Below, one piece after another: positions 1 to 52,320 of a stretch of DNA of 52,320 nt. How positions within the stretch are numbered: the stretch's first letter is position 1; each line of letters opens with the position of its first letter. The position numbers were made by a program, and so were the translations under genes. The stretch lies in IMG/VR virus record IMGVR_UViG_3300011336_000270, positions 1 to 52,320 of that record. One strand, written 5' to 3'. This DNA is from a virus. Lineage: Duplodnaviria; Caudoviricetes. The notes under the pieces are model-generated. The model was not told where the DNA came from. It did not search any database and worked only from the letters and a program-made list of their open reading frames with translations.

Positions 1-243
1 AAACCAAAATCTACGCACTAAACAAAATTAACTCTGCCGCGCCTCAAATCCTGTCGCGCTTGCATGAAATCCTTGCGCCATCTATCGGCAAAAAAATAAT
101 TACCTCTCACCCTTGGGATCGGTGGAGTAAAAAACTACAGCCCCAGCTTAACGCATTGCATGAGGAAATGCGCGCCAATCAAATCCGTCTCGTTTTCCAC
201 TTCTCAGAGCGTAGCATCTGGGCGGACATTGACACAACAATTC
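1..243. repeat. Terminal direct repeat, left copy (matches 52078-52320); circular closure or assembly overlap
   Basis: 1-243 is identical to 52078-52320 except at position 12 (T vs G at 52089) and position 137 (A vs C at 52214). Confidence 0.97.
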
Positions 244-458
244 CATGCGGCCCTTACTCTGTGGAGTATGTAAAGCAGTCTTTCAATGTGGCGAGAATAG
301 AAAATAATAACCTTCTGGAATTGACTCCAGTTGAGTCTTTGCAATTCCGCACAGACTACACAGAGGAAGAAATAAACGAAAAACTGGCAAAGCTCCGCGA
401 GTTGCGGGATTTGGCTTTTAAGGTGGAGGGTGAAATCCCTGCTCAACTCCGTAAATGA
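1..458 (+). CDS. Hypothetical early protein spanning the contig junction (true start ATG at 52074, about 153 aa)
   Basis: ORF 60..458 is open back to position 1 and continues in frame from ATG 52074 in the right repeat copy, which follows an A/C-rich leader. Confidence 0.7.
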   Translation, partial: TKIYALNKINSAAPQILSRLHEILAPSIGKKIITSHPWDRWSKKLQPQLNALHEEMRANQIRLVFHFSERSIWADIDTTIPCGPYSVEYVKQSFNVARIENNNLLELTPVESLQFRTDYTEEEINEKLAKLRELRDLAFKVEGEIPAQLRK

Positions 459-580
459 AATACCCCATCCGCACCCGCCGTTTCAATCGCGTTCGCCGTT
501 CTCTTTTCGTTAGGTCTTGCGCGCTTGTCGTCATCCTTACAGCCCTCGCCGTTCAAATCATCCACATCATCACAGAATAA
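455..580 (+). CDS. Small basic membrane protein (41 aa)
   Basis: ATGA overlap with the upstream stop; MKYPIRTRRFNRVRRSLFVRSCALVVILTALAVQIIHIITE has a basic N-terminus and one hydrophobic helix; below the ORF-track cutoff. Confidence 0.55.
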   Translation: MKYPIRTRRFNRVRRSLFVRSCALVVILTALAVQIIHIITE

Positions 581-803
581 TCCACACACGCAAACGGGAT
601 TCCGTCCTATCCGGCTTCCCTTTGCGCTAATCGCCCCGCATTCGCGTTTTCTCCACTCTTCCGCGCCTTTATCCTTCCCTTGATTCTTTCCGCGCTAGTT
701 TCCTACTTTATTGTTACCGATACCGCCTACACTTCCCTCCACTCCGCTTTCGACACTCTGCTTCTCCCTAGAGCGTAAACCAAAAACCAATAGAACAAAC
801 CAC

Positions 804-1124
804 ATGAAAACCACAAACCACGCACCGGAACCTTGGACGATTCGCCGCCTCTCAAAATGGCATGATGGCACTCCACAAGAATTTGACCTACTAGAAGTAG
901 TGTCAAGACAGGGATACCAATTAGCCATAACCCATGACTGTAAACCGAAAGCCGTGGCTACAGCAAATCTGATCGCCGCCGCGCCTGATCTGCTTTCTGC
1001 TTTGCGGGAAGCCTACAACGCAATTGCTTGGGATATTCCCGGCGGGAACTTGTCCGATGCGGATTCGGAGGCTCTACTTGATACCATTCGCGCCGCAATC
1101 GCTAAAGCGGAGGGTGTAGCCTAA
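804..1124 (+). CDS. Hypothetical phage protein (HxPxPW...ANxxLIAAAPDLL family)
   Basis: HAPEPW and ANLIAAAPDLLSAL motifs, common in small early phage proteins; ATG 804 follows an A/C-rich leader. Confidence 0.75.
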   Translation: MKTTNHAPEPWTIRRLSKWHDGTPQEFDLLEVVSRQGYQLAITHDCKPKAVATANLIAAAPDLLSALREAYNAIAWDIPGGNLSDADSEALLDTIRAAIAKAEGVA

Positions 1125-1134
1125 CCTAGCTTTT

Positions 1135-1156
1135 CGGGGGAGTCCGACCCTCCCCT
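1135..1156. terminator. Hairpin between convergent genes
   Basis: GGGGGAG...CTCCCC stem flanked by T-rich sequence between stops at 1124 and 1159. Confidence 0.45.
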
Positions 1157-1158
1157 GT

Positions 1159-1809
1159 TTAGCCTTCTGATATGGCTTCTTTTTCCTCGCTTGGGGTTGC
1201 CGTCACAGCCTGCACTTCCTCCATGGTAACATCAAGAGTAACATTGCGCGGTTCGTCCTTCGGCGGAGGCATCACATGAAGGGAGACCATTGCGTTTAAT
1301 GAAATCGCCCGTTCGTCCATGTCTTTGCCATTCAAGCCGTAGCTCTTTTCGGCGGCGTCGATGTATTGCTGGAAGAGTGTCATCATGCTCCGCAAATCCT
1401 GCACTTTACCCGTCACCTTATGCTCAAGAATAGCCTTCCGCATCTTCTCAAGTTGCTCAAAAGTAAAGACATGATGCTCCTCGATTCCGCTTGTCCGCCT
1501 TTCTGCTATGCTCCGATCCACATTCCCCTTGGCAATGATCTGCACCTCTTCCGCTTTCTGGTGCAATCCAAATTTCGCACTCTTATTTTTCAAGTAGGCA
1601 TAGCTCATTCCCTCAAACTCAGGCATTTCCAGAATTTCTTTGTTCGTCTTTCCGCTGAGGATCAGCTTCTCAATCAAGGGCCAGTCCCACTTCACGGGCC
1701 GGGGTGGAGGCGGGATCATATTCCGCGCTTGCTTTTTCTTGGTAACATTGCGAGCAACCTTGGGAGTAACATTGCTACTCTCACTTGTCTTTTCGGGTTC
1801 TTTAGCCAT
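1159..1809 (-). CDS. Putative terminase small subunit / HTH DNA-binding protein
   Basis: N-terminal HTH-like segment (WDWPLIEKLILSGKTNKEILEMPEFEGMSYAYLKNK) followed by a helical oligomerisation-like region; size fits TerS; function is inferred. Confidence 0.45.
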   Translation of the reverse strand: MAKEPEKTSESSNVTPKVARNVTKKKQARNMIPPPPRPVKWDWPLIEKLILSGKTNKEILEMPEFEGMSYAYLKNKSAKFGLHQKAEEVQIIAKGNVDRSIAERRTSGIEEHHVFTFEQLEKMRKAILEHKVTGKVQDLRSMMTLFQQYIDAAEKSYGLNGKDMDERAISLNAMVSLHVMPPPKDEPRNVTLDVTMEEVQAVTATPSEEKEAISEG

Positions 1810-1929
1810 GATTTGAGGCTAAATCGTCCACAAAATTTTGTCAATTTTTATCCTTTCCCCAGAGCAAAAAAGAAAAAACCAAAAACCAAAAACAGCAGTA
1901 AAATCAATAAACAAATATAGACAAAACAT

Positions 1930-2085
1930 ATGAGTGATACAGAAAAATCGTTCCAAACCTGCCTACCTCCAGAAGCGTATCTTCGGATTTGCAGGGCCGC
2001 AAATAATGTCGTCGAGCCTAAATTCCGCTCGTCCTACTACCCGAAAAAGGCTGAGGTTCAAACCAAGAAAGCACCCCAAAAATGA
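1930..2085 (+). CDS. Hypothetical protein (51 aa)
   Basis: MSDTEKSFQTCLPPEAYLRICR...; its stop overlaps the next start (ATGA 2082-2085). Confidence 0.6.
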   Translation: MSDTEKSFQTCLPPEAYLRICRAANNVVEPKFRSSYYPKKAEVQTKKAPQK

Positions 2086-2267
2086 GGACTTTTATGCTCC
2101 ACAAACAGCCTCCGATCTTTCGCGTGAAGGAGACTCCAGTCTCAATAAGAGAGACCAAACGGGAGATTATCCAAGCCCTCCAGGCAGTCTGCGACGCCTA
2201 TCGCGGAACGGACTCGCTTCTACTCCTCCAATGCCAATCCGCGCTTAGAAAGGCAAAGAACCTATGA
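2082..2267 (+). CDS. Hypothetical protein
   Basis: ATGA-coupled at both ends in an operon with the helicase. Confidence 0.65.
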   Translation: MRTFMLHKQPPIFRVKETPVSIRETKREIIQALQAVCDAYRGTDSLLLLQCQSALRKAKNL

Positions 2268-3895
2268 TCTCGAAACTAATGGATACGCTAGAGTGGAGTC
2301 ACCCCATGCAGTTGAACACCAAGCGCGGCCCTCGACTCTTGAAGAAGTCACCAATAGGTAAAGCCTTCTGGTCTGTCTACAGGGAATCTCCTGATAAGTA
2401 CAAAGAATTCTTCCGCGAGGTTGGCATGTCCATGACCAAGTTCCGCGATGAGTGGGAACTGGCTTGGTGGTCTGATGATCAGTTAAAGTTCAAGCCGATA
2501 CCTACAGACAAACCCGCCGATGTAGAACCAGAACTAGACTTGTCGGACTTGCCTCCACTTCTCCACCCAGAGGGTTTGCTGGAATACCAGTTGACCAGCG
2601 TCCAGATGGGAGTTCGCTCCATGCAGAAATACAATCGGGTTCTGCTCGGTCACTCTACTGGTGTCGGAAAGACCTTCTGTGCTTTGGGTATAGCTAGAGA
2701 GTTAGGCAAGAAGGTTGCGGTCATCTGTCCTAAACCTATCGTTACCGATTGGCATCGCGCCGCGAAGATGATGGGTGTAGAGACCTATGAAGTCTGTGGC
2801 TGGGAGTGGACGAAGACAGGTAAGAGTAAGATGGGCAGATGGACGGATGATAAGAAGAAACAATTCCGCTTCATGCTCCCAGACGATTGCCTGTTGGTCT
2901 TTGATGAAGTTCACAGAGGTAAGGCACCGGGGACAAGTCAGAATGCTTTCCTAGTCCGAGATGCGGTAGTCCAGAATGTCCCTAGCATTGCATTATCGGC
3001 AACGATAGCGGATGATCCCACAAAACTCTGGGCTATTGGGCAGTTCCTCGGTCTGCATCAGGGAGAAAAGGACTACTTCCGCTTCATACAAAATCACGGA
3101 TGCAGAAAAACCAGATTCGGTTTCCAGTATCATGGATCGGATTCTGTCCTCAAGAAACTCCATCACAAAATATATCCAGATCGCGGGAATCGTCTCCGTC
3201 ACTCCGATCTCGGTGATGCCTTTCCCGAAACTCTAATCCATGCCCGTGCATTCGATATGGATTCGGCGCGGGAGATTGCCAATGAATACGAAGAACTCTG
3301 CAACCGAATTGAAGAACTACGGATGCAAGAGAACTTCGCAATTAACGCTCTTGCAGAACAGACAAGGGCGAGACAAAGAATTGAACTTATGAAATGCGGG
3401 GCTGTAGCTTCACTAACAAGAGATTATCTTGAAGAAGGATGCTCCGTATTTATAGCTGTGAATTTCACGGAGAGCAGAGATTTTTTAATGAAAGAATTAA
3501 AAACAGAATGTTCTATCCATGGCGGTCAAAATGAAATGGAAAGGCGTGGTCACATTGACTCTTTTCAAAATGATAAAAGCCATATTATTATTGGACAAGT
3601 TCAAGCCTGCAGGGAGGGACTAAATCTGCATGACATAAAAGGAAATAGACCTCGCGTTGCTTTAATTATGCCTACGCCTAGCATTTACGACACCAAGCAG
3701 GTATTAGGCAGAGTTCATCGTGCAGGAGGAAAAAGCAAAAGCATTCAATATTTAGTGTATGCGGCTGGCGTCACAATTGAAGAGAATATCTGTTCAAAAC
3801 TAGATGAGAAACTGAAAAGACTCGATTTGCTTAACGATGGTGAAACCGATCCCACAATATCATTACTTCCGAATGAAGAGAAAGAATTGACATAA
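2264..3895 (+). CDS. Superfamily 2 (SNF2/DEAH-like) helicase
   Basis: Walker A HSTGVGKT, motif II DEVH, motif III SAT, motif V EGLNL, motif VI QVLGRVHRAG. Confidence 0.92.
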   Translation: MISKLMDTLEWSHPMQLNTKRGPRLLKKSPIGKAFWSVYRESPDKYKEFFREVGMSMTKFRDEWELAWWSDDQLKFKPIPTDKPADVEPELDLSDLPPLLHPEGLLEYQLTSVQMGVRSMQKYNRVLLGHSTGVGKTFCALGIARELGKKVAVICPKPIVTDWHRAAKMMGVETYEVCGWEWTKTGKSKMGRWTDDKKKQFRFMLPDDCLLVFDEVHRGKAPGTSQNAFLVRDAVVQNVPSIALSATIADDPTKLWAIGQFLGLHQGEKDYFRFIQNHGCRKTRFGFQYHGSDSVLKKLHHKIYPDRGNRLRHSDLGDAFPETLIHARAFDMDSAREIANEYEELCNRIEELRMQENFAINALAEQTRARQRIELMKCGAVASLTRDYLEEGCSVFIAVNFTESRDFLMKELKTECSIHGGQNEMERRGHIDSFQNDKSHIIIGQVQACREGLNLHDIKGNRPRVALIMPTPSIYDTKQVLGRVHRAGGKSKSIQYLVYAAGVTIEENICSKLDEKLKRLDLLNDGETDPTISLLPNEEKELT

Positions 3896-3914
3896 TAGAA
3901 ATCGAATTTATCTT
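3887..3914 (+). promoter_or_regulatory. Sigma-70-like promoter for the leader RNA and HNH gene
   Basis: TTGACA (3887-3892), 16 bp spacer, TATCTT (3909-3914). Confidence 0.5.
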
Positions 3915-3921
3915 ATGGTAA

Positions 3922-4047
3922 ATCGGAGTGAAACCCCGATAACCGTAAGATTAAATTTGAAATGCTAATACAATATCATCCCTTGCATGGTAAAGGTTTC
4001 ACCTGTCATTCAGACAGTCTTACGGCCATGTGAGGGATGTCCTTTTT
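3922..4047 (+). ncRNA. Structured leader RNA, copy 1 (attenuator / C4-antisense-like architecture)
   Basis: Hairpin 3922-3940; long stem 3977-3990/4026-4039 plus U-tract; enclosed GGTTTCAC and TCTTACGG are complementary to upstream GTGAAACC and CCGTAAGA. Confidence 0.65.
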
Positions 4048-4050
4048 ATT

Positions 4051-4908
4051 ATGAGCAAATACGGAAACTTGAAGCGGGGAGATACGAGAGAAGACGGAAT
4101 GATTTTTTGGGCTTACACAGATGGAAAAGAAAGATGGGTGACAAGTGGCAAGTTCGATGAACTAAGGCAAAAAATTTCCGATAATTTCAAGAGAGAATTA
4201 CCTGAAAAAAAGTTTAAGCGCGGGGATCGACGCGAAGATGGGAAAATATTTTGGGCATACAGAAAAACATATAAAAACTTTGAGTGCTGGATGAGTGAGG
4301 ATGCCTACAATAAAGAACTAAATAGGTCTATGGTTTATCTTGCTAATCGTAAATTCAAGAAGCCAAAAATTAAAGTTGGTTTCATGAGGCAAGATGGACT
4401 TGTTTATATGGGATATTATAAAGGATGCAAAAATGGACAGAGATGGGTATCGCCTGAAAAATATGAGTCAAAGAAAAGAAAAGAAAGAAATAGATTTGCT
4501 ACATTATATCACAGCAACGAAGAGTTTAAAAAGAAAGTAAAAGAAAATTCTAAAAATGTTTCAAAAAAACGAATGGCTATTGATCCGCTTTTTAAATTAA
4601 AGGTTCATTGCCGATCAATGATTTCAACTGCTTTTAGTAGAAAAAATTTTACAAAGAGAAGCAAAACGCAAAACATAGTTGGTTGTTCTTTTGAAGAACT
4701 AAAAAGACACATTGAATCTCAATTTAAATCAGGGATGAATTGGGAGAATCACGGAGAATGGCACATCGACCACATAATGCCGCTTTCAATGGCAAAAACC
4801 GAAGATGAGATGATAAGATTGAATCACTATAGAAATCTTAGACCTATTTGGGCCAAAGAAAATTTAGTAAAAGGACATAAGCAAATAAACGATCTTGTTT
4901 TGTTTTAA
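4051..4908 (+). CDS. Free-standing HNH homing endonuclease with three N-terminal GDxREDG repeats
   Basis: C-terminal GCSFEELKRHIESQF...WHIDHIMPLS...LNHYRNLRPIWAKENLVKG HNH motif; AT-rich; ATG 4051 preferred. Confidence 0.88.
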   Translation: MSKYGNLKRGDTREDGMIFWAYTDGKERWVTSGKFDELRQKISDNFKRELPEKKFKRGDRREDGKIFWAYRKTYKNFECWMSEDAYNKELNRSMVYLANRKFKKPKIKVGFMRQDGLVYMGYYKGCKNGQRWVSPEKYESKKRKERNRFATLYHSNEEFKKKVKENSKNVSKKRMAIDPLFKLKVHCRSMISTAFSRKNFTKRSKTQNIVGCSFEELKRHIESQFKSGMNWENHGEWHIDHIMPLSMAKTEDEMIRLNHYRNLRPIWAKENLVKGHKQINDLVLF

Positions 4909-4920
4909 TTTAAAAAAACA

Positions 4921-4957
4921 AAAACCCCGTGGTGAACTTAATCGCCACGGGGTTTTG
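4921..4957. terminator. Bidirectional intrinsic terminator
   Basis: AAAACCCCGTGG...CCACGGGGTTTT with A- and T-tracts on each side, between convergent genes. Confidence 0.85.
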
Positions 4958-4967
4958 CTTTTAGTTC

Positions 4968-5222
4968 TTATTTGTTTTTATCTTCATCTGGCGGCCTTCT
5001 TTCCATGCCCACCCTATACAAAAGGAATGCAAGGCTTAAATGTTTAATAGCCTCACTGCCCTCTTGATACCTTGCGCCAGTTCGGATAATCATTTGACTA
5101 AGCAAATGTGCCGTGCTGGCGAAGGCGTGAATCGCTTCATCCTTCTTTGCATCATTGGTTGTTGGGAACGAGAAGATCGTTTTAAGACTCTCGTTCAGTT
5201 CGTTTGCTGGGTTGTTTTCCAT
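4968..5222 (-). CDS. Small helical protein, possibly a distant Acb2/Tad1-like fold
   Basis: ORF coupled to the upstream gene; pattern LxxxFxF...AxxLxxxI...ExSxAIxxLxxA. Confidence 0.6.
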   Translation of the reverse strand: MENNPANELNESLKTIFSFPTTNDAKKDEAIHAFASTAHLLSQMIIRTGARYQEGSEAIKHLSLAFLLYRVGMERRPPDEDKNK

Positions 5223-5224
5223 AA

Positions 5225-6175
5225 TTATTCTCCTCTCAAAAATTGAATCCACTCGTTTTCCGCTGCATCGAACCAGCTTTTGCCTTGCAGGTCGATCAGT
5301 AATTGGTGCGATTCCACCTCATTCGGAACTTGGGTGACGATCTCCGAATTCATCCAGTTCTCGACATTTAGGATCAAAAAGCGGTGAGGCATGGGTTTCT
5401 GCTTCTCTTCTTTGCCTTGGGCTTCCCGCACTTTGCCGCGAACCTCTTGGCTGGATAGCTTCTCGGTCTTCGCCGCTTCGACTAGCTGGGCCTTCTTATT
5501 CTCTGAAAGGTCAGCATTGCCGATCTCACGATAGACCGTGAATGGTAGCATCGCATCACGCTGGGCAGCAGGGAAGGCTTTACAGGCGCGAGCGTAGCCA
5601 GAGACCGTGCTATAAGACTTCTTGAACTGGGCGCACAACTGATTAACTACATCTTCATGCCCAGCATTCTCTAGCGCGACCACCGAATCACCGATGATCC
5701 ATTGGCTACCAGACTCAAGAGTAAGACCGAAAGCGAAGGCTTTCACCCAGTCCTGCATGGATACATCTCCCTTTGGAACGCATTGCGTCATGCCTGCGCC
5801 GAGGTCGAACTTCTGCGTGAAGCTCGAAAGCTCGAGGCCTTGGCTGACACTCTGCACTAGTTCAAGTTTCTCTTTAGATTCTTCTGAGACTTGAGTATCG
5901 GTAACGATAACGGGAGTTTTGTCCGAAGCCAACTCGGAAGCTGATTCAAGATCATACGCCATCTTCTCGTAGAGTTCCGCGACTTCATCAGCCACATTGT
6001 CTTCGATATACTGGTTCTTCTTTACCTTGTCCCAGACCTTCTTGATAAGAGTCTCGGTCATCGTGATGCCCTTCCACTCTTGTTGAGCAAAGGTTAACAT
6101 CTGTTTGAGGTAGGTTGCTTCGTTTACGAGTTGTCCCTCATGGAGAGGGCTGAATAGTTCTAGTTTATTTTTCAT
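5225..6175 (-). CDS. ParB/KorB/LmbU-like HTH DNA-binding protein
   Basis: SQWIIGD...KSYSTVSGYARACKAFPAAQRDAMLPFTVYREIG...QLVEAAKTEKLSSQEVRGKVR resembles the LmbU-family WxxGD...YxTxxxYA...F...R...LxF pattern and the ParB LSxxEV helix. Confidence 0.6.
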   Translation of the reverse strand: MKNKLELFSPLHEGQLVNEATYLKQMLTFAQQEWKGITMTETLIKKVWDKVKKNQYIEDNVADEVAELYEKMAYDLESASELASDKTPVIVTDTQVSEESKEKLELVQSVSQGLELSSFTQKFDLGAGMTQCVPKGDVSMQDWVKAFAFGLTLESGSQWIIGDSVVALENAGHEDVVNQLCAQFKKSYSTVSGYARACKAFPAAQRDAMLPFTVYREIGNADLSENKKAQLVEAAKTEKLSSQEVRGKVREAQGKEEKQKPMPHRFLILNVENWMNSEIVTQVPNEVESHQLLIDLQGKSWFDAAENEWIQFLRGE

Positions 6176-6178
6176 GTG

Positions 6179-6388
6179 TTATTTGTTTTGTTTAAGGACT
6201 TCGTTTGCTCTCTCTAGGTGCATTACATGGTTTCTTACGACTTTGAGTCTGTTCCTGCAATCATAAAGCCTGTCTTTGGCGGCAGCTATTTCGGAGGTCA
6301 GAACTTCAATTTCGCTGGTTAGTTCTTCTTCTTCTTTAATCAAATCAGTAAGAACTGATTGTATTTCTGGTGTGTATTTAGTTTTCAT
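6179..6388 (-). CDS. Short coiled-coil protein
   Basis: Heptad pattern; in operon. Confidence 0.7.
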   Translation of the reverse strand: MKTKYTPEIQSVLTDLIKEEEELTSEIEVLTSEIAAAKDRLYDCRNRLKVVRNHVMHLERANEVLKQNK

Positions 6389-6617
6389 GTGTTTTGATTG
6401 TGAATTTCATTAAGGCTATGAGGACATTTCCTCTTGGTTGAACGCTATATTCTTTGTCCAATGCAAGCCAGCGACTCACTTGCACGGCTCCGCTCCTGCT
6501 TTCCGAGATTTTCTCCTCATCAGGCAGATAGCTGTTGAGGATACGAGGCATATCCTTAATTAGAATACCCTCGTTCCTCATGCGTTCTAAGACGCGCTCG
6601 ATGACATCATTTACCAC
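6378..6617 (-). CDS. Small HTH-like protein
   Basis: VQVSRWL...QPR resembles the XRE/Cro recognition-helix region; in operon. Confidence 0.55.
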   Translation of the reverse strand: MVNDVIERVLERMRNEGILIKDMPRILNSYLPDEEKISESRSGAVQVSRWLALDKEYSVQPRGNVLIALMKFTIKTHEN

Positions 6618-6620
6618 GGA

Positions 6621-7433
6621 TTAGTTCCAAGGTATGTCATCTTGTTCCTCAAGCGGCCCGTCTAGATTAAGGTCGATGCCAGCTTGCTCAACACACTTGG
6701 AGAACGGGCTGTCAAACCCTTTCTCTAGGTAGTATTGATAGAGCTTAGTCAAGGCAGGCTTGCCAACTGACCCCAAGGTTTTACCCTTCATGGAACCAGA
6801 TGGAACGATAGCCGCGCCCCAATCTTTCGGATCACAGGCAGGCTTCGGCGGTTCACTAGCTACCGCATAGGAGATACCCTTGCGATTAGCTTCGATGAAT
6901 ACCGATGCCACATACGAACGAAGAGTTTCCTCATCACTAGTCCTGCCGGCATAGGCATGGCGAACCAGCCCGTCGATATACAGATGCATCTCCACGATGC
7001 TATCAATAGCCTTCTTCGGATCGCCATCAGCCTGCTTTACTGGGCGAGTCTCGCGTGTCACACTAACTGGTTCCTTGATAGTCTCGCCTCCTGCCAGTTC
7101 TACTTTGGCAGTCTTCTTGACCTTGATACAGTCACGATCAACCTTCGTCCCATCACTCTTGGAGTAGGATTCATGGCTGAGTTCAACGCCTCCAAGCCCC
7201 ATCTTGCCCTTGGTCGATGAGATAGTGACCACTTTACCTTTCAGAACATCGGGGTTCTGCTCCTTGTCCATGAAGGTGATTCCGTAGATGTCCCCATCAA
7301 TCTCGATGTCTCCACCTTGGATTTTGTATGGGCCATACTTGCCTTCCTTCTCTTTGGCAGGCCATAGTTTAGTGATTTTCCCAGTTACTTTGGGAATGAT
7401 GTCGTTCTGATTTAGTCCTTCTAGTTGTTTCAT
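6621..7433 (-). CDS. Single-stranded DNA-binding protein (OB-fold)
   Basis: OB-like N-terminus (VTGKITKLWPAKEKEGKYGPYKIQ) and acidic tail EEQDDIPWN; adjacent to an exonuclease. Confidence 0.7.
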   Translation of the reverse strand: MKQLEGLNQNDIIPKVTGKITKLWPAKEKEGKYGPYKIQGGDIEIDGDIYGITFMDKEQNPDVLKGKVVTISSTKGKMGLGGVELSHESYSKSDGTKVDRDCIKVKKTAKVELAGGETIKEPVSVTRETRPVKQADGDPKKAIDSIVEMHLYIDGLVRHAYAGRTSDEETLRSYVASVFIEANRKGISYAVASEPPKPACDPKDWGAAIVPSGSMKGKTLGSVGKPALTKLYQYYLEKGFDSPFSKCVEQAGIDLNLDGPLEEQDDIPWN

Positions 7434-8188
7434 ATTGCTTTTGGTTGGTAGTTGTTCATGTGTTGCCAGAGTTTGCATACGCACTTAAACGCCTCAAACT
7501 CTTTGTCTATTGTTGTCTCGTCATACCACGCCTCGCCGATTCTTCCCGGCTCAGTCGTAGAAATGTAGAGGTTTACCCCACGGCGAGCCTCTGCAATCTG
7601 GGCATAAGCCGCAATCTGCATTGGTTCTTTTGACCACGGGGTGATCTTCATGTCTGGCTTGGTCTTCCTGCTCTTGTAATCCAAGATATGCAGGACGCCA
7701 TCTTTCTCTATCAGCGCATCAGTAGTGCCAGCGTATCCCACGACAGGATTAACTAGCCTCAACTCATGCTTGATAAACTTTACTCGGTTGACTGCCACCC
7801 AGTCTTTGACTGGCGCGACATAGACTTCCATTGAAGGATCGTATGGTTGCCCTTGGAAATGTAGCTCAAGAGCTTTGTGGATGTCGGTTCCGAGATCAGC
7901 GGCATCTTTGACCTGCTCGAAAGCATCAGTCATGATGCGGGAGCAGTAAGCCTCATCACTCTCGCCGGGGTTCCGTGTAAGAGTAAGTGAAGCCATCAAG
8001 ACTTGTTGCTGTTTCCAGCGATCAAGTTCTGGCGCGGCCATTACTTTCATCACAGTTGTCGCGCTAGGATACCAGTTAAAGCGTCTCGCATCCCTTAATG
8101 TAGTGGGGCGCGGCTCTCCCTTAGCAGACAAAATGGTATGTCTGGGTTCTCCAGCCGCATCATACCAATGATTTCCTTCTAATGCCAT
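7430..8188 (-). CDS. PD-(D/E)xK (Cas4/RecB-like) exonuclease
   Basis: GTDIHKALE, YAGTTDAL, ILDYKS and QIAAY motifs; start MALEGNHWY at 8188. Confidence 0.85.
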   Translation of the reverse strand: MALEGNHWYDAAGEPRHTILSAKGEPRPTTLRDARRFNWYPSATTVMKVMAAPELDRWKQQQVLMASLTLTRNPGESDEAYCSRIMTDAFEQVKDAADLGTDIHKALELHFQGQPYDPSMEVYVAPVKDWVAVNRVKFIKHELRLVNPVVGYAGTTDALIEKDGVLHILDYKSRKTKPDMKITPWSKEPMQIAAYAQIAEARRGVNLYISTTEPGRIGEAWYDETTIDKEFEAFKCVCKLWQHMNNYQPKAI

Positions 8189-8917
8189 TGTCTTGGTTCT
8201 TTCGTTAATGCTTCGCTTGCTTCCCATCCACGATGCAACCGCATTCTTACCATGTTTGGAGATATGCTTAAATTGTCGCACCATTCTGCCATTGTTTTTG
8301 TTTGTCCGTTCATTGTTATGTTTCGATTGTTTGACCTATTCCTTGCTTGGGTTTGGATGTCAGCCCATCTGCAGTTATCCTTGTTGTAGTTTCCATCGTT
8401 GTTGATTCTATCTATTTGATGTCCTTCTGGACAATCTCCCATGTCTTTTAAGAAGCCGACGAAAGTTTTCCATTCATCGCACACTTGTATTCCACGGCCA
8501 CCGTATCTTGGATACTTGTGATTGTTTGGATTCGTGCATCTCTGAATCATTCCTTTCCAGCTTCTGTATGTCTGCGTGTTGCATCTGTTGTGCTTTGCTC
8601 TTTCCTTTATCTTTTGGACTCTATTGCATCCGCAAGATTCAGTTCCGATCCGAAGCGATTGCGAACATATAATTTTTGTGTTTCCGCAATCACAGCGACA
8701 AACCCACTTTGCTGGGCTTCTGTTTGTTCCCGCTGAATGCAGGGAAATCACTATTAGTTTCCCCTGTTTTATCCCGATCCAGTTCTTGCGTGTTGTTTTT
8801 CTTTGGCCTTCCGCCAAGTTTTCCATTGGCTCGACTTGCGCTTGCTTTGGCTCCTCCGCTGACTTTTCCGCCACGCTTTCCGATGCTTGATAGGTATTGT
8901 TGAATATGCTCATTCAT
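8179..8917 (-). CDS. HNH homing endonuclease, probably one gene with a +1 frameshift at about 8796-8800 joining an N-terminal NGKLGGRP segment
   Basis: WVCRCDCG, TYRSWKGMIQRC, YGGRGIQVCDEW and IDRINNDGNY...NCRWA motifs; overlapping ORF 8690..8917 supplies the ASRANGKLGGRPKK N-terminus. Confidence 0.75.
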
Positions 8918-8930
8918 ACAATAAACCTAA

Positions 8931-9017
8931 TCAGCTTGGGATTGTCAACTGGTTTTTCATCGCGGATAGGATCGTGTGCCTAGCCTCTCCGTTTATGTCA
9001 TACCAATGTTCGCTCAT
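8931..9017 (-). pseudogene. Orphaned N-terminal remnant of the exonuclease gene (28 aa)
   Basis: Translates MSEHWYDINGEARHTILSAMKNQLTIPS*, versus exonuclease N-terminus MALEGNHWYDAAGEPRHTILSAK. Confidence 0.8.
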
Positions 9018-9130
9018 GGTCGTTCGTTATTTTCATCTTGCCAATCTAGGTCTTCGCATCTGCGGAGGAATTGTTCGTAGTGCTCCTCTTCGATCTCATT
9101 GGATAGATCGTATTCTGGTTCGTCAGTCAT
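9014..9130 (-). CDS. Small acidic protein (38 aa)
   Basis: MTDEPEYDLSNEIEEEHYEQFLRRCEDLDWQDENNERP; ATGA overlaps at both ends. Confidence 0.6.
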   Translation of the reverse strand: MTDEPEYDLSNEIEEEHYEQFLRRCEDLDWQDENNERP

Positions 9131-9714
9131 TTTGATTCCTCCAAACTTTTTGCCTTTTGAATCGCGTCAGCGGCTTGGCGCATGGCATCAATCGACCACG
9201 ACTCACCGGATTGCCCGAGTCCGTAAGCGACAAGATCATTCAGCTCGCGGCAAATTTTCCTCGCCTCGTCGCGCTCAACCTCAGCTCGTGCAGCCATTTC
9301 GACAGCGCATCGCCATTTATTATCCCAGCCAATTGCCTCCCTTTCATCGGCAAGAACTTGCCGAGCATCTGTCAGGAGTTTCCGCAATACGGGAACGCAC
9401 CCACAATGCCGTTCGTCGGGATGGGCGGCTTCAACATGAGCCGCTGCATTCTCCCAATCCTCCAAAGCCTCCCGCGCCTCGTCGCGTTCGCGGATCGCCT
9501 TTTCTTTTTCAGAAACAGCTTTCTCCGCGCCTATATTTTCTGCAATTGATCTGTATTCTTCTAATTCTTTCAGAGCCTCGTCGCGCTCGCGTTCAAATCG
9601 ACGACAGATGTCAGTAGGCACCCACGCCTTACTCCCGCAAACCGATTGGAATTTTACGGAAAACGCATCCGTCTCTGGTGTGGGTCGATCGCTCATTTTT
9701 AGACTGTCGTTCAT
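9127..9714 (-). CDS. Hypothetical protein with a TPETDA motif and ERDEA coiled-coil repeats
   Basis: RPTPETDA plus repeated ERDEA; paralogous modules at 47925 and 48601. Confidence 0.75.
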   Translation of the reverse strand: MNDSLKMSDRPTPETDAFSVKFQSVCGSKAWVPTDICRRFERERDEALKELEEYRSIAENIGAEKAVSEKEKAIRERDEAREALEDWENAAAHVEAAHPDERHCGCVPVLRKLLTDARQVLADEREAIGWDNKWRCAVEMAARAEVERDEARKICRELNDLVAYGLGQSGESWSIDAMRQAADAIQKAKSLEESK

Positions 9715-9908
9715 TTCGTTTCCCAAACTGAGGTTATGATCTCGCTCACACCGCGAAGGTGCTTGGCGATTTCGAGTGCTTGGTTTGCATCACGGAGTTC
9801 TCCTCGGTTGAATTGACCTTGGACTGCGACTGCCTCGATCAAGCGAAGGTAAACTTCTTCTTGGATGGAGGCCGATTTGACTGCTGGTTTTGTTGGTTCT
9901 TTGCTCAT
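9711..9908 (-). CDS. Hypothetical protein, first gene of the leftward recombination operon
   Basis: ATG 9908 lies downstream of a TTGACC -35 hexamer (9947-9942). Confidence 0.65.
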   Translation of the reverse strand: MSKEPTKPAVKSASIQEEVYLRLIEAVAVQGQFNRGELRDANQALEIAKHLRGVSEIITSVWETK

Positions 9909-10087
9909 GGCGGATGGCATAAGACAACAAATCTGTTGCGCGGTCAATAGTTTTTTTAAAGAAAATTATCGGTAACGATAAAAAGAAAAGGGAGCCAATT
10001 TCTCAGCCCCCTTTTCAGACACATGATAACCAGAAACCGCAGCGAGTCCGCTTTGGTAGAGCCAGACTACATCAGCCTCTGCGGGTG

Positions 10088-13000
10088 TCAAGGAGTTTTT
10101 GAAATGTCAGTCAGAACTTTCGGCATTTCTTTTCCAATCGCCCTGATTTCTTTGATCGGAACTTTATTCTCGTTGAGCTTTGATCGGCGCAAAACTTCAT
10201 CGCTGACTTGGTATGGAACATAGCATCCTTTGCTGATTGCAATGGCTTCTTTCTTGCTGATTCCAATATCAGTCATCAGTCGGATAGCCTCTGCTGGACT
10301 GGCTCCAGCCCTACGAACTGCCATGTAGTCACGATACATATCATTCCAGATTTCGTAGCGAGTCTGCTCTGATCTGCGATAGGCATCTACCTGTTCTTGC
10401 TCATCCACTCTGCGTCTGCGGGTGGCAACATCTCGGAAGATACGCTCAGATTCGTTTGCTGCTCTGCTGAATTCCCAAGCCTTGTTGGAGAATGCAGCCT
10501 TCATGTCAAGAGTCTCGAAACGAATACCAGTCAACTCAGCCGCGATCTCTTTTGCTGGAGCGGGAGCGCGGGTTCCGACAGTCTCACCTTGAATTGCAGG
10601 AATGATTCTCTCACGCAATCTAGTAATGGTTCCCGGTGTGAATGTCTTTCCAAAGATGTGCAACATGATCTTGCTCGTCTTGGTTGTGATGTCATCCTGC
10701 GGGTTGTAGACTTGCTTTCCAGTTTCGGTGCGGTTCCTCATCGCATCGGCGATAGTAGCCGTGACAGGTTGCTCGCTTGAGAACGGAGATAAGAATGAAC
10801 CTAGTGCCTGCGCGGCGATCTCCTCTGGCTTATCTCCCTTGGCAAATCCAGACATCATAGCAATGAACGGATCGGTCATCGCATTGTATGGATTGATGTA
10901 GGAGACATTGATGAAATTGTATGTCCCGTCTTTTGACTTCGGCATCCAAGCAAGTGATGCGTCTTTAGCCCAAGGCGGCAGCATTCGGCGAACATCTTCC
11001 TCTTCTTCATCGCCGATTCCAGATGCAAGTTTACTGAGAAGGTTAATGCCAAATGCCCCCATAGATAGGGTTGTCATGGCTCCAGCGAGTCTCTTGATGC
11101 CTTCCGCCTTATGCTCTGGAGTTGGCCCATTGATGTCCTCGAAAGCATATCGCAAGTTGTGGAACGATGTGCGGAATGTCTCGTAGAAGAAGGTAGCGAA
11201 CGGCCCAACGAATGGTTGTCGGCGGAACAAGCGAAGAGCTTCGGAAGACTGAGAGTAGGTTGGGTAAGTGTCCCGTGTTCTCTCTGCTGCGATGGACTGA
11301 GCGGTTTGTTTGTCCATGCCTTTGTTCATGCGCTGGATTCGCTTCGTCTCATTCAACCATCCTACTAGTTTACCGAACTCGTCTGTCTTCTGGTAAAGTT
11401 CTTGGGCAGACTTAACGCCCTTTAGATACATACGAGTCAGAACGAATTGCTTTGTGAATTCATCTGGCCCGATGTCATCGAATGTCTCCAGCCCGACATC
11501 TTGGAATGCCGTGCGGAGTTCTCCAGCGTAAGCATTCTCGTTTACCAGCCCTTGCCCTGCGGCTAGCTTTACCAACTCCCGCTTGGCATCTTCTTGTGAA
11601 ATACCTTTCTCTTTTGCTATAGCGTCAATCTCTTGGCGGATTACGCGCCAGTTGTAGTGACCATTGAATACAAAGAACGCTGGCTGACCTAGCATATTTC
11701 TCATCTGAGTGAGAACAGAGCCAACAGTCAGATTTAGTTTTCCGACTGCGTTCAACCAAGCTAGGACATAAAGACCGGGGTTTTCTCTAGCGTCATATCC
11801 CTTACCGAACTCCTCGAAAGCCTTGGCGATCTCTGGTGTAGTGCGGAGTCCATTGAGCGGAGACATCGTGCGTGATTCCTCTGCTGCGATCTGAGTATTG
11901 AATCCTTTTGGCGCGTCCTTTTCTGTGAACAAGAACTCACCAGTCCCTTTAGCCTTTACCTCATTCAAGAACTTCTGGTCTGAGACAAACCTAGAAATCT
12001 TGCCGATAGTATTAGCGTAATTGAAAATAACATTGGTATTCTCGCCCATCACTTCGCGTAGAACCTTTGGCACTTTCGCCCTCTCCATCATTACAGTTAG
12101 GTCTTTTGCCCCTAGCTTTCCTCCGCGCTTGCGAAGCCCTTCAGCATCACTTGCCCAGTCGTTGAGCATATTGCGAAGCTCACGATCTGCTATCTCGATA
12201 GTAGCTTCTGGGTCGTTCTTGAGTTGCTGTTGATACAAGAAGTTCCTAGCGGCGGTTAGCTTCTCGGTTGGAATCTTGTTTATCCAGTTCTTGTCTGTGA
12301 AAATCTTATAGCTACGGGTCAGATATACGCCAAGATTTTCGGAAATCTTAGCGGACAATTCATCTGGCAATACATTGAGATCAACCAACTGCCTAGACAT
12401 GGCGTCAATGTGTTGCCTCATGCGGGTCAATGGCTCACGCACGGGTTCTGGCATGGTATTTATATCAATCTTACCAGCCAACGCATCGTTTAGTTGCTGA
12501 ACAAACTCTGGCGGAACAGAGACAAGACCTTTCGCAATCATCTCCATCTTTGAAATACCAAATACTTCGCTGATGCCAGCATACAAATCCTTGATAGCAA
12601 ACTCAGCTTCCTTCTGCTCCCTAGATAGAGCTGCGTTTCGTTTAACCCAAGATTGGAATACTGCCTTTGGTAGCCAGCCTTCTTTAGTAAAGTATTTGCG
12701 AAGGTTCTTCTCTGCAAATTCTGCTACGGGATTCTTTGGCGCGAAGGCTAGTGGCTTAACCTTCTTCTGCTTCATCTTGTTTAGGATGGCAGTATCTGCG
12801 CGGAGTTTGTATTTGCGGACATCGTAATTAGAAATGCCTAGCTCTTTAGCTACCTGATCCTCGGTCTTGCCTTCGTTGACTAGCTTATTGAAGACATCAA
12901 AGACTGTGGTTCCAGCCTCCTTCACGGCAGAATCAACTAGGCTTTCTTGCTCTTGAGCCTGCTGGACTAGCTGCTGCGTTTGCTCATCTGGAGTAACGGG

Positions 13001-16000
13001 ATCGGTTATCGGTTTCTGTGGAGCTTGTTTTGCTGGCTTCTTGGGTGGCTCCTCGCCTCTGCCAAATGTCACCGCGCCTCGCTCACCCTTACCGGGGAGG
13101 TAGCCTGCCATCTCTTCTAGCTTCGCAGGGAACCCACTCACCGCTTCCCATACATCAGCGAGGAACTGGCGCACCGCATCACCGAACCTTTGCACCATCT
13201 GCTTGGCCCAAGACCCGAACTCCATCCCTGCCTCGTAGATGTTCTGCCCTGCTTGGATCAAGTCTTCCCGTGATGGGATTAGGACGCCACCTGCTTCCCT
13301 TTTGCGCTTAGATGGCGTCAATGGGGCCGCTCTATTTACTTCTTTGTTTTTGAATCGCAGGAATGGATCAACATTTGATTCAATGTAATATGCTGGATTT
13401 TCAATTACATCTTGCTTAAATTCATTTGCTGGCACAGACATGAGATCGTCAATAATTCCCTCATATCTTTGCGCCATTTCTTCACGCCCAGCCTTGCGTT
13501 CTACATCAGCTTTCTTTTTGTATCTTCCGACTTCTTTATCTCGCTCGCGCAATGCTTCGTCAGCAAATTTAATAGCTTCTGCATTACCTTCGGGTGCTGC
13601 TGGCGTTATCGTTTCCGATACTGCGGGGGCTTTAGATAGTATTGTTCTGTCGTAAGCATTAACTAATTCAGTTTCATCACTTGAAATTTTTTCTCTAATT
13701 CTATTTCGGGCTGCGATGGCATTTGCTTTTCCCGCTGATCCACCAATAGCCTCACCTAATGATGCGTAGTTCTGCAATTCTTTCAGTGATCCTTCATATT
13801 GAATTATTGCTCTATCAAGAATTTCGTTATCACCATAAGCAGCTAAAGCATTTTTTATTTTTTCTTTCTTATTTTTTTTGTTTTGTGTTGAAATTTTTCT
13901 TTCTTCCAACAAAGATCGCAATGTATTTTCAATTTGAAGTGGCGTTTGGATTTCCACATCATCCATTACTCGCTTTATTTCAGCATTAGTAATTTTTGAT
14001 GTTTTTTTTCTGGCGGAAAGGTAGCTGGCTTTCAAGCCAAAAAGAGGTGTGTTTTTCCTAACGAGTTTAGAAAAGTTTGGAATCTTATCTATTTCAGCAA
14101 GTGTTTCTGGAGGGACAATCGAAAGAACTTGTTCTTCAATAGTAGGCGCAACCTCTTCGGCGGGTGCTTCTGTTACAGCAGGAGTCTCGGCTACGGGGGC
14201 TTGATATACATAGACATCGCCTTGCTTGGTGTAGCCTTCAGGGAGCGGGACATTATTAGATTCTACAACTGCGGCAGATACTGGTTGAGGGCTTACATCT
14301 TTGATAAATCCTTCAGATTGGAACGCTGGGCCTGTTCTGACTCTGCCATTTTCTAATGTGTAGAATGTTCCTTTCTGTGAAACCTTAATATCATTACCCT
14401 GTATATCCTTCCATACAATAGGGTCAGCTTCTGGGGTTATTGTTTCGAGTAGCTGGGAGCGATACTTTGGCAGCAATTCATTATATCTTGCCTCGTCTTT
14501 TTTAGAAAACTTGACTCCCTTCACTTTGCCTTGCGCTTGTCCTCGCCTTTCCATCAAGTTCCTTAGTTCAGCGAACTCAACTTCCTCTACAGGCGCAGGC
14601 TTGACAGCGGGAGCCTCGGCGACTGGTGGTGCTGGCCTGCGTCGGACTCCTCCAAACGCATCATACACACCTGTCTCCCCACCATATACCATCCCAGCTT
14701 CTTGCTCTGCAATGCTTGGGATTGTCGGCCTCGCGAGTTCTTTTGGCAGCCTAGCTGGCTTCCTAGTTGCCGCGCCAAATACATCAAACACCCCCGGCTC
14801 TCCTCCGTATGCGGCCTCGGCGGTCTGCTCCTCAATGCTTGGCATCGCTGGAAGCCTTACTTTCTTTTCGGCGGGTGCAGCAATCTCTTTGGCTAACTCA
14901 ATCTGCTGTTGCTCGGCGGTAGTTATCGGTAACGATAATCCAGTAGGCAGAGTCTCGTTGATCTTGGTAATCTCATCGGTGTTATCAACGATAGTTTGCT
15001 GGGCAGCCTTCCCTTCTTCAGACTCAACTCCAAACTTGTTGATGATAGCTAGAGAATCTTTGTTCTCTTGCTCTAGGATATTTGCTTTATCTAAATTAGC
15101 GCGAACTTCTGGATCATCTACAGGAATGGAAAGATCACGGGATTCAAGGTCAGCTTCTTTCTCGATGTCCACTTGTTCTTTCTGAAGCGGACTCATCACG
15201 ATAGTCGCACCACCAGCAGATACGCCACCGATCAATGCTTCGCCTAGCGCGGCCTTGGGTTGAATCTCTAGTCCCTTCTCTGTGAGAATAGTTTCGCCTG
15301 TTTGCTGGGCTAGTGCTTGCGCCCCTTCGGTAGCTCCCTCGCCAAGGAAGGATGCCGCGATTCTTTTGGTCAAAGCACCAACTGCCTTCTCTCCACCGGG
15401 AAGATACTTCGTTCCAATAGCATTCAGCGCACCGCTAGTCCCTGCTGTAGTCCAAGCATAGGCCAAGTCTTCGCTATTCGGGATTTCTCTACCATTGTTC
15501 TTGGCTCGTTCTTGGGCGACTGGGCCGACGATCTGTGCAGCCTCAAACAATGCTGGGCCAGTAAACATACCAATACCTGCACCAACTGCGGTTCCAGCAC
15601 CGGGAACTACTGAGCCAGCAGCCCCGCCAATGACTCCGCCAGCAGCCCTAGATGCGACACTACCTGCTAGTTGTCCGACCTGTTCAACGATAGCGCGAGG
15701 TAGATATTGGAAGGCAAATCCTCCGAGTTGAGCTTCGCCAGCTTGTGGTTCCATGAATCTCTGTGCCGCTGGAACATAGCCTTCTGGTTGTTCTACTGCG
15801 CCTTTAAGTGCAGCACCAACTGCTGGCATACCAAGAGTCTCGGCGGTAACGCCCATCGCTTGCAATGGTTGAGCGATGCCAGATTTAAGCGCGGCTCCAA
15901 GCTGAGATACTTCTTGTTCTACCGAAGTTCCTGCTGGTTCTTCAACAAGTTCAAATGGAAGATTGGGATCAAAGCCAACCTCCTCAACTTCCTCGAAAGG

Positions 16001-16021
16001 TTGATTCGGATCAAAAGCCAT
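10088..16021 (-). CDS. Large internal virion / DNA ejection protein (1977 aa)
   Basis: Last gene of the virion operon; N-terminal FDPNxPFE repeats, a Gly/Ala-rich membrane-like region and a long helical C-terminus typical of podovirus ejection proteins. Confidence 0.75.
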   Translation of the reverse strand: MAFDPNQPFEEVEEVGFDPNLPFELVEEPAGTSVEQEVSQLGAALKSGIAQPLQAMGVTAETLGMPAVGAALKGAVEQPEGYVPAAQRFMEPQAGEAQLGGFAFQYLPRAIVEQVGQLAGSVASRAAGGVIGGAAGSVVPGAGTAVGAGIGMFTGPALFEAAQIVGPVAQERAKNNGREIPNSEDLAYAWTTAGTSGALNAIGTKYLPGGEKAVGALTKRIAASFLGEGATEGAQALAQQTGETILTEKGLEIQPKAALGEALIGGVSAGGATIVMSPLQKEQVDIEKEADLESRDLSIPVDDPEVRANLDKANILEQENKDSLAIINKFGVESEEGKAAQQTIVDNTDEITKINETLPTGLSLPITTAEQQQIELAKEIAAPAEKKVRLPAMPSIEEQTAEAAYGGEPGVFDVFGAATRKPARLPKELARPTIPSIAEQEAGMVYGGETGVYDAFGGVRRRPAPPVAEAPAVKPAPVEEVEFAELRNLMERRGQAQGKVKGVKFSKKDEARYNELLPKYRSQLLETITPEADPIVWKDIQGNDIKVSQKGTFYTLENGRVRTGPAFQSEGFIKDVSPQPVSAAVVESNNVPLPEGYTKQGDVYVYQAPVAETPAVTEAPAEEVAPTIEEQVLSIVPPETLAEIDKIPNFSKLVRKNTPLFGLKASYLSARKKTSKITNAEIKRVMDDVEIQTPLQIENTLRSLLEERKISTQNKKNKKEKIKNALAAYGDNEILDRAIIQYEGSLKELQNYASLGEAIGGSAGKANAIAARNRIREKISSDETELVNAYDRTILSKAPAVSETITPAAPEGNAEAIKFADEALRERDKEVGRYKKKADVERKAGREEMAQRYEGIIDDLMSVPANEFKQDVIENPAYYIESNVDPFLRFKNKEVNRAAPLTPSKRKREAGGVLIPSREDLIQAGQNIYEAGMEFGSWAKQMVQRFGDAVRQFLADVWEAVSGFPAKLEEMAGYLPGKGERGAVTFGRGEEPPKKPAKQAPQKPITDPVTPDEQTQQLVQQAQEQESLVDSAVKEAGTTVFDVFNKLVNEGKTEDQVAKELGISNYDVRKYKLRADTAILNKMKQKKVKPLAFAPKNPVAEFAEKNLRKYFTKEGWLPKAVFQSWVKRNAALSREQKEAEFAIKDLYAGISEVFGISKMEMIAKGLVSVPPEFVQQLNDALAGKIDINTMPEPVREPLTRMRQHIDAMSRQLVDLNVLPDELSAKISENLGVYLTRSYKIFTDKNWINKIPTEKLTAARNFLYQQQLKNDPEATIEIADRELRNMLNDWASDAEGLRKRGGKLGAKDLTVMMERAKVPKVLREVMGENTNVIFNYANTIGKISRFVSDQKFLNEVKAKGTGEFLFTEKDAPKGFNTQIAAEESRTMSPLNGLRTTPEIAKAFEEFGKGYDARENPGLYVLAWLNAVGKLNLTVGSVLTQMRNMLGQPAFFVFNGHYNWRVIRQEIDAIAKEKGISQEDAKRELVKLAAGQGLVNENAYAGELRTAFQDVGLETFDDIGPDEFTKQFVLTRMYLKGVKSAQELYQKTDEFGKLVGWLNETKRIQRMNKGMDKQTAQSIAAERTRDTYPTYSQSSEALRLFRRQPFVGPFATFFYETFRTSFHNLRYAFEDINGPTPEHKAEGIKRLAGAMTTLSMGAFGINLLSKLASGIGDEEEEDVRRMLPPWAKDASLAWMPKSKDGTYNFINVSYINPYNAMTDPFIAMMSGFAKGDKPEEIAAQALGSFLSPFSSEQPVTATIADAMRNRTETGKQVYNPQDDITTKTSKIMLHIFGKTFTPGTITRLRERIIPAIQGETVGTRAPAPAKEIAAELTGIRFETLDMKAAFSNKAWEFSRAANESERIFRDVATRRRRVDEQEQVDAYRRSEQTRYEIWNDMYRDYMAVRRAGASPAEAIRLMTDIGISKKEAIAISKGCYVPYQVSDEVLRRSKLNENKVPIKEIRAIGKEMPKVLTDISKTP

Positions 16022-16024
16022 GAC

Positions 16025-17416
16025 TCAATCTATAGCTACAAATTTACCTTGTGTATATCTATATTTTTTACCGCCCTGACTATACACCTTGCCTTCGGTA
16101 AATTTTCCAGTAGATGGTTGCATCGCAGGCATTCCCTTCGCCGCTTCGGCGGTTGGGCCTTTGCCTACTGGTCGCTGGACTGCAACCAATGATGCGGTTG
16201 CTCCGCGACTAGACAAGCGTTGCAATTCAGATGGGACTGTCTTTAGAATATCAAATGCTTTAACTTGAGAGTCATCAAGAACTTTGATTCTGTTATCTGG
16301 ATTGTTCTTATCAATCAGATAGGTTGCTTTCTGTTCTTTAATCTGACCGAATTCATCTTCGATTTGCTCTTGGATAACATCCTTTTCAACATTGAAGATG
16401 CCTCCAGTATTTGAGATAAAGTTTCCAATCTTGCCTTGATTCAATTCGGAAACAGCGCCGGATACATTGCCTTCAAACTTTCTCAAATCTTCAGCATTGG
16501 TTCCATAGGAAATAGATTGCGATTTACCGATGGTTGTTCCCTTGGCTTCAACTGAAGGCTTCAGAATCATTCCTTCATACTGCTTACCAAGAATCCTGTC
16601 AGCACCTTCGATTCTGTAGAAATCTTTCCCAGCAGAGGATGCGGCTTCTTTTCTTCCCTTGAATGTAGCGGTATTGGAATCAATCACGCCTTTCTTTTCT
16701 TCATCCTTCAATGCAAAGTAATTTTGGACGGATGCTTGAACATCTTTCAGCGTGGCTTCACTAGGAGGATTTTTGGCAGCTTCAGTCAAAGCTGATTTGA
16801 ACTTTGATGATTTGGCTGCGTTAGCAATGTCAATCAAAGATGCAGATACATCAGTTGCTCCAACGCCTTCCATCTCTGGCAATGCACCCTCAAGATCAAC
16901 CATGTCAGTCTGTGCAGCGATTGGTTGACCTGTTGCTGGATCAACCTCAATAGCAGTCATGTCAGCACCCATTGCTGGAACGCCCTGCGTATCTCCAAGC
17001 AATGCGCTTTCGGCAGCTTCCTTTGGCGTCATTATTGGAAGACCGCTGACCCCTCCACCACCATACTGAGCCTTGCGTTGCTGCTGCTTCTCATACATCG
17101 TAGCGGCATTCTGGAATATATCACCAGCTTGAGCATTAGCTTGAGTTATAAAAGGATTCTGCGATGCACCAAATTGGAACTGGGCATCCATGAACTTGCG
17201 GTAGCCTTGAGTCACTTCACCAGCGGCAACATCGTCCATCGCACTCTTGTAGGCAGCTTGCATCGCTGGTAATGCTGTTGCAGCTTGCTTCTGATACTCG
17301 CGCATGGCAAGTTGCTGACCAACCTGCTGACCGAGGCGACCAAGATTCTCTGACAAGACAGACCAGTTCTTAGACTGCTGCTGCGTCCCTAGCATTATTT
17401 GTTCAGCGATGCTCAT
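16025..17416 (-). CDS. Internal virion / ejection protein
   Basis: Position between other ejection genes; Gln/Ala-rich helical protein. Confidence 0.65.
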   Translation of the reverse strand: MSIAEQIMLGTQQQSKNWSVLSENLGRLGQQVGQQLAMREYQKQAATALPAMQAAYKSAMDDVAAGEVTQGYRKFMDAQFQFGASQNPFITQANAQAGDIFQNAATMYEKQQQRKAQYGGGGVSGLPIMTPKEAAESALLGDTQGVPAMGADMTAIEVDPATGQPIAAQTDMVDLEGALPEMEGVGATDVSASLIDIANAAKSSKFKSALTEAAKNPPSEATLKDVQASVQNYFALKDEEKKGVIDSNTATFKGRKEAASSAGKDFYRIEGADRILGKQYEGMILKPSVEAKGTTIGKSQSISYGTNAEDLRKFEGNVSGAVSELNQGKIGNFISNTGGIFNVEKDVIQEQIEDEFGQIKEQKATYLIDKNNPDNRIKVLDDSQVKAFDILKTVPSELQRLSSRGATASLVAVQRPVGKGPTAEAAKGMPAMQPSTGKFTEGKVYSQGGKKYRYTQGKFVAID

Positions 17417-17422
17417 AGAATT

Positions 17423-18406
17423 TTATCCGTATAAAGAATATGCTTGATTTCCCGATGATGTTGTTATTGGGACATATCGCTTTCCTTGAAAGCCTGTAAC
17501 TGCTCCAGCCCCGCCGCCAGCCGCGGTAGCGTATTGGCTGTATGCTCCATAGCCAGCCATGCCAGCTTGGCCGACAGCTTGGCCGACATCTTGTATTCCT
17601 TGTGCTGTAGCTTGCTGGGCAGCCAAATTAGTAGCTATTCCTTCTTGCTGTCTAGCATACCCTCGTTGAGTTTGTCCAAGCTGCGCTCCGTATTGAGCTG
17701 AGAGCAGGTCTGAACGAATGCCTGCTTTCTTTAGTCCAACATCAGCCCCGCCCATTTGATAAGCCAAACTCATTCTTGATACATCAAGAGGTTGTGCCGT
17801 AAGGAAATTGCTTGCTGCCCCCACCCAACCCATCATTGTATTTTGGACTTGAGGAGCGTATTGGAATGCCATTTGTTTATATTGAATTGGAAGCATTCCA
17901 AGATTCCTAAGAAATTCGGCTTGCCCAACTTGAGGAACTCCCATTCCTTTACCTGCGGTTTGTATATTTATAGGAATGCCGCTTTCGGCAGCTGTTCTCT
18001 GAAGCCTTTGAACATCAGCTTGGCTATACTCACCCGCTGTCATTCTAGCAAGCTCTGCCAATTGCTGTCTACCTAATTCATAGGCTTCTTGACGGCCTAG
18101 TGCAGCGTTTGGGCCTAATGCGAGTTCTTGTTGTCGCCTATAAAAATCTGATATGTCTCCTGCCACAGCAATGTCTTGTCCGGGGCTAAATACTGGCATT
18201 TGTATTTGACCAAGATCAGATTCAATTTGTTGCTGCCCTCTTGTAAATCCTTTAAGGGCTTTCTTTTCTTTTCTTGCCGCTGCTTTAGCTGCTGCCCCTT
18301 GCGCCTTAGCAGCTTTGCCCGCAGCACTTGCTTGCATCCCCGCAGCGGTTGCTGCGCCAGCAACAGCAACAGCGGTAGTCCCAATAGCAACAGCAGCCAT
18401 GCTCAT
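17423..18406 (-). CDS. Internal virion / ejection protein (P22 gp7 / T7 gp14-like position)
   Basis: Ala/Gly-rich hydrophobic N-terminus and Gln-rich body. Confidence 0.65.
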   Translation of the reverse strand: MSMAAVAIGTTAVAVAGAATAAGMQASAAGKAAKAQGAAAKAAARKEKKALKGFTRGQQQIESDLGQIQMPVFSPGQDIAVAGDISDFYRRQQELALGPNAALGRQEAYELGRQQLAELARMTAGEYSQADVQRLQRTAAESGIPINIQTAGKGMGVPQVGQAEFLRNLGMLPIQYKQMAFQYAPQVQNTMMGWVGAASNFLTAQPLDVSRMSLAYQMGGADVGLKKAGIRSDLLSAQYGAQLGQTQRGYARQQEGIATNLAAQQATAQGIQDVGQAVGQAGMAGYGAYSQYATAAGGGAGAVTGFQGKRYVPITTSSGNQAYSLYG

Positions 18407-18906
18407 AGTTCAATCTCCTTCAAAATCTTTTTATTGTGTCTCCAAGTTTGTATCCGTGGATTGTCAATGTCAATCAATGGATTGTAATCCCTGCAAGTTA
18501 ATGATTCAACAATTTCATCAGGATCAGTCAAGTCAGTTATATGACAAGTAGACCAGATAGTATCTTCATGTGCAAAAAGCATACGCCTAGTTCCAGATTG
18601 CGTGATGCCTGTATATGGAGCTTTGTATCTTTGGACTGGAACATCGTGATACCAAACAGAAACATCGCCCTTCATAATAAAGAACGGGTGAGTAGTGAGA
18701 TGCATCAAGGTAGTTAGAAGCGTATCTTTTGGGATTAAGATTTCTCTGATATACATCCCCGGCGTGAACCTGTGGATCAATGGGCATTCTTGCTGCGGAT
18801 AATCCAGCATTGCCGCCTCACATTGATTCAAGAAATCCTCTGGGTCTTTGTAACCTCGGACACTTTTTGCATCAATCTTCTCTTGGATTTCAAGTGTCAT
18901 GGCCAA
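18403..18906 (-). CDS. Cupin-like protein of podovirus tail modules
   Basis: HRFTPGMYIREILIPKDTLLT...H...H...KGDVSV pattern. Confidence 0.7.
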   Translation of the reverse strand: MAMTLEIQEKIDAKSVRGYKDPEDFLNQCEAAMLDYPQQECPLIHRFTPGMYIREILIPKDTLLTTLMHLTTHPFFIMKGDVSVWYHDVPVQRYKAPYTGITQSGTRRMLFAHEDTIWSTCHITDLTDPDEIVESLTCRDYNPLIDIDNPRIQTWRHNKKILKEIEL

Positions 18907-19868
18907 CTAGGTTGAAAGAAATAGTCATCCGCACTCGGAGAGCCAAGATAATTCCCAATTAAATTTTCGGGTCGCTGGAAGTTTGCAATACGAAGCGGTG
19001 CAGCAGTAGGGATCTCTGCTCCCTCCATCTCCTTCTCCTGCTCTTGCACAGCAAGCGATAGGTTGGCCAAGAACTCTTGCGCCTTACGATTCTCACGCGA
19101 GTTCAATGCAAGAACCGCATAGATCATTGCGTCCGCATTAAACTCTACCAGTTCCTTTGGATCGACGAGATCAAAATATTTCTTGGATGCGTAAAGCGTA
19201 ATGCACTCGCAGGTTCTTGGAGCTTTGAACCTACGGAATGTTGGATTGGCATCGTTAGGCTGGTAGATTGCAATGAGAGTCTTTGCTTCCAATGCCGTGT
19301 CGTAGGCATACACCCGAATCCTGCCTTTGGTAATCGGCTTGGTTACTGCGCGAATTCCCTTAACAAGAAGATCGGATTTCGCCAGCGTTGGAGGATTAAC
19401 AGTAGTTACCTTAATCTTATGGTATGTGTCATACTGGTCTTGAGCTTCAAACATTAACTCTACGCCGATGTCTTCAGCCTCTTCTGCCATTACCCCGATT
19501 TGGTATGGATGCGTGGTGTAGTCTCGGAATAGGACATGAAGTCCACCTACCTCAACTATTCCTCTATGGCATGACTGGTCTGCTTGGAGGGCGTAAGAGT
19601 CGGTTGCGTTGAACCATTCGTCAGCCAGAGATGCAGGCCGATTACCGATCCAAGCAAGTTTGATTTGCTCATAGCGAGATGGAAGCGTGAAGCAATCATT
19701 CACGCAGCAGATTTGGACATACTCTTCTTGAGTAGTCCAAGCCTTCTTATTCCATAAAAGTCGTCGTGCTTGGTTTACAGCTTTAACGGCTCTGTCGTAT
19801 GAACAGACACCGCTATCACCAACGAAGCCCTTAACGACTTCTACCATCTCATCGAGGGTATCAGCCAT
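18897..19868 (-). CDS. Head-tail adaptor / tail tubular protein A-like
   Basis: N-terminal helical bundle (TLDEMVEVVK...AVNQARRLL), beta-rich middle and C-terminal helices; synteny. Confidence 0.6.
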   Translation of the reverse strand: MADTLDEMVEVVKGFVGDSGVCSYDRAVKAVNQARRLLWNKKAWTTQEEYVQICCVNDCFTLPSRYEQIKLAWIGNRPASLADEWFNATDSYALQADQSCHRGIVEVGGLHVLFRDYTTHPYQIGVMAEEAEDIGVELMFEAQDQYDTYHKIKVTTVNPPTLAKSDLLVKGIRAVTKPITKGRIRVYAYDTALEAKTLIAIYQPNDANPTFRRFKAPRTCECITLYASKKYFDLVDPKELVEFNADAMIYAVLALNSRENRKAQEFLANLSLAVQEQEKEMEGAEIPTAAPLRIANFQRPENLIGNYLGSPSADDYFFQPSWP

Positions 19869-19883
19869 TATCGTTAACGATAA

Positions 19884-20063
19884 TTATTGAGGGCCGCCGA
19901 ACTGATTGACCATTTTGCCAACAGTTGGAAGTGGTTTGCTGGAGAAGGGGGTTGGCTTCTTAGCTCCGAGGTTAGGCATATTGCCCATACCTTCACGGAT
20001 GGTTCCACGGGTGCTTGCTCCGCCGCTAACGAGGCGTGGGTCTGTTCCTTTAAGAGGTGTCAT
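19884..20063 (-). CDS. Small virion-operon protein (59 aa)
   Basis: MTPLKGTDPRLVSGG...QFGGPQ*; A-rich leader; its stop is separated from the next ATG only by the palindrome. Confidence 0.7.
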   Translation of the reverse strand: MTPLKGTDPRLVSGGASTRGTIREGMGNMPNLGAKKPTPFSSKPLPTVGKMVNQFGGPQ

Positions 20064-20091
20064 ATTATTAATTTAGTTTGTTGTTTCTTGT

Positions 20092-20613
20092 TTAAGTCGT
20101 ATGGATTGCTGTCCATTCGACAAAAGTTGTATGCACTTCGGCGGATTCCACCATGAAGGCAAAGCTGTTCGCTGTTTTTGATCCATTGACCAAATAGACG
20201 CGAGCTGTAGGATTTGTTGTGGTAGCTGATACTGGAGTCAGAGCAACGCTATAGGTTGCGCTAGGCATAGCGGATGGGAAGACTACGGTGTATTGAGCAT
20301 CGGATGATCCTACGGCGGTTTGATTGGATTTAATTGTTACTACTGGGCGAGCTACAAGTGTAGTGATGTTACCCTCAATCGTAGTAATGTCCGCTTGAAT
20401 ATCTGCTACTTCAGTCTGGAGATTGTTTACATCAGTCGTAAGTTGAGCGATTGCCTCTAGGCTAATGTCGCTCAAATCGGGAATGTTCACCGTTCCATTA
20501 ACGAGAACTGTGTCGATAAAAGTCTGGAATACAGTACGCCAGTCACCAGATGGGCAGAAGTCATCTGGCACATTTGGGAAAATGATTTGCGGGTTGCTGC
20601 TTTGATTATCCAT
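20092..20613 (-). CDS. Tail needle/plug-like protein (coiled coil plus C-terminal beta knob)
   Basis: Trimeric-type heptads (IAQLTTDVNNLQTEVADIQADITTIEGNITTL) then VVFPSAMPSATYSV...WTAI. Confidence 0.55.
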   Translation of the reverse strand: MDNQSSNPQIIFPNVPDDFCPSGDWRTVFQTFIDTVLVNGTVNIPDLSDISLEAIAQLTTDVNNLQTEVADIQADITTIEGNITTLVARPVVTIKSNQTAVGSSDAQYTVVFPSAMPSATYSVALTPVSATTTNPTARVYLVNGSKTANSFAFMVESAEVHTTFVEWTAIHTT

Positions 20614-22612
20614 TGTAAATAGCGTAATCCCAGTATCTTTCGGGACAACAAATTTCAGCGCATTCTTGTTGGTCTTCTGGGCAATCACCAATAGGCGAGT
20701 CTTCGTTGTTCTTGATGTTTGCCATTATACGAACCCTATCCACAGTAGCCACTCCAGTCAAGTTGATTTTCAGTTGAAACTCACTACCTTCTACTGACGG
20801 GATTCCTGCTATATTATTACACTCAGATGGATCTGGCGTTGTGAACTTGTAGCGTTTATATTGATTGCCTCCACGCCTTGGGGTGCAAGTATTAATCAAA
20901 GTTGGGGAGCATGGGTTGCATCCAAAGGTCGTTGGAACTTTTAGCTCCGACCAGCATGGGTTGCTATCCGACCGATACTCCACTTGGCTAGTCACCTCGC
21001 CGGGGATGTCACTCATCCATATTTCTCCACCAGTAATTTTCTTGCGAATGAACTTATTTGTTAGTCCGCTCTTGTTGAAGTCGTATCGCCCAGTCGTAAT
21101 AAAGCTCTTGATCTTGCTAGTCCCATACGGCCCGTAGTCATCACTAGATGAGTTCGTTATTTCATACAGACGATTTTTTTCATCTTGGTCAAAGCTAAAT
21201 CCGAATCCACGCTTCTCTCCGTCAATCATCGCGGTCAGTAATTGAGTTGGACGGAAGCCTGTCCATAGTCCATTCCAGCGAAAGGTAAGATCGGCATCAG
21301 GTGACGGACTAGCAGTTTGATCCAAGTCGAGTACAACCATACCCCTGTGGTATCTGTGTAGTCCTCTTGCGTTATTCTTCTTTGTCTGTGGCGCGACTGT
21401 ACTCACCAAATAGTTGTTGATATACATTGTCGAGGCGAATTGCTTCAACCACTTAGTATCCAAATCAACCCACTTGTTTACCTCGCGGGATAGTTTTCGC
21501 AATGAGAAGAATCTACCGAACTCCGATTGGCTGTTGGAATAGAACGCCCAACCATCGTGCGAGCGGAACCAAAGTTCACTATTAACTAGAGAGACATGAG
21601 GGCTAGTACATCCGCGACCTAGAAGAGATATGCGCTGGATGTTCGATGTGTTCCATAATGCTCTTGGTATACTGACATCCATCGAGAATGCGCCATTCGT
21701 TGTAAGGACTACTAGCTCGCCTTGACCTCGTAAGTTTCCGCCGATGTATGGCATTACTTTCATCGCGGTGATCTCTCCCATCATTGCTGGAGTCGAGAAC
21801 GCTCCGCCCTCTGCCCAGTATGTAATCTCAGTGAAATTCTGGGTATTGGTAGTATCGGTAAATCCAGCCCCGAAGATAATGTCCGATGCATAGATTTGAT
21901 TAAATCTGTCCGAAACAAATACACGACCAAAGGCATATTCCATGATCGTGCCAATTGGCATCTGACCCTTGCTAGGATAAAGCCTATACGCAGGCATAGC
22001 CACAGTCCCAGTTCCAGTCGCTGGGCCATTTGCCGTGAACTTAACGCCAACCGTATTTGATGGTGCGCCGATCAGAGTATAATCAGTAGTGCCTACCGTG
22101 ACGATCTCGCAGTAGGTATTCTTGGTAATGAGTGTAGCTGACACCGCTCCGACTACGCCGCCCCATGCTATGGCATACTGGTATCCGTTCTGTATGTAGA
22201 CTCGATCCTCTGCTTGCACGAACCATGTGTGCATTAGTGAAGCGTCATTCCAGTCAGTCAGTCCCGACAGAATGTATGCTGTTGCGTAGTTATTGGTGAT
22301 ATGCAGGAAGTATATCTTCCCTGATACAGAAATAAGCAGCCCGTCTCCCAGAGCCGCTTCGTTAACTTTACGGTATGAATATGCTCCTTGAAAGTTGCCG
22401 GTCTGAATATCGTTAACGATAGTCTCTGGCTGGCCTTTCCCAGCAATGATATTCAAGTTCCGAATGCTCGGCCTTGTCTGGTTGATTCCACCGCGAAAGG
22501 TGCGGTTGACCGACTCAGCTACATAGAACTCTGGCAGATAAGACGGATGAGTATCCGCGTCTTGAGCGACAATACTTGTGAACCCATCAAAGACTGATCC
22601 TTCAGTTGGCAT
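20606..22612 (-). CDS. Tail nozzle / tubular protein B-like (beta-propeller)
   Basis: 668 aa, beta-rich; GRVFVSD...IYASD and LGRGCTSPH motifs as in P22 gp10-like stabilisation proteins; synteny. Confidence 0.65.
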   Translation of the reverse strand: MPTEGSVFDGFTSIVAQDADTHPSYLPEFYVAESVNRTFRGGINQTRPSIRNLNIIAGKGQPETIVNDIQTGNFQGAYSYRKVNEAALGDGLLISVSGKIYFLHITNNYATAYILSGLTDWNDASLMHTWFVQAEDRVYIQNGYQYAIAWGGVVGAVSATLITKNTYCEIVTVGTTDYTLIGAPSNTVGVKFTANGPATGTGTVAMPAYRLYPSKGQMPIGTIMEYAFGRVFVSDRFNQIYASDIIFGAGFTDTTNTQNFTEITYWAEGGAFSTPAMMGEITAMKVMPYIGGNLRGQGELVVLTTNGAFSMDVSIPRALWNTSNIQRISLLGRGCTSPHVSLVNSELWFRSHDGWAFYSNSQSEFGRFFSLRKLSREVNKWVDLDTKWLKQFASTMYINNYLVSTVAPQTKKNNARGLHRYHRGMVVLDLDQTASPSPDADLTFRWNGLWTGFRPTQLLTAMIDGEKRGFGFSFDQDEKNRLYEITNSSSDDYGPYGTSKIKSFITTGRYDFNKSGLTNKFIRKKITGGEIWMSDIPGEVTSQVEYRSDSNPCWSELKVPTTFGCNPCSPTLINTCTPRRGGNQYKRYKFTTPDPSECNNIAGIPSVEGSEFQLKINLTGVATVDRVRIMANIKNNEDSPIGDCPEDQQECAEICCPERYWDYAIYNG

Positions 22613-22763
22613 CGTGCGAGGATTTTATTTCTTGTTTGCTACGCTCCCACTTTTTATACTCTTCGCTCTGATCGTCTATTTGATTGAGTTTTTTATTTGG
22701 TTGTGGCGAGGCGTACGATGATACTATCTTGCCATCCAAATTGCGCTCAACATATCGGATCAT
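22602..22763 (-). CDS. Small protein after the tail fibre, possible fibre chaperone (53 aa)
   Basis: MIRYVERNLDGKIVSSYASPQP...; overlaps both neighbours. Confidence 0.55.
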   Translation of the reverse strand: MIRYVERNLDGKIVSSYASPQPNKKLNQIDDQSEEYKKWERSKQEIKSSHDAN

Positions 22764-24076
22764 GGCTGGAGTCTTCCACGACCATCAATGTATCCAAAAG
22801 TGTCTATATCAAGAACAGCGGAAGTTGTCGTTGCAAGATCAATTCCTATTTCCCTAGATGTATTAGTCATAACTCCAAATGGATTGAACTGGGCTGCTGA
22901 AACATTATATGAATCTGCAAGATACGCTGTAGCCGATGCATTATTAAATGATGGTGACATTGTTGCTGGAAATGTTTGATCTGGATCATAGGCTTTCCAG
23001 TATTGGGCTGTATTTACTCCTATATTAATTATCGGATATACCTTAATTCCACTTGGGACACTTAAAGCGAATAGTGATCCACCAGAATTAATATTTCCAT
23101 CTTGAACATCCTTCGATGGAGTCTTGTATAGGAAACGATCTCCCACTTGAACGAATGCACGGATATTGCCAGAACCATCCGTGGTAACTGCTCCAATTCT
23201 GCGATACTGCGTATAACCGCCGGGCAATGCTGGGGAAGTTACGCTCGTTGAAAAGATCGCATCTTGAACTGTTCCATTGCTAATAATGTAAACATGAAGG
23301 GTTCCATTGTTTGGCTTTGTTCCTACATCCATTCCGCCTTGGTTTGTTCCTGCTGCCCACGGCGCATCGCTTCTCTTTGTAATGGCAGATGTAAGAAGCA
23401 AGTCAGCTGTATTGTTTGCTGAACGGCATTCTCCAACAGATATATCAATGTCGTTGTTGGGATCGGAGACATTGTTGGAAAGGATCATCCCATAAAGGTG
23501 TCCGCCGGGGAATTGATTCGATGGAGCGGCGACAAATTGAATGCTAGATCCTACCATTTGCAGGGTTGATCCAGATATGCCATTAGGAACAACCGTCAGA
23601 TTATTAGATGTATCTCGAATGAATAGCCCCTGTCCACTTGGAAGTAATGTGTTTAATGTATTTACCCTCCAGTCTGATCCGTCCCAATATGCAATGTAGT
23701 TGTTTCCAGTTACAGAAGGCTCCCACACTTTAATAGTTCCATCAGCAAGCATTACAAGTTGCTTGGGAACCACGCTAGTTGTATCTTGAGAGATATTTGG
23801 AAGAACAATAGGTAAAGTGGATGACCCGTCTTTCATGCCTACTGAACCAGAGGAGTCTTTGACTACAATCGAATTGTTGCTTCCATTTGTCCAAGTTAAT
23901 TGACCTGTAGCTCCACTTGATTTTAGTAATTGCTCAGTAAGCGGCGGAACGAGCGTCTTCTGACAAGCAGCAGAGTCTTCTACTACTAATCGTTTTGCAT
24001 TGCTAGTTATTTCAAGAGGTTCACACAACAACGGAAAGTTCGTGTCGCATGGTGGGCAGGGTGTGCAGTAACTCAT
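22760..24076 (-). CDS. Tail fibre protein
   Basis: Cys-rich N-terminus, beta-repeat shaft, and a LSNNVSDPNNDIDISVGEC...PGGYTQYRRIG domain common in phage fibres. Confidence 0.75.
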   Translation of the reverse strand: MSYCTPCPPCDTNFPLLCEPLEITSNAKRLVVEDSAACQKTLVPPLTEQLLKSSGATGQLTWTNGSNNSIVVKDSSGSVGMKDGSSTLPIVLPNISQDTTSVVPKQLVMLADGTIKVWEPSVTGNNYIAYWDGSDWRVNTLNTLLPSGQGLFIRDTSNNLTVVPNGISGSTLQMVGSSIQFVAAPSNQFPGGHLYGMILSNNVSDPNNDIDISVGECRSANNTADLLLTSAITKRSDAPWAAGTNQGGMDVGTKPNNGTLHVYIISNGTVQDAIFSTSVTSPALPGGYTQYRRIGAVTTDGSGNIRAFVQVGDRFLYKTPSKDVQDGNINSGGSLFALSVPSGIKVYPIINIGVNTAQYWKAYDPDQTFPATMSPSFNNASATAYLADSYNVSAAQFNPFGVMTNTSREIGIDLATTTSAVLDIDTFGYIDGRGRLQP

Positions 24077-24213
24077 TTTTTTATTTCTTTAATGATGTAA
24101 TTTTGAGCCTTATGCAGAATTTGTTTGTATTTTTCTAGCTGCTTATTCATTTCTTCCCTTACAGGCTTCCTTAATTCATCAACATTTTTTATTTCAGTAA
24201 TTTGTGTTTCCAT
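24073..24213 (-). CDS. Small protein (46 aa)
   Basis: METQITEIKNVDELRK...; fills the gap between tailspike and fibre genes with an ATGA overlap. Confidence 0.5.
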   Translation of the reverse strand: METQITEIKNVDELRKPVREEMNKQLEKYKQILHKAQNYIIKEIKK

Positions 24214-24217
24214 ATAA

Positions 24218-25789
24218 TTAAGGCGTGTTGTGAAGCGTCAAAGCTAATAAATAATCTCCAGCGGGAACCGTTCCTGTGGCTATAACCCTTAATGTAATTT
24301 GATTGGGATATGGAGCTTCTCCTCCTGGACTGCCTATTCCGGGAGTTGAATTTTCACAAGCGTATTGAATATACATTGGCGCAAACCAATGCGGTTCCAC
24401 TCTAACAACAGGATTAAAATTTGTCGTAAGAGCATGATAGCAATATAATGTTTGGAATGTTCCAGCAGTCCATCCTCCAGTAGGAACAGTAAATTGCAAC
24501 CATGTTCTATTTGCATTTAATGAAATTCCGCCATTAAATGTTGATCTTGAATTTATTGTGGTATTTAATGGTATTGCAGGAAAAATTCCAGAAACCATTC
24601 CAGCCTTATCCCATCCAGTTCCTGTATTTATTATTTGATTTCCGATTCCTGTCAATTGATTTTTGGAATATTCTAGGGCGGATGAAAAAGCTAATCTGTA
24701 TAATCCGCTGTTACCGCTTCCTTTAATATACGCTACATCGCAGCCATCAAAAAATGTTTCGCATCTAACAATAAATCTTCCTGGAGGCAATTGTGGTTCT
24801 CCATAAATTCCTATTGAGCCTGTAGTGTTTGGGTCAATCGCGCCGACTTCAATAAGTGTATCATCCCATGTAAGATTTAATCCTAATGAACCATTGTTTA
24901 CATCATAAAAATGTATTCCGTATTTAACTGTAACAATAAAATTTCCTTTAATAATATTCCCTTGGAATAATGTTCCAGAAACAGATGTAGCAAGATGATT
25001 GAATTTTATTCCAGCTTCAGAGCATCCATTTATTGTATTAAAGTTTATATTATTATCAGCGCATACTTTATTTGTATCGCTTATTTGTAATACAAGCCCA
25101 TTTGTTGATAGTGCTATATTTGATATATTTATTGTTGCAAAACTAACTCCATCAAGCAAAAGCCCAGTACTTCCTCCAACGATTTGAGGTATGTTAAATG
25201 AATTTGTTGATGTGTAATTGCCGGATGGAATTTTTACTGTTGTTATTGAGGCTCCTGCAACAATAATAGCTTCAGAATTGCAATCACATCCTGTTTTTAA
25301 TATAATGCCTGAATTTGTTTTGAATGTCCCTTTCGGAAAATAGATCCCAGAGTTTATTGAAAGCGCATAATCAATCGCCGCCTGAATTGCGGTAGTATCA
25401 TCCGCGACACCATCACCTAGTGCGCCAAAGTCCCTCACATTTACAATGTCCGCCATCCGAGTAGAAAGATTGCGTGGTGAGGTCGATCCAGCAGAGAGGA
25501 ATGGAGTTAGCTCATTAAACCCAGTAGCAGTCACCCATGCTAGTCCATTCCATGCATAAAGTTCGCTGGCTCCAGTATTCCAGTACAATGCTCCAATAAT
25601 TAACGCATTTCCAGAGTTATCGACTGTTGGCGCGGTAGCTTTTGCTCCAAGATATATTTGACTGAACCCATCTAAAGCATTTTGAGAAATTCTCGCGTAG
25701 TATGCAGCTTTATTCGCAATCTCATTCATTGCTGCTTCACTTGGGCCGCAAGGATTGCATTTAGAACTTCTGGAATTTCCACAACTCAT
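24218..25789 (-). CDS. Tailspike with pectate-lyase-like beta-helix
   Basis: VNVRDFGALGDGVADDTTAIQAAID...IYFPKGTF motif; AT-rich, variable-looking C-terminal half. Confidence 0.85.
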   Translation of the reverse strand: MSCGNSRSSKCNPCGPSEAAMNEIANKAAYYARISQNALDGFSQIYLGAKATAPTVDNSGNALIIGALYWNTGASELYAWNGLAWVTATGFNELTPFLSAGSTSPRNLSTRMADIVNVRDFGALGDGVADDTTAIQAAIDYALSINSGIYFPKGTFKTNSGIILKTGCDCNSEAIIVAGASITTVKIPSGNYTSTNSFNIPQIVGGSTGLLLDGVSFATINISNIALSTNGLVLQISDTNKVCADNNINFNTINGCSEAGIKFNHLATSVSGTLFQGNIIKGNFIVTVKYGIHFYDVNNGSLGLNLTWDDTLIEVGAIDPNTTGSIGIYGEPQLPPGRFIVRCETFFDGCDVAYIKGSGNSGLYRLAFSSALEYSKNQLTGIGNQIINTGTGWDKAGMVSGIFPAIPLNTTINSRSTFNGGISLNANRTWLQFTVPTGGWTAGTFQTLYCYHALTTNFNPVVRVEPHWFAPMYIQYACENSTPGIGSPGGEAPYPNQITLRVIATGTVPAGDYLLALTLHNTP

Positions 25790-25833
25790 AATTTTATCGT
25801 TAACGATAGTTTTTCTTTATTTATTTGCAAGCA

Positions 25834-26709
25834 CTATTTCGCTTCAAATAATTCGTATTCGGCAGCATTCTTCTGACCTTTCGTTTCAGAACCCGGTTGG
25901 TAAATTCGTAGCCACCACGCTCCAGTTGGTTTGGGTGGTTTCCCAGTTTCGATGTGCCAACCCCCATACCCATCCTCGTATTCCTCTTTATATCCAGCAA
26001 TCTTCACATGGGTTTGTCGTTCGTGTATAACTTGATCTGCTATATTTAATCTGATTCTTTGAACAGCAACTTGCCAGCTTTCATGGACATGGCCAGTAGC
26101 TACGATGTCGGCGTCAGATACATATACTGCTTGCCTCGCTGTTTGTATAACTCCTCTCGTTACTGGGCCGCCACCTCCGCTTCCGTGGAAATACCATAGC
26201 TTTAAGCTATTATTTCTGCGGTTGCCATTTAAGATATGGAATCGAATATAGCCAGAATATCCTCCGCGTCTCGCTATGCCCTCATTTGCTCTAATTCTTT
26301 CTGCAAGTCTTTCAGTTAAATCTGTTTCGTTATTCTTGTAGATTGCCGACTCATGATTTCCTACACCTCTAACAGTGATGATTTTAGCGTAAGGCTTTAG
26401 ATAATCGCTCGCAGTATTAACAAGAGAATCCAAATAATTGTTTACCTGATGCTCTGGGCGTATGTCTTTCTTAGATGATCGTCGATCATACTTGCCCTGC
26501 ATCGCGCAGAAGAAGTCGCCGAAGTCCAATACTGGCGCATTGCGCTCTAGTGCTAAGTCGAGGTGCTTCTTTAGTTTCTTCCTATCGCATTTCGGATTGT
26601 CCCAATGCACATCGCTCTGCAATAAAAACCATTGCTCATCTCCGACTCGCGCTAGGTTAATATCGAAAATATGGACATTTCGGCTAACCTCACGGAACTT
26701 CCAACTCAT
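25834..26709 (-). CDS. Calcineurin-like metallophosphoesterase
   Basis: SDVH, GDFF, GNHE, FHG and GHVH motifs. Confidence 0.88.
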   Translation of the reverse strand: MSWKFREVSRNVHIFDINLARVGDEQWFLLQSDVHWDNPKCDRKKLKKHLDLALERNAPVLDFGDFFCAMQGKYDRRSSKKDIRPEHQVNNYLDSLVNTASDYLKPYAKIITVRGVGNHESAIYKNNETDLTERLAERIRANEGIARRGGYSGYIRFHILNGNRRNNSLKLWYFHGSGGGGPVTRGVIQTARQAVYVSDADIVATGHVHESWQVAVQRIRLNIADQVIHERQTHVKIAGYKEEYEDGYGGWHIETGKPPKPTGAWWLRIYQPGSETKGQKNAAEYELFEAK

Positions 26710-27158
26710 GCGAATATGTCTTTCTTTTGCGAAACACGCTCGCGCATTTGCGCTAGAGTTAATCCCGTGTTTACTTCAAAGTGCGGCTCGTCTTTGATTG
26801 ATTTGAAATCTCCACCCCAAACAATACCAAGTGTTTTTCCTAGTGTTCCAATTTCTTTATACAGCGGAGACTCGGAGATATATTGCTTGCCTTGGAAAAG
26901 ACCTATATCCCAAGCTGTCCCAAAATTGTGATTGGAGAACCCCGGCCTTGCATTTGTTACCTTTGGGCCGGGAGCAGTTCTTCCTTTGGCGTATAGCGCA
27001 GCCTGCTCGTCGTAAGAGCGAAGCCCGCTGATTATGCGAACATCATGGCCCTTTTCTTTTATGATAGGAACCACGAGTTGCATAAACTCACGCGCCTTCT
27101 TCTGTACTCTGGGATGGAGAGTTTTTATGTTTCTCTCCGTCCTTTCGTCAAAAGTCAT
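26706..27158 (-). CDS. Endolysin, M15 family L-Ala-D-Glu peptidase
   Basis: GLRSYDEQAALY...SNHNFGTAWDI...WGGDF...DEPHFE; true start MTFDER at 27158. Confidence 0.9.
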   Translation of the reverse strand: MTFDERTERNIKTLHPRVQKKAREFMQLVVPIIKEKGHDVRIISGLRSYDEQAALYAKGRTAPGPKVTNARPGFSNHNFGTAWDIGLFQGKQYISESPLYKEIGTLGKTLGIVWGGDFKSIKDEPHFEVNTGLTLAQMRERVSQKKDIFA

Positions 27159-27159
27159 T

Positions 27160-27333
27160 TTATTTTCCTTTTCGGAGAATGTTGATGAGGCCAATGAGGC
27201 CGAGTCCTGCGACCAAGACTTGTTCTTGAATGGCTGGATCGAGCTTGATTCCAAGGGCTGTCGCCACAAGGATGATACCGCGCCAAGTGCTATTCTCGCC
27301 AAGTCGTGTAAGAATGATGTCGACAATTTTCAT
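27160..27333 (-). CDS. Holin-like two-TM protein (57 aa; not in the ORF track)
   Basis: MKIVDIILTRLGENSTWRGIILVATALGIKLDPAIQEQVLVAGLGLIGLINILRKGK; directly upstream of the endolysin. Confidence 0.75.
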   Translation of the reverse strand: MKIVDIILTRLGENSTWRGIILVATALGIKLDPAIQEQVLVAGLGLIGLINILRKGK

Positions 27334-27554
27334 TTATCCTTTAGTAGTTTTGGTTTTGTTATCTTGAACTGATCCCAAGCATATTTCATTGAATCGGTTG
27401 GTTCTTGTTCTTGGGTGGAATTTGGAATGTAAGCGTAACTGACATTTATCTTAACTTTTCCTAGCTGGCCAATATGTTCTCCAAACGGAGGAATCGGAAT
27501 AGTAACGCATGAACAGAGAAATAATGCAAGGATTATCGTTAACGATAGTTTCAT
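27330..27554 (-). CDS. Lipoprotein, possible spanin component
   Basis: Signal peptide with lipobox-like LFLCSC; located in the lysis cassette. Confidence 0.6.
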   Translation of the reverse strand: MKLSLTIILALFLCSCVTIPIPPFGEHIGQLGKVKINVSYAYIPNSTQEQEPTDSMKYAWDQFKITKPKLLKDK

Positions 27555-27757
27555 TTGCGGCATTTCTTTTCAATGGCTCTTTTTTCGAGCATTATAAAAA
27601 TAGATACGATAGCAGCCATCATGCCAAATCCGGCAGCACCAATCCGAAGCCATAACTCTAACTGAGGTAGCATGGAAATTATTGCTGATGCCATTCCGAT
27701 TATCGCTCCAGCAAATCCTGTTCCATGTGCTGAGATGCTACTAGGGTCTGCATTCAT
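27551..27757 (-). CDS. Small two-TM membrane protein (holin/antiholin-like)
   Basis: Two hydrophobic helices and a basic C-terminus. Confidence 0.6.
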   Translation of the reverse strand: MNADPSSISAHGTGFAGAIIGMASAIISMLPQLELWLRIGAAGFGMMAAIVSIFIMLEKRAIEKKCRK

Positions 27758-27766
27758 GATATTTAT

Positions 27767-28015
27767 TCATGCTGGTTCCCATTGTCTCTCGACACGGTCA
27801 TTAAACCAAACAACAATAGGATTCCAATATCCATCTTCTGGCTTTTCTATTTTAATAACAGGTAAAAGCTGTGGGTCAACCCAATCTTGAGGTAACGGAT
27901 AAGGTCTAATTGTTTCTAGCTCAGGGTTTCCTTGACTATTCAATACTAGGCTCGCCAACTCTCGCCGACCATCATTGAATAGTAAGCCGTAAGGTTCCAT
28001 AATTCCATTTTCCAT
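27767..28015 (-). CDS. Hypothetical protein downstream of the fibre gene
   Basis: ORF in the virion operon. Confidence 0.65.
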   Translation of the reverse strand: MENGIMEPYGLLFNDGRRELASLVLNSQGNPELETIRPYPLPQDWVDPQLLPVIKIEKPEDGYWNPIVVWFNDRVERQWEPA

Positions 28016-28017
28016 AT

Positions 28018-29373
28018 TTATGTGCCAGCAGTAATTTCCACAGCATCCACGCTAGCCACCCAACGCCATGTTTCTGCTGCAATCCCAGTGCATTCAACTT
28101 TGAGCGCATCGTTTGTATCATTAGCAGATAATGCAATACTGGTTCCCGCTGCGTTATCGGTTCCGATAGTCACAGGCGCATAAACTTCAGTTGTGGTGAG
28201 CGCGATATTTTTAATGGCATACTGACGCAAATAGTGGGCGACTGCACTACCATCACTCTTAATTCCAGTAATGTTAATCGTGAATGCAAATACTTTACCT
28301 GTAGGAATAGAAAGTCGTTGGCTTGAGCCATCAAGGAATAATTCTACGGCAGAATTTGTTGTTGTTTTATTCCGCATCACAAATCGCGCCCGCTGCGCGT
28401 CTCCTACAATAGAGAATTTTCCAGAAGCGTGAGACTGCTGCCCGTAGCGATCTACCCGTGAACCAAATCCCCCAAGTGCCGCACCGAAGTCTGCATAAAT
28501 TTCTTGCTCTTGTCCTCCGCAAATTGCGGAAAAATCTCCAGATGCAAGATTATATCTTCCTCCTCCAACAAACGCGTATTGGTCTTCAGTCGTGTTTTGT
28601 TGTCCGCCAACTACCGCACAATATGACTCAGTTCTTGTGACATTTGAAGTACCACTACCAATAAATGAGTATCCAGCTCCAGCAGAGTTTTGAAGGCCTC
28701 CGCAAACCACATCATCCACATTGGTTGCAGCATTTCGCTCGCCAGATAGAACTCCAGCATTTGCTCCGCTAGCAACTTGAGTGGCTGCGTTTCTTGAAAA
28801 TTGTAAATCTACAGCCCTTGATCCGCGAGCGTTACCACCAGTCACGGTTCCGTCTGGTTTTGAACCGGCAATAATTGCCCCCGTTCCTTTAGGAGTCAGA
28901 ACTATGGAAGAATTTGTCTGTCCAGAATGTTGATTTGTAATTGCAACATTATTCTGGGTTACTGTTGTCGCATCATCAATTACAAGATCAGAATTTTGCA
29001 GCGTCGCACCACCAGTTCCATCCGCGCGAAGGATGGCATTATCAACTGATCCAGTCGTGATTGATGATCCTGCGCCAGTTGCGCCTTGCGGCCCAGTTGC
29101 GCCCGTGGCTCCTAATCCCGTGGCTCCTGTCGCGCCAGCACTTCCTGCAGTTCCAGTCGCGCCTGTAGCTCCAATTCCTGTAGCCCCAGTTAATCCCGTT
29201 AAGCCTGTAGCTCCTGTGGCTCCTGTCGGGCCTCCAGATGGGCCGATTGGGCCAGTTGCACCTGTAGCTCCAGTTCCTCCGCCGCCACCGCCAGATTGCG
29301 CTGCAAGATAAATTTGGTATAACTGACCGTCTTCAGTTAATGCGGCAAAACATTCTTTAGAGTCAATTGGCAT
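28018..29373 (-). CDS. Collagen-like fibre with beta-roll repeats (possible head fibre)
   Basis: Gly-X-Y (GAT) repeats at about 29070-29280, then GG-x-x-N repeats ([16 protein letters not shown]). Confidence 0.8.
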
Positions 29374-29388
29374 AGTCGATATTATATT

Positions 29389-29562
29389 CTAGCTACCGCC
29401 GCCCCATGCCCTCCAGACATGATACAGTTGGTAGTCGGGTGAAAGATTGATGAAGCATTCTCTGGATGGAAGAACATACCCAGATGTTTCCGACAATGCT
29501 TGAGCTATGTAATACAACTGGTAGTCAGTTGTCGCGCTCATAAAGCATTCTTTAGTCGGCAT
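29389..29562 (-). CDS. Small virion protein with two ECF...DYQLY repeats (57 aa; not in the ORF track)
   Basis: MPTKECFMSATTDYQLYYIAQALSETSGYVLPSRECFINLSPDYQLYHVWRAWGGGS*. Confidence 0.8.
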   Translation of the reverse strand: MPTKECFMSATTDYQLYYIAQALSETSGYVLPSRECFINLSPDYQLYHVWRAWGGGS

Positions 29563-29577
29563 AGAAATTCAGTTGCA

Positions 29578-29610
29578 TGGAGCGCAGAGGGATTCTCCCT
29601 CCACGCCCCA
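29578..29610 (-). terminator. RNA hairpin after the putative decoration gene
   Basis: UGGGGCGUGGAGGGA-GAA-UCCCUCUGCGCUCCA forms a 15-bp stem that pairs fully only on the minus strand, using G-U pairs. Confidence 0.65.
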
Positions 29611-29628
29611 AGATTATCGTTAACGATA

Positions 29629-30240
29629 TTAGTAGTAGATTCCGATGGCGAAGGCGTTGACTTTAAGTGCGCCAACTCGTCCAGCAGTATCAGCACCAGA
29701 AACCACATTAGCACCAACATTCTCGTAGGTGAAGGTTGTCGAATCTACAACAGTCACGCAAGCGTCCACAGCGTTGAAGCTGGAATCAGTCATCGAAGCG
29801 ATGGTGATAAGGTCGCCAGTAGTGAAGCCGTGAGCAGCACCAGTCACGATGGTAGCAACACCATTCGTACGAGCGCGGGTGGCTGTAGCCTGACCAAGAC
29901 CAACAACAACTTTCTCAAGTGTGAGGGTGTCTGTTCCACTAACAGTTGGGACAGGGTTGGCAACGAGAGCGAGGTAATTCGCTCCACCAACATTGTCGAG
30001 AGCGTCAGTAATAGTGAGGGTCGATGTGATCGCATTAGTTCCATCGGTGGCGCGAACTTGAGGGTCGGTGGCCGTGGTTCCTTTTGCGTATGCAGTTTCG
30101 AGGATAACACTCTGGACGAGGAAACGAGTGTCCTGATCGTTGAGACGAACGAGAACAGCGTTACCAGCCTCCAAGAGGTTGATGGTTTGAGGGCCGAACA
30201 TAGCGACCCGCTGTGGGATGATTGGGCGTCGATTAGACAT
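29629..30240 (-). CDS. Putative capsid decoration / minor capsid protein
   Basis: Follows the MCP; ATIVTGAAHGFTTGDLITI...FTY beta module frequent in virion proteins. Confidence 0.6.
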   Translation of the reverse strand: MSNRRPIIPQRVAMFGPQTINLLEAGNAVLVRLNDQDTRFLVQSVILETAYAKGTTATDPQVRATDGTNAITSTLTITDALDNVGGANYLALVANPVPTVSGTDTLTLEKVVVGLGQATATRARTNGVATIVTGAAHGFTTGDLITIASMTDSSFNAVDACVTVVDSTTFTYENVGANVVSGADTAGRVGALKVNAFAIGIYY

Positions 30241-30259
30241 ATTATTTAATTAGTTTTTG

Positions 30260-30529
30260 TTACAGAGTTGGTGCAAAAGCAGACGCCAGAACCTCATTAA
30301 CGAGATTCATCTGAGCGTCTTCAGTTTGTTGCTCAAAGCAGTTTTGTGTTACAGGAGATTCGACTCCAGCAATCGTCGCAAGCGAGATGTAGAACTGGTA
30401 AAGTTTACCAGAGCTATTCATCGTGCTGTAGCATCCGAGGCCAACTGGAGAAATACCAGCGGCGTTCGCAAGCGTAAGAACGAATTGATAGGAGCGATCT
30501 GCGTAACTTAGGTCTGTGAAGCAAGCCAT
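30260..30529 (-). CDS. Small virion protein with three C(F/Y)...Y repeats
   Basis: MACFTDLSYADRSYQF / GCYSTMNSSGKLYQF / NCFEQQTEDAQMNL. Confidence 0.7.
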   Translation of the reverse strand: MACFTDLSYADRSYQFVLTLANAAGISPVGLGCYSTMNSSGKLYQFYISLATIAGVESPVTQNCFEQQTEDAQMNLVNEVLASAFAPTL

Positions 30530-30545
30530 TTTATTTTTCCTTTCT

Positions 30546-30585
30546 CCCATAGAGGAGTGGGAATTTTCCCACCCCTCAGTTGGGG
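30546..30585 (-). terminator. Hairpin downstream of the major capsid gene
   Basis: GAGGGGUGGGAA/UUCCCACUCCUC stem just after the MCP stop. Confidence 0.55.
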
Positions 30586-30593
30586 ATTATGAG

Positions 30594-32009
30594 TTAGGGT
30601 GTTGGAGCAACGATGTCGCCTACGCCTTCGCAGGAGTAGCAATCAGGTGTCGTGCTGCAAGCCGTGTAGGTGTTCAGTTCGCAGCAGGAGCCGTAGAGGT
30701 TACGGGCTTTCGGCATACGATGCAGGAACACATGGATTAGGGTCGGATCTTTGACCTGTGCTGCAAGGCGGAACTGGGCTTGATAGAAGCCAGATTTGCG
30801 CCAGCGGTTGCACTCCCAATCTGGGTTCTTCCATTCCCAGTCACCAGCGTAGTTCTGGGTCATTTGCTGGGCTTGGCCGTATCCAGTCGAGGATGGCATT
30901 GTCCACTTGGTCATTGCTTTATTCACAATCGCGGCAGAGATCGCAAAATCGGCGTTCTGGTAGTCGCGGTTAGGAATGTACGAGCAACCGTTCTCTTGAG
31001 CAACTTTCACATAGCGAGGAACGCGGACGAGGCGAGGCCATGTGGAGGCATCGCTGGCGTTGAACGCAGGGAGCGTAGCATTAAATGCGCTATCAGCATT
31101 AAAGCGGAGCGAGTTAATGTCGTAACCGAAAGCGTAGTCGCCAATGATTCGATTCACGCCCAGCTTGAGGCTAGTAAGGCGGCTGTCGAAGTCGGTGTTA
31201 GCATCCCAGTAACCATTGTTGCGCTTGGCTTGGAAGTATAGACCGCGGCCAACGCGAGGATCAGGGATAACGATGTCGAGGAGAGGCATTCCGGCGGCCT
31301 CAGAGAGGTCGAGGCGGAAGGCGTCATCTTCGTTTTGGAGTTCGACGAGGGCATCATCGAGCATATCCAACGAGAGGTAAGCGATCTTGTTCAGATCAGC
31401 AGCGGCGACTTTGACACGGATGTGGCAGAGGTCGTAACCAGATTCGTTGTTGGTGGTATGCTCAGGGATGAACCAAGCAGCGTCATCGAGGAGTCCGCAA
31501 TAGACACCATCATCGTTAACGACACCAAGCCACTTGTGGCCTGCGCCGCCGATATAATTGGCGCGGAGGAATTCCTCATGGACATTCTTGGTGATGCGAG
31601 CGTTCGACTCTTCAAACTGAAGGATCTCTTCAGCGGGGAAAAGGCGATAGAGCAAGCTCTCAACGCAAATCCAGTCCGTGGTCATCTCTTTGCGGAGAAG
31701 CTCGAAGGTGTAGCTTTCCGTGCCGGGGCGTTGGATGACTTCGGGTTTGCTGTCGCAGGAATCCGTGTTGCAGTAGGTGTCAACGATCTTGCGGAACGGG
31801 CTGCAAGGATCGTAGAAACCACGGCCAAAGCGGAAGCCTTTTTGCTCGGTGGTGTGATTGAGGGGCCATGCTTGCTCCTCGAAACGGGTGAAGTAGGTCG
31901 AGTTGGTGACGAGCTTCTTCACATAAAGGTCGTTGAAATATTCACGGCCTTCGCGGAAAAAGCTATCAATCTCGGCGCACGAATTAAAATATAATTGCTC
32001 AGAGGCCAT
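30594..32009 (-). CDS. Major capsid protein
   Basis: 471 aa, follows scaffold and portal; biased codon usage, long A/C-rich leader and downstream hairpin. Confidence 0.75.
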   Translation of the reverse strand: MASEQLYFNSCAEIDSFFREGREYFNDLYVKKLVTNSTYFTRFEEQAWPLNHTTEQKGFRFGRGFYDPCSPFRKIVDTYCNTDSCDSKPEVIQRPGTESYTFELLRKEMTTDWICVESLLYRLFPAEEILQFEESNARITKNVHEEFLRANYIGGAGHKWLGVVNDDGVYCGLLDDAAWFIPEHTTNNESGYDLCHIRVKVAAADLNKIAYLSLDMLDDALVELQNEDDAFRLDLSEAAGMPLLDIVIPDPRVGRGLYFQAKRNNGYWDANTDFDSRLTSLKLGVNRIIGDYAFGYDINSLRFNADSAFNATLPAFNASDASTWPRLVRVPRYVKVAQENGCSYIPNRDYQNADFAISAAIVNKAMTKWTMPSSTGYGQAQQMTQNYAGDWEWKNPDWECNRWRKSGFYQAQFRLAAQVKDPTLIHVFLHRMPKARNLYGSCCELNTYTACSTTPDCYSCEGVGDIVAPTP

Positions 32010-32055
32010 ATTAATTGATTTAGTTTATTGTTTGTTTAGGTTTGGTTTGGTTTTG

Positions 32056-32230
32056 ACTCGCTAACAATTCACAGAGGAACGCCAAGCGAGTGCTTGTTGT
32101 CCTCTGCTGGAATCAACCCAGAGTGCCTTTCGGCTCAGTCCAGAATTACAGTTTGTTTGCGAGGTCTGTGACTCGCCAGCCTGGGTGCGACTGAATCCCT
32201 AACGGCTCACGCCTTCGGATATCCCATTTC
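32056..32230 (-). ncRNA. Structured 5' leader of the capsid gene with an H-type pseudoknot
   Basis: Interleaved helices 32056-62/32085-91 and 32072-78/32100-06; GCC-GAAA-GGC; further stems 32135-40/32189-94 and 32159-63/32172-76; TTGACA at 32264-32259 upstream. Confidence 0.55.
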
Positions 32231-32285
32231 GATTCAAAAATAATAGGTAAAGAAAACCTGTCAAATCTTTTTTTAATAAAAATAA

Positions 32286-32323
32286 AAAGGGGAAGTATGG
32301 TGTAGTTCCACACTCCCCCCTTT
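32286..32323 (-). terminator. Intrinsic terminator after the scaffold gene
   Basis: Minus-strand stem AAAGGGGGGAGUGUGG/CCAUACUUCCCCUUUU followed by a U-rich tract. Confidence 0.65.
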
Positions 32324-32342
32324 CAGCTTTGTTGGATCAGGG

Positions 32343-33635
32343 CTACGCGCTCGCAAGATTGCGGCCAGATGGTGAGAACCTCGCCAGCTTTGCCGCCAGT
32401 CCCTCAGTCACATTCATCCTCCGTTGCTGAGATTCTGAAACGCGGGGAGTCGAGTCCACACGCGATGCTCCCTTGAGCTTCCCGATGTAATCGTCTTTCT
32501 CTTTCACCATTTCTTGAAGTGCCTTAACTTGTGCTTGGAGCTTCTTGTATGCTCGACCTTGGTTGATGAGTCGGTTCATGTCATCTACAGATGCTTCCTC
32601 GCTTGATTGCTGGGTGGCAATAAGTGCAATGGCGTCATCTTTCGATGTGTCGTATTTAATTCCCTTTTCCTTCATATAGGCAACAATGTCATCAGAGATG
32701 CTGGACTCTTGCTCAATCTCTGCTGCTTGCTGCTTATAGCTATCGTGCCATGTGTTTATGAACTTGGTTCGCGCTTCCTGTTCCTTACGCTTTGCGGCGT
32801 TTTGGATTTCAGTCTTTGTCTGCTGGTAGTTGATGAGTGCTTCGGAGTGGCGTTCAGTTGCATCAAGGTAGTCTTTGATGTAATCCGCGAACCTTACTTG
32901 CTTGAAGGTTCCCAAGCTGTTTGTGATTTCCTCGAAAGCCTCATCGCGCTCGCGGATGGATGCCTGCCTATCATCTTCGTTCGTATGGTGGTAGATCGCT
33001 CCGTTTGCCGCGATTGCCCGCTGGAACAATGATTGGAGTGTGCTGTCGTTTCCGACAATCTCCCGCGCCGAGTTATAGCTTTGCTTGATCGGTTCAAAGT
33101 ATTGCTTCTGGAAATCGGGATTGCTGGTCAGATCATGGAAGTCCAGCTTACCGCGAAGGTCTGCAATTTCCTTTGATAAGTTTGCCTCTAATTGAGCTTT
33201 CTCCTCGTTCGCTTTATTGAGTTGGGCTTGGTAGTGGTTAGCCTCTGCTGTTGTCGAGGAGTTCTGAACCAATGCTTCAAGCTCCGCGATTTTCTGCGTA
33301 TACTTCGGAACTTCGTCCTTCTTGAACTTCTCCAACTCTTCTTTGAGTCGGCGGTTCTCCTCGATCTGCTTTTGAACAAACCCAGATTTCTTGATGTTCA
33401 AATCTTTCTTAGGCTCGTTATCGTTAACGATAACTTCAGATTCATCTTCGATTGGCTCCTCTTCTGATTGGCGCATACCAATCATTGGGTCGCCGACATT
33501 GGTTCCGCTTGGCTTGCCGTCATCGGCTTGCTGCTTGCTGAACTTGGCAAGGAAGTCTTTAGTGTTCCCTTTGATAGGAACCTCTGGCTTGCTTGTTAGG
33601 TCTTTGATGATTTCTGCTGTGGTTTGTTCGCTCAT
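32343..33635 (-). CDS. Capsid scaffolding protein
   Basis: Acidic, long coiled coil; lies between portal and MCP. Confidence 0.7.
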   Translation of the reverse strand: MSEQTTAEIIKDLTSKPEVPIKGNTKDFLAKFSKQQADDGKPSGTNVGDPMIGMRQSEEEPIEDESEVIVNDNEPKKDLNIKKSGFVQKQIEENRRLKEELEKFKKDEVPKYTQKIAELEALVQNSSTTAEANHYQAQLNKANEEKAQLEANLSKEIADLRGKLDFHDLTSNPDFQKQYFEPIKQSYNSAREIVGNDSTLQSLFQRAIAANGAIYHHTNEDDRQASIRERDEAFEEITNSLGTFKQVRFADYIKDYLDATERHSEALINYQQTKTEIQNAAKRKEQEARTKFINTWHDSYKQQAAEIEQESSISDDIVAYMKEKGIKYDTSKDDAIALIATQQSSEEASVDDMNRLINQGRAYKKLQAQVKALQEMVKEKDDYIGKLKGASRVDSTPRVSESQQRRMNVTEGLAAKLARFSPSGRNLASA

Positions 33636-33874
33636 AAGTCTTGTAGATCAGGGTCTGATATTGCGTTTTCTTCAACTTGGATTGTTGGTTTTTTGGTTTT
33701 CTTGAATTGGGTAGGTGTATCCTCTCCAATTGAGTTTATCCTGTTGAAGATGTCCCTTGCCGTATCAATGCCGCACGATGGTTGCGCGGTCATTAACAGG
33801 TAGGTTTGTAGAGCAGCCCAATCCTCATGGTTGGCTATGCTTCCACAGAGGCTTTTGATTTTATCGGTTTTCAT
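33632..33874 (-). CDS. Hypothetical protein between portal and scaffold
   Basis: Overlap-coupled ORF. Confidence 0.7.
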   Translation of the reverse strand: MKTDKIKSLCGSIANHEDWAALQTYLLMTAQPSCGIDTARDIFNRINSIGEDTPTQFKKTKKPTIQVEENAISDPDLQDL

Positions 33875-36396
33875 TGTTTAGGTTGAGTTGGGGTCTGTGG
33901 TGTCTGTTCTTCAGTTTCCATTTCAGTTTCTTCCATCTCAACTTCTTCGCCGGGAGTCTCGATCTCTTCTTCCTCGGTTTCTACCTCCTCGACTTCTTCC
34001 TCTTCTTCCATTTCTGGAGCTTCGGGAGCCTGTTGCATAGGCTGGGCTTTGCCCATTGTCTTTTGAATCTCGGCGCGAGCCTTGGCTTTCTGTAGCGCGA
34101 GTTGGGTAATACCCTGCTGTTTGCGTTGCTCTGTGCGCTGGGCGTGGCTGACAGATGCCTTGCCGATAGAGATGTCTGCGAGCTTCTGCTTGGTGTCGAT
34201 CTCGATACCAGACTTGGCCGCGAGGTATTGGAGCTTGATGTCTTCTTCGGACATTCCTTTGCCTTGACCCTGCTGTTCGCTCTGGAGCATTTCTTGGTAA
34301 ACGGAATTGATCTCGTCGCCCATCTTTCCAGCTTGTCCCATACCTTCCATGAATTGCTTGAGGAAGTCTTGCTTGGACTGGTCTTTGGCGATGAACTCCA
34401 CATGGGCCATGATGTGACCACCCTTGAACTGGATGGAACGGACAACCTTGGCGAGTTCGTTGACATCCGCCGCACCTTGCTGGATCGCCTGCATATTCGT
34501 TTGAATCTGCATCATCATGTCTTGGAAGTGACCAGTAGCGTGTTCGATGTGCGGGTCGGTTGGCAATACTGGGAAGTTTGCTGGGTTGACGAACACATCC
34601 GTCATGCCTGCGTTCTCGAAACCAATGATACGGGCAGTATCATCAATCTTGCTCATCTTCGTATTGCGATACCTAGCTACATTGTCCCGCCCCGCCAAAG
34701 CTGCGATGGCGTCTTTAACGGCATTCTCTTGTCCTTCGTTGGCTGGAGTAATGCTAGTAAGCGATACAAGTTTCTCCGCTGTGATGAGCTTGAAGCTAGG
34801 GCTTCCCGCTCCGTTGATGAGATTGCTTCGGATGCTGGTGATGTTCTTCCAAGCGGCAGCTTCTTTAGGAGTTCCAAGTTCCTCAAGAATTTCGTAGAAT
34901 TTTTTGACATACTCGTATCCCTCGTCATTGCGAGTTGAGGATACAAATCGGCGGTATAACTCACGGAAATATAAAGTTTCGCACTCGTTGAAACGCCTGA
35001 TTTGAGTTCCAGAAAGTTTTGCCGATTCCGCCGCATCGAGTTCCGCTTCGCCTTTAGTGCGTTGCGCTCCTCCTGCTGTTGGTGCATTGATGCGATACTG
35101 GCCGAGGCCGCGATAGAGATCGCCCATGTAGAACTGCATGAACTGCATTCCCTCGGCGACTGGCATCTGGAACCTGTTCTGTGTGAACTTGGCTCCGTCT
35201 GGCATAACGCTGATCGGAAGCCATTCCATCTGCTTGAGCATCTTGGTTGAGTCTGGCGAGCCGCCATCCAATAAAAGCATCGAGTTCAATCGAACGGCAT
35301 CTACAAGCCCGTTCATCGTGAAGTCATACTGGCGGCAGGCTACGAACGCCGCTTCTGCTTGGGACTTGATGTCGTGGAATAATCCACTACCCACTGAATC
35401 GGTGAGCATATAGAGGATTTGATCCCATTTGTCGAAAAGCCCGACATTAAGTTGGAGGAAACCATGCTGGTCACGGACAACCGCTTCGCTGACTTTTTCG
35501 TTGCCTTTGACATACTGGTTGATGTATTGGCTGATTGGGTTGTAGTCTTGGAGGATGACTGCTTTGCTGATTGTGCCGTCGAATTCCCTCCAGTAGATTT
35601 CGTAGAGGTCGATCTTTTGATTGACCGAGAGTGACCAATTGAACCCGCTTTCAGAGATCGTGCGGAAGAAGTCTTCCCGCGTTTTGTTGTGTTCCGAGAA
35701 TGCTTTGTGGAATCGGATGGCGTCGATGACTGCATCAACATTCCACCCAAGGTCTTCGGCGGCAGATCGGTTTTCGATGATCTTGTAGAGTTGATATGGG
35801 GTGAGTCGAACTCGCCGCACAAATTCTTCCAGATTCGAAAAATCAACTTTGATGTCATCAGGGAACAAGAGGTCAGAAAGCGGAACATATTCCGGCATCC
35901 ATCCAAGAGGAGAGTGCCACATTCCGATGCCTTTTCCGTAGAGCAGCATCGACTCAAGTTCTTGCTCTTTGTTGTAGAGATACCCCGGCCATTCGCGGAT
36001 CGCTTTGTCAAACGCGAGCGTAATGTTTTCCGTGTGGACGAGTCTTTCTTTTTCATTGCCATATTTTGTTTCGATTGTTGCACAGGTTTGTCTTTCTGTA
36101 AGAATATCGTAGAAAGAACTTTTTTGATTACTTACAATGTAATCCATCTGACCCCAGTTCACATCTGATTGCCACGATAATTTCTTCTCTGACAACTTAC
36201 TATAACCTGTAGGCGGGAAGCGTTTGTAGCTACGAAATATTCGGATACGCTTATTTTCACGCCCGACATTGGCTAGTGACAAATTATTAGCAATATTATA
36301 TGCATGATTTGCAGATGATATTCTAGTGTTCGGAACTTCTCCGTCCGGCCCGAGTGATAATAAACTGAAGTTGTCTGACCCTACTTGAATTGGCAT
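33871..36396 (-). CDS. Portal protein (P22-like, long helical C-terminus)
   Basis: 841 aa; RTKGEAEL motif (compare TAxE in podoviral portals), Gln-rich barrel-like tail and acidic end; synteny. Confidence 0.75.
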   Translation of the reverse strand: MPIQVGSDNFSLLSLGPDGEVPNTRISSANHAYNIANNLSLANVGRENKRIRIFRSYKRFPPTGYSKLSEKKLSWQSDVNWGQMDYIVSNQKSSFYDILTERQTCATIETKYGNEKERLVHTENITLAFDKAIREWPGYLYNKEQELESMLLYGKGIGMWHSPLGWMPEYVPLSDLLFPDDIKVDFSNLEEFVRRVRLTPYQLYKIIENRSAAEDLGWNVDAVIDAIRFHKAFSEHNKTREDFFRTISESGFNWSLSVNQKIDLYEIYWREFDGTISKAVILQDYNPISQYINQYVKGNEKVSEAVVRDQHGFLQLNVGLFDKWDQILYMLTDSVGSGLFHDIKSQAEAAFVACRQYDFTMNGLVDAVRLNSMLLLDGGSPDSTKMLKQMEWLPISVMPDGAKFTQNRFQMPVAEGMQFMQFYMGDLYRGLGQYRINAPTAGGAQRTKGEAELDAAESAKLSGTQIRRFNECETLYFRELYRRFVSSTRNDEGYEYVKKFYEILEELGTPKEAAAWKNITSIRSNLINGAGSPSFKLITAEKLVSLTSITPANEGQENAVKDAIAALAGRDNVARYRNTKMSKIDDTARIIGFENAGMTDVFVNPANFPVLPTDPHIEHATGHFQDMMMQIQTNMQAIQQGAADVNELAKVVRSIQFKGGHIMAHVEFIAKDQSKQDFLKQFMEGMGQAGKMGDEINSVYQEMLQSEQQGQGKGMSEEDIKLQYLAAKSGIEIDTKQKLADISIGKASVSHAQRTEQRKQQGITQLALQKAKARAEIQKTMGKAQPMQQAPEAPEMEEEEEVEEVETEEEEIETPGEEVEMEETEMETEEQTPQTPTQPKQ

Positions 36397-37097
36397 AATA
36401 ATTTACTTCCTTTTTTAAGGTTTTCGATGGCCCACAATGGTCGCAGATTCGTGTAATGATTCAAGCGCAAAATTTGTTCTTCAGATTTTGCTGAAGCCAA
36501 TGGAACAATGTGGTCTATATGCCATTCGCTGCGATTATCCCAAGACATATTCGGTTGGAATTGAGATTGAATATGGTTCAGAAATTCATTGAATGTGCAT
36601 CCAAGTATTTCTTCGGTTCTATTCTTTTTAATAAATTTTCTTTTTCTCAATGAAATTCCAATAAGATTTCTTATATCTTGGCTGGCTTTAAAGAGAGGAT
36701 CGCAATTCCTTCTTTCATAAAAATATTGGTTAAGTCGATCTTTATTCTGCTCTCTATATCTTTTTTTATTTAGCTTATTTCTTTCTTGATTGGAGGCATT
36801 CCAGTCCCTTGTTCTTTGTTTCAGCTTTTCCGAGTTTTTTGAGTAATACTCCAGATGATATTCTTTTAATTTCTGCTTGTTGTTTTGCCTGTATGAAGCA
36901 TCTTGTTGACGCTTCTTATCCTTATTATTCTTTGTCCATCTCGCTTGCTTAAGCCTTGCTTTTTCGAGTCGCTTTACATACTGCTCTGGAGTTGACCAGT
37001 ATTCTGGATTTTTTCGTTTGTGTTTATATTCGATAAATACCATTCCATCCTCGCGGACATCTCCCATTTTATATTTTATTGGATTGGCAGTAATCAT
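36381..37097 (-). CDS. Free-standing HNH homing endonuclease (paralog of 4051..4908)
   Basis: GDVREDG N-terminus; LGCTFNEFLNHIQSQF...WHIDHIVPLAS...LNHYTNLRPLWAIENLKKG. Confidence 0.88.
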   Translation of the reverse strand: MITANPIKYKMGDVREDGMVFIEYKHKRKNPEYWSTPEQYVKRLEKARLKQARWTKNNKDKKRQQDASYRQNNKQKLKEYHLEYYSKNSEKLKQRTRDWNASNQERNKLNKKRYREQNKDRLNQYFYERRNCDPLFKASQDIRNLIGISLRKRKFIKKNRTEEILGCTFNEFLNHIQSQFQPNMSWDNRSEWHIDHIVPLASAKSEEQILRLNHYTNLRPLWAIENLKKGSKLLCQFK

Positions 37098-37113
37098 TAT
37101 CGTTAACGATAAA

Positions 37114-37491
37114 TCACTTCTTAAAAAAGCTATTTAATGTTTGCCTGCGTCTTTGGCAGCTACTACATCCTTTGGCTCGTTGCTCTAATTTTGTTCCTGC
37201 TATCCTGTCAACTACTCTTGCTACTCCATGAATAGCTTGTGCAACATGATCTCCTGCTCCCATCCAGCATCTATCCGATGGTTGGCGCTCGCAGATTTGG
37301 GTTTCGATTGCATCGGCAAGATCAGCTGGCGCAGTAACCCCGTTTGATCTCATATCTTTGATCGTATTCTCGATTAGGCGCGTCAATGATTCTCCATATA
37401 CAGTTGCTGGAAATTCCAGGTTGTTGCGGGTGATCGTGTATTTATAATAAAACCCGCCTACAGGAGCGCGTCGAGGTTCTTTAAGTTTCAT
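37114..37491 (-). CDS. Hypothetical Cys-containing protein (PxGGxxY N-terminus, C-terminal GCxxCxxR)
   Basis: ATG 37491; divergent from terL across a 37-bp gap. Confidence 0.7.
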   Translation of the reverse strand: MKLKEPRRAPVGGFYYKYTITRNNLEFPATVYGESLTRLIENTIKDMRSNGVTAPADLADAIETQICERQPSDRCWMGAGDHVAQAIHGVARVVDRIAGTKLEQRAKGCSSCQRRRQTLNSFFKK

Positions 37492-37528
37492 CTTGCCTTG
37501 CGCGTGAAGATGGGGTTTCATCCTTCCC

Positions 37529-39381
37529 ATGTCAAGAAAAATTGTTTCTCAAAATGGCATTCGTAAATACGGGATGGTCTTCCCAGAAAACATGAATCCG
37601 CTTGAGATCGAGCTTTACTGCTACGCTTTAACACGTGGCGACTACGGAAGGACAATGCGGGTAAAGAAGAACATGGAGCTTTCTGACTACAAACTTTTGT
37701 CGCCATACGAACACTTCATCCAAGCTGTCCAGTATATGTGGCCGACTGATGTTGTGATTAAGAATAGAGGTTATACCAATACCCAGCTTCTTAGAACTCT
37801 TGAGGAATTATGCAATAATGACGATGTGTGCCTCGCGGGCGCGGCCTCGATGGGTAAATCATTTCCTGTAGGTCTGTGGATTTATCTGGATTGGTGTGCT
37901 GCCCCGCATTGCACATCGTCTTGGGTAGCAACTACAACCCTTGGCGCGTCCGAGGATCGTATCTGGGGTATCATCTCTAAACTCTGGAAGTGTGCCTCCA
38001 ATAAGATTGGCAACCTAGTTGACTATCGCCACATGATTGTGTGGGGCGGCGCGTCTGGAGATGATGAAAAGGATTACCGCAATGCCATCAAGGCTATTGC
38101 TTTCCCTCCCGGCTCAGAAGGTCAGAAAGCTATTGATACCACCCGTGGTCGTAAGAACGATAGGATTCGTGTAGCATTGGACGAGTTGCCCGAAATGGAA
38201 ATGGGCGCAATTAACATTAGGCAGAACCTTTCCTCCAACGATGATAAGGTTTTCATTGGTATCGGAAACCCGTCCGCTGGTGATAATCCCCACACTCGCT
38301 GGGCCATGCCTAAAGGTCACACTAACTTTGATGCGGTGAGTGCTGATATGGAGAAGTGGGAGACTGAAACAGGTGTTTGCTTGTTTTACAATGGTATGAA
38401 GTCTCCTAACTTCGCCGCGCCCCCTAATGAACCTTCTCCATTCCCGTTCCTAATGGATCGCAAGAAACAGGCGGACATTTTGAAGATGTCCTATGGTGAC
38501 GAGAACTCTGTTGACTATGTTCGTAACGCTATTGGCTGGTGGCCTAAGTCTGGCTTTGCCCAAACGATCCTAACCGCCGATGTCATTCGGAATGCAGATA
38601 CCTACTCAGACCTATCTGGGATCACAATGAACTTATAAAGATTGCTGGCTTCGATACTGCTTTCACGGCTGGTGGGGATAGATGCGTTCTCACAGTCTGC
38701 AAGCTAGGATATGTCCGTGGAACTTCTCAGAAGGTAATGTATCTGGAAAACCAAGAAGTGATTCAGATCGCCGCTGGTCAAGCCACCGAGTTCGATGTCC
38801 AAGTCGCCGCGAAGGTCGTTGACCTATGTCGAAGGCATGATGTGAAGCCTAGTAAGTTTGGTATGGATGTCAGCGGTGATGGTGGCCGAATCGGACAGGC
38901 TATCATGCGCGAGTGGCTACGGCATGATAAGGATGGTTCGTCTATTGCTCTTATCTCTTCTATGGGTCGCCCGACTGATCGTATCGCAGCCGATGTCGAT
39001 AAGCGTCCCTGCACGGAAGTCTATGATCGTCTTATCTCTGAATACCACTACTCCTTGTATCACGCATTCAAAAGTAGAGTATTGTATGGGATTGATTCAT
39101 CAAGCGATCTTGGAAGAGAGTTGTGCTTGAGAAGATATACAACTAAAGGTAAAAAAATATCAATTGAAACAAAACCGGATTTTAAAGGAAGAACTGGTTT
39201 TTCTTGCGACCTTGCTGATAGCCTAACTTACGCAATCGAGATGGGCAGAAGAAATGGTTTGGTATTTCATGGAACAGAAAAGAAAGTTCCAACAGATCGT
39301 TTCTGGGCTAGGCGCGAGGTGGAGGATAAGCCGATGTCCGATGACGAGTATTATATGTCGGACGATGATGGGGAAGACTGA
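37529..39381 (+). CDS. terL: Terminase large subunit, split by a -1 frameshift near 38610
   Basis: Walker A GAASMGKS, RGR, Walker B VALDE and coupling IGNP in the first ORF; the -1 frame continues with nuclease motifs IAGFDTAFTAGGDRCV, GMDVSGDGG and SCDLADSL. Confidence 0.88.
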
Positions 39382-39597
39382 TTAATCCAGCACACCCTGC
39401 AATTCCATCAAGTTCGCTAGGTCTTCGCCGATGGTGATCCTGCAAACCTTGTCTCCCTCGAAAGTCGTTCCTAGCATCTCGATCTTCTCTAGGTCTGACT
39501 TCTTAATCCAGCAGTCCACCCAATCTTGGCGGAAGCGAATCTTGTATTGGTTTTCTGCAACGAATGTGCCTTCGCACACTATAAGTGATTTGAACAT
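39382..39597 (-). CDS. Hypothetical protein
   Basis: Third gene of a small leftward operon. Confidence 0.65.
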   Translation of the reverse strand: MFKSLIVCEGTFVAENQYKIRFRQDWVDCWIKKSDLEKIEMLGTTFEGDKVCRITIGEDLANLMELQGVLD

Positions 39598-39598
39598 A

Positions 39599-39916
39599 TT
39601 ATTTGAATTGATAAACTAGGTAGCCTTGCTCTTTCGCCCACGCTGGGTTGTCATGCACTCGCTGGTGGTCTTCTCGACAAAGAGCCATGAAAGTGCGCTT
39701 CTCACAAAGGTTTTTCCCTCGTCCGCTTTTGTGGTGTATGTCGGTTGCTTCTCTACCGCAGATTTCACATCTGTAATCTTTTTCTTCAAGATACTCTCTC
39801 CTTACCCTACTGTATTCAATGCTTCGCTTTTTGAGTCTGGCTGAAACTGGGTTGAGCTTTCCTCCTCTTTTCTTGAATCCGCTTTTTGCCTTAAGTGGAG
39901 TTTTGCGTCTGAGCAT
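39599..39916 (-). CDS. Small HNH nuclease with zinc finger
   Basis: CEICG...DIHHKSGRGKN...MALCREDHQRVH. Confidence 0.8.
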   Translation of the reverse strand: MLRRKTPLKAKSGFKKRGGKLNPVSARLKKRSIEYSRVRREYLEEKDYRCEICGREATDIHHKSGRGKNLCEKRTFMALCREDHQRVHDNPAWAKEQGYLVYQFK

Positions 39917-40155
39917 AATTCAATAATTTTACCGATCTGTTCTTTCTTGAGAACCGACTTTGCTGATGTTTCGATTTGATTGATAAGGCTACCAGTCACT
40001 CCGATCTTGTCACCTAGTTCACGCACGGAAAACCCAAGGCGCAAACGAGCATCACGCAAGTGTGCGCCAAACATCTTTCTAGCATTATGCTTGATGCTTC
40101 TGCTATGTTCAATAGCCGATAGGTAGCTATTGTATGCGACTTCTAACTGATGCAT
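39802..40155 (-). CDS. XRE-family HTH transcriptional regulator
   Basis: FGAHLRDARLRLGFSVRELGDKIGVTGSLINQIET. Confidence 0.85.
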   Translation of the reverse strand: MHQLEVAYNSYLSAIEHSRSIKHNARKMFGAHLRDARLRLGFSVRELGDKIGVTGSLINQIETSAKSVLKKEQIGKIIELCSDAKLHLRQKADSRKEEESSTQFQPDSKSEALNTVG

Positions 40156-40163
40156 ACCTATGG

Positions 40164-40208
40164 AGTATAGACAAACATATTGACAGGTCAATCTTTTTTT
40201 TGTAGTAT
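40164..40208. promoter_or_regulatory. Overlapping divergent sigma-70-like promoters
   Basis: Plus strand: TTGACA(40180)-17-TAGTAT(40203). Minus strand: TTGACC(40191)-16-TATACT(40169). The two -35 boxes form the near-palindrome ATTGACAGGTCAAT. Confidence 0.7.
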
Positions 40209-40216
40209 TGGAGGCT

Positions 40217-40612
40217 ATGGATAACCACAACAGCAACATAGATTTGGACATGACAGCATTCAAGTTTCTTGAGCTTGCTCGAAAGTCCGTTCTGATAACA
40301 AATATGTCTCTCGCTGAAGCGATGGGACAAGGAATCTTTTCGACTCACGAAGTCTTCAATGGCGATGGAGGCTATATGATTATGGGAGTCCGGCCAAACT
40401 CTACCGCGCTCGCAGCGACCTACTCTGGCAAACGAATACTCTGGTCTGAACTCGCCCTAATCAAAGACGAAGACCTAGAACTCCATCACAAGCTCCATGC
40501 TGTAGACTGCCAAGATGACCATATGTCTGATCTCACTTGGACAAACCTCGTCGATCAAATCGAAGAATGGGTGAAGTGCGAGCGTGAGGAGATTGACCTA
40601 GATTATCGGTAA
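40217..40612 (+). CDS. Hypothetical protein
   Basis: ATG 40217 lies 8 nt after the -10 box. Confidence 0.7.
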   Translation: MDNHNSNIDLDMTAFKFLELARKSVLITNMSLAEAMGQGIFSTHEVFNGDGGYMIMGVRPNSTALAATYSGKRILWSELALIKDEDLELHHKLHAVDCQDDHMSDLTWTNLVDQIEEWVKCEREEIDLDYR

Positions 40613-40619
40613 CAATAAA

Positions 40620-41384
40620 ATGAAAATACAATTACACCACGGTGATTGCTTGGAAGAGATGAGGAACATTCCTGATGGAAGTATAGATATGGTTCTGTGC
40701 GATCCACCGTATGGGACGACCGCCTGCAAGTGGGATTCGGTGATTCCGTTTGAACCGCTGTGGGCGCATTACAAGCGCATTGCCAAGAAGAACGCGGCCA
40801 TTGTCCTCACGGCGAGTCAGCCGTTCACAAGTGCGCTGGTGATGTCGAATCTGAAGATGTTCAAGCATGAGTGGATTTGGATTAAAAATCGTGGATCAAA
40901 CTTTGCAAACACAGTGCGCGAGCCGATGAAGGAGCATGAATCCGTGCTGGTGTTCGCTGAAAAGAAGTGGACATACAACAAGCAGATGCAGGAGCGCACG
41001 GGCGGTGGTGCTGACCGCGTGAAATACGGGGTGGCCTTCCGCTCGCAGTCAGACAACTACCGCGAGTTTGAGGGGAGAGACCATCAAAAACTCCCAGAAA
41101 TGCGGGTTCCGTCATCGTGGCAGAAGTTCAACTGCGAAGTCGGACTGCACCCCACGCAAAAGCCCGTTGCTCTGATGGAATATCTTATCCGCACATACAC
41201 CAACGAAGGAGAGACAATAATGGATAATGCTATGGGTAGCGGCACAACAGGCGTAGCCTGTGTGAATACTGGTAGGAATTTCATTGGAATTGAGAAAGAT
41301 AAAACATATTTTGATATTGCAACCAAAAGGATAAACGATCACAAGTCTCAAATTGAATTATGCCTAAACCAATCGAAGGTCTAA
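40620..41384 (+). CDS. DNA methyltransferase (N6A/N4C, beta class), copy 1
   Basis: GDCLE, DPPY, HPTQKP and MGSGTTG motifs. Confidence 0.93.
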   Translation: MKIQLHHGDCLEEMRNIPDGSIDMVLCDPPYGTTACKWDSVIPFEPLWAHYKRIAKKNAAIVLTASQPFTSALVMSNLKMFKHEWIWIKNRGSNFANTVREPMKEHESVLVFAEKKWTYNKQMQERTGGGADRVKYGVAFRSQSDNYREFEGRDHQKLPEMRVPSSWQKFNCEVGLHPTQKPVALMEYLIRTYTNEGETIMDNAMGSGTTGVACVNTGRNFIGIEKDKTYFDIATKRINDHKSQIELCLNQSKV

Positions 41385-41497
41385 TACCACCGGGAGGACA
41401 TCACTACATGGAGAGTGATGTTAAAATTACTGGCAGTAGTTATAAAAACCGACTAGAACAAAAGCCTTGCAAGGAATTGAAAAAATGGAATATGTAG
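41360..41497 (+). pseudogene. Probable truncated gene remnant between the two methyltransferases (45 aa)
   Basis: MPKPIEGLIPPGGHHYMESDVKITGSSYKNRLE shares a PxGGxxY...GxS pattern with the N-terminus of 37114..37491, then runs into AT-rich sequence. Confidence 0.4.
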
Positions 41498-41511
41498 ATT
41501 TTTCAGAATAA

Positions 41512-42282
41512 ATGAATATAGATTTAATCCATGGAGATTGCTTGGAGAAGATGCGAGATATTCCAGACGGTAGCATTGATATGATTCTATGCGATTTGCC
41601 TTACGGAACGACCGCCTGCAAATGGGACAGCGTGATACCCTTCGAGCCGCTTTGGGAGCACTACCGTCGAGTCTGCAAGCGCAATGCTGCGATTGTGCTA
41701 ACCGCATCGCAGCCGTTCACATCTGCTCTTGTGATGAGTAACGCCAAAGCATTCCGCCACGAATGGATATGGAAGAAAGACAAAGGTGGAAACATTGCGT
41801 CGCTAAAACATCAACCCTCGAAAGTTCACGAAACCATTTTGGTGTTCGGGTTTGAGCCTTCTAGATATAAACCACAGATGGAAGTCAGACCGGAGTCCAA
41901 CAGGCGAAATAATGCGCCAAGAACAAACCATGTCGGCGTGCAAGGCGAGAAACCTTTTAGAGTGGAGCACAGTCGCGGAGCAGACGCGGTGAAGTACCCG
42001 ACGAGTGTGAAGGAATATAATAGCGTGCGCGGTGGAGTCCACCCTACCCAAAAGCCAGTCGCCCTAATGGAGTATCTAATCCGAACTTACACCAACGAAG
42101 GCGAGACGGTGCTTGACAATACTATGGGCAGCGGGACGACTGGCGTAGCTTGCGTGAACACCAATCGCAACTTTATAGGGATCGAAATGGACAAAACATA
42201 TTTTGAGATAGCCAAAAAAAGAATACAGCAAGCTAAAGAAAATTTAGGGCTGTTTATCGGTAACGATAAAAATAATTATTGA
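41512..42282 (+). CDS. DNA methyltransferase (N6A/N4C, beta class), copy 2
   Basis: GDCLE, DLPY, HPTQKP and MGSGTTG motifs. Confidence 0.93.
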   Translation: MNIDLIHGDCLEKMRDIPDGSIDMILCDLPYGTTACKWDSVIPFEPLWEHYRRVCKRNAAIVLTASQPFTSALVMSNAKAFRHEWIWKKDKGGNIASLKHQPSKVHETILVFGFEPSRYKPQMEVRPESNRRNNAPRTNHVGVQGEKPFRVEHSRGADAVKYPTSVKEYNSVRGGVHPTQKPVALMEYLIRTYTNEGETVLDNTMGSGTTGVACVNTNRNFIGIEMDKTYFEIAKKRIQQAKENLGLFIGNDKNNY

Positions 42283-42308
42283 CCTGTCACGAACAGTAGT
42301 GATAGGGT
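42279..42308 (+). promoter_or_regulatory. Promoter of the replication operon
   Basis: TTGACC (42279), 18 bp spacer, extended -10 TGaTAGGGT; a palindrome copy lies 10 bp upstream. Confidence 0.55.
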
Positions 42309-42314
42309 TAGCGC

Positions 42315-42456
42315 GTCTGAGAAATCAGACCTCGGCGTAGGAACCGAGTGATAAAAGAAATTAAATTAACAAACAAATATATGATCCCTTGTAGAGGATT
42401 ATTCCTACTGCGTCAGTTGCCGCTTTCTTTTGACTCTACAAGGGGTCGCCTTTTTT
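42315..42456 (+). ncRNA. Structured leader RNA, copy 2 (same architecture as 3922-4047)
   Basis: GNRA hairpin 42315-30; hairpin 42331-48; stem 42383-96/42434-47 plus T6; enclosed TTCCTAC and TTTCTTTT are complementary to upstream GTAGGAA and AAAAGAAA. Confidence 0.65.
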
Positions 42457-42459
42457 AAA

Positions 42460-42741
42460 ATGAATCCATTAAAAGCCAACGGAGGAATCTTCGTTCGGAA
42501 TGAAATTATCGGACTCATAGTTTTGAACGACCGAGATAAGATGCTTCTTGCTGCAATCGACAACTATGAGAACGGATTTGATGAAAACATGCATGAAGCA
42601 GCCGCGATATTGCGGTGCAGCGAATCGCAAGCTAGCAATTCCTTTGAGAAATTAAGGGCATTGAATTACATCACTAAAGACTCTGACACTACGGGCTGGG
42701 TTTTGAATGAAAGTGGGCCGTGGTTGGAAGGGTCGAAATGA
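42460..42741 (+). CDS. Winged-HTH protein
   Basis: LNDRDKMLLAAI...AAAILRCSESQASNSFEKLRALNYI. Confidence 0.7.
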   Translation: MNPLKANGGIFVRNEIIGLIVLNDRDKMLLAAIDNYENGFDENMHEAAAILRCSESQASNSFEKLRALNYITKDSDTTGWVLNESGPWLEGSK

Positions 42742-43523
42742 GCATGGAAGCCATTACAAAAGTCTTTAAGAATAGCAAAACCGATGGCAATGCTTTGCTG
42801 ATTTTGCTTTCTCTTGCGGATTGGTGCGATCAAGACTTCTCATGCTTTCCTTCAATTAAAAGAATAGCTGAAAAGGCTAGAGTTTCAGAACCCACAGCAA
42901 AGCGATACATGCGCGCTTTTATGAAAATGGGTTTGATAACTAAAGAGGCCCGCGAAGACAAAAGCGGCAGGCAGACATCGAATAGATATTATTTGAATGT
43001 TGAAATGATCGGAGCAGATGAAGTGACCAAGGAGATTCTTGACTCGGTTACCTATGACAGCCAGCGTCAAGACTGGGAGGGGGTAAGGCGCGTTAGTGGG
43101 TTGGAGGGGGTAAATGGACTTACCGGGGGAGGGGGTAAATCTATTTACCGGGAGGAGGGGGTAAGTGGAGTTACTAGGGCTATAATGAACCATCAGAAAG
43201 AACTAAAGAAAGAACCGTCATCCGATTCCGCTATCGCTCCATCGAACAGCAGTATTGAAAACGAAGAGTTATTCACAATGAAAGTAGCTGAGTCGCCTTC
43301 GGCTCCAAAACCACGGAAAGTGAAACTCGTCGATGATTCCTTCATCGCTGAACTCAAGAAACTCAACCCCACGAAAGATGTCGATGCCGAAGTCATCGCC
43401 GCGAAGAACTGGCTACTCGCCCACCCACCACGCCAGTTCACCAAACCATTCTTTTCTTCATGGATCAACCGAACCAAACCCACGATTGATCCCGAAGAAA
43501 GCTGGAAACCAACAACCATCTAA
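42738..43523 (+). CDS. Replication initiator (N-terminal winged HTH, lambda O-like organisation)
   Basis: LLILLSLADW...CFPSIKRIAEKARVSEPTAKRY...GRQTSNRY; internal iterons; followed by DnaB. Confidence 0.85.
   Translation: MSMEAITKVFKNSKTDGNALLILLSLADWCDQDFSCFPSIKRIAEKARVSEPTAKRYMRAFMKMGLITKEAREDKSGRQTSNRYYLNVEMIGADEVTKEILDSVTYDSQRQDWEGVRRVSGLEGVNGLTGGGGKSIYREEGVSGVTRAIMNHQKELKKEPSSDSAIAPSNSSIENEELFTMKVAESPSAPKPRKVKLVDDSFIAELKKLNPTKDVDAEVIAAKNWLLAHPPRQFTKPFFSSWINRTKPTIDPEESWKPTTI
43077..43175. repeat. Putative replication origin iterons
   Basis: GAGGGGGTAA at 43077, 43104, 43129 and 43155 (25-27 bp period), each with GGTAA-N6-TTA(C/G) dyad symmetry. Confidence 0.8.
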
Positions 43524-43529
43524 ACACAC

Positions 43530-44804
43530 ATGAAACCAAAACTAGTCCGCAAATGGGAAGAACTCCCTCCTGAGAAATCAGTCCCAATCCGTAGCAATAC
43601 CGAACAAGCTGCCTTGTCTCTTATGATTCAAGACAACGAAATACTTTCGACCCAGAAGTGGGATGCCTCGTATTTCGCCATAGAGAACCATAGATTGATT
43701 TTTGAAGCACTCCAAGGGTTCCATAGCCGAAATGGCATCTGCGACGAATTTACGCTCATTTCAGAGCTTGAGAACAGAGGAACACTTTCTCACATCGGAG
43801 GAGATCATGTAATCCATGACATCCTAAAGTGTATGAATATTCCATCTGGTAAGGTTTGCCAAGACATCGCCAATGACTACAGGAAGGAACTTCGTGAGGC
43901 TAAAATCTACCGCGATCTGATTCAGAAATGGGAAACTATGGAGAGGGACATCCGTAGAGGAAGCGCGGAGATAAACGAATTATCGTTAACGATAGAATCT
44001 ATTTCACACGATGGATCTGCCGCAAAAAGAACCAAGAAGGATATGCTCAACCAGATCATCGACGAGATGGAAGGCAAGAGTAAGCAGGAGTGCTTTGGAA
44101 CTGGATTGTTTAAACTGGATCGTACTCTGAAAGGTGGAATGCACCGAGGAGAACTAATGACAGTAGCCGCTGAAACTGGTGGTGGAAAATCCATTCTACT
44201 AGTCCAATCTGCTGTAGCAAATCTACTAGATGGAAAATCAGTTCTCTTCTTCTCGCTAGAGATGTCTGGAGAAGATGTGTTTAGGCGTATGGCAGCAAAT
44301 ATGGCTGGTGTTCCAATCCGAGAAATGGAAGAATATAAATCAGAATACGGAAGAGAACTCCCTAAAGTTTCCAATGCCATCGGAGAACTTCTTAAGATGA
44401 ATATTTCTGTAGTTGATTGCCTTTATGACATTGATGAAATTGAATCTGAAATCTCAAGAGCAGTATCAAGCAAAGAGGCAGATGTGATTATTGTCGATTA
44501 TCTTCAAATCATCAATATGCCAGAGAATGACAATAGAGAGAATGCAATTTCCGAGGCAGCTAGAAGGCTGAAGAACGCAGCAGGAAAGAATAAATCAGTT
44601 ATCCTGACAGCTTCACAACTTAATGATGATGGAAAACTGCGTGAATCTAGGGCTATTGGTATGCATTCTGACCAAGTTGTGCATATCGAACACCTCAAAG
44701 AAAAGAGCAGAATAGTAGTGAAAAAGAACCGCCGTGGCCCAAGAAACTACATTATTGATGTAAAAATGAACGGTGAACTATCTAAACTGGAGGAAGTCTG
44801 GTGA
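43530..44804 (+). CDS. dnaB: DnaB-like replicative helicase
   Basis: AAETGGGKS, FSLEM, IVDYLQ, SQLN, LRESRAI and KNRRGP motifs. Confidence 0.93.
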   Translation: MKPKLVRKWEELPPEKSVPIRSNTEQAALSLMIQDNEILSTQKWDASYFAIENHRLIFEALQGFHSRNGICDEFTLISELENRGTLSHIGGDHVIHDILKCMNIPSGKVCQDIANDYRKELREAKIYRDLIQKWETMERDIRRGSAEINELSLTIESISHDGSAAKRTKKDMLNQIIDEMEGKSKQECFGTGLFKLDRTLKGGMHRGELMTVAAETGGGKSILLVQSAVANLLDGKSVLFFSLEMSGEDVFRRMAANMAGVPIREMEEYKSEYGRELPKVSNAIGELLKMNISVVDCLYDIDEIESEISRAVSSKEADVIIVDYLQIINMPENDNRENAISEAARRLKNAAGKNKSVILTASQLNDDGKLRESRAIGMHSDQVVHIEHLKEKSRIVVKKNRRGPRNYIIDVKMNGELSKLEEVW

Positions 44805-44995
44805 CAACTGACGAAGCATTTACTAGGGCATCTAGGTTGTTGGATAGGGCAAGTCGTATATGGAGAACATCAGACATTACAAAGTATGCTGAAGCGGAGA
44901 CGGCATACCAAGAAGCTGTAAGAATCAGAGACGAATACTTCCATAATAAAAATGTATTGACAGAAGATTCTTCTATGGTTGAATCAAGCGAATGA
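44801..44995 (+). CDS. Hypothetical protein
   Basis: GTGA/ATGA-coupled in operon. Confidence 0.6.
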   Translation: MTTDEAFTRASRLLDRASRIWRTSDITKYAEAETAYQEAVRIRDEYFHNKNVLTEDSSMVESSE

Positions 44996-45321
44996 ACTCC
45001 AGAACTAAAGGAGCAGTCGGCGAAAGAGAATGGCGTGACCAACTTCGCAATGAAGGATTCACCGCCCGTCGAGGTCAGCAATTTGCAGGAGGGCCAGATT
45101 CCCCAGATGTTATCTGCGAGGAATTGTCTGGACTCCACATGGAGGTAAAGCGAGTGCAGAACCTCAACCTTGACAAAGCCTGCGAACAAGCAGAAAGAGA
45201 CTCTCGCGGTAAACCATACATCGTGGCGCACCGCAAAAACAACAAGAAGTGGAAGGTTACAATGCCATCTGACCTTTTCTTCTCACTACTTCGCGATGGC
45301 ATGGAAGCGTTAAAGAAATGA
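44992..45321 (+). CDS. Holliday-junction resolvase-like PD-(D/E)xK nuclease
   Basis: KGAVGERE...SPDVI...MEVKR motifs. Confidence 0.8.
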   Translation: MNSRTKGAVGEREWRDQLRNEGFTARRGQQFAGGPDSPDVICEELSGLHMEVKRVQNLNLDKACEQAERDSRGKPYIVAHRKNNKKWKVTMPSDLFFSLLRDGMEALKK

Positions 45322-45560
45322 AAGCAAAACCCGCAACTGGCAAAGCGTCAGTTAAAATAGTAAAAAACCCAAAGACTGGAAGAACCCGCAAAGTTTCTTA
45401 CGGCCAAAAAGGAGCAAATGTTGATCCGGGTAGCAAGCGTGGTGATTCCTACTGCGCCCGTTCTGCTAAAATCAAAGGAAACTGGAAGTCCGATCCTAAT
45501 AGTCCGAATAACCTATCCCGTAAGAAGTGGAAGTGCCGTGGAAGTAAATCCATGAAATGA
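45318..45560 (+). CDS. Small basic protein (SYCARS...RKKWKC family)
   Basis: Motif frequent in aquatic phages; coupled ORF. Confidence 0.75.
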   Translation: MKAKPATGKASVKIVKNPKTGRTRKVSYGQKGANVDPGSKRGDSYCARSAKIKGNWKSDPNSPNNLSRKKWKCRGSKSMK

Positions 45561-46105
45561 TCTATTCCAAGATCGCGCCTTTACCTACGCACAAATATGT
45601 CTTGGTGGATTCCAACTTCACACACAAAACTCCCTGTGGATTTATTGAAGCCATGTGGGTCGGAGTCACAAGCATCCCCGGAAGAGCATGGGGAATCAAT
45701 GTCATTCTGCGCGATGGTGGTGCTTTATATCGCAACCTCCCTCCTCATAGCATTTCATTTGGTAAAAATGTTTGTATGGCATGGGGCATTCAGAATGCTC
45801 AACTGTGGGACTGCTACTCCTACCACTTCACAATCGTCCAAAGCTCAATCCTGCGAGGTCTGCGGATGCGAGCTAAAGTCAAAGGAGAACTCCTAGCGGG
45901 AGAATACTTATTCCATGTAACCCATCTAAATGATGGGTGGTCAGACTCCCCAGACCAAGATAAAGAGTTTTACTTTATCAAGTTAGACAATGGCAGGATA
46001 ACAATCCAGCCTACGAATAGAATCACATTTATAGATTCCAGCTTTATCGTTAACGATAAACTCCCAGAACTTAAATTGAGCGAAACCATATATTCCTGCG
46101 AATGA
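45557..46105 (+). CDS. Hypothetical protein
   Basis: Coupled ORF; GALYRNLP...QLWDCYS...QPTNRI. Confidence 0.75.
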
Positions 46106-47214
46106 ATCACCGTTACCACATCCTAGGCATTCCACACACAGTTTCGAGCAAGACATATAACGCCTGCGCCTATACTCAGAAGGTAGTCAAATTCGGTAAG
46201 ATGATGACTGAGCGCGGCCATGAAGTCTTGCACTACGGCCACGAAGACTCCAATCTACCATGCACAGAACATATCACAGTCTTAACTAACGAAGACTTTG
46301 AAAAAAGCTACGGAACGCATGACTGGAAGAGTAAATTCTTCAAGTTCAATACTGGAGACCATGCCTACCAAACATTCTATAAGAATGCCATCGAGGAGGT
46401 AGGAAAACGAAAGCTCAAGAACGATTTTATACTACCATTCTGGGGTAGTGGAGTGAGGCCAATCTGTGACGCGCATCCAGATATGATCTGCGTTGAGCCG
46501 GGAATTGGGTATGCTGGAGGACATTGGGCGAGGTGGAAAATATTTGAATCATACGCAATCTACCATGCCTACTGCGGACTCAAGAATGTAGGGAACTGTA
46601 ACCAAGATTGGTATGAAACAGTCATCCCAAACTACTTCGATGTAGATGACTTCGAGTACTGCGATCAGAAAGAAGATTACTTCTTGTATCTTGGCCGAGT
46701 TTACAGCGGGAAAGGAGTAGATGTAGCTATCCAAGCCACAGAGAGAGCGGGAAAAAAGCTAGTCATCGCAGGCCAAAAAGAGGATGGTTACAAGCTGCCA
46801 GACCATGTGGAGTATGTCGGATACGCCGATGTGCCGACTAGGAAGAAGCTCATGGCTAAAGCCAAAGCTAGCTTCCTTCCATCCATGTATGTAGAGCCAT
46901 TCGGTGGAGTGCAGATCGAAAACCTTCTATCTGGGACTCCAACAATAACCACAGACTGGGGTAGCTTCACGGAGAATAATATCCACGGAAAGACAGGATA
47001 CAGATGCCGCACGATGGGAGACTTCGTAGATGCCATCAATAACATTGACCAGATCAAGCCATACGATTGCAGAATGTTTGGAGAGAACTTCAGCCTAGAG
47101 AAAGTGGCTCCGATGTATGAGAAGTATTTCGAGGATGTCCTAGATGTATACCAAGGAAAAGGGTGGTACGCTAAAGGAAATGGTCTGTTTGCTCTAGAGA
47201 AATATTATCCATAA
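46102..47214 (+). CDS. Glycosyltransferase family 4 (GT-B)
   Basis: [10 protein letters not shown] and [23 protein letters not shown] (EX7E) motifs. Confidence 0.88.
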
Positions 47215-47282
47215 TTTTCTCTTGACATCATGACAAGATATAGTAGTCTTGGGTAATCCTATCCCAATAGGAGAAAAAACCC

Positions 47283-47468
47283 ATGCTTAATAAGATAAAT
47301 TCAGAATACCCAAAGTGGGCTTGTCAAGAATGCGGAAAGAAGAACGGGAAGAAACAAAAAGAAGTATCATGCTGGCATTACGGAAAGTGTGATGTCTGCC
47401 AAACAAATAAAAGTGTTACCGAGGTAAGAGATTTCGGGCATTTTCCAAACTGGTTCAAATCTAAATAA
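47283..47468 (+). CDS. Small zinc-finger protein
   Basis: CQECG...CDVC. Confidence 0.7.
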   Translation: MLNKINSEYPKWACQECGKKNGKKQKEVSCWHYGKCDVCQTNKSVTEVRDFGHFPNWFKSK

Positions 47469-47710
47469 TGTGTCCAAAATGCAAATCAAAAAAAATAGGA
47501 GTCTACGATTCGAGAAAGAACGGAAAACATGGAGGGTCAGTATGGAGGCGCAGGCATTGCCTAAAATGTTTCCATAACTGGTCAACAGTAGAAATAAACC
47601 AAGAACACTATGATGAATTGACAAGGCAGGCCAATTTACTAGAAACACTCAGAACCCTTGAAAACACAGCTTCAAGTATTATCGGAAAAGTTAAGGGAAT
47701 TCTTCCCTAA
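47468..47710 (+). CDS. NrdR-like N-terminal zinc-ribbon protein
   Basis: CPKC...VYDSR...RRRHCLKC...WSTVE; lacks the ATP-cone. Confidence 0.8.
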   Translation: MCPKCKSKKIGVYDSRKNGKHGGSVWRRRHCLKCFHNWSTVEINQEHYDELTRQANLLETLRTLENTASSIIGKVKGILP

Positions 47711-47726
47711 AACTGAATTGCCAGTC

Positions 47727-47858
47727 ATGTTCATGCTGATCTCAATCATAGTAATTGGAGTGATCTATAACATCTTAACGGATAAAAAGCCTAAAAAGAC
47801 ATACCTATGCCCAGCCTGCGGACAAGCAGAAAAGAAAAATGAGAGATATATTTTTTGA
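47727..47858 (+). CDS. Small membrane-anchored protein with CPAC
   Basis: N-terminal TM helix then YLCPACG. Confidence 0.5.
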   Translation: MFMLISIIVIGVIYNILTDKKPKKTYLCPACGQAEKKNERYIF

Positions 47859-47924
47859 TCTATTGATAATGGTAATCATCTTCTACGCTATTACAATAAT
47901 CGTATACCACTACAGCCAAAACCA

Positions 47925-48281
47925 ATGAACAAACGACCTACACCAGAAACGGATGCGTTACGCAAATCAATCGATAGCGGAGCGAATGCCGAAGCGGAGA
48001 TGAATTCATTTGCTCGCAAGTTAGAGCGTGAGCGAGACAAGGCACGGGAGGAGTTGAAAAAATGCAGAGAGGATTCTATACGGGATGGCGTTTCGGTGGA
48101 TGCACTTGTTCTGCTGATTCGTCTATGGAAAAGCCGTGAGAAAAAATATCGTAACGCAGTAAGGACGGAGTGGGAAACCGGAGACAAATACGCAAGCCGA
48201 AGATACGAGGGCGAATCCATAGGAACTCGCTGGGCAATCAATGACTTGGAAAAACTTATATCTGAGGAGGAAGCCAAATGA
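47925..48281 (+). CDS. Hypothetical protein with TPETDA / ERERD motifs
   Basis: RPTPETDA...FARKLERERDKAR. Confidence 0.75.
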   Translation: MNKRPTPETDALRKSIDSGANAEAEMNSFARKLERERDKAREELKKCREDSIRDGVSVDALVLLIRLWKSREKKYRNAVRTEWETGDKYASRRYEGESIGTRWAINDLEKLISEEEAK

Positions 48282-48303
48282 TTGAATTACCAACACAACT
48301 GTT

Positions 48304-48561
48304 ATGAACACCACCACTGAATACAAAGACGCAGACGAAGCATGGGAAGCCGGTCAAGAATGGATCAAGACCTCTAGTACGTATGAGAAGATGGACTACA
48401 TGAAAGAGACTTGCACTGAGTATTTCTTCAAAGAATGTCGTCTTCTTGACGAGATGGCTCGCTGGATGACTCAAGAGGATTTCAATGAGTTCTTTAAACA
48501 TCTCTGCAGTAACGGGATGATTAAAACTCCGCAGGAGTTGGACTACGACATGAATAATTGA
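48304..48561 (+). CDS. Hypothetical acidic protein
   Basis: ORF with AACTGTTATGAACA start context. Confidence 0.7.
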   Translation: MNTTTEYKDADEAWEAGQEWIKTSSTYEKMDYMKETCTEYFFKECRLLDEMARWMTQEDFNEFFKHLCSNGMIKTPQELDYDMNN

Positions 48562-48600
48562 TTGACCTGTCCACCACTAGTCCCGAGAATAATAACTGTT

Positions 48601-49020
48601 ATGAACAACTACGCAAACACAATCGTCAACGACAGAGATCAATTAGCCTACGCATTGGCGAATGCTTTGAAAGAGCGCGACGAGGCGCTGGAGGCGGCTG
48701 CAAAGTGGGAATCGTCATTCGACGCCATGGAACGCGCAGGAGCAGAACAAGCCCGCCGTGCTGATGAGAACCGCGAATGGGCACTAAGGGCAGAGCGCGA
48801 GCACGATGAGGCGATTGCCGATCGTGACATTTTACGCATTGATGCTCAACGCGAAGCTGAACATCACGACCGCATGGTTGGGGAGCTTGAGAGAGTATAT
48901 CAGGAGCGCGACGAGGCGAGGCAGGCGTTTAGTGAACTATGGCAATATGCAGACGCGTTATTGCCGGAAATTGACGAGGAAACATTAAACCGATGGAACA
49001 AATGCATAAAACTATACTAG
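48601..49020 (+). CDS. Hypothetical coiled-coil protein with ERDEA repeats
   Basis: ERDEAL, EREHDEA and ERDEAR; same start context as 48304. Confidence 0.7.
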   Translation: MNNYANTIVNDRDQLAYALANALKERDEALEAAAKWESSFDAMERAGAEQARRADENREWALRAEREHDEAIADRDILRIDAQREAEHHDRMVGELERVYQERDEARQAFSELWQYADALLPEIDEETLNRWNKCIKLY

Positions 49021-49283
49021 AGCTGGCCGCAGAGGCAGTAACAGGAGACCGCAAGAGGGATTACGGATCCCCTGAGGAAAACCACGAGCGGATATCCATT
49101 TTATGGAATGCCTATATTTCATGCCGCGACAAAGATCTAGGCGAGCCGATCACGGCATTAGATGTTGCTAATATGATGATTTTGCTCAAAATCGCGCGAT
49201 CCTGCAAGACCCCTACGAAGGACACATATGTTGATATTGCTGGGTATGCCCAATGCGCGGCAGAGATCTCAGGGCTAGAATGA
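48993..49283 (+). CDS. DUF6378-like phage protein
   Basis: ILELAAEAVTGDRKRDYGSPEENHERI...LLKIAR...DTYVDIAGYA. Confidence 0.8.
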   Translation: MEQMHKTILELAAEAVTGDRKRDYGSPEENHERISILWNAYISCRDKDLGEPITALDVANMMILLKIARSCKTPTKDTYVDIAGYAQCAAEISGLE

Positions 49284-49447
49284 ACACCCTGAAAGACTAC
49301 ATCACCTCCAGAAAGCTAAACGAAACCAAAATACTAAACATTCTGCAAGATCACGGAATCATATCTGATGAATGCGTAACCTCTTCTGAGGTAGGAGACT
49401 CAGGAAAAGCCGTGTCTTGGATAGAACTAAACGAAGAAAAACTATGA
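49280..49447 (+). CDS. Hypothetical protein
   Basis: ATGA-coupled. Confidence 0.65.
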   Translation: MNTLKDYITSRKLNETKILNILQDHGIISDECVTSSEVGDSGKAVSWIELNEEKL

Positions 49448-49746
49448 CATACGAACAACTAGAAGAAAAAGTAATCCAATGGGCAAAAGACCGAAGAATC
49501 ATACCAAACGCAACACCAACCGCCCAGCTACTCAAATTCTTCTCTGAAGCAGGAGAACTATCAGATGCAGAAGCGAAAAGAGATATGCCAGAAATCATAG
49601 ACGCAGTAGGTGATATACAGGTCTGCCTAATCAACTATTGCGAGTTATTAGGCATCAAGATGACAGACTGCCTAGAGTCAGCATACAACCAAATCAAAGA
49701 CCGCCGAGGAACATTAACACCAGAGGGTATATTCATAAAAGAATGA
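49444..49746 (+). CDS. MazG-like nucleotide pyrophosphohydrolase
   Basis: WAKDR...QLLKFFSEAGEL...IIDAVGD...AYNQIKDRRG. Confidence 0.82.
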   Translation: MTYEQLEEKVIQWAKDRRIIPNATPTAQLLKFFSEAGELSDAEAKRDMPEIIDAVGDIQVCLINYCELLGIKMTDCLESAYNQIKDRRGTLTPEGIFIKE

Positions 49747-49949
49747 AAGACGAAATGGAAAAAAAATACAAAGAGCATAGCGAGATGCTAAGTAGAATAG
49801 CTTCATTTGTAGATGACTGGGCGAGGAATGAAAACGATAGCACACTATTGTGTGTGCTTCGTGCAGTCCAGCAAGCCCACTTCTCTAAGGCAGAAATGCT
49901 GCAAAAATACATAGAGATGGAAGAAGAATTATCGTTAACGATAAAATGA
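49743..49949 (+). CDS. Hypothetical protein
   Basis: ATGA-coupled at both ends. Confidence 0.6.
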   Translation: MKDEMEKKYKEHSEMLSRIASFVDDWARNENDSTLLCVLRAVQQAHFSKAEMLQKYIEMEEELSLTIK

Positions 49950-50338
49950 ACTGGGACGAATACGGAATGCAGATAGCCCAAGTCGCCGCCCTCAAAAGCA
50001 AAGACCCATGGCAAAAAGTCGGCGCGGCCATCCTAAGAGAGGATAACACAATAGGAGGTATAGGATACAACGGCTTCCCCCAAGGAGTAAAAGAAGACTG
50101 GGAGAACAGAGACGAAAGAAGATTACTTGTAGTCCACGCAGAACAAAACGCCCTCAGATACCTAAAACCCCAAGAAGGAAAGACACTCTACTCCACACTC
50201 CTGCCCTGCAATGACTGCCTAAAGACCATCGCCGCCTACCAAATAAAGAGAGTCCTCTACAAAGACATCTACAACTACGACACCTCCTCCCTACTCACAG
50301 CAAAGAAACTAGGAATAGAACTAGTCAAATACGAATGA
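49946..50338 (+). CDS. dCMP deaminase
   Basis: SKDP...VGA...GYNGFP, HAEQNAL and PCNDC motifs. Confidence 0.92.
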   Translation: MNWDEYGMQIAQVAALKSKDPWQKVGAAILREDNTIGGIGYNGFPQGVKEDWENRDERRLLVVHAEQNALRYLKPQEGKTLYSTLLPCNDCLKTIAAYQIKRVLYKDIYNYDTSSLLTAKKLGIELVKYE

Positions 50339-50523
50339 ACCAAGACCAAAAATCCCGAATCGCCGACACAATCGAGGAAGTCATCAAGGCATCCAAATCA
50401 GACAAAGAATCCCTAGATAGAATCCACTACCTCGGCCACATAGACAGAAGCCAAAAACAATACCGAGTCTACCTAACCTTCACAGAAGCCAAAGCACCAA
50501 TATCAGACAGAAACCTAGACTAG
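50335..50523 (+). CDS. Hypothetical protein
   Basis: Last gene of the rightward operon. Confidence 0.55.
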   Translation: MNQDQKSRIADTIEEVIKASKSDKESLDRIHYLGHIDRSQKQYRVYLTFTEAKAPISDRNLD

Positions 50524-50605
50524 GTACCCACCATACCACATTAGCTAGGGACATTGCAGGACGGAGAGCGCAAGAATCAAGGGAAGGCTATAAACCAAGT
50601 TTGTC

Positions 50606-50731
50606 TCGCTGTTGGGATAAGAGGCAGGGATAGCACGGTAAGGGCAGATACAGAGCTTTCTGTCGCTGTTGGGGGGAAGGAAGGCTGGATCACGCGATAA
50701 GCACCAAAATGGGTTCTGTGTCGCTGTTGGG
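50606..50731 (+). repeat. Three direct repeats TCGCTGTTGGG with 57-58 bp period
   Basis: Copies at 50606, 50663 and 50721. Confidence 0.8.
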
Positions 50732-51112
50732 AGTGCTACGCTTATGGTTTTGACCTGCAATCTGGGCTGTGTGGGGGTGGGGCCGTGTGCCATCCGGCTC
50801 CTGCCCACAAAGAGATTCCTTTGTGCCTAGCGTGCGCCGTGCCGTGTCGTGTCGCTGGTATTATAATAGCGCGTGTGTGCGTGAGCGTGGGGCGAGTGAG
50901 TGAATGATGAGTGGATCGGATCGGAGGACGGGATTATTCTATGGCATGATCAGGCCGGAAAGCGGGGGAGGATTGGCCGGGGAGCGGGGGCGTGATAGTG
51001 AGAATAATAAATTCCGATAATCACATAGCGTCGATAGTGGCGGGGAATGCTGTCGCAATAACTAGGAGCGAGGATGGCGGGGAAATGGGCCATGCGAATT
51101 GCGTGCAGGAGT

Positions 51113-51201
51113 TGGCATGAATCATGCTAGTGAATCGAATTTCAGCATGGCACGGGATTTGCTGACAAAAAAGGTTTGACAGGGTTGGCATGGGAAATGC
51201 T
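51113..51201 (+). promoter_or_regulatory. Three tandem sigma-54-like -24/-12 boxes
   Basis: TGGCATGAATCATGCT (51113), TGGCACGGGATTTGCT (51148) and TGGCATGGGAAATGCT (51186); all have GG-N10-GC spacing. Confidence 0.55.
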
Positions 51202-51234
51202 CTAGGTGAATTGAAAAACTGGGCAACAAATTTG

Positions 51235-51262
51235 TTGACTGGCCGTGTGATTTTGATATTGT
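51235..51262 (+). promoter_or_regulatory. Sigma-70-like early promoter
   Basis: TTGACT-16-TATTGT. Confidence 0.5.
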
Positions 51263-51448
51263 CGCTCATGTGCAGGATGGAATCACCACCCGCGCAACCG
51301 CTCTCAACCTAGCTCCGCAGCTCTTCAGCCCTTGGCAATCTTGCCATGCGTGTTCGTGCAATTTATTTTTTGCGCGTCTCGTTTCATGCTCCGTGTGGAG
51401 TGTGTCGGGTTTGACTGGTTCGCTTGTTAGGTGCGAGCATTAACACAC

Positions 51449-51670
51449 ATGAAACTCGAAACTAAAATTCACGGCACTATGACAGAACCGGCAATAATTT
51501 CAATTAGCCTGCCGCGTTGCTCATATGGGTTCCGAACCGGATATGCGTATGCGTATGTGGACGGTGTGCACAAAAAACTCCATACCAGCGAGAGCGATCA
51601 ATTGCCGTGGGATGCACACCTAGCTATTGTTAGATCGCAATTCGCATCAGGTCAGGGAGATCTAATGTAA
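51449..51670 (+). CDS. Hypothetical early protein
   Basis: ATG after AACACAC leader. Confidence 0.6.
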   Translation: MKLETKIHGTMTEPAIISISLPRCSYGFRTGYAYAYVDGVHKKLHTSESDQLPWDAHLAIVRSQFASGQGDLM

Positions 51671-51698
51671 TCCTAACCAAACCAAACCAAAAAACCAA

Positions 51699-51986
51699 AT
51701 GAAAGCCAATTATACAACCAAAGAACTAAAAACCCACCTCCGCCAAGGCGAATTTGCTTGGCCGGGAGGCTACCCCTTGTATTTCATCACCACAGACGGG
51801 GCCGCTTTATCCTTTAAAGCAGTCCGCGAAAACCTCCGCCTTGTGATTGATTCAATCAAACGAGACTTGCGAGATGGTTGGCAAGTTTGCGCCGTAGATG
51901 TGAACTACGAAGATCCTTCCCTTTTCTGTGATCACACAGGCGAAAGAATCCCCTCCGCCTATGCTGAAGACTTGGCGGAAGTTTGA
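51699..51986 (+). CDS. Hypothetical early protein (AWPGGYP family)
   Basis: FAWPGGYPLYFITTDG...NYEDPSLFCDHTGERIPSAY; long AACC leader. Confidence 0.8.
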   Translation: MKANYTTKELKTHLRQGEFAWPGGYPLYFITTDGAALSFKAVRENLRLVIDSIKRDLRDGWQVCAVDVNYEDPSLFCDHTGERIPSAYAEDLAEV

Positions 51987-52077
51987 AAATCGAAACGGGG
52001 ATTTTCCCCGTCTTCACACCTTGGCAAGTGTGGACTGAAGAGATTGCCAAAAACCAACACTAGAAAAACCAACATGA

Positions 52078-52320
52078 AAACCAAAATCGACGCACTAAAC
52101 AAAATTAACTCTGCCGCGCCTCAAATCCTGTCGCGCTTGCATGAAATCCTTGCGCCATCTATCGGCAAAAAAATAATTACCTCTCACCCTTGGGATCGGT
52201 GGAGTAAAAAACTCCAGCCCCAGCTTAACGCATTGCATGAGGAAATGCGCGCCAATCAAATCCGTCTCGTTTTCCACTTCTCAGAGCGTAGCATCTGGGC
52301 GGACATTGACACAACAATTC
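52078..52320. repeat. Terminal direct repeat, right copy
   Basis: Matches 1-243 with two substitutions. Confidence 0.97.

Follow-up and report, generated by a model that had tools for sequence, protein, structure and literature searches.

A dyad-symmetric repeat carried throughout the genomes of an uncultured freshwater phage and its relatives

The window analysed here, 52,320 bp in length, is the whole IMG/VR record of an uncultured freshwater phage. It holds 10 perfect copies of the palindrome TATCGTTAACGATA, which was absent from all of 100 dinucleotide shuffles. An earlier note had listed these copies together with four of TATCGGTAACGATA and seven variants, and at all 21 coordinates we found the sequence as written. 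The note had also described several copies as 16-18 bp dyads, and this held for five of the ten perfect copies (18 bp at three, 16 bp at two). The sites, which are given without strand, and the genes of two candidate binding proteins are as follows.

709-722: weak variant TATTGTTACCGATA.
2737-2750: weak variant TATCGTTACCGATT, not kept in the relatives G001 or G005.
2994-3007: variant TATCGGCAACGATA, within helicase gene 2264-3895; group in 6 genomes.
5225-6175, minus strand: candidate binder 1, a 316-aa core protein, modelled with a ParB-type helix-turn-helix DNA-binding domain at residues ~100-255.
5896-5909: TATCGGTAACGATA, within the gene of candidate binder 1 itself; group in 3 genomes.
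9967-9980: TATCGGTAACGATA, intergenic, 19 nt upstream of the start of 9711-9947.
13607-13620: variant TATCGTTTCCGATA, within the gene of a 1977-aa virion protein.
14924-14937: TATCGGTAACGATA, within the same 1977-aa protein gene; group in 10 genomes.
19869-19882: perfect copy, 18-bp dyad, adjoining the ATG (19868) of minus-strand core gene 18897-19868.
22408-22421: perfect copy within gene 20606-22612 (encoding IVND), 205 nt past the gene start.
25795-25808: perfect copy, intergenic, 5 nt upstream of the ATG of tailspike-like gene 24218-25789.
27534-27547: perfect copy in a small gene (LSLTI), beginning 4 nt past its probable ATG at 27554.
28155-28168: variant TATCGGTTCCGATA, within tail-fibre-like gene 28018-29373; same sequence in the relative G003.
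29615-29628: perfect copy, adjoining the stop codon of 29629-30240 and 241 nt upstream of the next start.
31511-31524: weak variant CATCGTTAACGACA; the aligned G005 sequence has no motif.
33419-33432: perfect copy, 18-bp dyad, within gene 32343-33635 (IVND); group in 3 genomes.
37098-37111: perfect copy, 16-bp dyad, taking up all the space from the stop of 37114-37530 to the ATG of 36381-37097; group in 12 genomes.
39805-40155, minus strand: candidate binder 2, a helix-turn-helix protein of the XRE group (Cro/C1-type; Pfam HTH_31 and HTH_3), core and located at the divergent early promoters.
40604-40617: variant TATCGGTAACAATA, at the end of the cro-position gene and 2 nt upstream of the first methyltransferase ATG.
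42255-42268: TATCGGTAACGATA, bounding the methyltransferase cassette on the right.
43981-43994: perfect copy within the DnaB-like helicase gene (LSLTI).
46045-46058: perfect copy, 18-bp dyad, close to the end of 45557-46105 and 43 nt upstream of a glycosyltransferase start.
49930-49943: perfect copy, 16-bp dyad, 2 nt upstream of the dCMP deaminase ATG (49946-50338); group in 10 genomes.

The repeat is real and far above chance. The pattern TATCG-N4-CGATA was observed 17 times in the window against 0.06 expected, and 20 sites lie within two mismatches of the consensus against about 0.17 expected by our own arithmetic at uniform composition. The three-mismatch class is at chance level, with 2 observed (28155 and 48621) and about 1.9 expected; 28155 nevertheless has both arms intact and is kept in one relative. 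The start of the small gene at 27554 is probable and was taken from an ATGA overlap. The peptides IVND, LSLTI, IVTD and IGND that had been read at in-gene copies were reproduced. The accompanying gene names were borne out for DnaB (43530-44804) and not for nozzle, scaffold or lipoprotein: neither PHROGs nor Pfam assigned a family to 20606-22612, 32343-33635 or 27330-27563.

The motif is a trait of this lineage. TATCG-N4-CGATA was present in 22 of 22 related virus records at 4-32 copies each, while a reversed-pattern control gave 0-1, and the number of sites per genome in the phage and its relatives is about 15 to 30. Among the matches listed from IMG/VR (177 stretches with the exact motif), 125 have flanks homologous to the clade. 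A MAG holding a 51.8-kb phage contig related to the window carries all 20 of its K-W-W-M copies on that contig and none in its remaining ~750 kb, with the caveat that the phage contig may be mis-binned. The MAG contig, like the 22 records, places the motif in close relatives.

The MAG, the sole cellular assembly with a relative, also bears on a host protein as the binder. A global regulator, nucleoid protein or defence component of the host, exploited or decoyed by the phage, would easily explain through its fixed specificity why the arms are invariant although core proteins of the clade are only ~60-80% identical, and the phage-encoded binders remain candidates. We nonetheless regard a host binder as unlikely. 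The motif copies of the MAG are confined to the phage contig, and no paper describes the exact 14-mer or any of six centre variants as a binding site.

To define the motif, we pooled 301 sites from 15 near-complete genomes. The consensus was T-TATCG-K-W-W-M-CGATA-A, with T at -1 in 78% of the sites and a preference for A at +1. The centre was K-W-W-M in 285 of 301 sites, a rule met by 6% of random 4-mers (own arithmetic). The rule maps onto itself on the opposite strand. Fixed arms around a variable centre, which the earlier note had compared to a dimeric site, are thus refined to a dyad-symmetric site with a strand-symmetric centre. Because of this symmetry, double-stranded DNA read by a dimer is favoured over an RNA loop.

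Selection acts on the nucleotides and not on the protein, as had been proposed, because the arms outlast their flanks and the centre codon alters a DnaB residue. At the three in-gene orthologous sites examined, arms and flanks were conserved at 1.0 and 0.79 (22408), 1.0 and 0.75 (43981) and 0.99 and 0.67 (14924). The DnaB site was found in 15 of 15 genomes with unchanged arm codons, and its centre was GAAA in 12 genomes, TTAA in 2 and GTAA in 1, with a changed residue. When synonymous codons were shuffled within genes (300 rounds), a mean of 6.1 and a maximum of 8 of the window's 16 K-W-W-M sites survived. The mean is about the number of such sites in DNA untouched by the shuffle, and the enrichment over codon-preserving shuffles that the note had called for is present.

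Sites come and go through ordinary substitutions or small indels and not with an inserted element. Conservation of single sites varied. Site 22408 was kept in five of five relatives and found in 14 of 15 genomes, whereas the groups of 27534 and 46045 were each found in 3 genomes. Site 29615 was kept in G001, and 2994 has the same sequence in G001 and is missing from G005. Judged from the alignments, 2737 and 31511 are probably not working sites. No alignment spanned 709 or 13607 in the five relatives tested, and the function of 709 is doubtful.

Sites are concentrated at gene starts. For 76 of 301, an ORF start follows at a distance of -3 to 12 nt, compared with 2.5% of random positions (10-fold). 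By orthologous group this is 12 of 81 (binomial P = 7e-7). Site 19869 has orthologues in 14 of 15 genomes at 0-6 nt upstream of the start and is kept in four of five aligned relatives; the 25795 group, in 12 genomes, shows gaps of 5-8 nt. Site 9967, which follows a terminator-like hairpin of 14 pairs (10016-9985, minus strand), is kept in G001 and matches a site group of 12 other genomes. The sites are also evenly spread. The widest gap in the window is 4945 bp, in agreement with the note's limit of about 5 kb. Spacing had a circular coefficient of variation (CV) of 0.45-0.72, and in 13 of 15 genomes it was more even than random placement (P < 0.05); the genomes are related and hence not independent tests.

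Placement at starts could also reflect a role in mRNA, where the motif would form a small hairpin, of 5-7 pairs with a 4-base loop, directly before the start codon. As the target of a translational repressor or of a processing enzyme, or through translational coupling, such a hairpin would set expression of the downstream gene. The start-proximal sites occupy the ribosome-binding-site position, and none of the five motif-preceded window genes has a Shine-Dalgarno-like sequence, compared with 10 of 67 window genes overall. Where a gap has room, the site is closer to the start in four cases (19869, 25795, 9967 and 49930) and to the upstream stop in one (29615). Folding energies of the RNA are -3.2 to -5.3 kcal/mol. 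Some centres are biased on the sense strand (GAAA 51 and TTTC 9; TAAC 28 and GTTA 1), which is unexpected for a purely symmetric DNA site. Start-associated sequences of Cluster K phages are a precedent for start-linked repeats, as far as the consulted part of the source describes them (PMC3203893).

However, 180 of 301 sites fall in the placement class "other" and are as strictly conserved, and an RNA loop gives no reason for a strand-symmetric centre. The hairpin is weak. The counts for centres repeat orthologous sites and are confounded by these and by an A-rich coding strand, and the bias is inconsistent among centre pairs, one of which goes the opposite way (TTAC 33 and GTAA 20). G001 carries three copies of TCTCGTTAACGATA, with arm changes that have no compensating partner; therefore sequence and not pairing counts. 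We give the mRNA role a small but real chance.

The repeats might instead be crossover points for module exchange, in the manner of the early-promoter stem-loop cassettes of T4-type phages or of integron sites, or targets of phage HNH or endonuclease-VII-like nucleases. A 1.65-kb methyltransferase cassette lies between two copies, with 40604 at its left edge, and G001 has a single copy with the left and right flanks of the window. As one group, 40604 and 42255 occur in 15 of 15 genomes. At 14924, in the giant gene, left flanks from unlike families join a right flank common to all, and the endonuclease-VII-like gene begins directly at 37098. More generally, a site is found no more than 15 nt away from 6.7% of 8467 homology breakpoints and from 1.7% of random positions. 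Among 119 insertions, 28 have a copy on at least one edge and 4 have copies at both edges and also at the empty site.

However, most of this excess is a gene-boundary effect, with 3.3 breakpoints within 25 nt at motif starts and 2.2 at motif-free starts, and 87 of the 119 insertions have no copy at the edges or the empty site. Flank discordance above 0.15 was seen in 15.5% of 1236 motif site pairs and 13.2% of 2336 control identical 14-mers, and discordance above 0.25 in 3.8% and 2.1%. The 72 ORFs yielded no recombinase or integrase family, and the nuclease genes are sporadic (1 to 6 of 14 relatives), apart from one HNH gene beside the terminase genes. By-product crossovers are expected at any conserved 16-bp island. 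We consider an exchange function improbable.

The cassette also bears on modification, restriction or nicking of the motif. The earlier note had pointed to methylation at the central GTTAAC; 10 of 13 GTTAAC in the window lie inside the motif, and the two N6/N4 methyltransferases of the window are flanked by motif copies. But among the 301 clade sites a TTAA centre, and with it GTTAAC, occurs in only 79, and both methyltransferase genes are missing from 14 of 14 motif-carrying relatives, so methylation is unlikely to be the point of the motif. A palindromic nick site, we infer, would lead to double-strand breaks. A modification target of any kind appears very improbable.

Our preferred reading, to which we assign a probability of about one half, is that the many sites together serve as an operator for a dimeric DNA-binding protein encoded by the phage. 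Binding itself, the protein responsible and the effect it would have are inferred. One sequence-specific protein would bind ~15-30 double-stranded sites per genome as a symmetric dimer, each half reading T-TATCG-K and spanning the A/T centre. Sites recur at roughly regular intervals. Where an inter-gene gap is available the site is placed there, right upstream of the next start, and elsewhere sites have been written into coding DNA through point substitutions. The purpose may be genome-wide control or organisation of phage DNA, either by repression or roadblock at gene starts, like KorB operators or stoperators, or by coating and compaction. Classical promoter control is not the role.

The nearest parallel is a 17-bp dyad repeat with the same anatomy in Cluster O mycobacteriophages. 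According to the part of the source consulted, these phages carry more than 30 copies, their function was also unknown, and the authors predicted a dimeric DNA-binding protein from the anatomy of the repeat (PMC4351075). On that account the kind of system is not new, although the earlier note had put it forward as a candidate new one.

The binder probably belongs to the phage core genome, and we rate the two candidates about equal. The 5225-6175 protein is present in 14 of 14 relatives, with 41 of 66 columns invariant at residues 135-200. Its model has a pLDDT of 77.7. Among the best 13 Foldseek rows listed, 12 were ParB, Spo0J or Noc chains, none reaching E 0.001. VIA-align gave Z scores of 7.4 for a ParB-parS domain, 6.9 for Spo0J, 5.3 for SopB and 5.2 for KorB; 7.4 is in the tool's middling range for helical models, and the Rubisco accumulation factor Raf1 scores equally. 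The protein had no ParB match at the sequence level and no Pfam or PDB sequence match. It showed no N-terminal domain of ParB type, and nothing matched its C-terminal beta domain. Weaker leads are NCBIfam LmbU_fam_TF (E 1e-9, below the family's cutoff) and an ESM Atlas cluster "DUF1016/ParB HTH" (score 0.93). The assignment to a ParB-type fold is therefore weak. Because a core phage protein models with such a fold, the analogy to ParB, KorB and Noc gains some weight.

The XRE protein 39805-40155 is likewise present in 14 of 14 relatives. The 61-65-bp promoter gap of its own gene has no motif in 15 of 15 genomes and holds another conserved palindrome, which may be the real operator of the XRE protein or just two facing -35 boxes. 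No relatives of either candidate were found outside the clade. In the XRE protein, 26 of 48 columns are invariant in the helix-turn-helix block compared with 4 of 44 in the tail, and both candidates are conserved where DNA would be read.

An earlier note, made from the sequence alone, had described a genome-wide lattice of about 21 copies of a palindrome in the window, and every one of its coordinates proved correct. The window has 10 perfect copies of TATCGTTAACGATA, and 100 shuffles gave none. The pattern TATCG-N4-CGATA occurs at 17 window sites (0.06 expected), and 20 sites lie within two mismatches of the consensus, against about 0.17 expected by our own arithmetic. As the note had it, perfect copies extend to longer dyads (five reach 16–18 bp), the copies cover the circle with no wide gap (the widest is 4945 bp), and the in-gene copies encode the peptides it had named. 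It had also placed selection on the DNA and not on the protein. When synonymous codons were shuffled within genes, a mean of 6.1 of 16 sites remained, which is about the number in DNA that the shuffle left unchanged. The copies at 2737 and 31511 appear to be chance matches or decayed sites. For sites 709 and 13607, no alignment across the site was obtained in the five relatives compared.

The repeat is real, robust and lineage-wide. TATCG-N4-CGATA was present in all 22 related records searched. Copy numbers were 15–32 in the 14 other near-complete genomes (G001, G005–G017), 15–23 in the 5 partial records (75–84% completeness) and 4–6 in the 3 short fragments (16–22% completeness). The reversed pattern, used as a control, gave 0–1 matches per related record. 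When IMG/VR was scanned for the exact 14-mer, at least 177 stretches were found; among those listed, 125 had flanks homologous to this clade. At least 215 IMG/VR contigs carry relatives of the capsid-like protein of 30594–32009, with 83–99% identity throughout the best 80, so hundreds of natural variants can be compared. The motif can also be used as a signature of the clade in metagenomes.

The site grammar was derived from 301 sites pooled from 15 near-complete genomes, the window included. The consensus across the clade is T-TATCG-K-W-W-M-CGATA-A. Positions 6 to 9 form the centre, K-W-W-M, a rule obeyed by 285 of the 301 sites; 15 kinds of centre occur. In the flanks, T stands at -1 in 78% of sites and A at +1; C hardly occurs at -2, nor does G at +2. 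The arms were preset by the search pattern, yet they were also 0.99–1.0 conserved in flank-based alignments. The consensus is its own reverse complement. Since K-W-W-M maps onto itself on the other strand, we interpret the site as two identical half-sites, T-TATCG-K, recognised on the duplex with an A/T centre between them. Asymmetric centres were mixed in orientation within orthologous groups; an orientation bias that was visible in the raw counts could not be interpreted once orthologues were grouped. We read the motif as a multi-site operator for a putative dimeric DNA-binding protein, probably encoded by the phage, and give this reading a probability of roughly one half.

Orthologous site groups were built from motif-masked flanks. 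This gave 81 groups, 13 of them present in at least 10 genomes. Conservation of arms and flanks was 1.0 versus 0.75 in the group inside the DnaB gene (15 sequences), 1.0 versus 0.79 in that inside the gene for a 668-aa protein (15 sequences) and 0.99 versus 0.67 in that inside the gene for a 1977-aa protein (10 sequences). The centre of the DnaB site is GAAA in 12 sequences, TTAA in 2 and GTAA in 1; the encoded residue shifts and the arm codons stay constant. Among the 35 groups found in at least 3 genomes, the centre differs between orthologues in 26. There is clear evidence here that motif copies are written into coding DNA against the drift of the protein. Sites in coding DNA are gained and lost by point substitutions, and losses also come about by small indels. 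At a terminase-region site shared by 13 genomes, the window sequence is five substitutions away. Turnover by substitutions and small indels shows that the repeat is not a mobile insert.

The 1977-aa protein is a virion protein, and its gene (10088–16021, minus strand) is a mosaic that tblastn detected in only 8 of the 14 relatives. The sequences of the relatives belong to dissimilar families to the left of site 14924 and are shared to its right.

Copies in the window lie between, partly inside and wholly inside called ORFs. Across the clade, 76 of the 301 sites precede an ORF start by -3 to 12 nt, compared with 2.5% of random positions, and the distances to the start peak at 0 and at 5–8 nt. 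Counted by orthologous group, 12 of 81 are start-proximal (P = 7e-7). The class far from a start holds 180 of the 301 sites. Five window genes begin 0–5 nt past a copy, and a Shine-Dalgarno-like sequence precedes 0 of these 5; in the window as a whole, only 10 of 67 genes have one.

The copies at starts raise the alternative that the motif is a start-codon hairpin acting at the RNA level. We consider this unlikely. The RNA hairpin that the motif could form is weak (-3.2 to -5.3 kcal/mol), and there is no reason for an RNA loop to follow a strand-symmetric centre rule. In one relative, G001, three copies have one arm changed with no compensating change in the other, which indicates that the sequence counts and not the pairing.

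A role as part of a promoter finds no match in the flanks either: their conservation ends after 2 bases, so there is no -35 or -10 partner, and consensus scans for promoters near the sites stayed at chance level. The spacing of copies around the circle has a coefficient of variation of 0.45–0.72. In 13 of the 15 genomes it is more regular than under random placement (P < 0.05), the genomes being mutually related. At 9985–10016 on the minus strand, a 14-pair G+C-rich hairpin with a T run follows the 1977-aa gene. From its sequence it looks like an intrinsic terminator; site 9967 directly follows it.

The window features that concern recombination, modification and DNA binding are these.

4030–4908, plus strand: endonuclease-VII-like gene (phrog_1035)
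5225–6175, minus strand: gene for a 316-aa protein, candidate binder with a ParB-like fold in its model
36381–37097, minus strand: second endonuclease-VII-like gene (phrog_1035)
39805–40155, minus strand: gene for an XRE (Cro/C1-type) HTH protein, candidate binder
40164–40208: sigma-70-like divergent promoters whose facing -35 boxes form a 14-bp near-palindrome, ATTGACARGTCAAT, kept in 15 of 15 genomes
40620–42282, plus strand: two tandem N6/N4 DNA methyltransferase genes, absent from all 14 relatives
47468–47710, plus strand: gene for a stand-alone 80-aa NrdR-type zinc ribbon protein (Pfam E 8.6e-12) without ATP-cone

Copies of the motif might instead be recombination sites. A copy stands at each end of the 1.65-kb methyltransferase cassette, and a single copy marks the empty site in G001. 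Counting this cassette, 4 of 119 insertions have copies at both ends, and breakpoints are 3.8-fold enriched near sites. However, gene starts attract breakpoints anyway (within 25 nt, 3.3 with the motif and 2.2 without it), and for 87 of the 119 insertions neither the edges nor the empty site carry a copy. The flank discordance at sites is near that of control 14-mers that are identical, and recombinase families were not found among the 72 window ORFs. We therefore hold a recombination function to be very unlikely, and see the crossovers that occasionally happen there as a side effect, not as the purpose of the repeat. Known cassette-recombination sites, namely integron attC and the T4-type promoter-stem-loop, were rejected as models, since the copies do not bound most cassettes and no recombinase was found.

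That the motif is a target of modification or of a nuclease is the most improbable of the explanations we weighed. Some centres do create GTTAAC, and the window carries methyltransferases. As a restriction-modification target, GTTAAC was rejected: the TTAA centre is present in 79 of the 301 sites, and none of the 14 relatives has the methyltransferase genes. The two endonuclease-VII-like genes are patchy, being found in 5 and 6 of the 14 relatives, as expected for homing endonucleases. One of the two begins exactly at a motif copy.

To return to an operator read by a dimeric protein, we compared the 72 window ORFs with the 14 other near-complete genomes by tblastn, and 26 ORFs matched in all of them. 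The following were rejected as a common binder, given how many of the 14 relatives have them: the NrdR-type zinc ribbon protein (found in 2), the methyltransferases (in none), the endonuclease-VII-like proteins (in 5 and 6) and the O-like initiator (in 9). Two core proteins look like sequence-specific DNA binders: the XRE protein and the 316-aa protein. We rate them about equal as candidates. A third phage protein or a host protein is also possible, and a host factor as the binder seems to us quite unlikely. Homologues of both candidates in IMG/VR, in a set of 5.8 billion proteins and in a set of 1.84 billion representatives were clade members or generic HTH proteins only.

The XRE gene sits at the divergent promoter pair. 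In its protein, 26 of 48 columns of the HTH block are invariant, versus 4 of 44 in the tail. The motif was absent from the 61–65-bp gap between this gene and its divergent neighbour in all 15 genomes. The near-palindrome ATTGACARGTCAAT, which lies in this gap, may be the actual operator of the XRE protein.

For the 316-aa protein, the AlphaFold2 model had a pLDDT of 77.7. In Foldseek, ParB/Spo0J/Noc chains made up 12 of the first 13 rows listed, with probabilities of at most 0.98 and E values of only 0.08–0.3. With VIA-align, the ParB DNA-binding domain on parS came first (Z 7.4 over 112 residues, rmsd 3.7), and Spo0J, SopB and KorB scored 6.9, 5.3 and 5.2; a Rubisco chaperone equals the ParB score, and on the tool's own scale Z values like these are middling. 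Weaker leads were an NCBIfam LmbU-family regulator match (E 1e-9, below the cutoff), an ESM Atlas cluster named ParB HTH (0.93) and a "ParB-like protein" at rank 9 in a viral structure library. Residues 135–200 are invariant in 41 of 66 columns. A ParB match at the sequence level was not found, and with 24 members ParBc gave no Pfam hit even at E 10. Residues 1–92 of the model matched unrelated helical chains only, with no N-terminal ParB domain among them. A KorB-like SH3 dimerisation domain was rejected: the C-terminal 62 residues form five strands (pLDDT 87.9) and had no Foldseek match at E < 1.

KorB operators of RK2, parS and Noc sites are 13–16-bp palindromes read by a dimeric HTH protein. 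KorB and Noc sites occur all over the replicon, and many lie well away from promoters. These palindromes are typically conserved throughout, whereas the centre of the clade motif varies. A further likeness is a core phage protein that is modelled with the same DNA-binding fold. Unlike in ParB systems, this protein had no sequence-family match and no N-terminal CTP-binding domain was detected, nor was a ParA partner among the 72 ORFs; KorB-like or Noc-like use needs no ParA-type ATPase. If this protein, with its putative ParB fold, binds the motif, these sites would be the best mechanistic analogy.

As a tentative and rather doubtful reading, the clade would then be lytic and have a KorB/Noc-like system without the CTP-binding domain, in which a ParB-fold dimer on about 20 evenly spaced palindromes organises the chromosome. 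The core protein would dock as a dimer on the palindromes, many of them written into essential genes by selection. Docking could, for example, gate gene blocks at starts, or it could compact the DNA for replication or packaging. If the motif is indeed read by the ParB-fold protein, the organisers of plasmids and chromosomes would be tied to lytic phage biology.

Operators of Cro/C1 (XRE) proteins are 14–18-bp dyads with conserved outer bases and a looser centre that prefers A/T. The motif matches this architecture, and the core XRE gene lies at a divergent early promoter pair. However, classical Cro/C1 operators are few and overlap promoters beside the repressor, whereas the clade has 15–30 copies genome-wide and none in that gap.

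The closest described repeat is that of the Cluster O mycobacteriophages, Corndog and its relatives. It is a 17-bp dyad, 5'-TGTTCGGNNNCCGAACA, with more than 30 copies per genome, invariant 7-bp inverted arms and a variable 3-bp centre (PMC4351075). Of 34 repeats in Corndog, 14 are intergenic, 10 lie near the 5' end of genes and 10 lie deep in coding DNA (PMC4351075). The repeat has no meaningful orientation and no link to predicted promoters, a dimeric binder was predicted and the function was reported as unexplained; the phages encode proteins with ParB-like domains and are not evidently temperate (PMC4351075).

Compared with Cluster O, the clade likewise has tens of copies genome-wide, invariant inverted arms, a variable centre, intergenic and in-gene sites, no tie to promoters and phages that are not evidently temperate. 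The geometry differs, with arms of 5–7 bp around the 4-bp K-W-W-M centre against 7-3-7 in Cluster O, and so do the sequence, the host phylum and the phage lineage. A quarter of the clade sites hug gene starts and the spacing is even, whereas the Cluster O repeats are denser at the right end and are described as not linked to starts. Few if any Cluster O repeats are described at indels, whereas copies flank a few cassettes in the clade.

For Cluster O, whose phages are not evidently temperate, genome-wide dyad repeats were described in 2015 (PMC4351075), and narrow literature searches gave no later explanation of them. The clade motif is a further variant of a kind already known, though unexplained. 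This abundant freshwater lineage supplies a second case, independent of the first, and adds a sharper grammar, evidence of selection in coding DNA, even spacing and two candidate binders. If the KorB/Noc-like reading is true, the Cluster O repeats, which also occur alongside ParB-like proteins, would represent the same type of system, and both would belong to a widespread and unrecognised layer of phage genome organisation.

Stoperators of Cluster A phages are short sites, many of them in tiny intergenic gaps, to which one phage protein binds and acts away from promoters (PMC4351075, PMC3203893). They resemble the clade motif in numbering two to three dozen short sites genome-wide, many between genes. 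However, stoperators are asymmetric and oriented with transcription, whereas the clade motif is a dyad. They serve the immunity repressor of temperate phages; in the window no integrase was found and an XRE protein is present. The start-associated sequences (SAS) of Cluster K, 5'-GGGATAGGAGCCC, are 13 bp long, lie 3–7 bp before many starts and are conserved across subclusters, with a function reported as unexplained (PMC3203893). SAS are asymmetric with a Shine-Dalgarno core, are confined to the non-structural half and are nearly all linked to starts. The clade motif, in contrast, is palindromic without a GGAG core and is found in all modules, with only those 76 sites near starts.

The exact 14-mer appears in two papers, one on human embryonic stem cells and one on yeast Kex1p, both unrelated judging by title and abstract. 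Six centre variants had no literature occurrence, and in the searchable literature the motif itself never appears as a binding site.

The window, 52,320 bp long with 46% G+C, no N and a CheckV completeness of 99%, is a complete or nearly complete virus record. Genes were named with PHROGs and Pfam on the 72 ORFs, and families could be assigned to part of them only. A long minus-strand block, from about 37530 down to 4968, holds genes for tail fibre, tailspike, endolysin and virion proteins by these families. A plus-strand block, from 40217 onward and through 1–4908, encodes an O-like initiator, a DnaB-like helicase, RusA, a glycosyltransferase, MazG, a dCMP deaminase and a helicase. Integrase, recombinase, RNA polymerase and ParA families were not found among the 72 ORFs with PHROGs and Pfam, and no tRNA genes were found in the window.

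A megablast of 12 kb gave no match to cultured phages, and the 841-aa and 316-aa proteins gave no tblastn match in 50,697 phage records. The sole protein with a cultured-phage match is the group-1 glycosyltransferase (46102–47214, plus strand), which is 72–74% identical to that of the Synechococcus myophages S-CAM7 and ACG-2014f and is present in 9 of the 14 relatives. This protein-level likeness hints at gene flow with cyanophages or a cyanobacterial host. Public runs listed as containing window DNA carry riverine, freshwater, lake-water, sediment and outdoor metagenome labels and a coded organism, with no RNA dataset among them. Within genome_contigs the clade has a single match, CAYGZP010000003.1, a 51.8-kb relative that forms one whole-phage contig of a MAG labelled Candidatus Woesearchaeota. 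This contig has 20 K-W-W-M copies and the other ~750 kb of the MAG has none. Its placement there is probably a binning artefact and not a host link.

An ESM Atlas search with the product of 37117–37530 returned unnamed viral clusters only. The 80-aa product of 45318–45560 (plus strand) is very basic, has no family assignment and is 64–96% identical in 12 of the 14 relatives; binding of DNA or RNA is a possible role. The terminase-large-like coding region consists of two plus-strand ORFs, 37529–38638 and 38737–39381, which are separated by a 98-nt gap and are each kept in all 14 relatives.

Follow-up and report, generated by a model that had tools for sequence, protein, structure and literature searches.

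A candidate family of phage leader RNAs with two covarying long-range pairings and a P1 c4-like build

Results

We analysed a 52,320-nt stretch of phage DNA (IMG/VR record IMGVR_UViG_3300011336_000270, here called the window), in which two similarly built elements precede genes; all features given below lie on the plus strand unless stated otherwise. Copy 1 (3922-4047) stands in front of an endonuclease VII/HNH-like gene (4051-4908; phrog_1035, E = 5.6e-13), probably a homing endonuclease. The two closest homologues of this gene bear the same leader type. Copy 2 (42315-42456) is followed by a gene for a 93-aa protein with no family match (42460-42741), an O-like/DnaD-like replication initiator gene (42720-43523; phrog_391, E = 4.5e-20) and a DnaB-type replicative helicase gene (43530-44804; PF03796, E = 2.9e-33). 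These profile matches agree with a first-pass annotation of this DNA, which had named initiator plus DnaB and an endonuclease as the gated genes.

The copy 1 promoter (3887-3914; TTGACA, 16-nt spacer, TATCTT) gave 10 of 12 matches in a consensus scan. Direct reading and folding place the 5-bp hairpin P1 at 3922-3940, with segment a (GTGAAACC, 3928-3935, by direct reading) inside its loop. Segment b (CCGTAAGA, 3943-3950; direct reading and script check) comes next and is directly followed by TTAAATT, which starts at 3951; an upstream AUG lies at 3962. The c4-like 3' domain (3977-4039; reading, folding, 55.8 bits) has a 14-bp closing stem that includes two G-U pairs (3977-3990 with 4026-4039) and encloses a' (GGTTTCAC, 3995-4002), the 15-nt hairpin P3 (4003-4017) and b' (TCTTACGG, 4018-4025). 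A TCC tail and a T5 tract were read directly behind the stem (4040-4047, T5 at 4043-4047), and an ATG follows at 4051.

Upstream of copy 2, the palindrome TATCGGTAACGATA (42255-42268, no strand assigned) lies ∼10 nt before the -35 element. It is one of 17 sites in the genome (0.06 expected) and is conserved at the same location upstream of the leader in relatives. The copy 2 promoter (42279-42308; TTGACC, 18-nt spacer, TAGGGT preceded by TG as TG-A-TAGGGT) was assigned by eye; the consensus scan did not flag it. The -35 element and the spacing are conserved in relatives, with the family consensus TTGACA then TAGT(T/G)T. Folding and RNAalifold placed a 6-bp hairpin with a GAAA loop, P0, at 42315-42330, the likely transcript 5' end. 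P1 (42331-42348; reading, folding and covariation) has an 8-nt loop holding segment a (GTAGGAA, 42337-42343), and segment b is AAAAGAAA (42353-42360). A conserved A-rich, G-free linker (42361-42380; TTAAATTAACAAA...) opens with TTAAATT at 42361. The c4-like 3' domain (42383-42447; reading, folding, 134.5 bits) consists of a 14-bp closing stem (42383-42396 with 42434-42447), a' (TTCCTAC, 42402-42408), the P3 hairpin within a 15-nt spacer (42410-42423) and b' (TTTCTTTT, 42424-42431). It is followed by a GCC tail and a T6 tract (42448-42456, T6 at 42451-42456), with an ATG at 42460.

Direct reading and scripts recovered in both elements all the parts that the first-pass annotation had described. 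The 14-bp length of the closing stem held in both copies; its start point did not, since the stem begins one pair before the position first described (57 sequences have G-C as the added pair, whereas copy 1 has C-G). Both copies folded into an identical nested structure, and the z-scores of their 3' domains were -5.4 and -3.0. When the 3' domain is folded to minimum energy, a' and b' remain unpaired; a is exposed in a hairpin loop. Cognate duplexes were calculated at -4.0 to -10.0 kcal/mol vs. -0.3 to -2.1 kcal/mol for cross duplexes of copy 1 with copy 2, in line with the earlier proposal that the copies are mutually orthogonal. P0 is present in copy 2 and in most relatives and is deleted from copy 1; it is retained in L129 and L130, two relatives of the copy 1 type. 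Script checks of the window found ATCCCTTG exactly twice, once per leader, and an a site closely followed by a b site in the two leaders only.

The family was assembled from 74 of 118 IMG/VR pattern matches and six members reached via neighbouring proteins, and comprises at least 64 distinct members. Covariation was assessed on 58 distinct sequences. Across these the homologues kept the complementarity: 97.1% of 2467 cells pair, and double changes occur at 27 of 44 pairs. Compensatory changes were found in seven helices, among them P0 (5/6 pairs), a/a' (5/7 pairs) and b/b' (7/7 pairs). None of 500 shuffles matched the observed pairing and covariation, and slid controls paired at 39-56%. Pairing of a with a' and of b with b' is far above chance. 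RNAalifold recovered P0, P1, the closing stem and P3 unaided. The six pattern-independent members (L129, L130, L192-L195) each have at least 6 bp in a/a' and in b/b'; their b/b' sequences are all unlike either window copy, the closing stems differ in L129, L130, L193 and L195, and L193 and L195 carry an additional a type, GTGGAAA/TTTCCAC. A few members have an imperfect b/b' (5 bp in L041 and in L032). The claim that the diverged copies share one architecture with covarying pairings is thereby extended to 58 sequences and the six independent members, and the sequence comparison identifies the two window elements as members of a large, previously unrecorded family of structured phage leaders.

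The elements are promoter-proximal leaders, ∼140 nt in length and built from two domains. The first, on the 5' side, consists of the terminal GNRA hairpin P0, P1 with a 7-8-nt a in its loop, and a single-stranded 8-nt b. The 3' domain, of ∼70 nt and resembling P1 c4 and P4 CI RNA in kind, has a 14-16-bp closing stem that encloses exposed a' and b', one on each side of a small hairpin, and ends in an N-CC tail (GCC in 57/58, TCC in 1/58). The linker between b and the stem keeps both its length (∼21-31 nt) and its sequence, and the unpaired nucleotides of the P3 loop and the linker are strongly conserved. A U tract of 4-8 nt (58 sequences) and then a start codon follow immediately behind the closing stem in most members.

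The most variable part of the RNA is b/b', with a column entropy of 1.1-1.2 bits vs. 0.39 in the unpaired linker, 0.12 in P3 and 0.09 in the lower stem. The 58 sequences comprise 19 b' types and 23 a/b combinations. Among 65 sequence pairs with no more than 5% difference outside b/b' (mean 2.8%), b/b' itself differs by 15%, and by at least 20% in 23 of the 65; gaps within the b region of the MAFFT alignment may inflate these divergence figures. Pairing lengths were 7.2 nt (cognate) vs. 4.3 nt (non-cognate) for b and 6.1 vs. 3.3 nt for a. By this comparison of sequences, b/b' behaves like a specificity determinant. A target of the a2/b2 type was not found within 400 nt downstream (cognate 2/58 vs. 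non-cognate 2.3%), and a script check of the genome found no other partner for a' or b'.

The first ORF behind the leader was initiator-like in seven of 10 representative types, HNH-like in one and a small unknown in two. A leader lies upstream at 6/6 evaluable loci that have a relative of the window's initiator, and the five complete related genomes contain exactly one leader copy each. From these associations, the gated gene would usually be a replication initiator. Our search for lysogeny genes found no integrase or resolvase, and two pattern scans of species-representative genomes found no true prophage copy. The earlier suggestion of superinfection immunity is therefore unsupported.

Discussion

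In our best reading, to which we give a probability of about one half, the leader encodes on the sense strand a c4/CI-like antisense RNA that regulates the replication module. The 3' domain would be freed as a small RNA, with its 3' end formed at the U tract in the members that have one and its 5' end produced by RNase P-type cleavage at the stem base, where U-1 precedes a G+1 paired to C and the GCC tail follows. The a'/b' segments of this RNA would pair with a/b on newly made leaders of the same specificity, and the pairing would set the amount of transcription or translation entering the downstream gene. Because that gene is normally the replication initiator, the loop is proposed to be a gene-dosage-dependent negative feedback. 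The fast and always joint change of a/b and a'/b' would follow from their role as the specificity determinant. Against the antisense reading, a' and b' find their partners only within their own molecule, and the pairings could thus have a purely structural role.

The first-pass annotation had the pairings control termination. The a/a' and b/b' pairings do not overlap with the closing stem, and a simple terminator/antiterminator switch is not visible; since the pairings do not compete with the stem, such control has no structural basis so far. An alternative hairpin, formed by the upper 5' arm with the CCAC after it, was broken in several members when inspected by eye. Of the proposed attenuator family, the family stands; the attenuator is not a universal feature, because the U tract is degenerate in L130, L193 and L195.

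The main alternative, possible although we consider it on the unlikely side, is a purely cis-acting leader, whose a/a' and b/b' helices would form pseudoknots and draw the 140-nt RNA into a compact body. Such a body could act as an attenuator that senses a protein or ligand, as a 5' cap that stabilises early mRNA, or as an RNA polymerase modifier; covariation would then only keep the fold, with neither a trans-acting RNA nor "specificity". Both partners are always in one transcript, with no other target found, and the order a, b, a', b' gives the crossing helices typical of pseudoknots. Only 1 nt separates b' from the 3' arm, so b/b' could stack on the closing stem. The preserved length and sequence of the b-to-stem linker speak for this reading, and the invariant unpaired nucleotides of the P3 loop and linker suggest a binding pocket or tertiary contacts; leaders that bind a ligand or protein likewise show strongly conserved unpaired nucleotides next to helices that covary freely. 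With a single copy per related genome, cross-talk within one genome would normally be no issue. However, among close relatives b/b' changes ∼5 times faster than the remaining RNA and also faster than the unpaired linker, a pattern not expected of a helix in which every step takes two coordinated changes, unless changing is in itself favoured. The a and b types are moreover reshuffled in 23 combinations, an a in a hairpin loop together with unpaired a' and b' is the layout of known fast-pairing antisense systems, and no riboswitch or other Rfam family was matched.

A translation-coupled attenuator appears doubtful. In this reading a short leader ORF would begin at a conserved AUG in the closing-stem base, run across the entire 3' domain and stop at the main start codon; in copy 2 this possible ORF has 25 codons (42381-42458, on weak evidence), and its TAA stop lies 1 base before the main ATG. 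A ribosome on the leader ORF would melt the stem and so prevent termination, with handover to the main ORF by termination-reinitiation, and a/b pairing ∼22-29 nt upstream of the leader AUG would hinder ribosome loading. P1 c4 blocks icd translation by hindering ribosome loading. An ATG occurs at this place in 56/58 sequences and a TTG in one more, yet stem pairing begins with the G of this AUG, which could explain the conservation. Of 59 distinct elements, 35 have an ORF that stops -4 to +3 nt from the main ATG, 13 have one that shares the frame of the main ORF and nine have one that overlaps it; an early stop occurs in only one and a TTG in one. This geometry is partly automatic, as the stop cluster TAAAATGA ends any frame, and the openness of the ORF is weak evidence because the region is stop-poor in every frame (stops in frame +1 in ∼5/37 and in frame +2 in 16/37 sequences, the trivial TGA in ATGA excluded). 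The leader AUG is preceded by an A-rich, G-free stretch, as at the other starts of the phage (n = 39; A is 42% at -20 to -1 vs. 26% in the genome, with Shine-Dalgarno-like words at 5/39), and the main ORF, 0-7 nt behind the U tract, lacks its own Shine-Dalgarno sequence. Nevertheless, the peptide differs and is read in three reading frames, and the copy 1 type has no AUG: window copy 1, L129, L130, L193 and L195 have ATC, and of these only window copy 1 has another upstream AUG. It is hardly credible that the likeness arose by chance, or that the elements are just a terminator and a promoter whose RNA does nothing more. The closing stem with its U tract does resemble an intrinsic terminator, and terminator-like sites are common, but at least 64 distinct members with compensatory changes in seven helices, shuffles that never did as well and a motif that occurs just twice in the window all speak against it; the family covariation and the independently found members contradict it.

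For the antisense reading, the P1 module is among the closest known systems; it was read from the annotated record and the Rfam alignments (C4, RF01695; c4-a1b1, RF03163; clan CL00128). In the P1 record two hairpins abut; the second holds the 7-nt a1 in its 8-nt loop, and the 8-nt b1 follows after 7 nt. The 77-nt c4 RNA there has a long closing stem, leaves a' and b' exposed and carries ACC as its 3' tail. The leader family shares the spacerless 5' twin hairpin, the 7-nt a in the second hairpin's 8-nt loop and an 8-nt b soon after, as well as an RNA of ∼70-77 nt that has a long closing stem, exposes a' and b' and bears an N-CC tail. As in P1 and P7, the RNA is encoded on the sense strand immediately downstream of a promoter. 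The claim of a C4-like element holds for this architecture and fails for detectable membership: the Rfam covariance-model search matched no family, C4, c4-2 and c4-a1b1 included, and found no riboswitch, and in reverse the covariance model of the leader family did not recognise P1 c4. Because covariance-model similarity is absent in either direction, the likeness may be convergent. The isrK family had no match in the window or its relatives. IsrK of the Gifsy-1 prophage (RF01394), to which the P1 a1b1 region with its terminator scores 35.1 bits (under the gathering score of 50), illustrates that a twin hairpin of the a1b1 type can function as an RNA in its own right; unlike isrK, the leader family has no terminator directly after the twin hairpin.

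Several features set the two apart. P1 has b' in a hairpin loop and then a single-stranded a', which gives nested pairings, whereas the leader family has a single-stranded a', a hairpin and a single-stranded b', which gives crossing ones. P1 has functional targets a2/b2 before icd, which the leader family lacks, and an isrK-like terminator between a1b1 and c4, where the leader family has its 21-31-nt A-rich linker. The U tract and start codon behind the stem in most members are also unlike P1. In the temperate phage P1, c4 controls an antirepressor, whereas the leader family precedes a replication initiator, with lysogeny genes not found. In PMC5320573, C4 is described as being cleaved by RNase P at the stem's 5' end, with specificity from a'/b'; the joint shift of a/b and a'/b' among relatives resembles the difference between P1 and P7, and the leader 5' end would be G-A vs. 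the GGW described for C4. The preference of bacterial RNase P for U-1 and a 3' RCC is given in PMC4919922.

The comparison extends to replication control. In the antisense-RNA transcription attenuation of plasmid rep genes, known from pT181, pIP501 and pAMbeta1, a small RNA whose dosage tracks copy number decides terminator use before the initiator gene; these RNAs are counter-transcripts from the opposite strand that displace a pre-emptor helix. The leader family RNA is on the sense strand, and a competing helix was not found. The likeness to these plasmids is that a dosage-dependent small RNA would gate a terminator just before an initiator gene. The outcome of P4 CI RNA is premature termination, and CI also uses a downstream site, seqC; a downstream site of that type was not found in the leader family. 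According to PMC4825925, processing of the replication operon's leader yields P4 CI RNA, which pairs with the upstream seqA. By this description, the leader family resembles P4 CI both in having its RNA within an untranslated leader before replication genes and in its complementarity to an upstream site of the same transcript, which in P4 is seqA (PMC4825925).

Architecture of the Two Leader RNAs

Reading of the window sequence, which is the virus record in full (99% complete), confirmed both elements with the parts that the first-pass annotation had described. Copy 1 lies downstream of a TTGACA-16-TATCTT promoter on the plus strand. Its P1 hairpin (3922–3940) carries segment a (GTGAAACC) in the loop and is followed by segment b (CCGTAAGA, 3943–3950), TTAAATT and an A-rich linker. 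The closing stem (14 bp, 3977–3990 with 4026–4039) then encloses a′ (3995–4002), a 5-bp hairpin (4003–4017) and b′ (4018–4025), and the element ends with TCC, five T residues and the ATG at 4051. The promoter of copy 2, read by eye, is TTGACC-18-TAGGGT with a TG before the -10 element. Copy 2, also on the plus strand, starts with a hairpin with a GAAA loop, P0 (42315–42330), which had been missing from the earlier list of parts and is absent from copy 1. The order of the other parts is that of copy 1: a (42337–42343), b (42353–42360), the closing stem (42383–42396 with 42434–42447) and, inside it, a′ (42402–42408), the small hairpin P3 (42410–42423) and b′ (42424–42431). GCC, six T residues and the ATG at 42460 follow.

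Single-sequence folds gave the same nested structure for both copies, with a′ and b′ unpaired; these folds were used in place of pair counting on a three-sequence alignment (A5), which was dropped because MAFFT misaligned the closing stems. The two copies do not cross-pair. Within the window, ATCCCTTG occurs in the two leaders only, and so does an a site with a b site close behind. A covariance model of the family (R1) found the two copies alone, at 134.5 and 55.8 bits, and no third copy; its other matches in the window (≤20 bits) fell on ordinary terminators or on the copy-2 reverse strand. An extra GTGAAACC at 3840 was rejected as an a site, as ∼1.6 chance occurrences are expected per 8-mer and no b site lies nearby.

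Covariation of the Pairings in a Family of Leaders

To look for relatives, the closing-stem pattern was run on IMG/VR. At least 118 stretches matched, and among the matches listed 74 of 118 held the whole architecture, the other 44 being chance matches or unrelated repeats. The alignment A3 comprises 58 distinct sequences (56 from IMG/VR and the two window copies), on which pairs were counted for P0, P1, a/a′, b/b′, the closing stem and P3. Pairing was found in 97.1% of 2467 cells, with both-side changes at 27 of the 44 pairs over the 58 sequences. None of 500 shuffles matched any observed measure, and slid partners paired in only 39–56%. Compensatory changes were seen at 5 of 7 pairs in a/a′, 7 of 7 in b/b′, 5 of 6 in P0, 3 of 6 in P1 and 6 of 14 in the closing stem, the last being paired in 98.9% of cells in the family alignment. 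In this MAFFT alignment many gaps fall in the b region. RNAalifold recovered the nested helices independently and added a first stem pair, G-C in 57 sequences and C-G in copy 1. The covariance model that had been proposed for the copies was built as R1 from A3; it recovers members across related phages, with a single copy at every one of the 74 pattern loci and one per genome in five complete genomes (50–55 kb) of related phages.

Since the pattern fixes the lower stem and CCTTTT, part of the conservation seen there is built in. As the stem sequence was thereby fixed, further members were sought through neighbouring proteins. An exact-stem search for copy-1 relatives gave 0 matches; the endonuclease and initiator proteins then yielded relatives. 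At the loci of the two closest endonuclease-gene homologues (L129 and L130), a copy-1-type leader ends 2 nt before the start codon. A leader was present upstream at 6/6 evaluable loci encoding a relative of the window's initiator, four of them new members (L192–L195). All six members obtained without the pattern have at least 6 bp in a/a′ and in b/b′, including pairings first met there (a, GTGGAAA/TTTCCAC; b, GGAAAAAA/TTTTTTCC), and the closing stems of L129, L130, L193 and L195 differ greatly. These six offset the pattern bias only in part, and they are the strongest independent check of the pairings seen at first pass. The earlier claim that a/a′ and b/b′ covary is thus borne out by the pair counts on 58 sequences and by the six pattern-independent members, and the original observation extends to a new, well-supported RNA family. 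In the literature covered, that on c4-a1b1, c4-2 and c4-like phage RNAs, no description of the family was found.

One related leader from IMG/VR (L041) holds a natural mismatch, a b of GATAGAAA type facing a b′ of GTTTCTTC type with only 5 bp left. Recombination, a chimeric assembly or loss of activity in this copy could each account for it.

Within the RNA, variation is greatest in the b/b′ helix. Column entropy is 1.1–1.2 bits in b/b′ vs. 0.39 in the unpaired linker, 0.12 in P3 and 0.09 in the lower stem, and in 65 pairs of sequences a divergence of 15% in b/b′ goes with 2.8% in the rest. In all, 19 b′ types and 23 a/b combinations were seen. A helix that needs two matched changes per step and still outpaces its unpaired neighbours is as expected of a specificity determinant. 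The same fast-changing specificity pairing is described for P1 vs. P7 in PMC5320573.

Flanking Signals and Downstream Genes

The upstream region of the family consists of a palindrome (TTATCG-N4-CGATAA), an A tract, TTGACA and TAGT(T/G)T. At the other end, the stem and the U tract are separated by two or three unpaired bases (GCC), and 0–7 nt lie between the U tract and the start codon. The U tract is 4–8 nt long in 59/59 distinct pattern-selected members, for which the pattern itself demanded CCTTTT. It is degenerate in pattern-independent members (UUCUA in L130, CUCUU in L193 and L195). The GCC tail, found in 57/58 sequences, is retained in these three despite the degenerate U tract, which argues that the processed-RNA core rather than the terminator is the universal part.

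The first ORF behind the leader in ten representative types is initiator-like (7), HNH-like (1) or small and of no assigned kind (2). The same leader stands before unlike first genes, for example at the related loci L003 and L014, and such identical leaders before different genes indicate that the cassette marks a module boundary. The genes named at first pass were found behind the two window copies. Copy 2 precedes a 93-aa protein of unknown kind, behind which come an initiator (O/DnaD-like) and DnaB. Directly 5′ of the copy-2 cassette lie two N6/N4 DNA methyltransferase paralogues in tandem (40620–41384 and 41512–42282, plus strand).

Copy 1 precedes an endonuclease VII/HNH-like gene, the last of the plus-strand block. 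Copy-1-type leaders precede initiator genes in other phages (L193, L195), so the type is not bound to the endonuclease. The endonuclease gene at 4051–4908 (plus strand) has a paralogue at 36381–37097 (minus strand; phrog_1035 and phrog_28061), and a third, small HNH gene lies at 39599–39916 (minus strand). Of these three HNH-like genes, the one at 4051–4908 alone has a leader before it, as if this gene had moved along with one. At the point where the plus- and minus-strand blocks of genes run towards each other, a strong hairpin of 15 bp with A and T runs on its flanks (4921–4956) is likely to be a two-way terminator.

The shorter palindrome TATCG-N4-CGATA (mostly TTATCGTTAACGATAA) occurs 17 times in the window vs. 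0.06 expected, at 2994, 5896, 9967, 13607, 14924, 19869, 22408, 25795, 27534, 28155, 29615, 33419, 37098, 42255, 43981, 46045 and 49930. Several sites are 0–6 nt before start codons and some are within ORFs; one is just 5′ of the leader promoter and is kept there in relatives. The palindrome may be bound by a regulator of the phage, or may form a small hairpin in RNA.

The Phage and Its Possible Host

Integrase and resolvase domains (PF00589, PF00239) were absent from the 99%-complete genome, and the lysogeny circuit of a temperate phage, which P1-type immunity (immI) accompanies, was not found in it. One XRE-type HTH gene is present (39802–40263, minus strand). Prophage copies were sought with two patterns in genomes that represent bacterial and archaeal species (185,579 species per the tool description). 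The strict pattern gave 0 matches, and 0 of the 19 matches to a loose stem pattern were confirmed by R1. Among cultured phages no close relative was found; short matches were confined to the methylase and HNH genes, and DnaB was at most 28% identical. Most structural proteins tested had no PHROG match, which places the phage far from described ones. The structural block includes a 1977-aa ORF (10088–16021, minus strand).

Of 39 start codons, only 5 have a Shine-Dalgarno-like word before them, and A accounts for 42% of the 20 nt that precede starts. This composition suggests a host that relies little on Shine-Dalgarno pairing. The promoter of the family is also compatible with TTG-N20-TAnnTTT and, together with the SD-poor, A-rich starts, gives a hint of a Bacteroidota-like host. 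A peak of contig depth at 42207–42408 is the sum over contigs of related phages sharing the cassette. Three runs marked "RNA?" were discarded as RNA evidence, being judged probably DNA; their contigs show no starts or ends.

Proposed Mechanism and Alternatives

Bacterial RNase P prefers U at -1, G at +1 and a 3′ RCC, according to PMC4919922. The junction U|G...C-GCC at the stem base fits these preferences, from which we infer that the 3′ domain may be released from the leader as a separate RNA. The freed RNA would pair in trans with a and b on newly made leaders, so that a rising number of templates would lower expression of the replication module. At about one chance in three, we tentatively read the leader as a self-contained controller that senses gene dosage: it would be encoded inside the stem/terminator of its own target leader, cut at the tRNA-like U|G...GCC and, acting in trans, recognise the twin-hairpin a/b site. 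Its diversification into dozens of mutually orthogonal specificities, with ≥6 a types, ≥19 b types and 23 combinations observed, would then amount to something like incompatibility or heteroimmunity groups in aquatic phages that occur together, and the homing-endonuclease gene would have taken a leader copy along.

How such pairing might act on the downstream genes can be pictured in three ways. A pseudoknot formed in cis could hinder or help closure of the long stem, with the trans RNA blocking the pseudoknot. The P0-P1 domain could have a function of its own that is masked by the trans RNA. Pairing could also impede ribosomes at the AUG at the stem base, to which we assign a low probability. 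This AUG is conserved in 56/58 sequences behind a typical A-rich start region, and its frame nearly always reaches the main start codon, but stop codons are scarce in every frame of the leader region and the copy-1 type has no stem-base AUG. Copy 2 has a 25-codon ORF through the 3′ domain (42381–42458) with its stop 1 nt before the main ATG, and the 23-codon ORF of copy 1 (3962–4033) starts at another AUG and stops within the 3′ arm.

The main rival to the trans-acting controller is a purely cis-acting pseudoknotted leader, which the conserved unpaired nucleotides beside covarying helices also fit. No conserved helix competing with the stem was found in the family, and a/a′ and b/b′ are clear of the stem. 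Among candidate structures examined by eye, an alternative hairpin GTGG...CCAC is broken in two member types (L005 and L037), and a possible pairing between the 5′ arm and GGGGU in the P1 hairpin is not conserved in either window copy. An antisense promoter within the leader was likewise set aside, the minus strand of the family consensus offering, by eye, a weak TATAGT with a poor -35 element. A promoter scan gave no antisense promoter in the copy 2 leader and, near copy 1, one minus-strand row (3921–3892) over the promoter.

If the trans-acting controller is the true reading, sense-strand regulators of the c4/CI type are not peculiar to enterobacterial P1- and P4-like elements and would be a recurring phage means of metering replication genes, here in an uncultured, probably SD-poor lineage in which lysogeny genes were not detected. 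Its short two-site RNA pairings, orthogonal to one another and set in a single constant scaffold, would also make the family a ready natural set for studying the evolution of antisense specificity and a source of parts for synthetic regulation. If the leader acts in cis only, it would be a well-supported new class of structured RNA with a double pseudoknot, absent from Rfam 15.

Comparison With P1 c4, P4 CI and Rfam

No Rfam family reached its gathering score on the whole window. In searches of 3800–4200, 42200–42600 and the related loci L003 and L130, the families C4, c4-2 and c4-a1b1 (clan CL00128) gave 0 matches at E ≤ 10, and matches to any Rfam family at this threshold were chance rows far under the gathering score. 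The positive control, phage P1, scored 68.8 bits with C4 and 51.0 bits with c4-a1b1; R1 in turn scored P1 c4 at 1.3 bits. Membership of these Rfam families, which the first-pass annotation had proposed to check with Infernal, thus failed in both directions. Riboswitch and aptamer families gave no match either, the lone row being ZTP on the opposite strand of L003 (13.2 bits, gathering score 39).

The comparison with P1 is based on its immI region sequence aligned to Rfam. There, promoter P1c4 is followed by the c4-a1b1 motif (RF03163, 51.0 bits), two abutting hairpins; a1 (7 nt) occupies the 8-nt loop of the latter hairpin, and b1 (8 nt) comes 7 nt after a1. The C4 RNA (RF01695, 68.8 bits) is 77 nt long. 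Besides a closing stem of 17 bp it has a UUCG hairpin, another hairpin whose loop holds b′, a single-stranded a′ and the 3′ tail ACC. Likewise, P0 and P1 of the family abut, a (7–8 nt) sits in an 8–9-nt loop and b starts 7–10 nt after a; the 3′ domain, like C4, would be an RNA of ∼70–77 nt with a long terminal stem, a′ and b′ exposed in minimum-energy folds and an N-CC tail (GCC in 57/58 members, ACC in P1). The 5′ end of C4 is made by RNase P cleavage with a GGW start, as PMC5320573 describes. The stem base of the family has U-1 and a G+1 paired to C, whereas its start would be G-A instead of the GG of C4.

The two systems differ in the order of the segments. In P1 c4, b′ (positions 37–44) precedes a′ (51–57) and the pairings are nested, whereas a′ precedes b′ in 58/58 aligned members and the pairings cross. 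P1 has an isrK-like terminator between c4-a1b1 and C4; the family has none between its domains. The P1 twin hairpin with this terminator (131–212 of our immI sequence, L128) reaches 35.1 bits with Rfam isrK, whose gathering score is 50, and this links c4-a1b1 to IsrK/SeqA-type RNAs. P1 also carries a2 and b2 ahead of icd, as targets overlapping the ribosome-binding site of the gene under control. Such targets, a cognate a then b within 400 nt downstream, were found in 2/58 members vs. 2.3% of 2496 non-cognate controls, and no second a+b pair occurs elsewhere in the window. Unlike P1, most members have the U tract and start codon directly behind the stem, and the gene behind the leader is of another kind.

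As with P4 CI RNA, the leader is that of a replication operon (initiator and DnaB behind copy 2). P4 CI RNA has seqA upstream and seqC downstream, whereas the complementary sites here are upstream only. The missing similarity between the models, the crossed order, the lack of a2/b2 and the other differences led us not to file the family as a member of Rfam C4. The C4/CI-like interpretation offered at first pass is supported in part: the build is c4-like, the family falls outside Rfam C4, and attenuation and superinfection immunity would be putative roles. The family most likely works like c4 and CI.

Follow-up and report, generated by a model that had tools for sequence, protein, structure and literature searches.

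DNA-binding proteins of the ParB family are known to read dispersed operator or centromere arrays on plasmids and chromosomes; their action at a distance is explained there by sliding or spreading driven by CTP. Noc recognizes 14-16-bp palindromes scattered over the replicon as a dimer, and both Noc on its NBS sites and ParB on parS form CTP-dependent spreading clamps; Noc tethers DNA to the membrane, while ParB works with ParA. The plasmid RK2 carries 12 copies of the operator OB. Among phages, cluster A mycobacteriophages possess stoperators, asymmetric sites oriented with transcription that are read by the immunity repressor of a temperate phage, and the phage-plasmid N15 has dispersed centromere sites served by the SopA/SopB partition system.

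KorB of the IncP plasmid RK2 is a CTPase sliding clamp, and long-range silencing requires both its CTPase activity and KorA (PMC11790492). Its operator OB is a 16-bp palindrome in many dispersed copies, some near promoters and others distant (PMC11790492). LmbU, a transcription regulator of actinomycetes, dimerizes through Cys12 and combines a central helix-turn-helix (HTH) with a palindromic target (PMC6510168).

The window considered here is the complete 52,320-nucleotide stretch of a Caudoviricetes record (IMGVR_UViG_3300011336_000270). The ORF of interest encodes the protein P0001 (Table 1) and is real and conserved, with 690 homologues at E ≤ 1e-3 and 123 representatives at 50% identity. 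It is present as given in the preliminary description, and the peptides quoted there (WIIGD, YSTVSGYARACKAFP, LPFTVYREIG and KKAQLVEAAKTEKLSSQEVRGKVR) are all found in it. Direct Pfam and PHROG scans of P0001 returned nothing above cut-off, and a tblastn search of GenBank phages gave no match to it even at E 10. The same search was equally empty for P0213, P0147 and the capsid-like protein at 30594-32009, so the P0001 family is one without cultured relatives.

Table 1. Coordinates of the P0001 gene, its domains and the palindromic sites in the window.
Feature	Position	Strand	Context and basis
P0001 gene, LmbU-like/ParB-fold HTH protein, 316 aa	5225..6175	minus	ORF, homologues, LmbU_fam_TF match
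N-terminal helical domain, residues 1-84	5924..6175	minus	structure models; matches no known family
Disordered linker, residues 85-97, pLDDT <50	5885..5923	minus	models; in-gene palindrome sits here
Predicted ParB/Noc-type HTH DNA-binding domain, residues ~137-258	5402..5767	minus	VIA, Foldseek, LmbU model
C-terminal beta domain, five strands, residues 262-316	5228..5392	minus	models; contributes to predicted dimer interface
Site TTATCGGCAACGATAG	2993..3008		within helicase gene
Site GTATCGGTAACGATAA	5895..5910		within P0001's own gene, linker codons
Site TTATCGGTAACGATAA	9966..9981		intergenic, right after terminator 10016-9985; 20 nt ahead of first gene of minus-strand cluster ending with P0001 gene
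Site TTATCGTTTCCGATAC	13606..13621		within gene for 1977-aa virion protein
Site	14923..14938		within gene for 1977-aa virion protein; position kept in G004
Perfect site	19868..19883		adjoins start codon of gene 18897-19868; position kept in G004, G011
Site	22407..22422		within gene 20606-22612; position kept in G004, G011
Site	25794..25809		6 nt upstream of tail-spike-like gene 24218-25789; position kept in G011
Site	27533..27548		16 nt inside small gene 27330-27563
Site TTATCGGTTCCGATAG	28154..28169		within gene 28018-29373
Site	29614..29629		intergenic, in the 255-nt gap preceding gene 28018-29373
Perfect site	33418..33433		within gene 32343-33635; position kept in G011
Perfect site	37097..37112		adjoins start codon of HNH gene 36381-37097; widest position conservation (G004, G006, G011)
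Near-site TTATCGGTAACAATAA, 1 core mismatch	40603..40618		3 nt upstream of methyltransferase gene 40620-41384
Site	42254..42269		end of methyltransferase gene 41512-42282
Site	43980..43995		within DnaB-like helicase gene; position kept in G004
Perfect site	46044..46059		~44 nt upstream of start of gene 46102-47214
Perfect site	49929..49944		3 nt upstream of dCMP deaminase gene 49946-50338

By the sequence of its central domain, P0001 is a distant relative of the LmbU family. The NCBIfam model LmbU_fam_TF (NF038070) aligns with residues 137-272 through its positions 9-142 (of 171) at an E-value of 1e-9; the score (38.6 bits) is far below the curated family cut-off of 125. The same model is matched at E ≤ 1e-3 by 66 of 117 family representatives, the best of them at 1.1e-40. 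Pfam HTH_ParB has no match to P0001 itself; the family member P0213 (E 6.1e-5 to P0001) passes that model in the same segment with 26.3 bits against a cut-off of 22.6.

The predicted structure (pLDDT 85.9) places the centre of P0001 among ParB/Noc-type HTH DNA-binding domains at the level of the fold. The top ten VIA-align matches are all DNA-binding domains of ParB, Noc or Spo0J (Z 9.7-10.8, rmsd 2.4-3.4 Å over 92-101 residues), whereas unrelated entries lie near Z 5. Noc and ParB/Spo0J are the best structural matches (Z 10-10.8, rmsd 2.4-2.8 Å), and Noc chain 6y93_A (105 residues) aligns to the model at 101 positions. A search of 48,161 chains that was independent of Foldseek also ranked a ParB DNA-binding domain first (Z 7.6). 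Foldseek, one of the checks proposed at the outset, likewise put ParB/Noc on top, but with E-values of 0.08-0.4. A sequence search of the PDB found nothing with profile A1 and, with profile A2, had Noc as its best match at E 0.1. The initial ParB/KorB/LmbU-like assignment, made from motifs, was right, given the LmbU match and the ParB/Noc fold. The recognition-helix region of P0001 reads SYSTVSGYARA (residues 187-197).

The N-terminal domain has no match in Pfam, PHROG or Atlas, and an Atlas query with residues 1-136 returned nothing usable; it is absent from the 226-aa homologue (ORF) of the distant phage G008. The protein is most likely a symmetric homodimer, as judged from structure prediction: the homodimer scored 0.71 against 0.00 for the best control. 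In a benchmark, 20 of 30 proteins whose solved structure is a pair reached this mark, and 1 of 23 whose solved structure is a single chain. At least 80% of contacts are common to the runs, the partner pLDDT is 74 or higher, and the symmetric interface has helix 140-170 as its core, with a contribution from the C-terminal beta domain.

P0001 and LmbU share homology in the central domain and a central HTH accompanied by an extra N-terminal domain; the predicted homodimer of P0001 and its candidate palindromic target would be further likenesses to LmbU. LmbU dimerizes through Cys12, whereas the predicted interface of P0001 is a different one, and by the searches made the N-terminal domain of P0001 is unrelated to that of LmbU. 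The target of LmbU is an 8-bp sequence, CGCCGGCG, at few promoters; the candidate target of P0001 is a 16-bp inverted repeat with 17-31 copies per 50-kb genome. LmbU is encoded in an actinomycete antibiotic gene cluster and P0001 by a phage.

A further difference separates P0001 from the ParB-type clamps. Neither P0001 nor any of the 45 family members in alignment A7 contains a G..R..A motif, and residues 1-195 of P0001 include no Arg. A six-frame search of the genome (99% complete) gave no match to ParB_N (PF02195) at E ≤ 1, where controls did match, and none to HTH_ParB or ParA AAA_31 (PF13614); for CbiA (PF01656) the sole signal was a sub-threshold P-loop (12.9 bits) within a helicase gene. 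The reported absence of a GxxRxxA CTPase motif and of ParA is borne out by these searches. Because it lacks the N-terminal CTPase domain of ParB, P0001 cannot act as a CTP-driven sliding clamp, and without a ParA in the phage the arrangement does not qualify as a partition system. A true ParB partition system, in which a spreading ParB loads on a centromere array and supports a plasmid-prophage lifestyle, would account for the DNA-binding fold and for palindromes of 16 bp. That reading is already refuted in its defining features, since the CTPase domain and ParA are both missing; the PHROG scan of 61 ORFs found no integrase, no partition protein and no sign of lysogeny, and such a system is accordingly very improbable. 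The spreading clamp of Noc and ParB, the membrane tether of Noc and the ParA partner of ParB are parts that this phage does not have.

The palindrome itself is better written TATCG-N4-CGATA, with the extended 16-bp form TTATCGKW/WMCGATAA (compare TTATCGTTAACGATAA). The window holds 17 exact copies of TATCG-N4-CGATA against 0.05 expected (length/4^10). With up to two mismatches allowed, the palindrome gave 15 matches against 0.01 expected, and none of 100 shuffled sequences reached 15. The copies previously reported inside the P0001 gene and upstream of its cluster are both present. Sites lie about 3 kb apart and are more evenly spaced than chance predicts (gap CV 0.45, P 0.0004). They are both intragenic and intergenic, and the coding copies occupy two reading frames.

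KorB (PMC11790492) and P0001 are alike in their ParB-type DNA-binding domain, in 16-bp palindromes dispersed on one replicon, which for P0001 are candidate targets, and in a global regulatory role, which for P0001 is a candidate one; KorB has a CTPase domain that P0001 lacks. The KorB DNA-binding domain (1r71_A) aligns to the P0001 model over 109 of 114 residues with Z 5.4. The stoperators and N15 resemble the present case in joining a phage-encoded DNA-binding protein to several or many scattered sites, some of them intragenic, although the pairing is a candidate one for P0001. The sites of the present array are symmetric and evenly spaced, ParA is missing, and the scanned ORFs give no sign of lysogeny.

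Inverted repeats could also act as hairpins. With a 7-bp stem and a 4-nt loop, the sites might serve in RNA or single-stranded DNA form in translation control at start codons, in RNA processing or in replication, with no connection to the protein. All four sites that were folded form hairpins (-5.1 to -8.5 kcal/mol, z -2.4 to -3.3); the A of an ATG is part of two sites, and 6 of the 17 occur in the last 60 nt ahead of a start codon. However, the arms are fixed in sequence and do not co-vary across 1058 half-sites, which fits read-out by a protein and not maintenance of a stem. At least eight sites lie deep within genes on either coding strand, and a search for tRNAs and Rfam families found none. 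A role as hairpins is consequently improbable.

The array extends well beyond this genome. In the loci of 61 relatives (1.10 Mb), 512 copies of the palindrome were counted against 2 for a reversed control, and all 61 gene-bearing loci have at least two sites. Positions are kept at 5 of 11 mappable sites in G004, 5 of 8 in G011 and 2 of 9 in G006. The sites are real and under selection at the DNA level. Every site counted has the TATCG core, and in the half-sites (n = 1058) the next two positions are K in 99% and W in 91%.

All eight array-bearing records with a completeness of 96% or more (G000-G006 and G008) encode a P0001 homologue, and the comparison of gene presence with the array proposed earlier found no near-complete genome among those examined with the array and without the gene. 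Seven gene-less records (G011, G016, G018, G021, G025, G026 and G028) carry 7-13 sites each; being only 34-67% complete, they neither support nor refute the linkage. The co-occurrence is seen mostly among relatives and its instances are therefore not independent, G008 being the only truly distant case. The homologue in G008 is 29% identical overall to P0001, yet SYSTVS is kept; this phage has 9 sites, which are not evenly spaced (P 0.47).

Among the proteins of the window, only P0001, portal and terminase, plus a marginal match for 37114-37530 (9e-4), have counterparts in each of G004, G006 and G008, which with the present genome make four complete genomes compared in full. At least two of these three genomes lack the XRE regulator, and the same holds for each methyltransferase and for the replication initiator. 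As readers of the array, these four proteins and the HNH/EndoVII nucleases are ruled out on phyletic grounds.

The reader could nonetheless come from the host, or be a phage protein (such as a repressor of the XRE type) that evolves too fast for its homologues to be recognized, with the LmbU-like protein acting as a local regulator with few targets of its own. An XRE-type HTH protein is indeed encoded in the window (39802-40263), the co-occurrence of gene and array comes mainly from one phage lineage, and the G008 homologue has no site in 5 kb. On the other side, neither tblastn nor phmmer detects the XRE protein in G006 or G008, and local inverted repeats of its own (40110 and 40179) sit next to its gene. 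The half-site is identical across G000, G004, G006 and G008, which requires a reader with a conserved recognition surface. In addition, seven unrelated phage records with a completeness of 82% or more, which came up through a single exact 16-mer match each, have just one or two sites, so the word is no general feature of phages in these samples. A different reader is thus an unlikely explanation, though one to be taken seriously.

Taken with the phyletic profile, the co-occurrence and the predicted symmetric dimer, these observations suggest that a CTPase-less dimer of the LmbU/ParB fold probably reads the genome-wide array. Of the two-part system first suggested, the association of protein and sites is supported, and P0001 stands as the candidate reader. 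We infer that P0001 binds the sites, with the following consequences. The predicted homodimer, joined at helix 140-170, which is conserved, and at the C-terminal beta domain, would leave two recognition helices free, and one dimer could occupy each inverted repeat TTATCGKW/WMCGATAA, of which the phage keeps 17-19 copies. Stable docking at fixed points would make the protein a genome-wide, phage-specific regulator and organizer. About one third of the sites immediately precede start codons, positions from which a bound dimer could regulate expression in the manner of LmbU and KorB. The zones of 60 nt ahead of starts, with 6 of the 17 sites, make up 8.2% of the genome (P 0.0017), which is suggestive of such a role. 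The other sites, intragenic and evenly spaced, suggest that the protein has an architectural role as well.

More tentatively, the arrangement may amount to a 'self-chromatin', in which a clamp-free dimer is docked every 2-3 kb, at evenly spaced sites maintained by selection, along the whole genome of a lytic phage. The N-terminal domain might bridge dimers or recruit partners, and the DNA could be organized, self-marked or shielded during replication, recombination and packaging. This extension is doubtful at present; if correct, it would point to a general, undescribed principle of phage genome organization. Should the simpler pairing of protein and sites hold, a large 'hypothetical' phage family would gain a function, and the LmbU family would reach beyond actinomycete antibiotic clusters with a structural tie to ParB. 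One protein and one 16-bp word would then offer a simple system in which to study why phage genomes are tiled with docking sites. The ParB-type DNA-binding fold is present here without a clamp module, in a widespread uncultured phage lineage, with an evenly spaced array kept even inside genes; literature searches found no paper on such an arrangement.

Whether the protein also controls its own gene had been raised in the preliminary description, and the comparison of relatives weakens that idea. The in-gene site is restricted to the closest relatives (L001-L005), other relatives having a site ~480 bp upstream of the gene instead, and in G008 no site lies closer than 5 kb to the gene. The site at 9966 was said to lie upstream of the -35 box of the operon; a TTGACC is indeed present ~18-19 nt beyond it on the minus strand, and the terminator just before it is strong, but a sigma-70 scan found no promoter next to the site. 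Consistent autoregulation finds no support in these comparisons.

The recognition-helix region follows Y[SP]T[VI]SGYAR in 61 of 62 proteins, with V at the fourth position in 60, and the proteins of L002 and L003 have an SNYAR variant. In the data compared, the helix and the half-site do not change in concert. Half-sites reading TTCTCG number 6 among the 86 of the 'ART' helix group and 5 among the other 1024, a hint that stems from four closely related loci. Nine of ten representatives looked up with other recognition helices occur only in Logan assemblies; family members of this kind are encoded on Logan contigs of 57 kb (P0150), 59.5 kb (P0158) and 61 kb (P0142). Among the locus searches, A4 gave one locus (G006) and A5, A6 and A8 none, and a scan with the G008 portal recovered G008 itself alone. 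A scan of genome contigs led to phage contigs in MAGs labelled Woesearchaeota and Chthoniobacter and to a doubtful 28-residue match, from which no host is assignable. One metagenome scan with A9 yielded a 2.7-kb fragment.

The 52,320-bp window holds 15 copies of TTATCGTTAACGATAA (16 bp, at most two mismatches) against 0.01 expected, a count that 0 of 100 shuffles reached. A de novo inverted-repeat count gives TATCG-N4-CGATA as the conserved unit, with 17 exact copies in the window, and the two copies located by the preliminary description are indeed present (see table). With the core pattern read backwards as control, the whole virus records G001 to G006 and G008 hold 17, 24, 27, 22, 31, 29 and 9 sites, respectively, versus 0 for the control in each. 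The 61 gene-bearing loci of relatives (L001-L061; 1,103,771 bp) hold 512 sites versus 2, with at least two in every locus. Among relatives the arms are constant and the centre is variable (TTAA, GTAA, GAAA, TAAC and others). Pooling the window with the 61 loci (529 sites, 1058 half-sites) extends the half-site to (A/G)-T(70%)-TATCG-K(99%)-W(91%), and the preference for K and W in the centre indicates that the 'spacer' is also partly read. The repeats might instead work as RNA or single-stranded-DNA hairpins, with predicted stabilities of -5.1 to -8.5 kcal/mol, although arms that are fixed and do not co-vary make this very unlikely.

Four lines of evidence identify the sites as features of the DNA itself. 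Copies in coding sequence use two of the three reading frames, and the copy within the P0001 gene corresponds to the protein's disordered linker. Site positions have been retained where genes have diverged: mappable window sites lie within 20 bp of a relative's site in 5 of 11 cases for G004, 5 of 8 for the fragment G011 and 2 of 9 for G006. Spacing is also more even than random, with a circular gap CV of 0.45 in the window (P 0.0004) and corresponding P values of 0.001, 0.006 and 0.024 in G004, G011 and G006. Sites are enriched in intergenic DNA (5/17 versus 6.1% non-coding DNA in the window, P 0.003), and six of the 17 have centres at most 60 nt upstream of a start codon, a zone covering 8.2% of the genome (P 0.0017); in two sites the last A is the A of ATG.

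P0001, the LmbU-like protein proposed to read these sites, is encoded by an ORF that holds every peptide quoted previously. Its best Pfam match (E 0.02) was under the cut-off, and the PHROG scan returned 0 families. Homologues number 690 proteins at E≤1e-3 (123 representatives at 50% identity), and the 120 listed all lack a Pfam domain and any name beyond 'hypothetical'. A tblastn search of the GenBank phage collection gave no match even at E 10, which is odd for BLAST and may reflect filtering. The NCBIfam model LmbU_fam_TF (NF038070) matches P0001 residues 137-272 over model positions 9-142 of 171 (E 1e-9) with 38.6 bits, far under the curated cut-off of 125. The same model matches 66 of 117 aligned representatives at E≤1e-3 (best 1.1e-40). 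Because of this sub-threshold match and the matching representatives, profile comparison places the family on a remote branch of the LmbU regulators, short of membership by the NCBI criterion.

Structure prediction points the same way. For a first model (22-row alignment, pLDDT 78.6), the top Foldseek rows were ParB, Spo0J and Noc (E 0.11-0.2), with VIA Z scores up to 9.2. For a second, from a more diverse 45-row alignment (pLDDT 85.9), ParB and Noc again came first (E 0.08-0.4), and the top 10 VIA rows were all ParB, Noc or Spo0J (Z 9.7-10.8, rmsd 2.4-3.4 Å, 92-101 residues), with SopB at 6.6-6.9 and unrelated rows at about 5. The aligned part comprises residues 153-258, and the Noc DNA-binding-domain chain 6y93_A aligned over 101 of 105 residues. 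A Foldseek-independent search of 48,161 chains ranked the ParB DNA-binding domain first (Z 7.6), followed by the Rubisco factor Raf1 (7.3), with the KorB and SopB DNA-binding domains at 5.4. The modelled fold agrees with the LmbU match and ties P0001 to ParB. P0213, a family member related to P0001 (E 6.1e-5, residues 135-253), passes Pfam HTH_ParB over the same segment (26.3 bits, cut-off 22.6), and the family alignment profile has Noc as its best match among PDB sequences (E 0.1). In three of 117 representatives, DNA-methyltransferase domains lie C-terminal to the HTH domain, consistent with a DNA-targeting module.

Features of the window, of P0001 and of the G008 homologue
Feature	Position	Strand	Remark
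HNH/endonuclease VII-type gene	4030-4908	+	
P0001 gene	5225-6175	-	316 aa
N-terminal helical domain	P0001 residues 1-84		
Disordered linker	P0001 residues 85-97		
Small conserved segment	P0001 residues 98-136		contains FxxKFDLG...CxPKG
DNA-binding domain	P0001 residues ~137-258		
Five-stranded beta domain	P0001 residues 262-316		
Palindrome copy in P0001 gene	5895-5910		
HNH/endonuclease VII-type gene	8179-8913	-	
Palindrome copy	9966-9981		
Strong terminator	10016-9985		
Portal gene	33871-36396		
HNH/endonuclease VII-type gene	36381-37097	-	
Most position-conserved palindrome	37097		
ORF with a 9e-4 match in relatives	37114-37530		
Large terminase, first ORF (tentative)	37529-38638	+	369 aa
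Large terminase, second ORF (tentative)	38737-39381	+	214 aa
XRE-type regulator gene	39802-40263		
CAATAGC-N9-GCTATTG	40110-40132		candidate operator
ATTGAC-N2-GTCAAT	40179-40192		candidate operator
DNA methyltransferase gene (phrog_67)	40620-41384	+	
DNA methyltransferase gene (phrog_67)	41512-42282	+	
P0001 homologue of G008	L205 1465-2145		226 aa

The co-occurrence of gene and array bears on whether P0001 is the reader. Sites are present in 61 of 61 gene-bearing loci, and a homologue is encoded in each of the eight array-bearing records with completeness of 96% or more (G000-G006, G008), including G006, where it is just 36% identical to P0001 and yet accompanies 29 sites. G008, a complete 48.8-kb phage with terminal repeats, shares with the window, by tblastn and six-frame phmmer, only the portal, terminase, exonuclease, two marginal small-ORF matches and a P0001 homologue (29% identical, SYSTVS kept). 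That homologue lacks the N-terminal domain and the G008 sites are unevenly spaced (P 0.47), a single case that raises the idea of a link between this domain and regular spacing. The only window proteins found in all of G004, G006 and G008 are P0001, the portal, the terminase and, at 9e-4, the product of one small ORF. Conversely, among 18 gene-less records, each recruited by one exact 16-mer, seven (at least 82% complete) hold one or two sites each, and six with 7-13 sites are fragments (34-67% complete), as is gene-less G011 (13 sites, 58% complete). Since the site-rich gene-less records are all fragments, no near-complete genome with an array and without the gene was found among them. Across the loci examined, neither the recognition helix nor the half-site shows appreciable variation, so no co-variation was seen. 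A possible specificity shift is indicated by four closely related loci (L002-L005) with helix ...YART instead of ...YARA, in which 6 of 86 half-sites are TTCTCG, versus 5 of 1024 elsewhere (Fisher P 6e-5). That the palindromes are read by another protein, from the host or from the phage but undetected, is considered unlikely. The other DNA-binding candidates of the window are eliminated on distribution: the XRE regulator was not found in G006 or G008, the methyltransferases in G004 or G008, or the replication initiator in G004, G006 or G008.

The preliminary description had recorded neither a CTPase motif nor ParA, and both absences hold: G..R..A is missing from P0001 and 45 of 45 relatives, P0001 has no Arg in residues 1-195, and six-frame family searches of the window found no ParA. 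Nor was a ParB_N domain detected in six frames at E≤1. With these defining parts absent, a true ParB partition system has a close to negligible probability. The predicted P0001 homodimer scored 0.71 (runs 0.70, 0.71 and 0.71) against 0.00 for the best control, a model confidence rather than a measurement; among proteins of solved structure, 20 of 30 pairs and 1 of 23 single chains attained this mark. At least 80% of contacts are shared between runs, with partner pLDDT of at least 74. The predicted interface is symmetric and brings together helix 140-170, segment 123-133 and the C-terminal domain; residues 188-200 of the recognition helix are not among the parts named.

It is rather probable that P0001 acts as a clamp-less LmbU/ParB-fold homodimer, one of which would sit on each TTATCGKW/WMCGATAA site. 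Because it has no CTPase, P0001 would be expected to remain where bound, in contrast to KorB, which slides according to PMC11790492. LmbU, as described in PMC6510168, is an HTH regulator that forms a homodimer, carries an auto-inhibitory N-terminal domain and has a palindromic target. Start-proximal sites could serve LmbU-like or KorB-like expression control, and an architectural or self-marking role is suggested by the even spacing of sites within genes. Literature searches yielded no account of a genome-wide palindrome array paired with an LmbU-like or ParB-fold protein in a phage.

The potential autoregulation proposed earlier finds no support as a consistent feature, as the in-gene site is restricted to L001-L005; most other relatives instead have their site ~480 bp upstream, and in G008 no site lies near the gene. 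The 9966 site lies between a strong terminator and the first gene of a minus-strand cluster. The promoter suggested beside it did not materialize as a sigma-70-type promoter. Shine-Dalgarno-like motifs precede only 6 of 44 window ORFs of at least 100 aa, with A-rich leaders; given their scarcity, the host may use signals unlike those of E. coli, and it might be one making little use of such motifs, e.g. Bacteroidota. Near-identical phage contigs (L363, L364) occur in MAGs that carry the labels Candidatus Woesearchaeota (51.8 kb, a whole contig) and Chthoniobacter (9.7 kb), which is probably mis-binning, or at most a hint to the host.

The window, a whole virus record (CheckV completeness 99%), is a tailed phage. 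PHROG matches include a DnaB-like helicase, an O-like replication initiator, a PD-(D/E)XK exonuclease, two DNA methyltransferases, an endolysin, tail fibre and spike proteins and a 1977-aa virion protein. The portal gene is assigned from size and position, not a PHROG match, and the terminase tentatively from a weak PHROG match (8e-4) and a single long ORF in relatives. One ORF in G004, and one in G006, matches both terminase pieces, which are separated by a 98-nt gap in the window; a frameshift or an intron could account for this, or the gene may really be split. The three HNH/endonuclease VII-type genes, without counterpart in G004, G006, G008 or G011, are probably mobile homing endonucleases, and the one at 36381-37097 lies directly between the most position-conserved palindrome and the portal gene. 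Two local inverted repeats within or beside the XRE-type gene differ from the dispersed word and may be operators of the regulator encoded there. The phrog_67 methyltransferase genes are tandem paralogues with a site or near-site at the edge of each; a single gene of this kind is present in G006, and none in G004 or G008.
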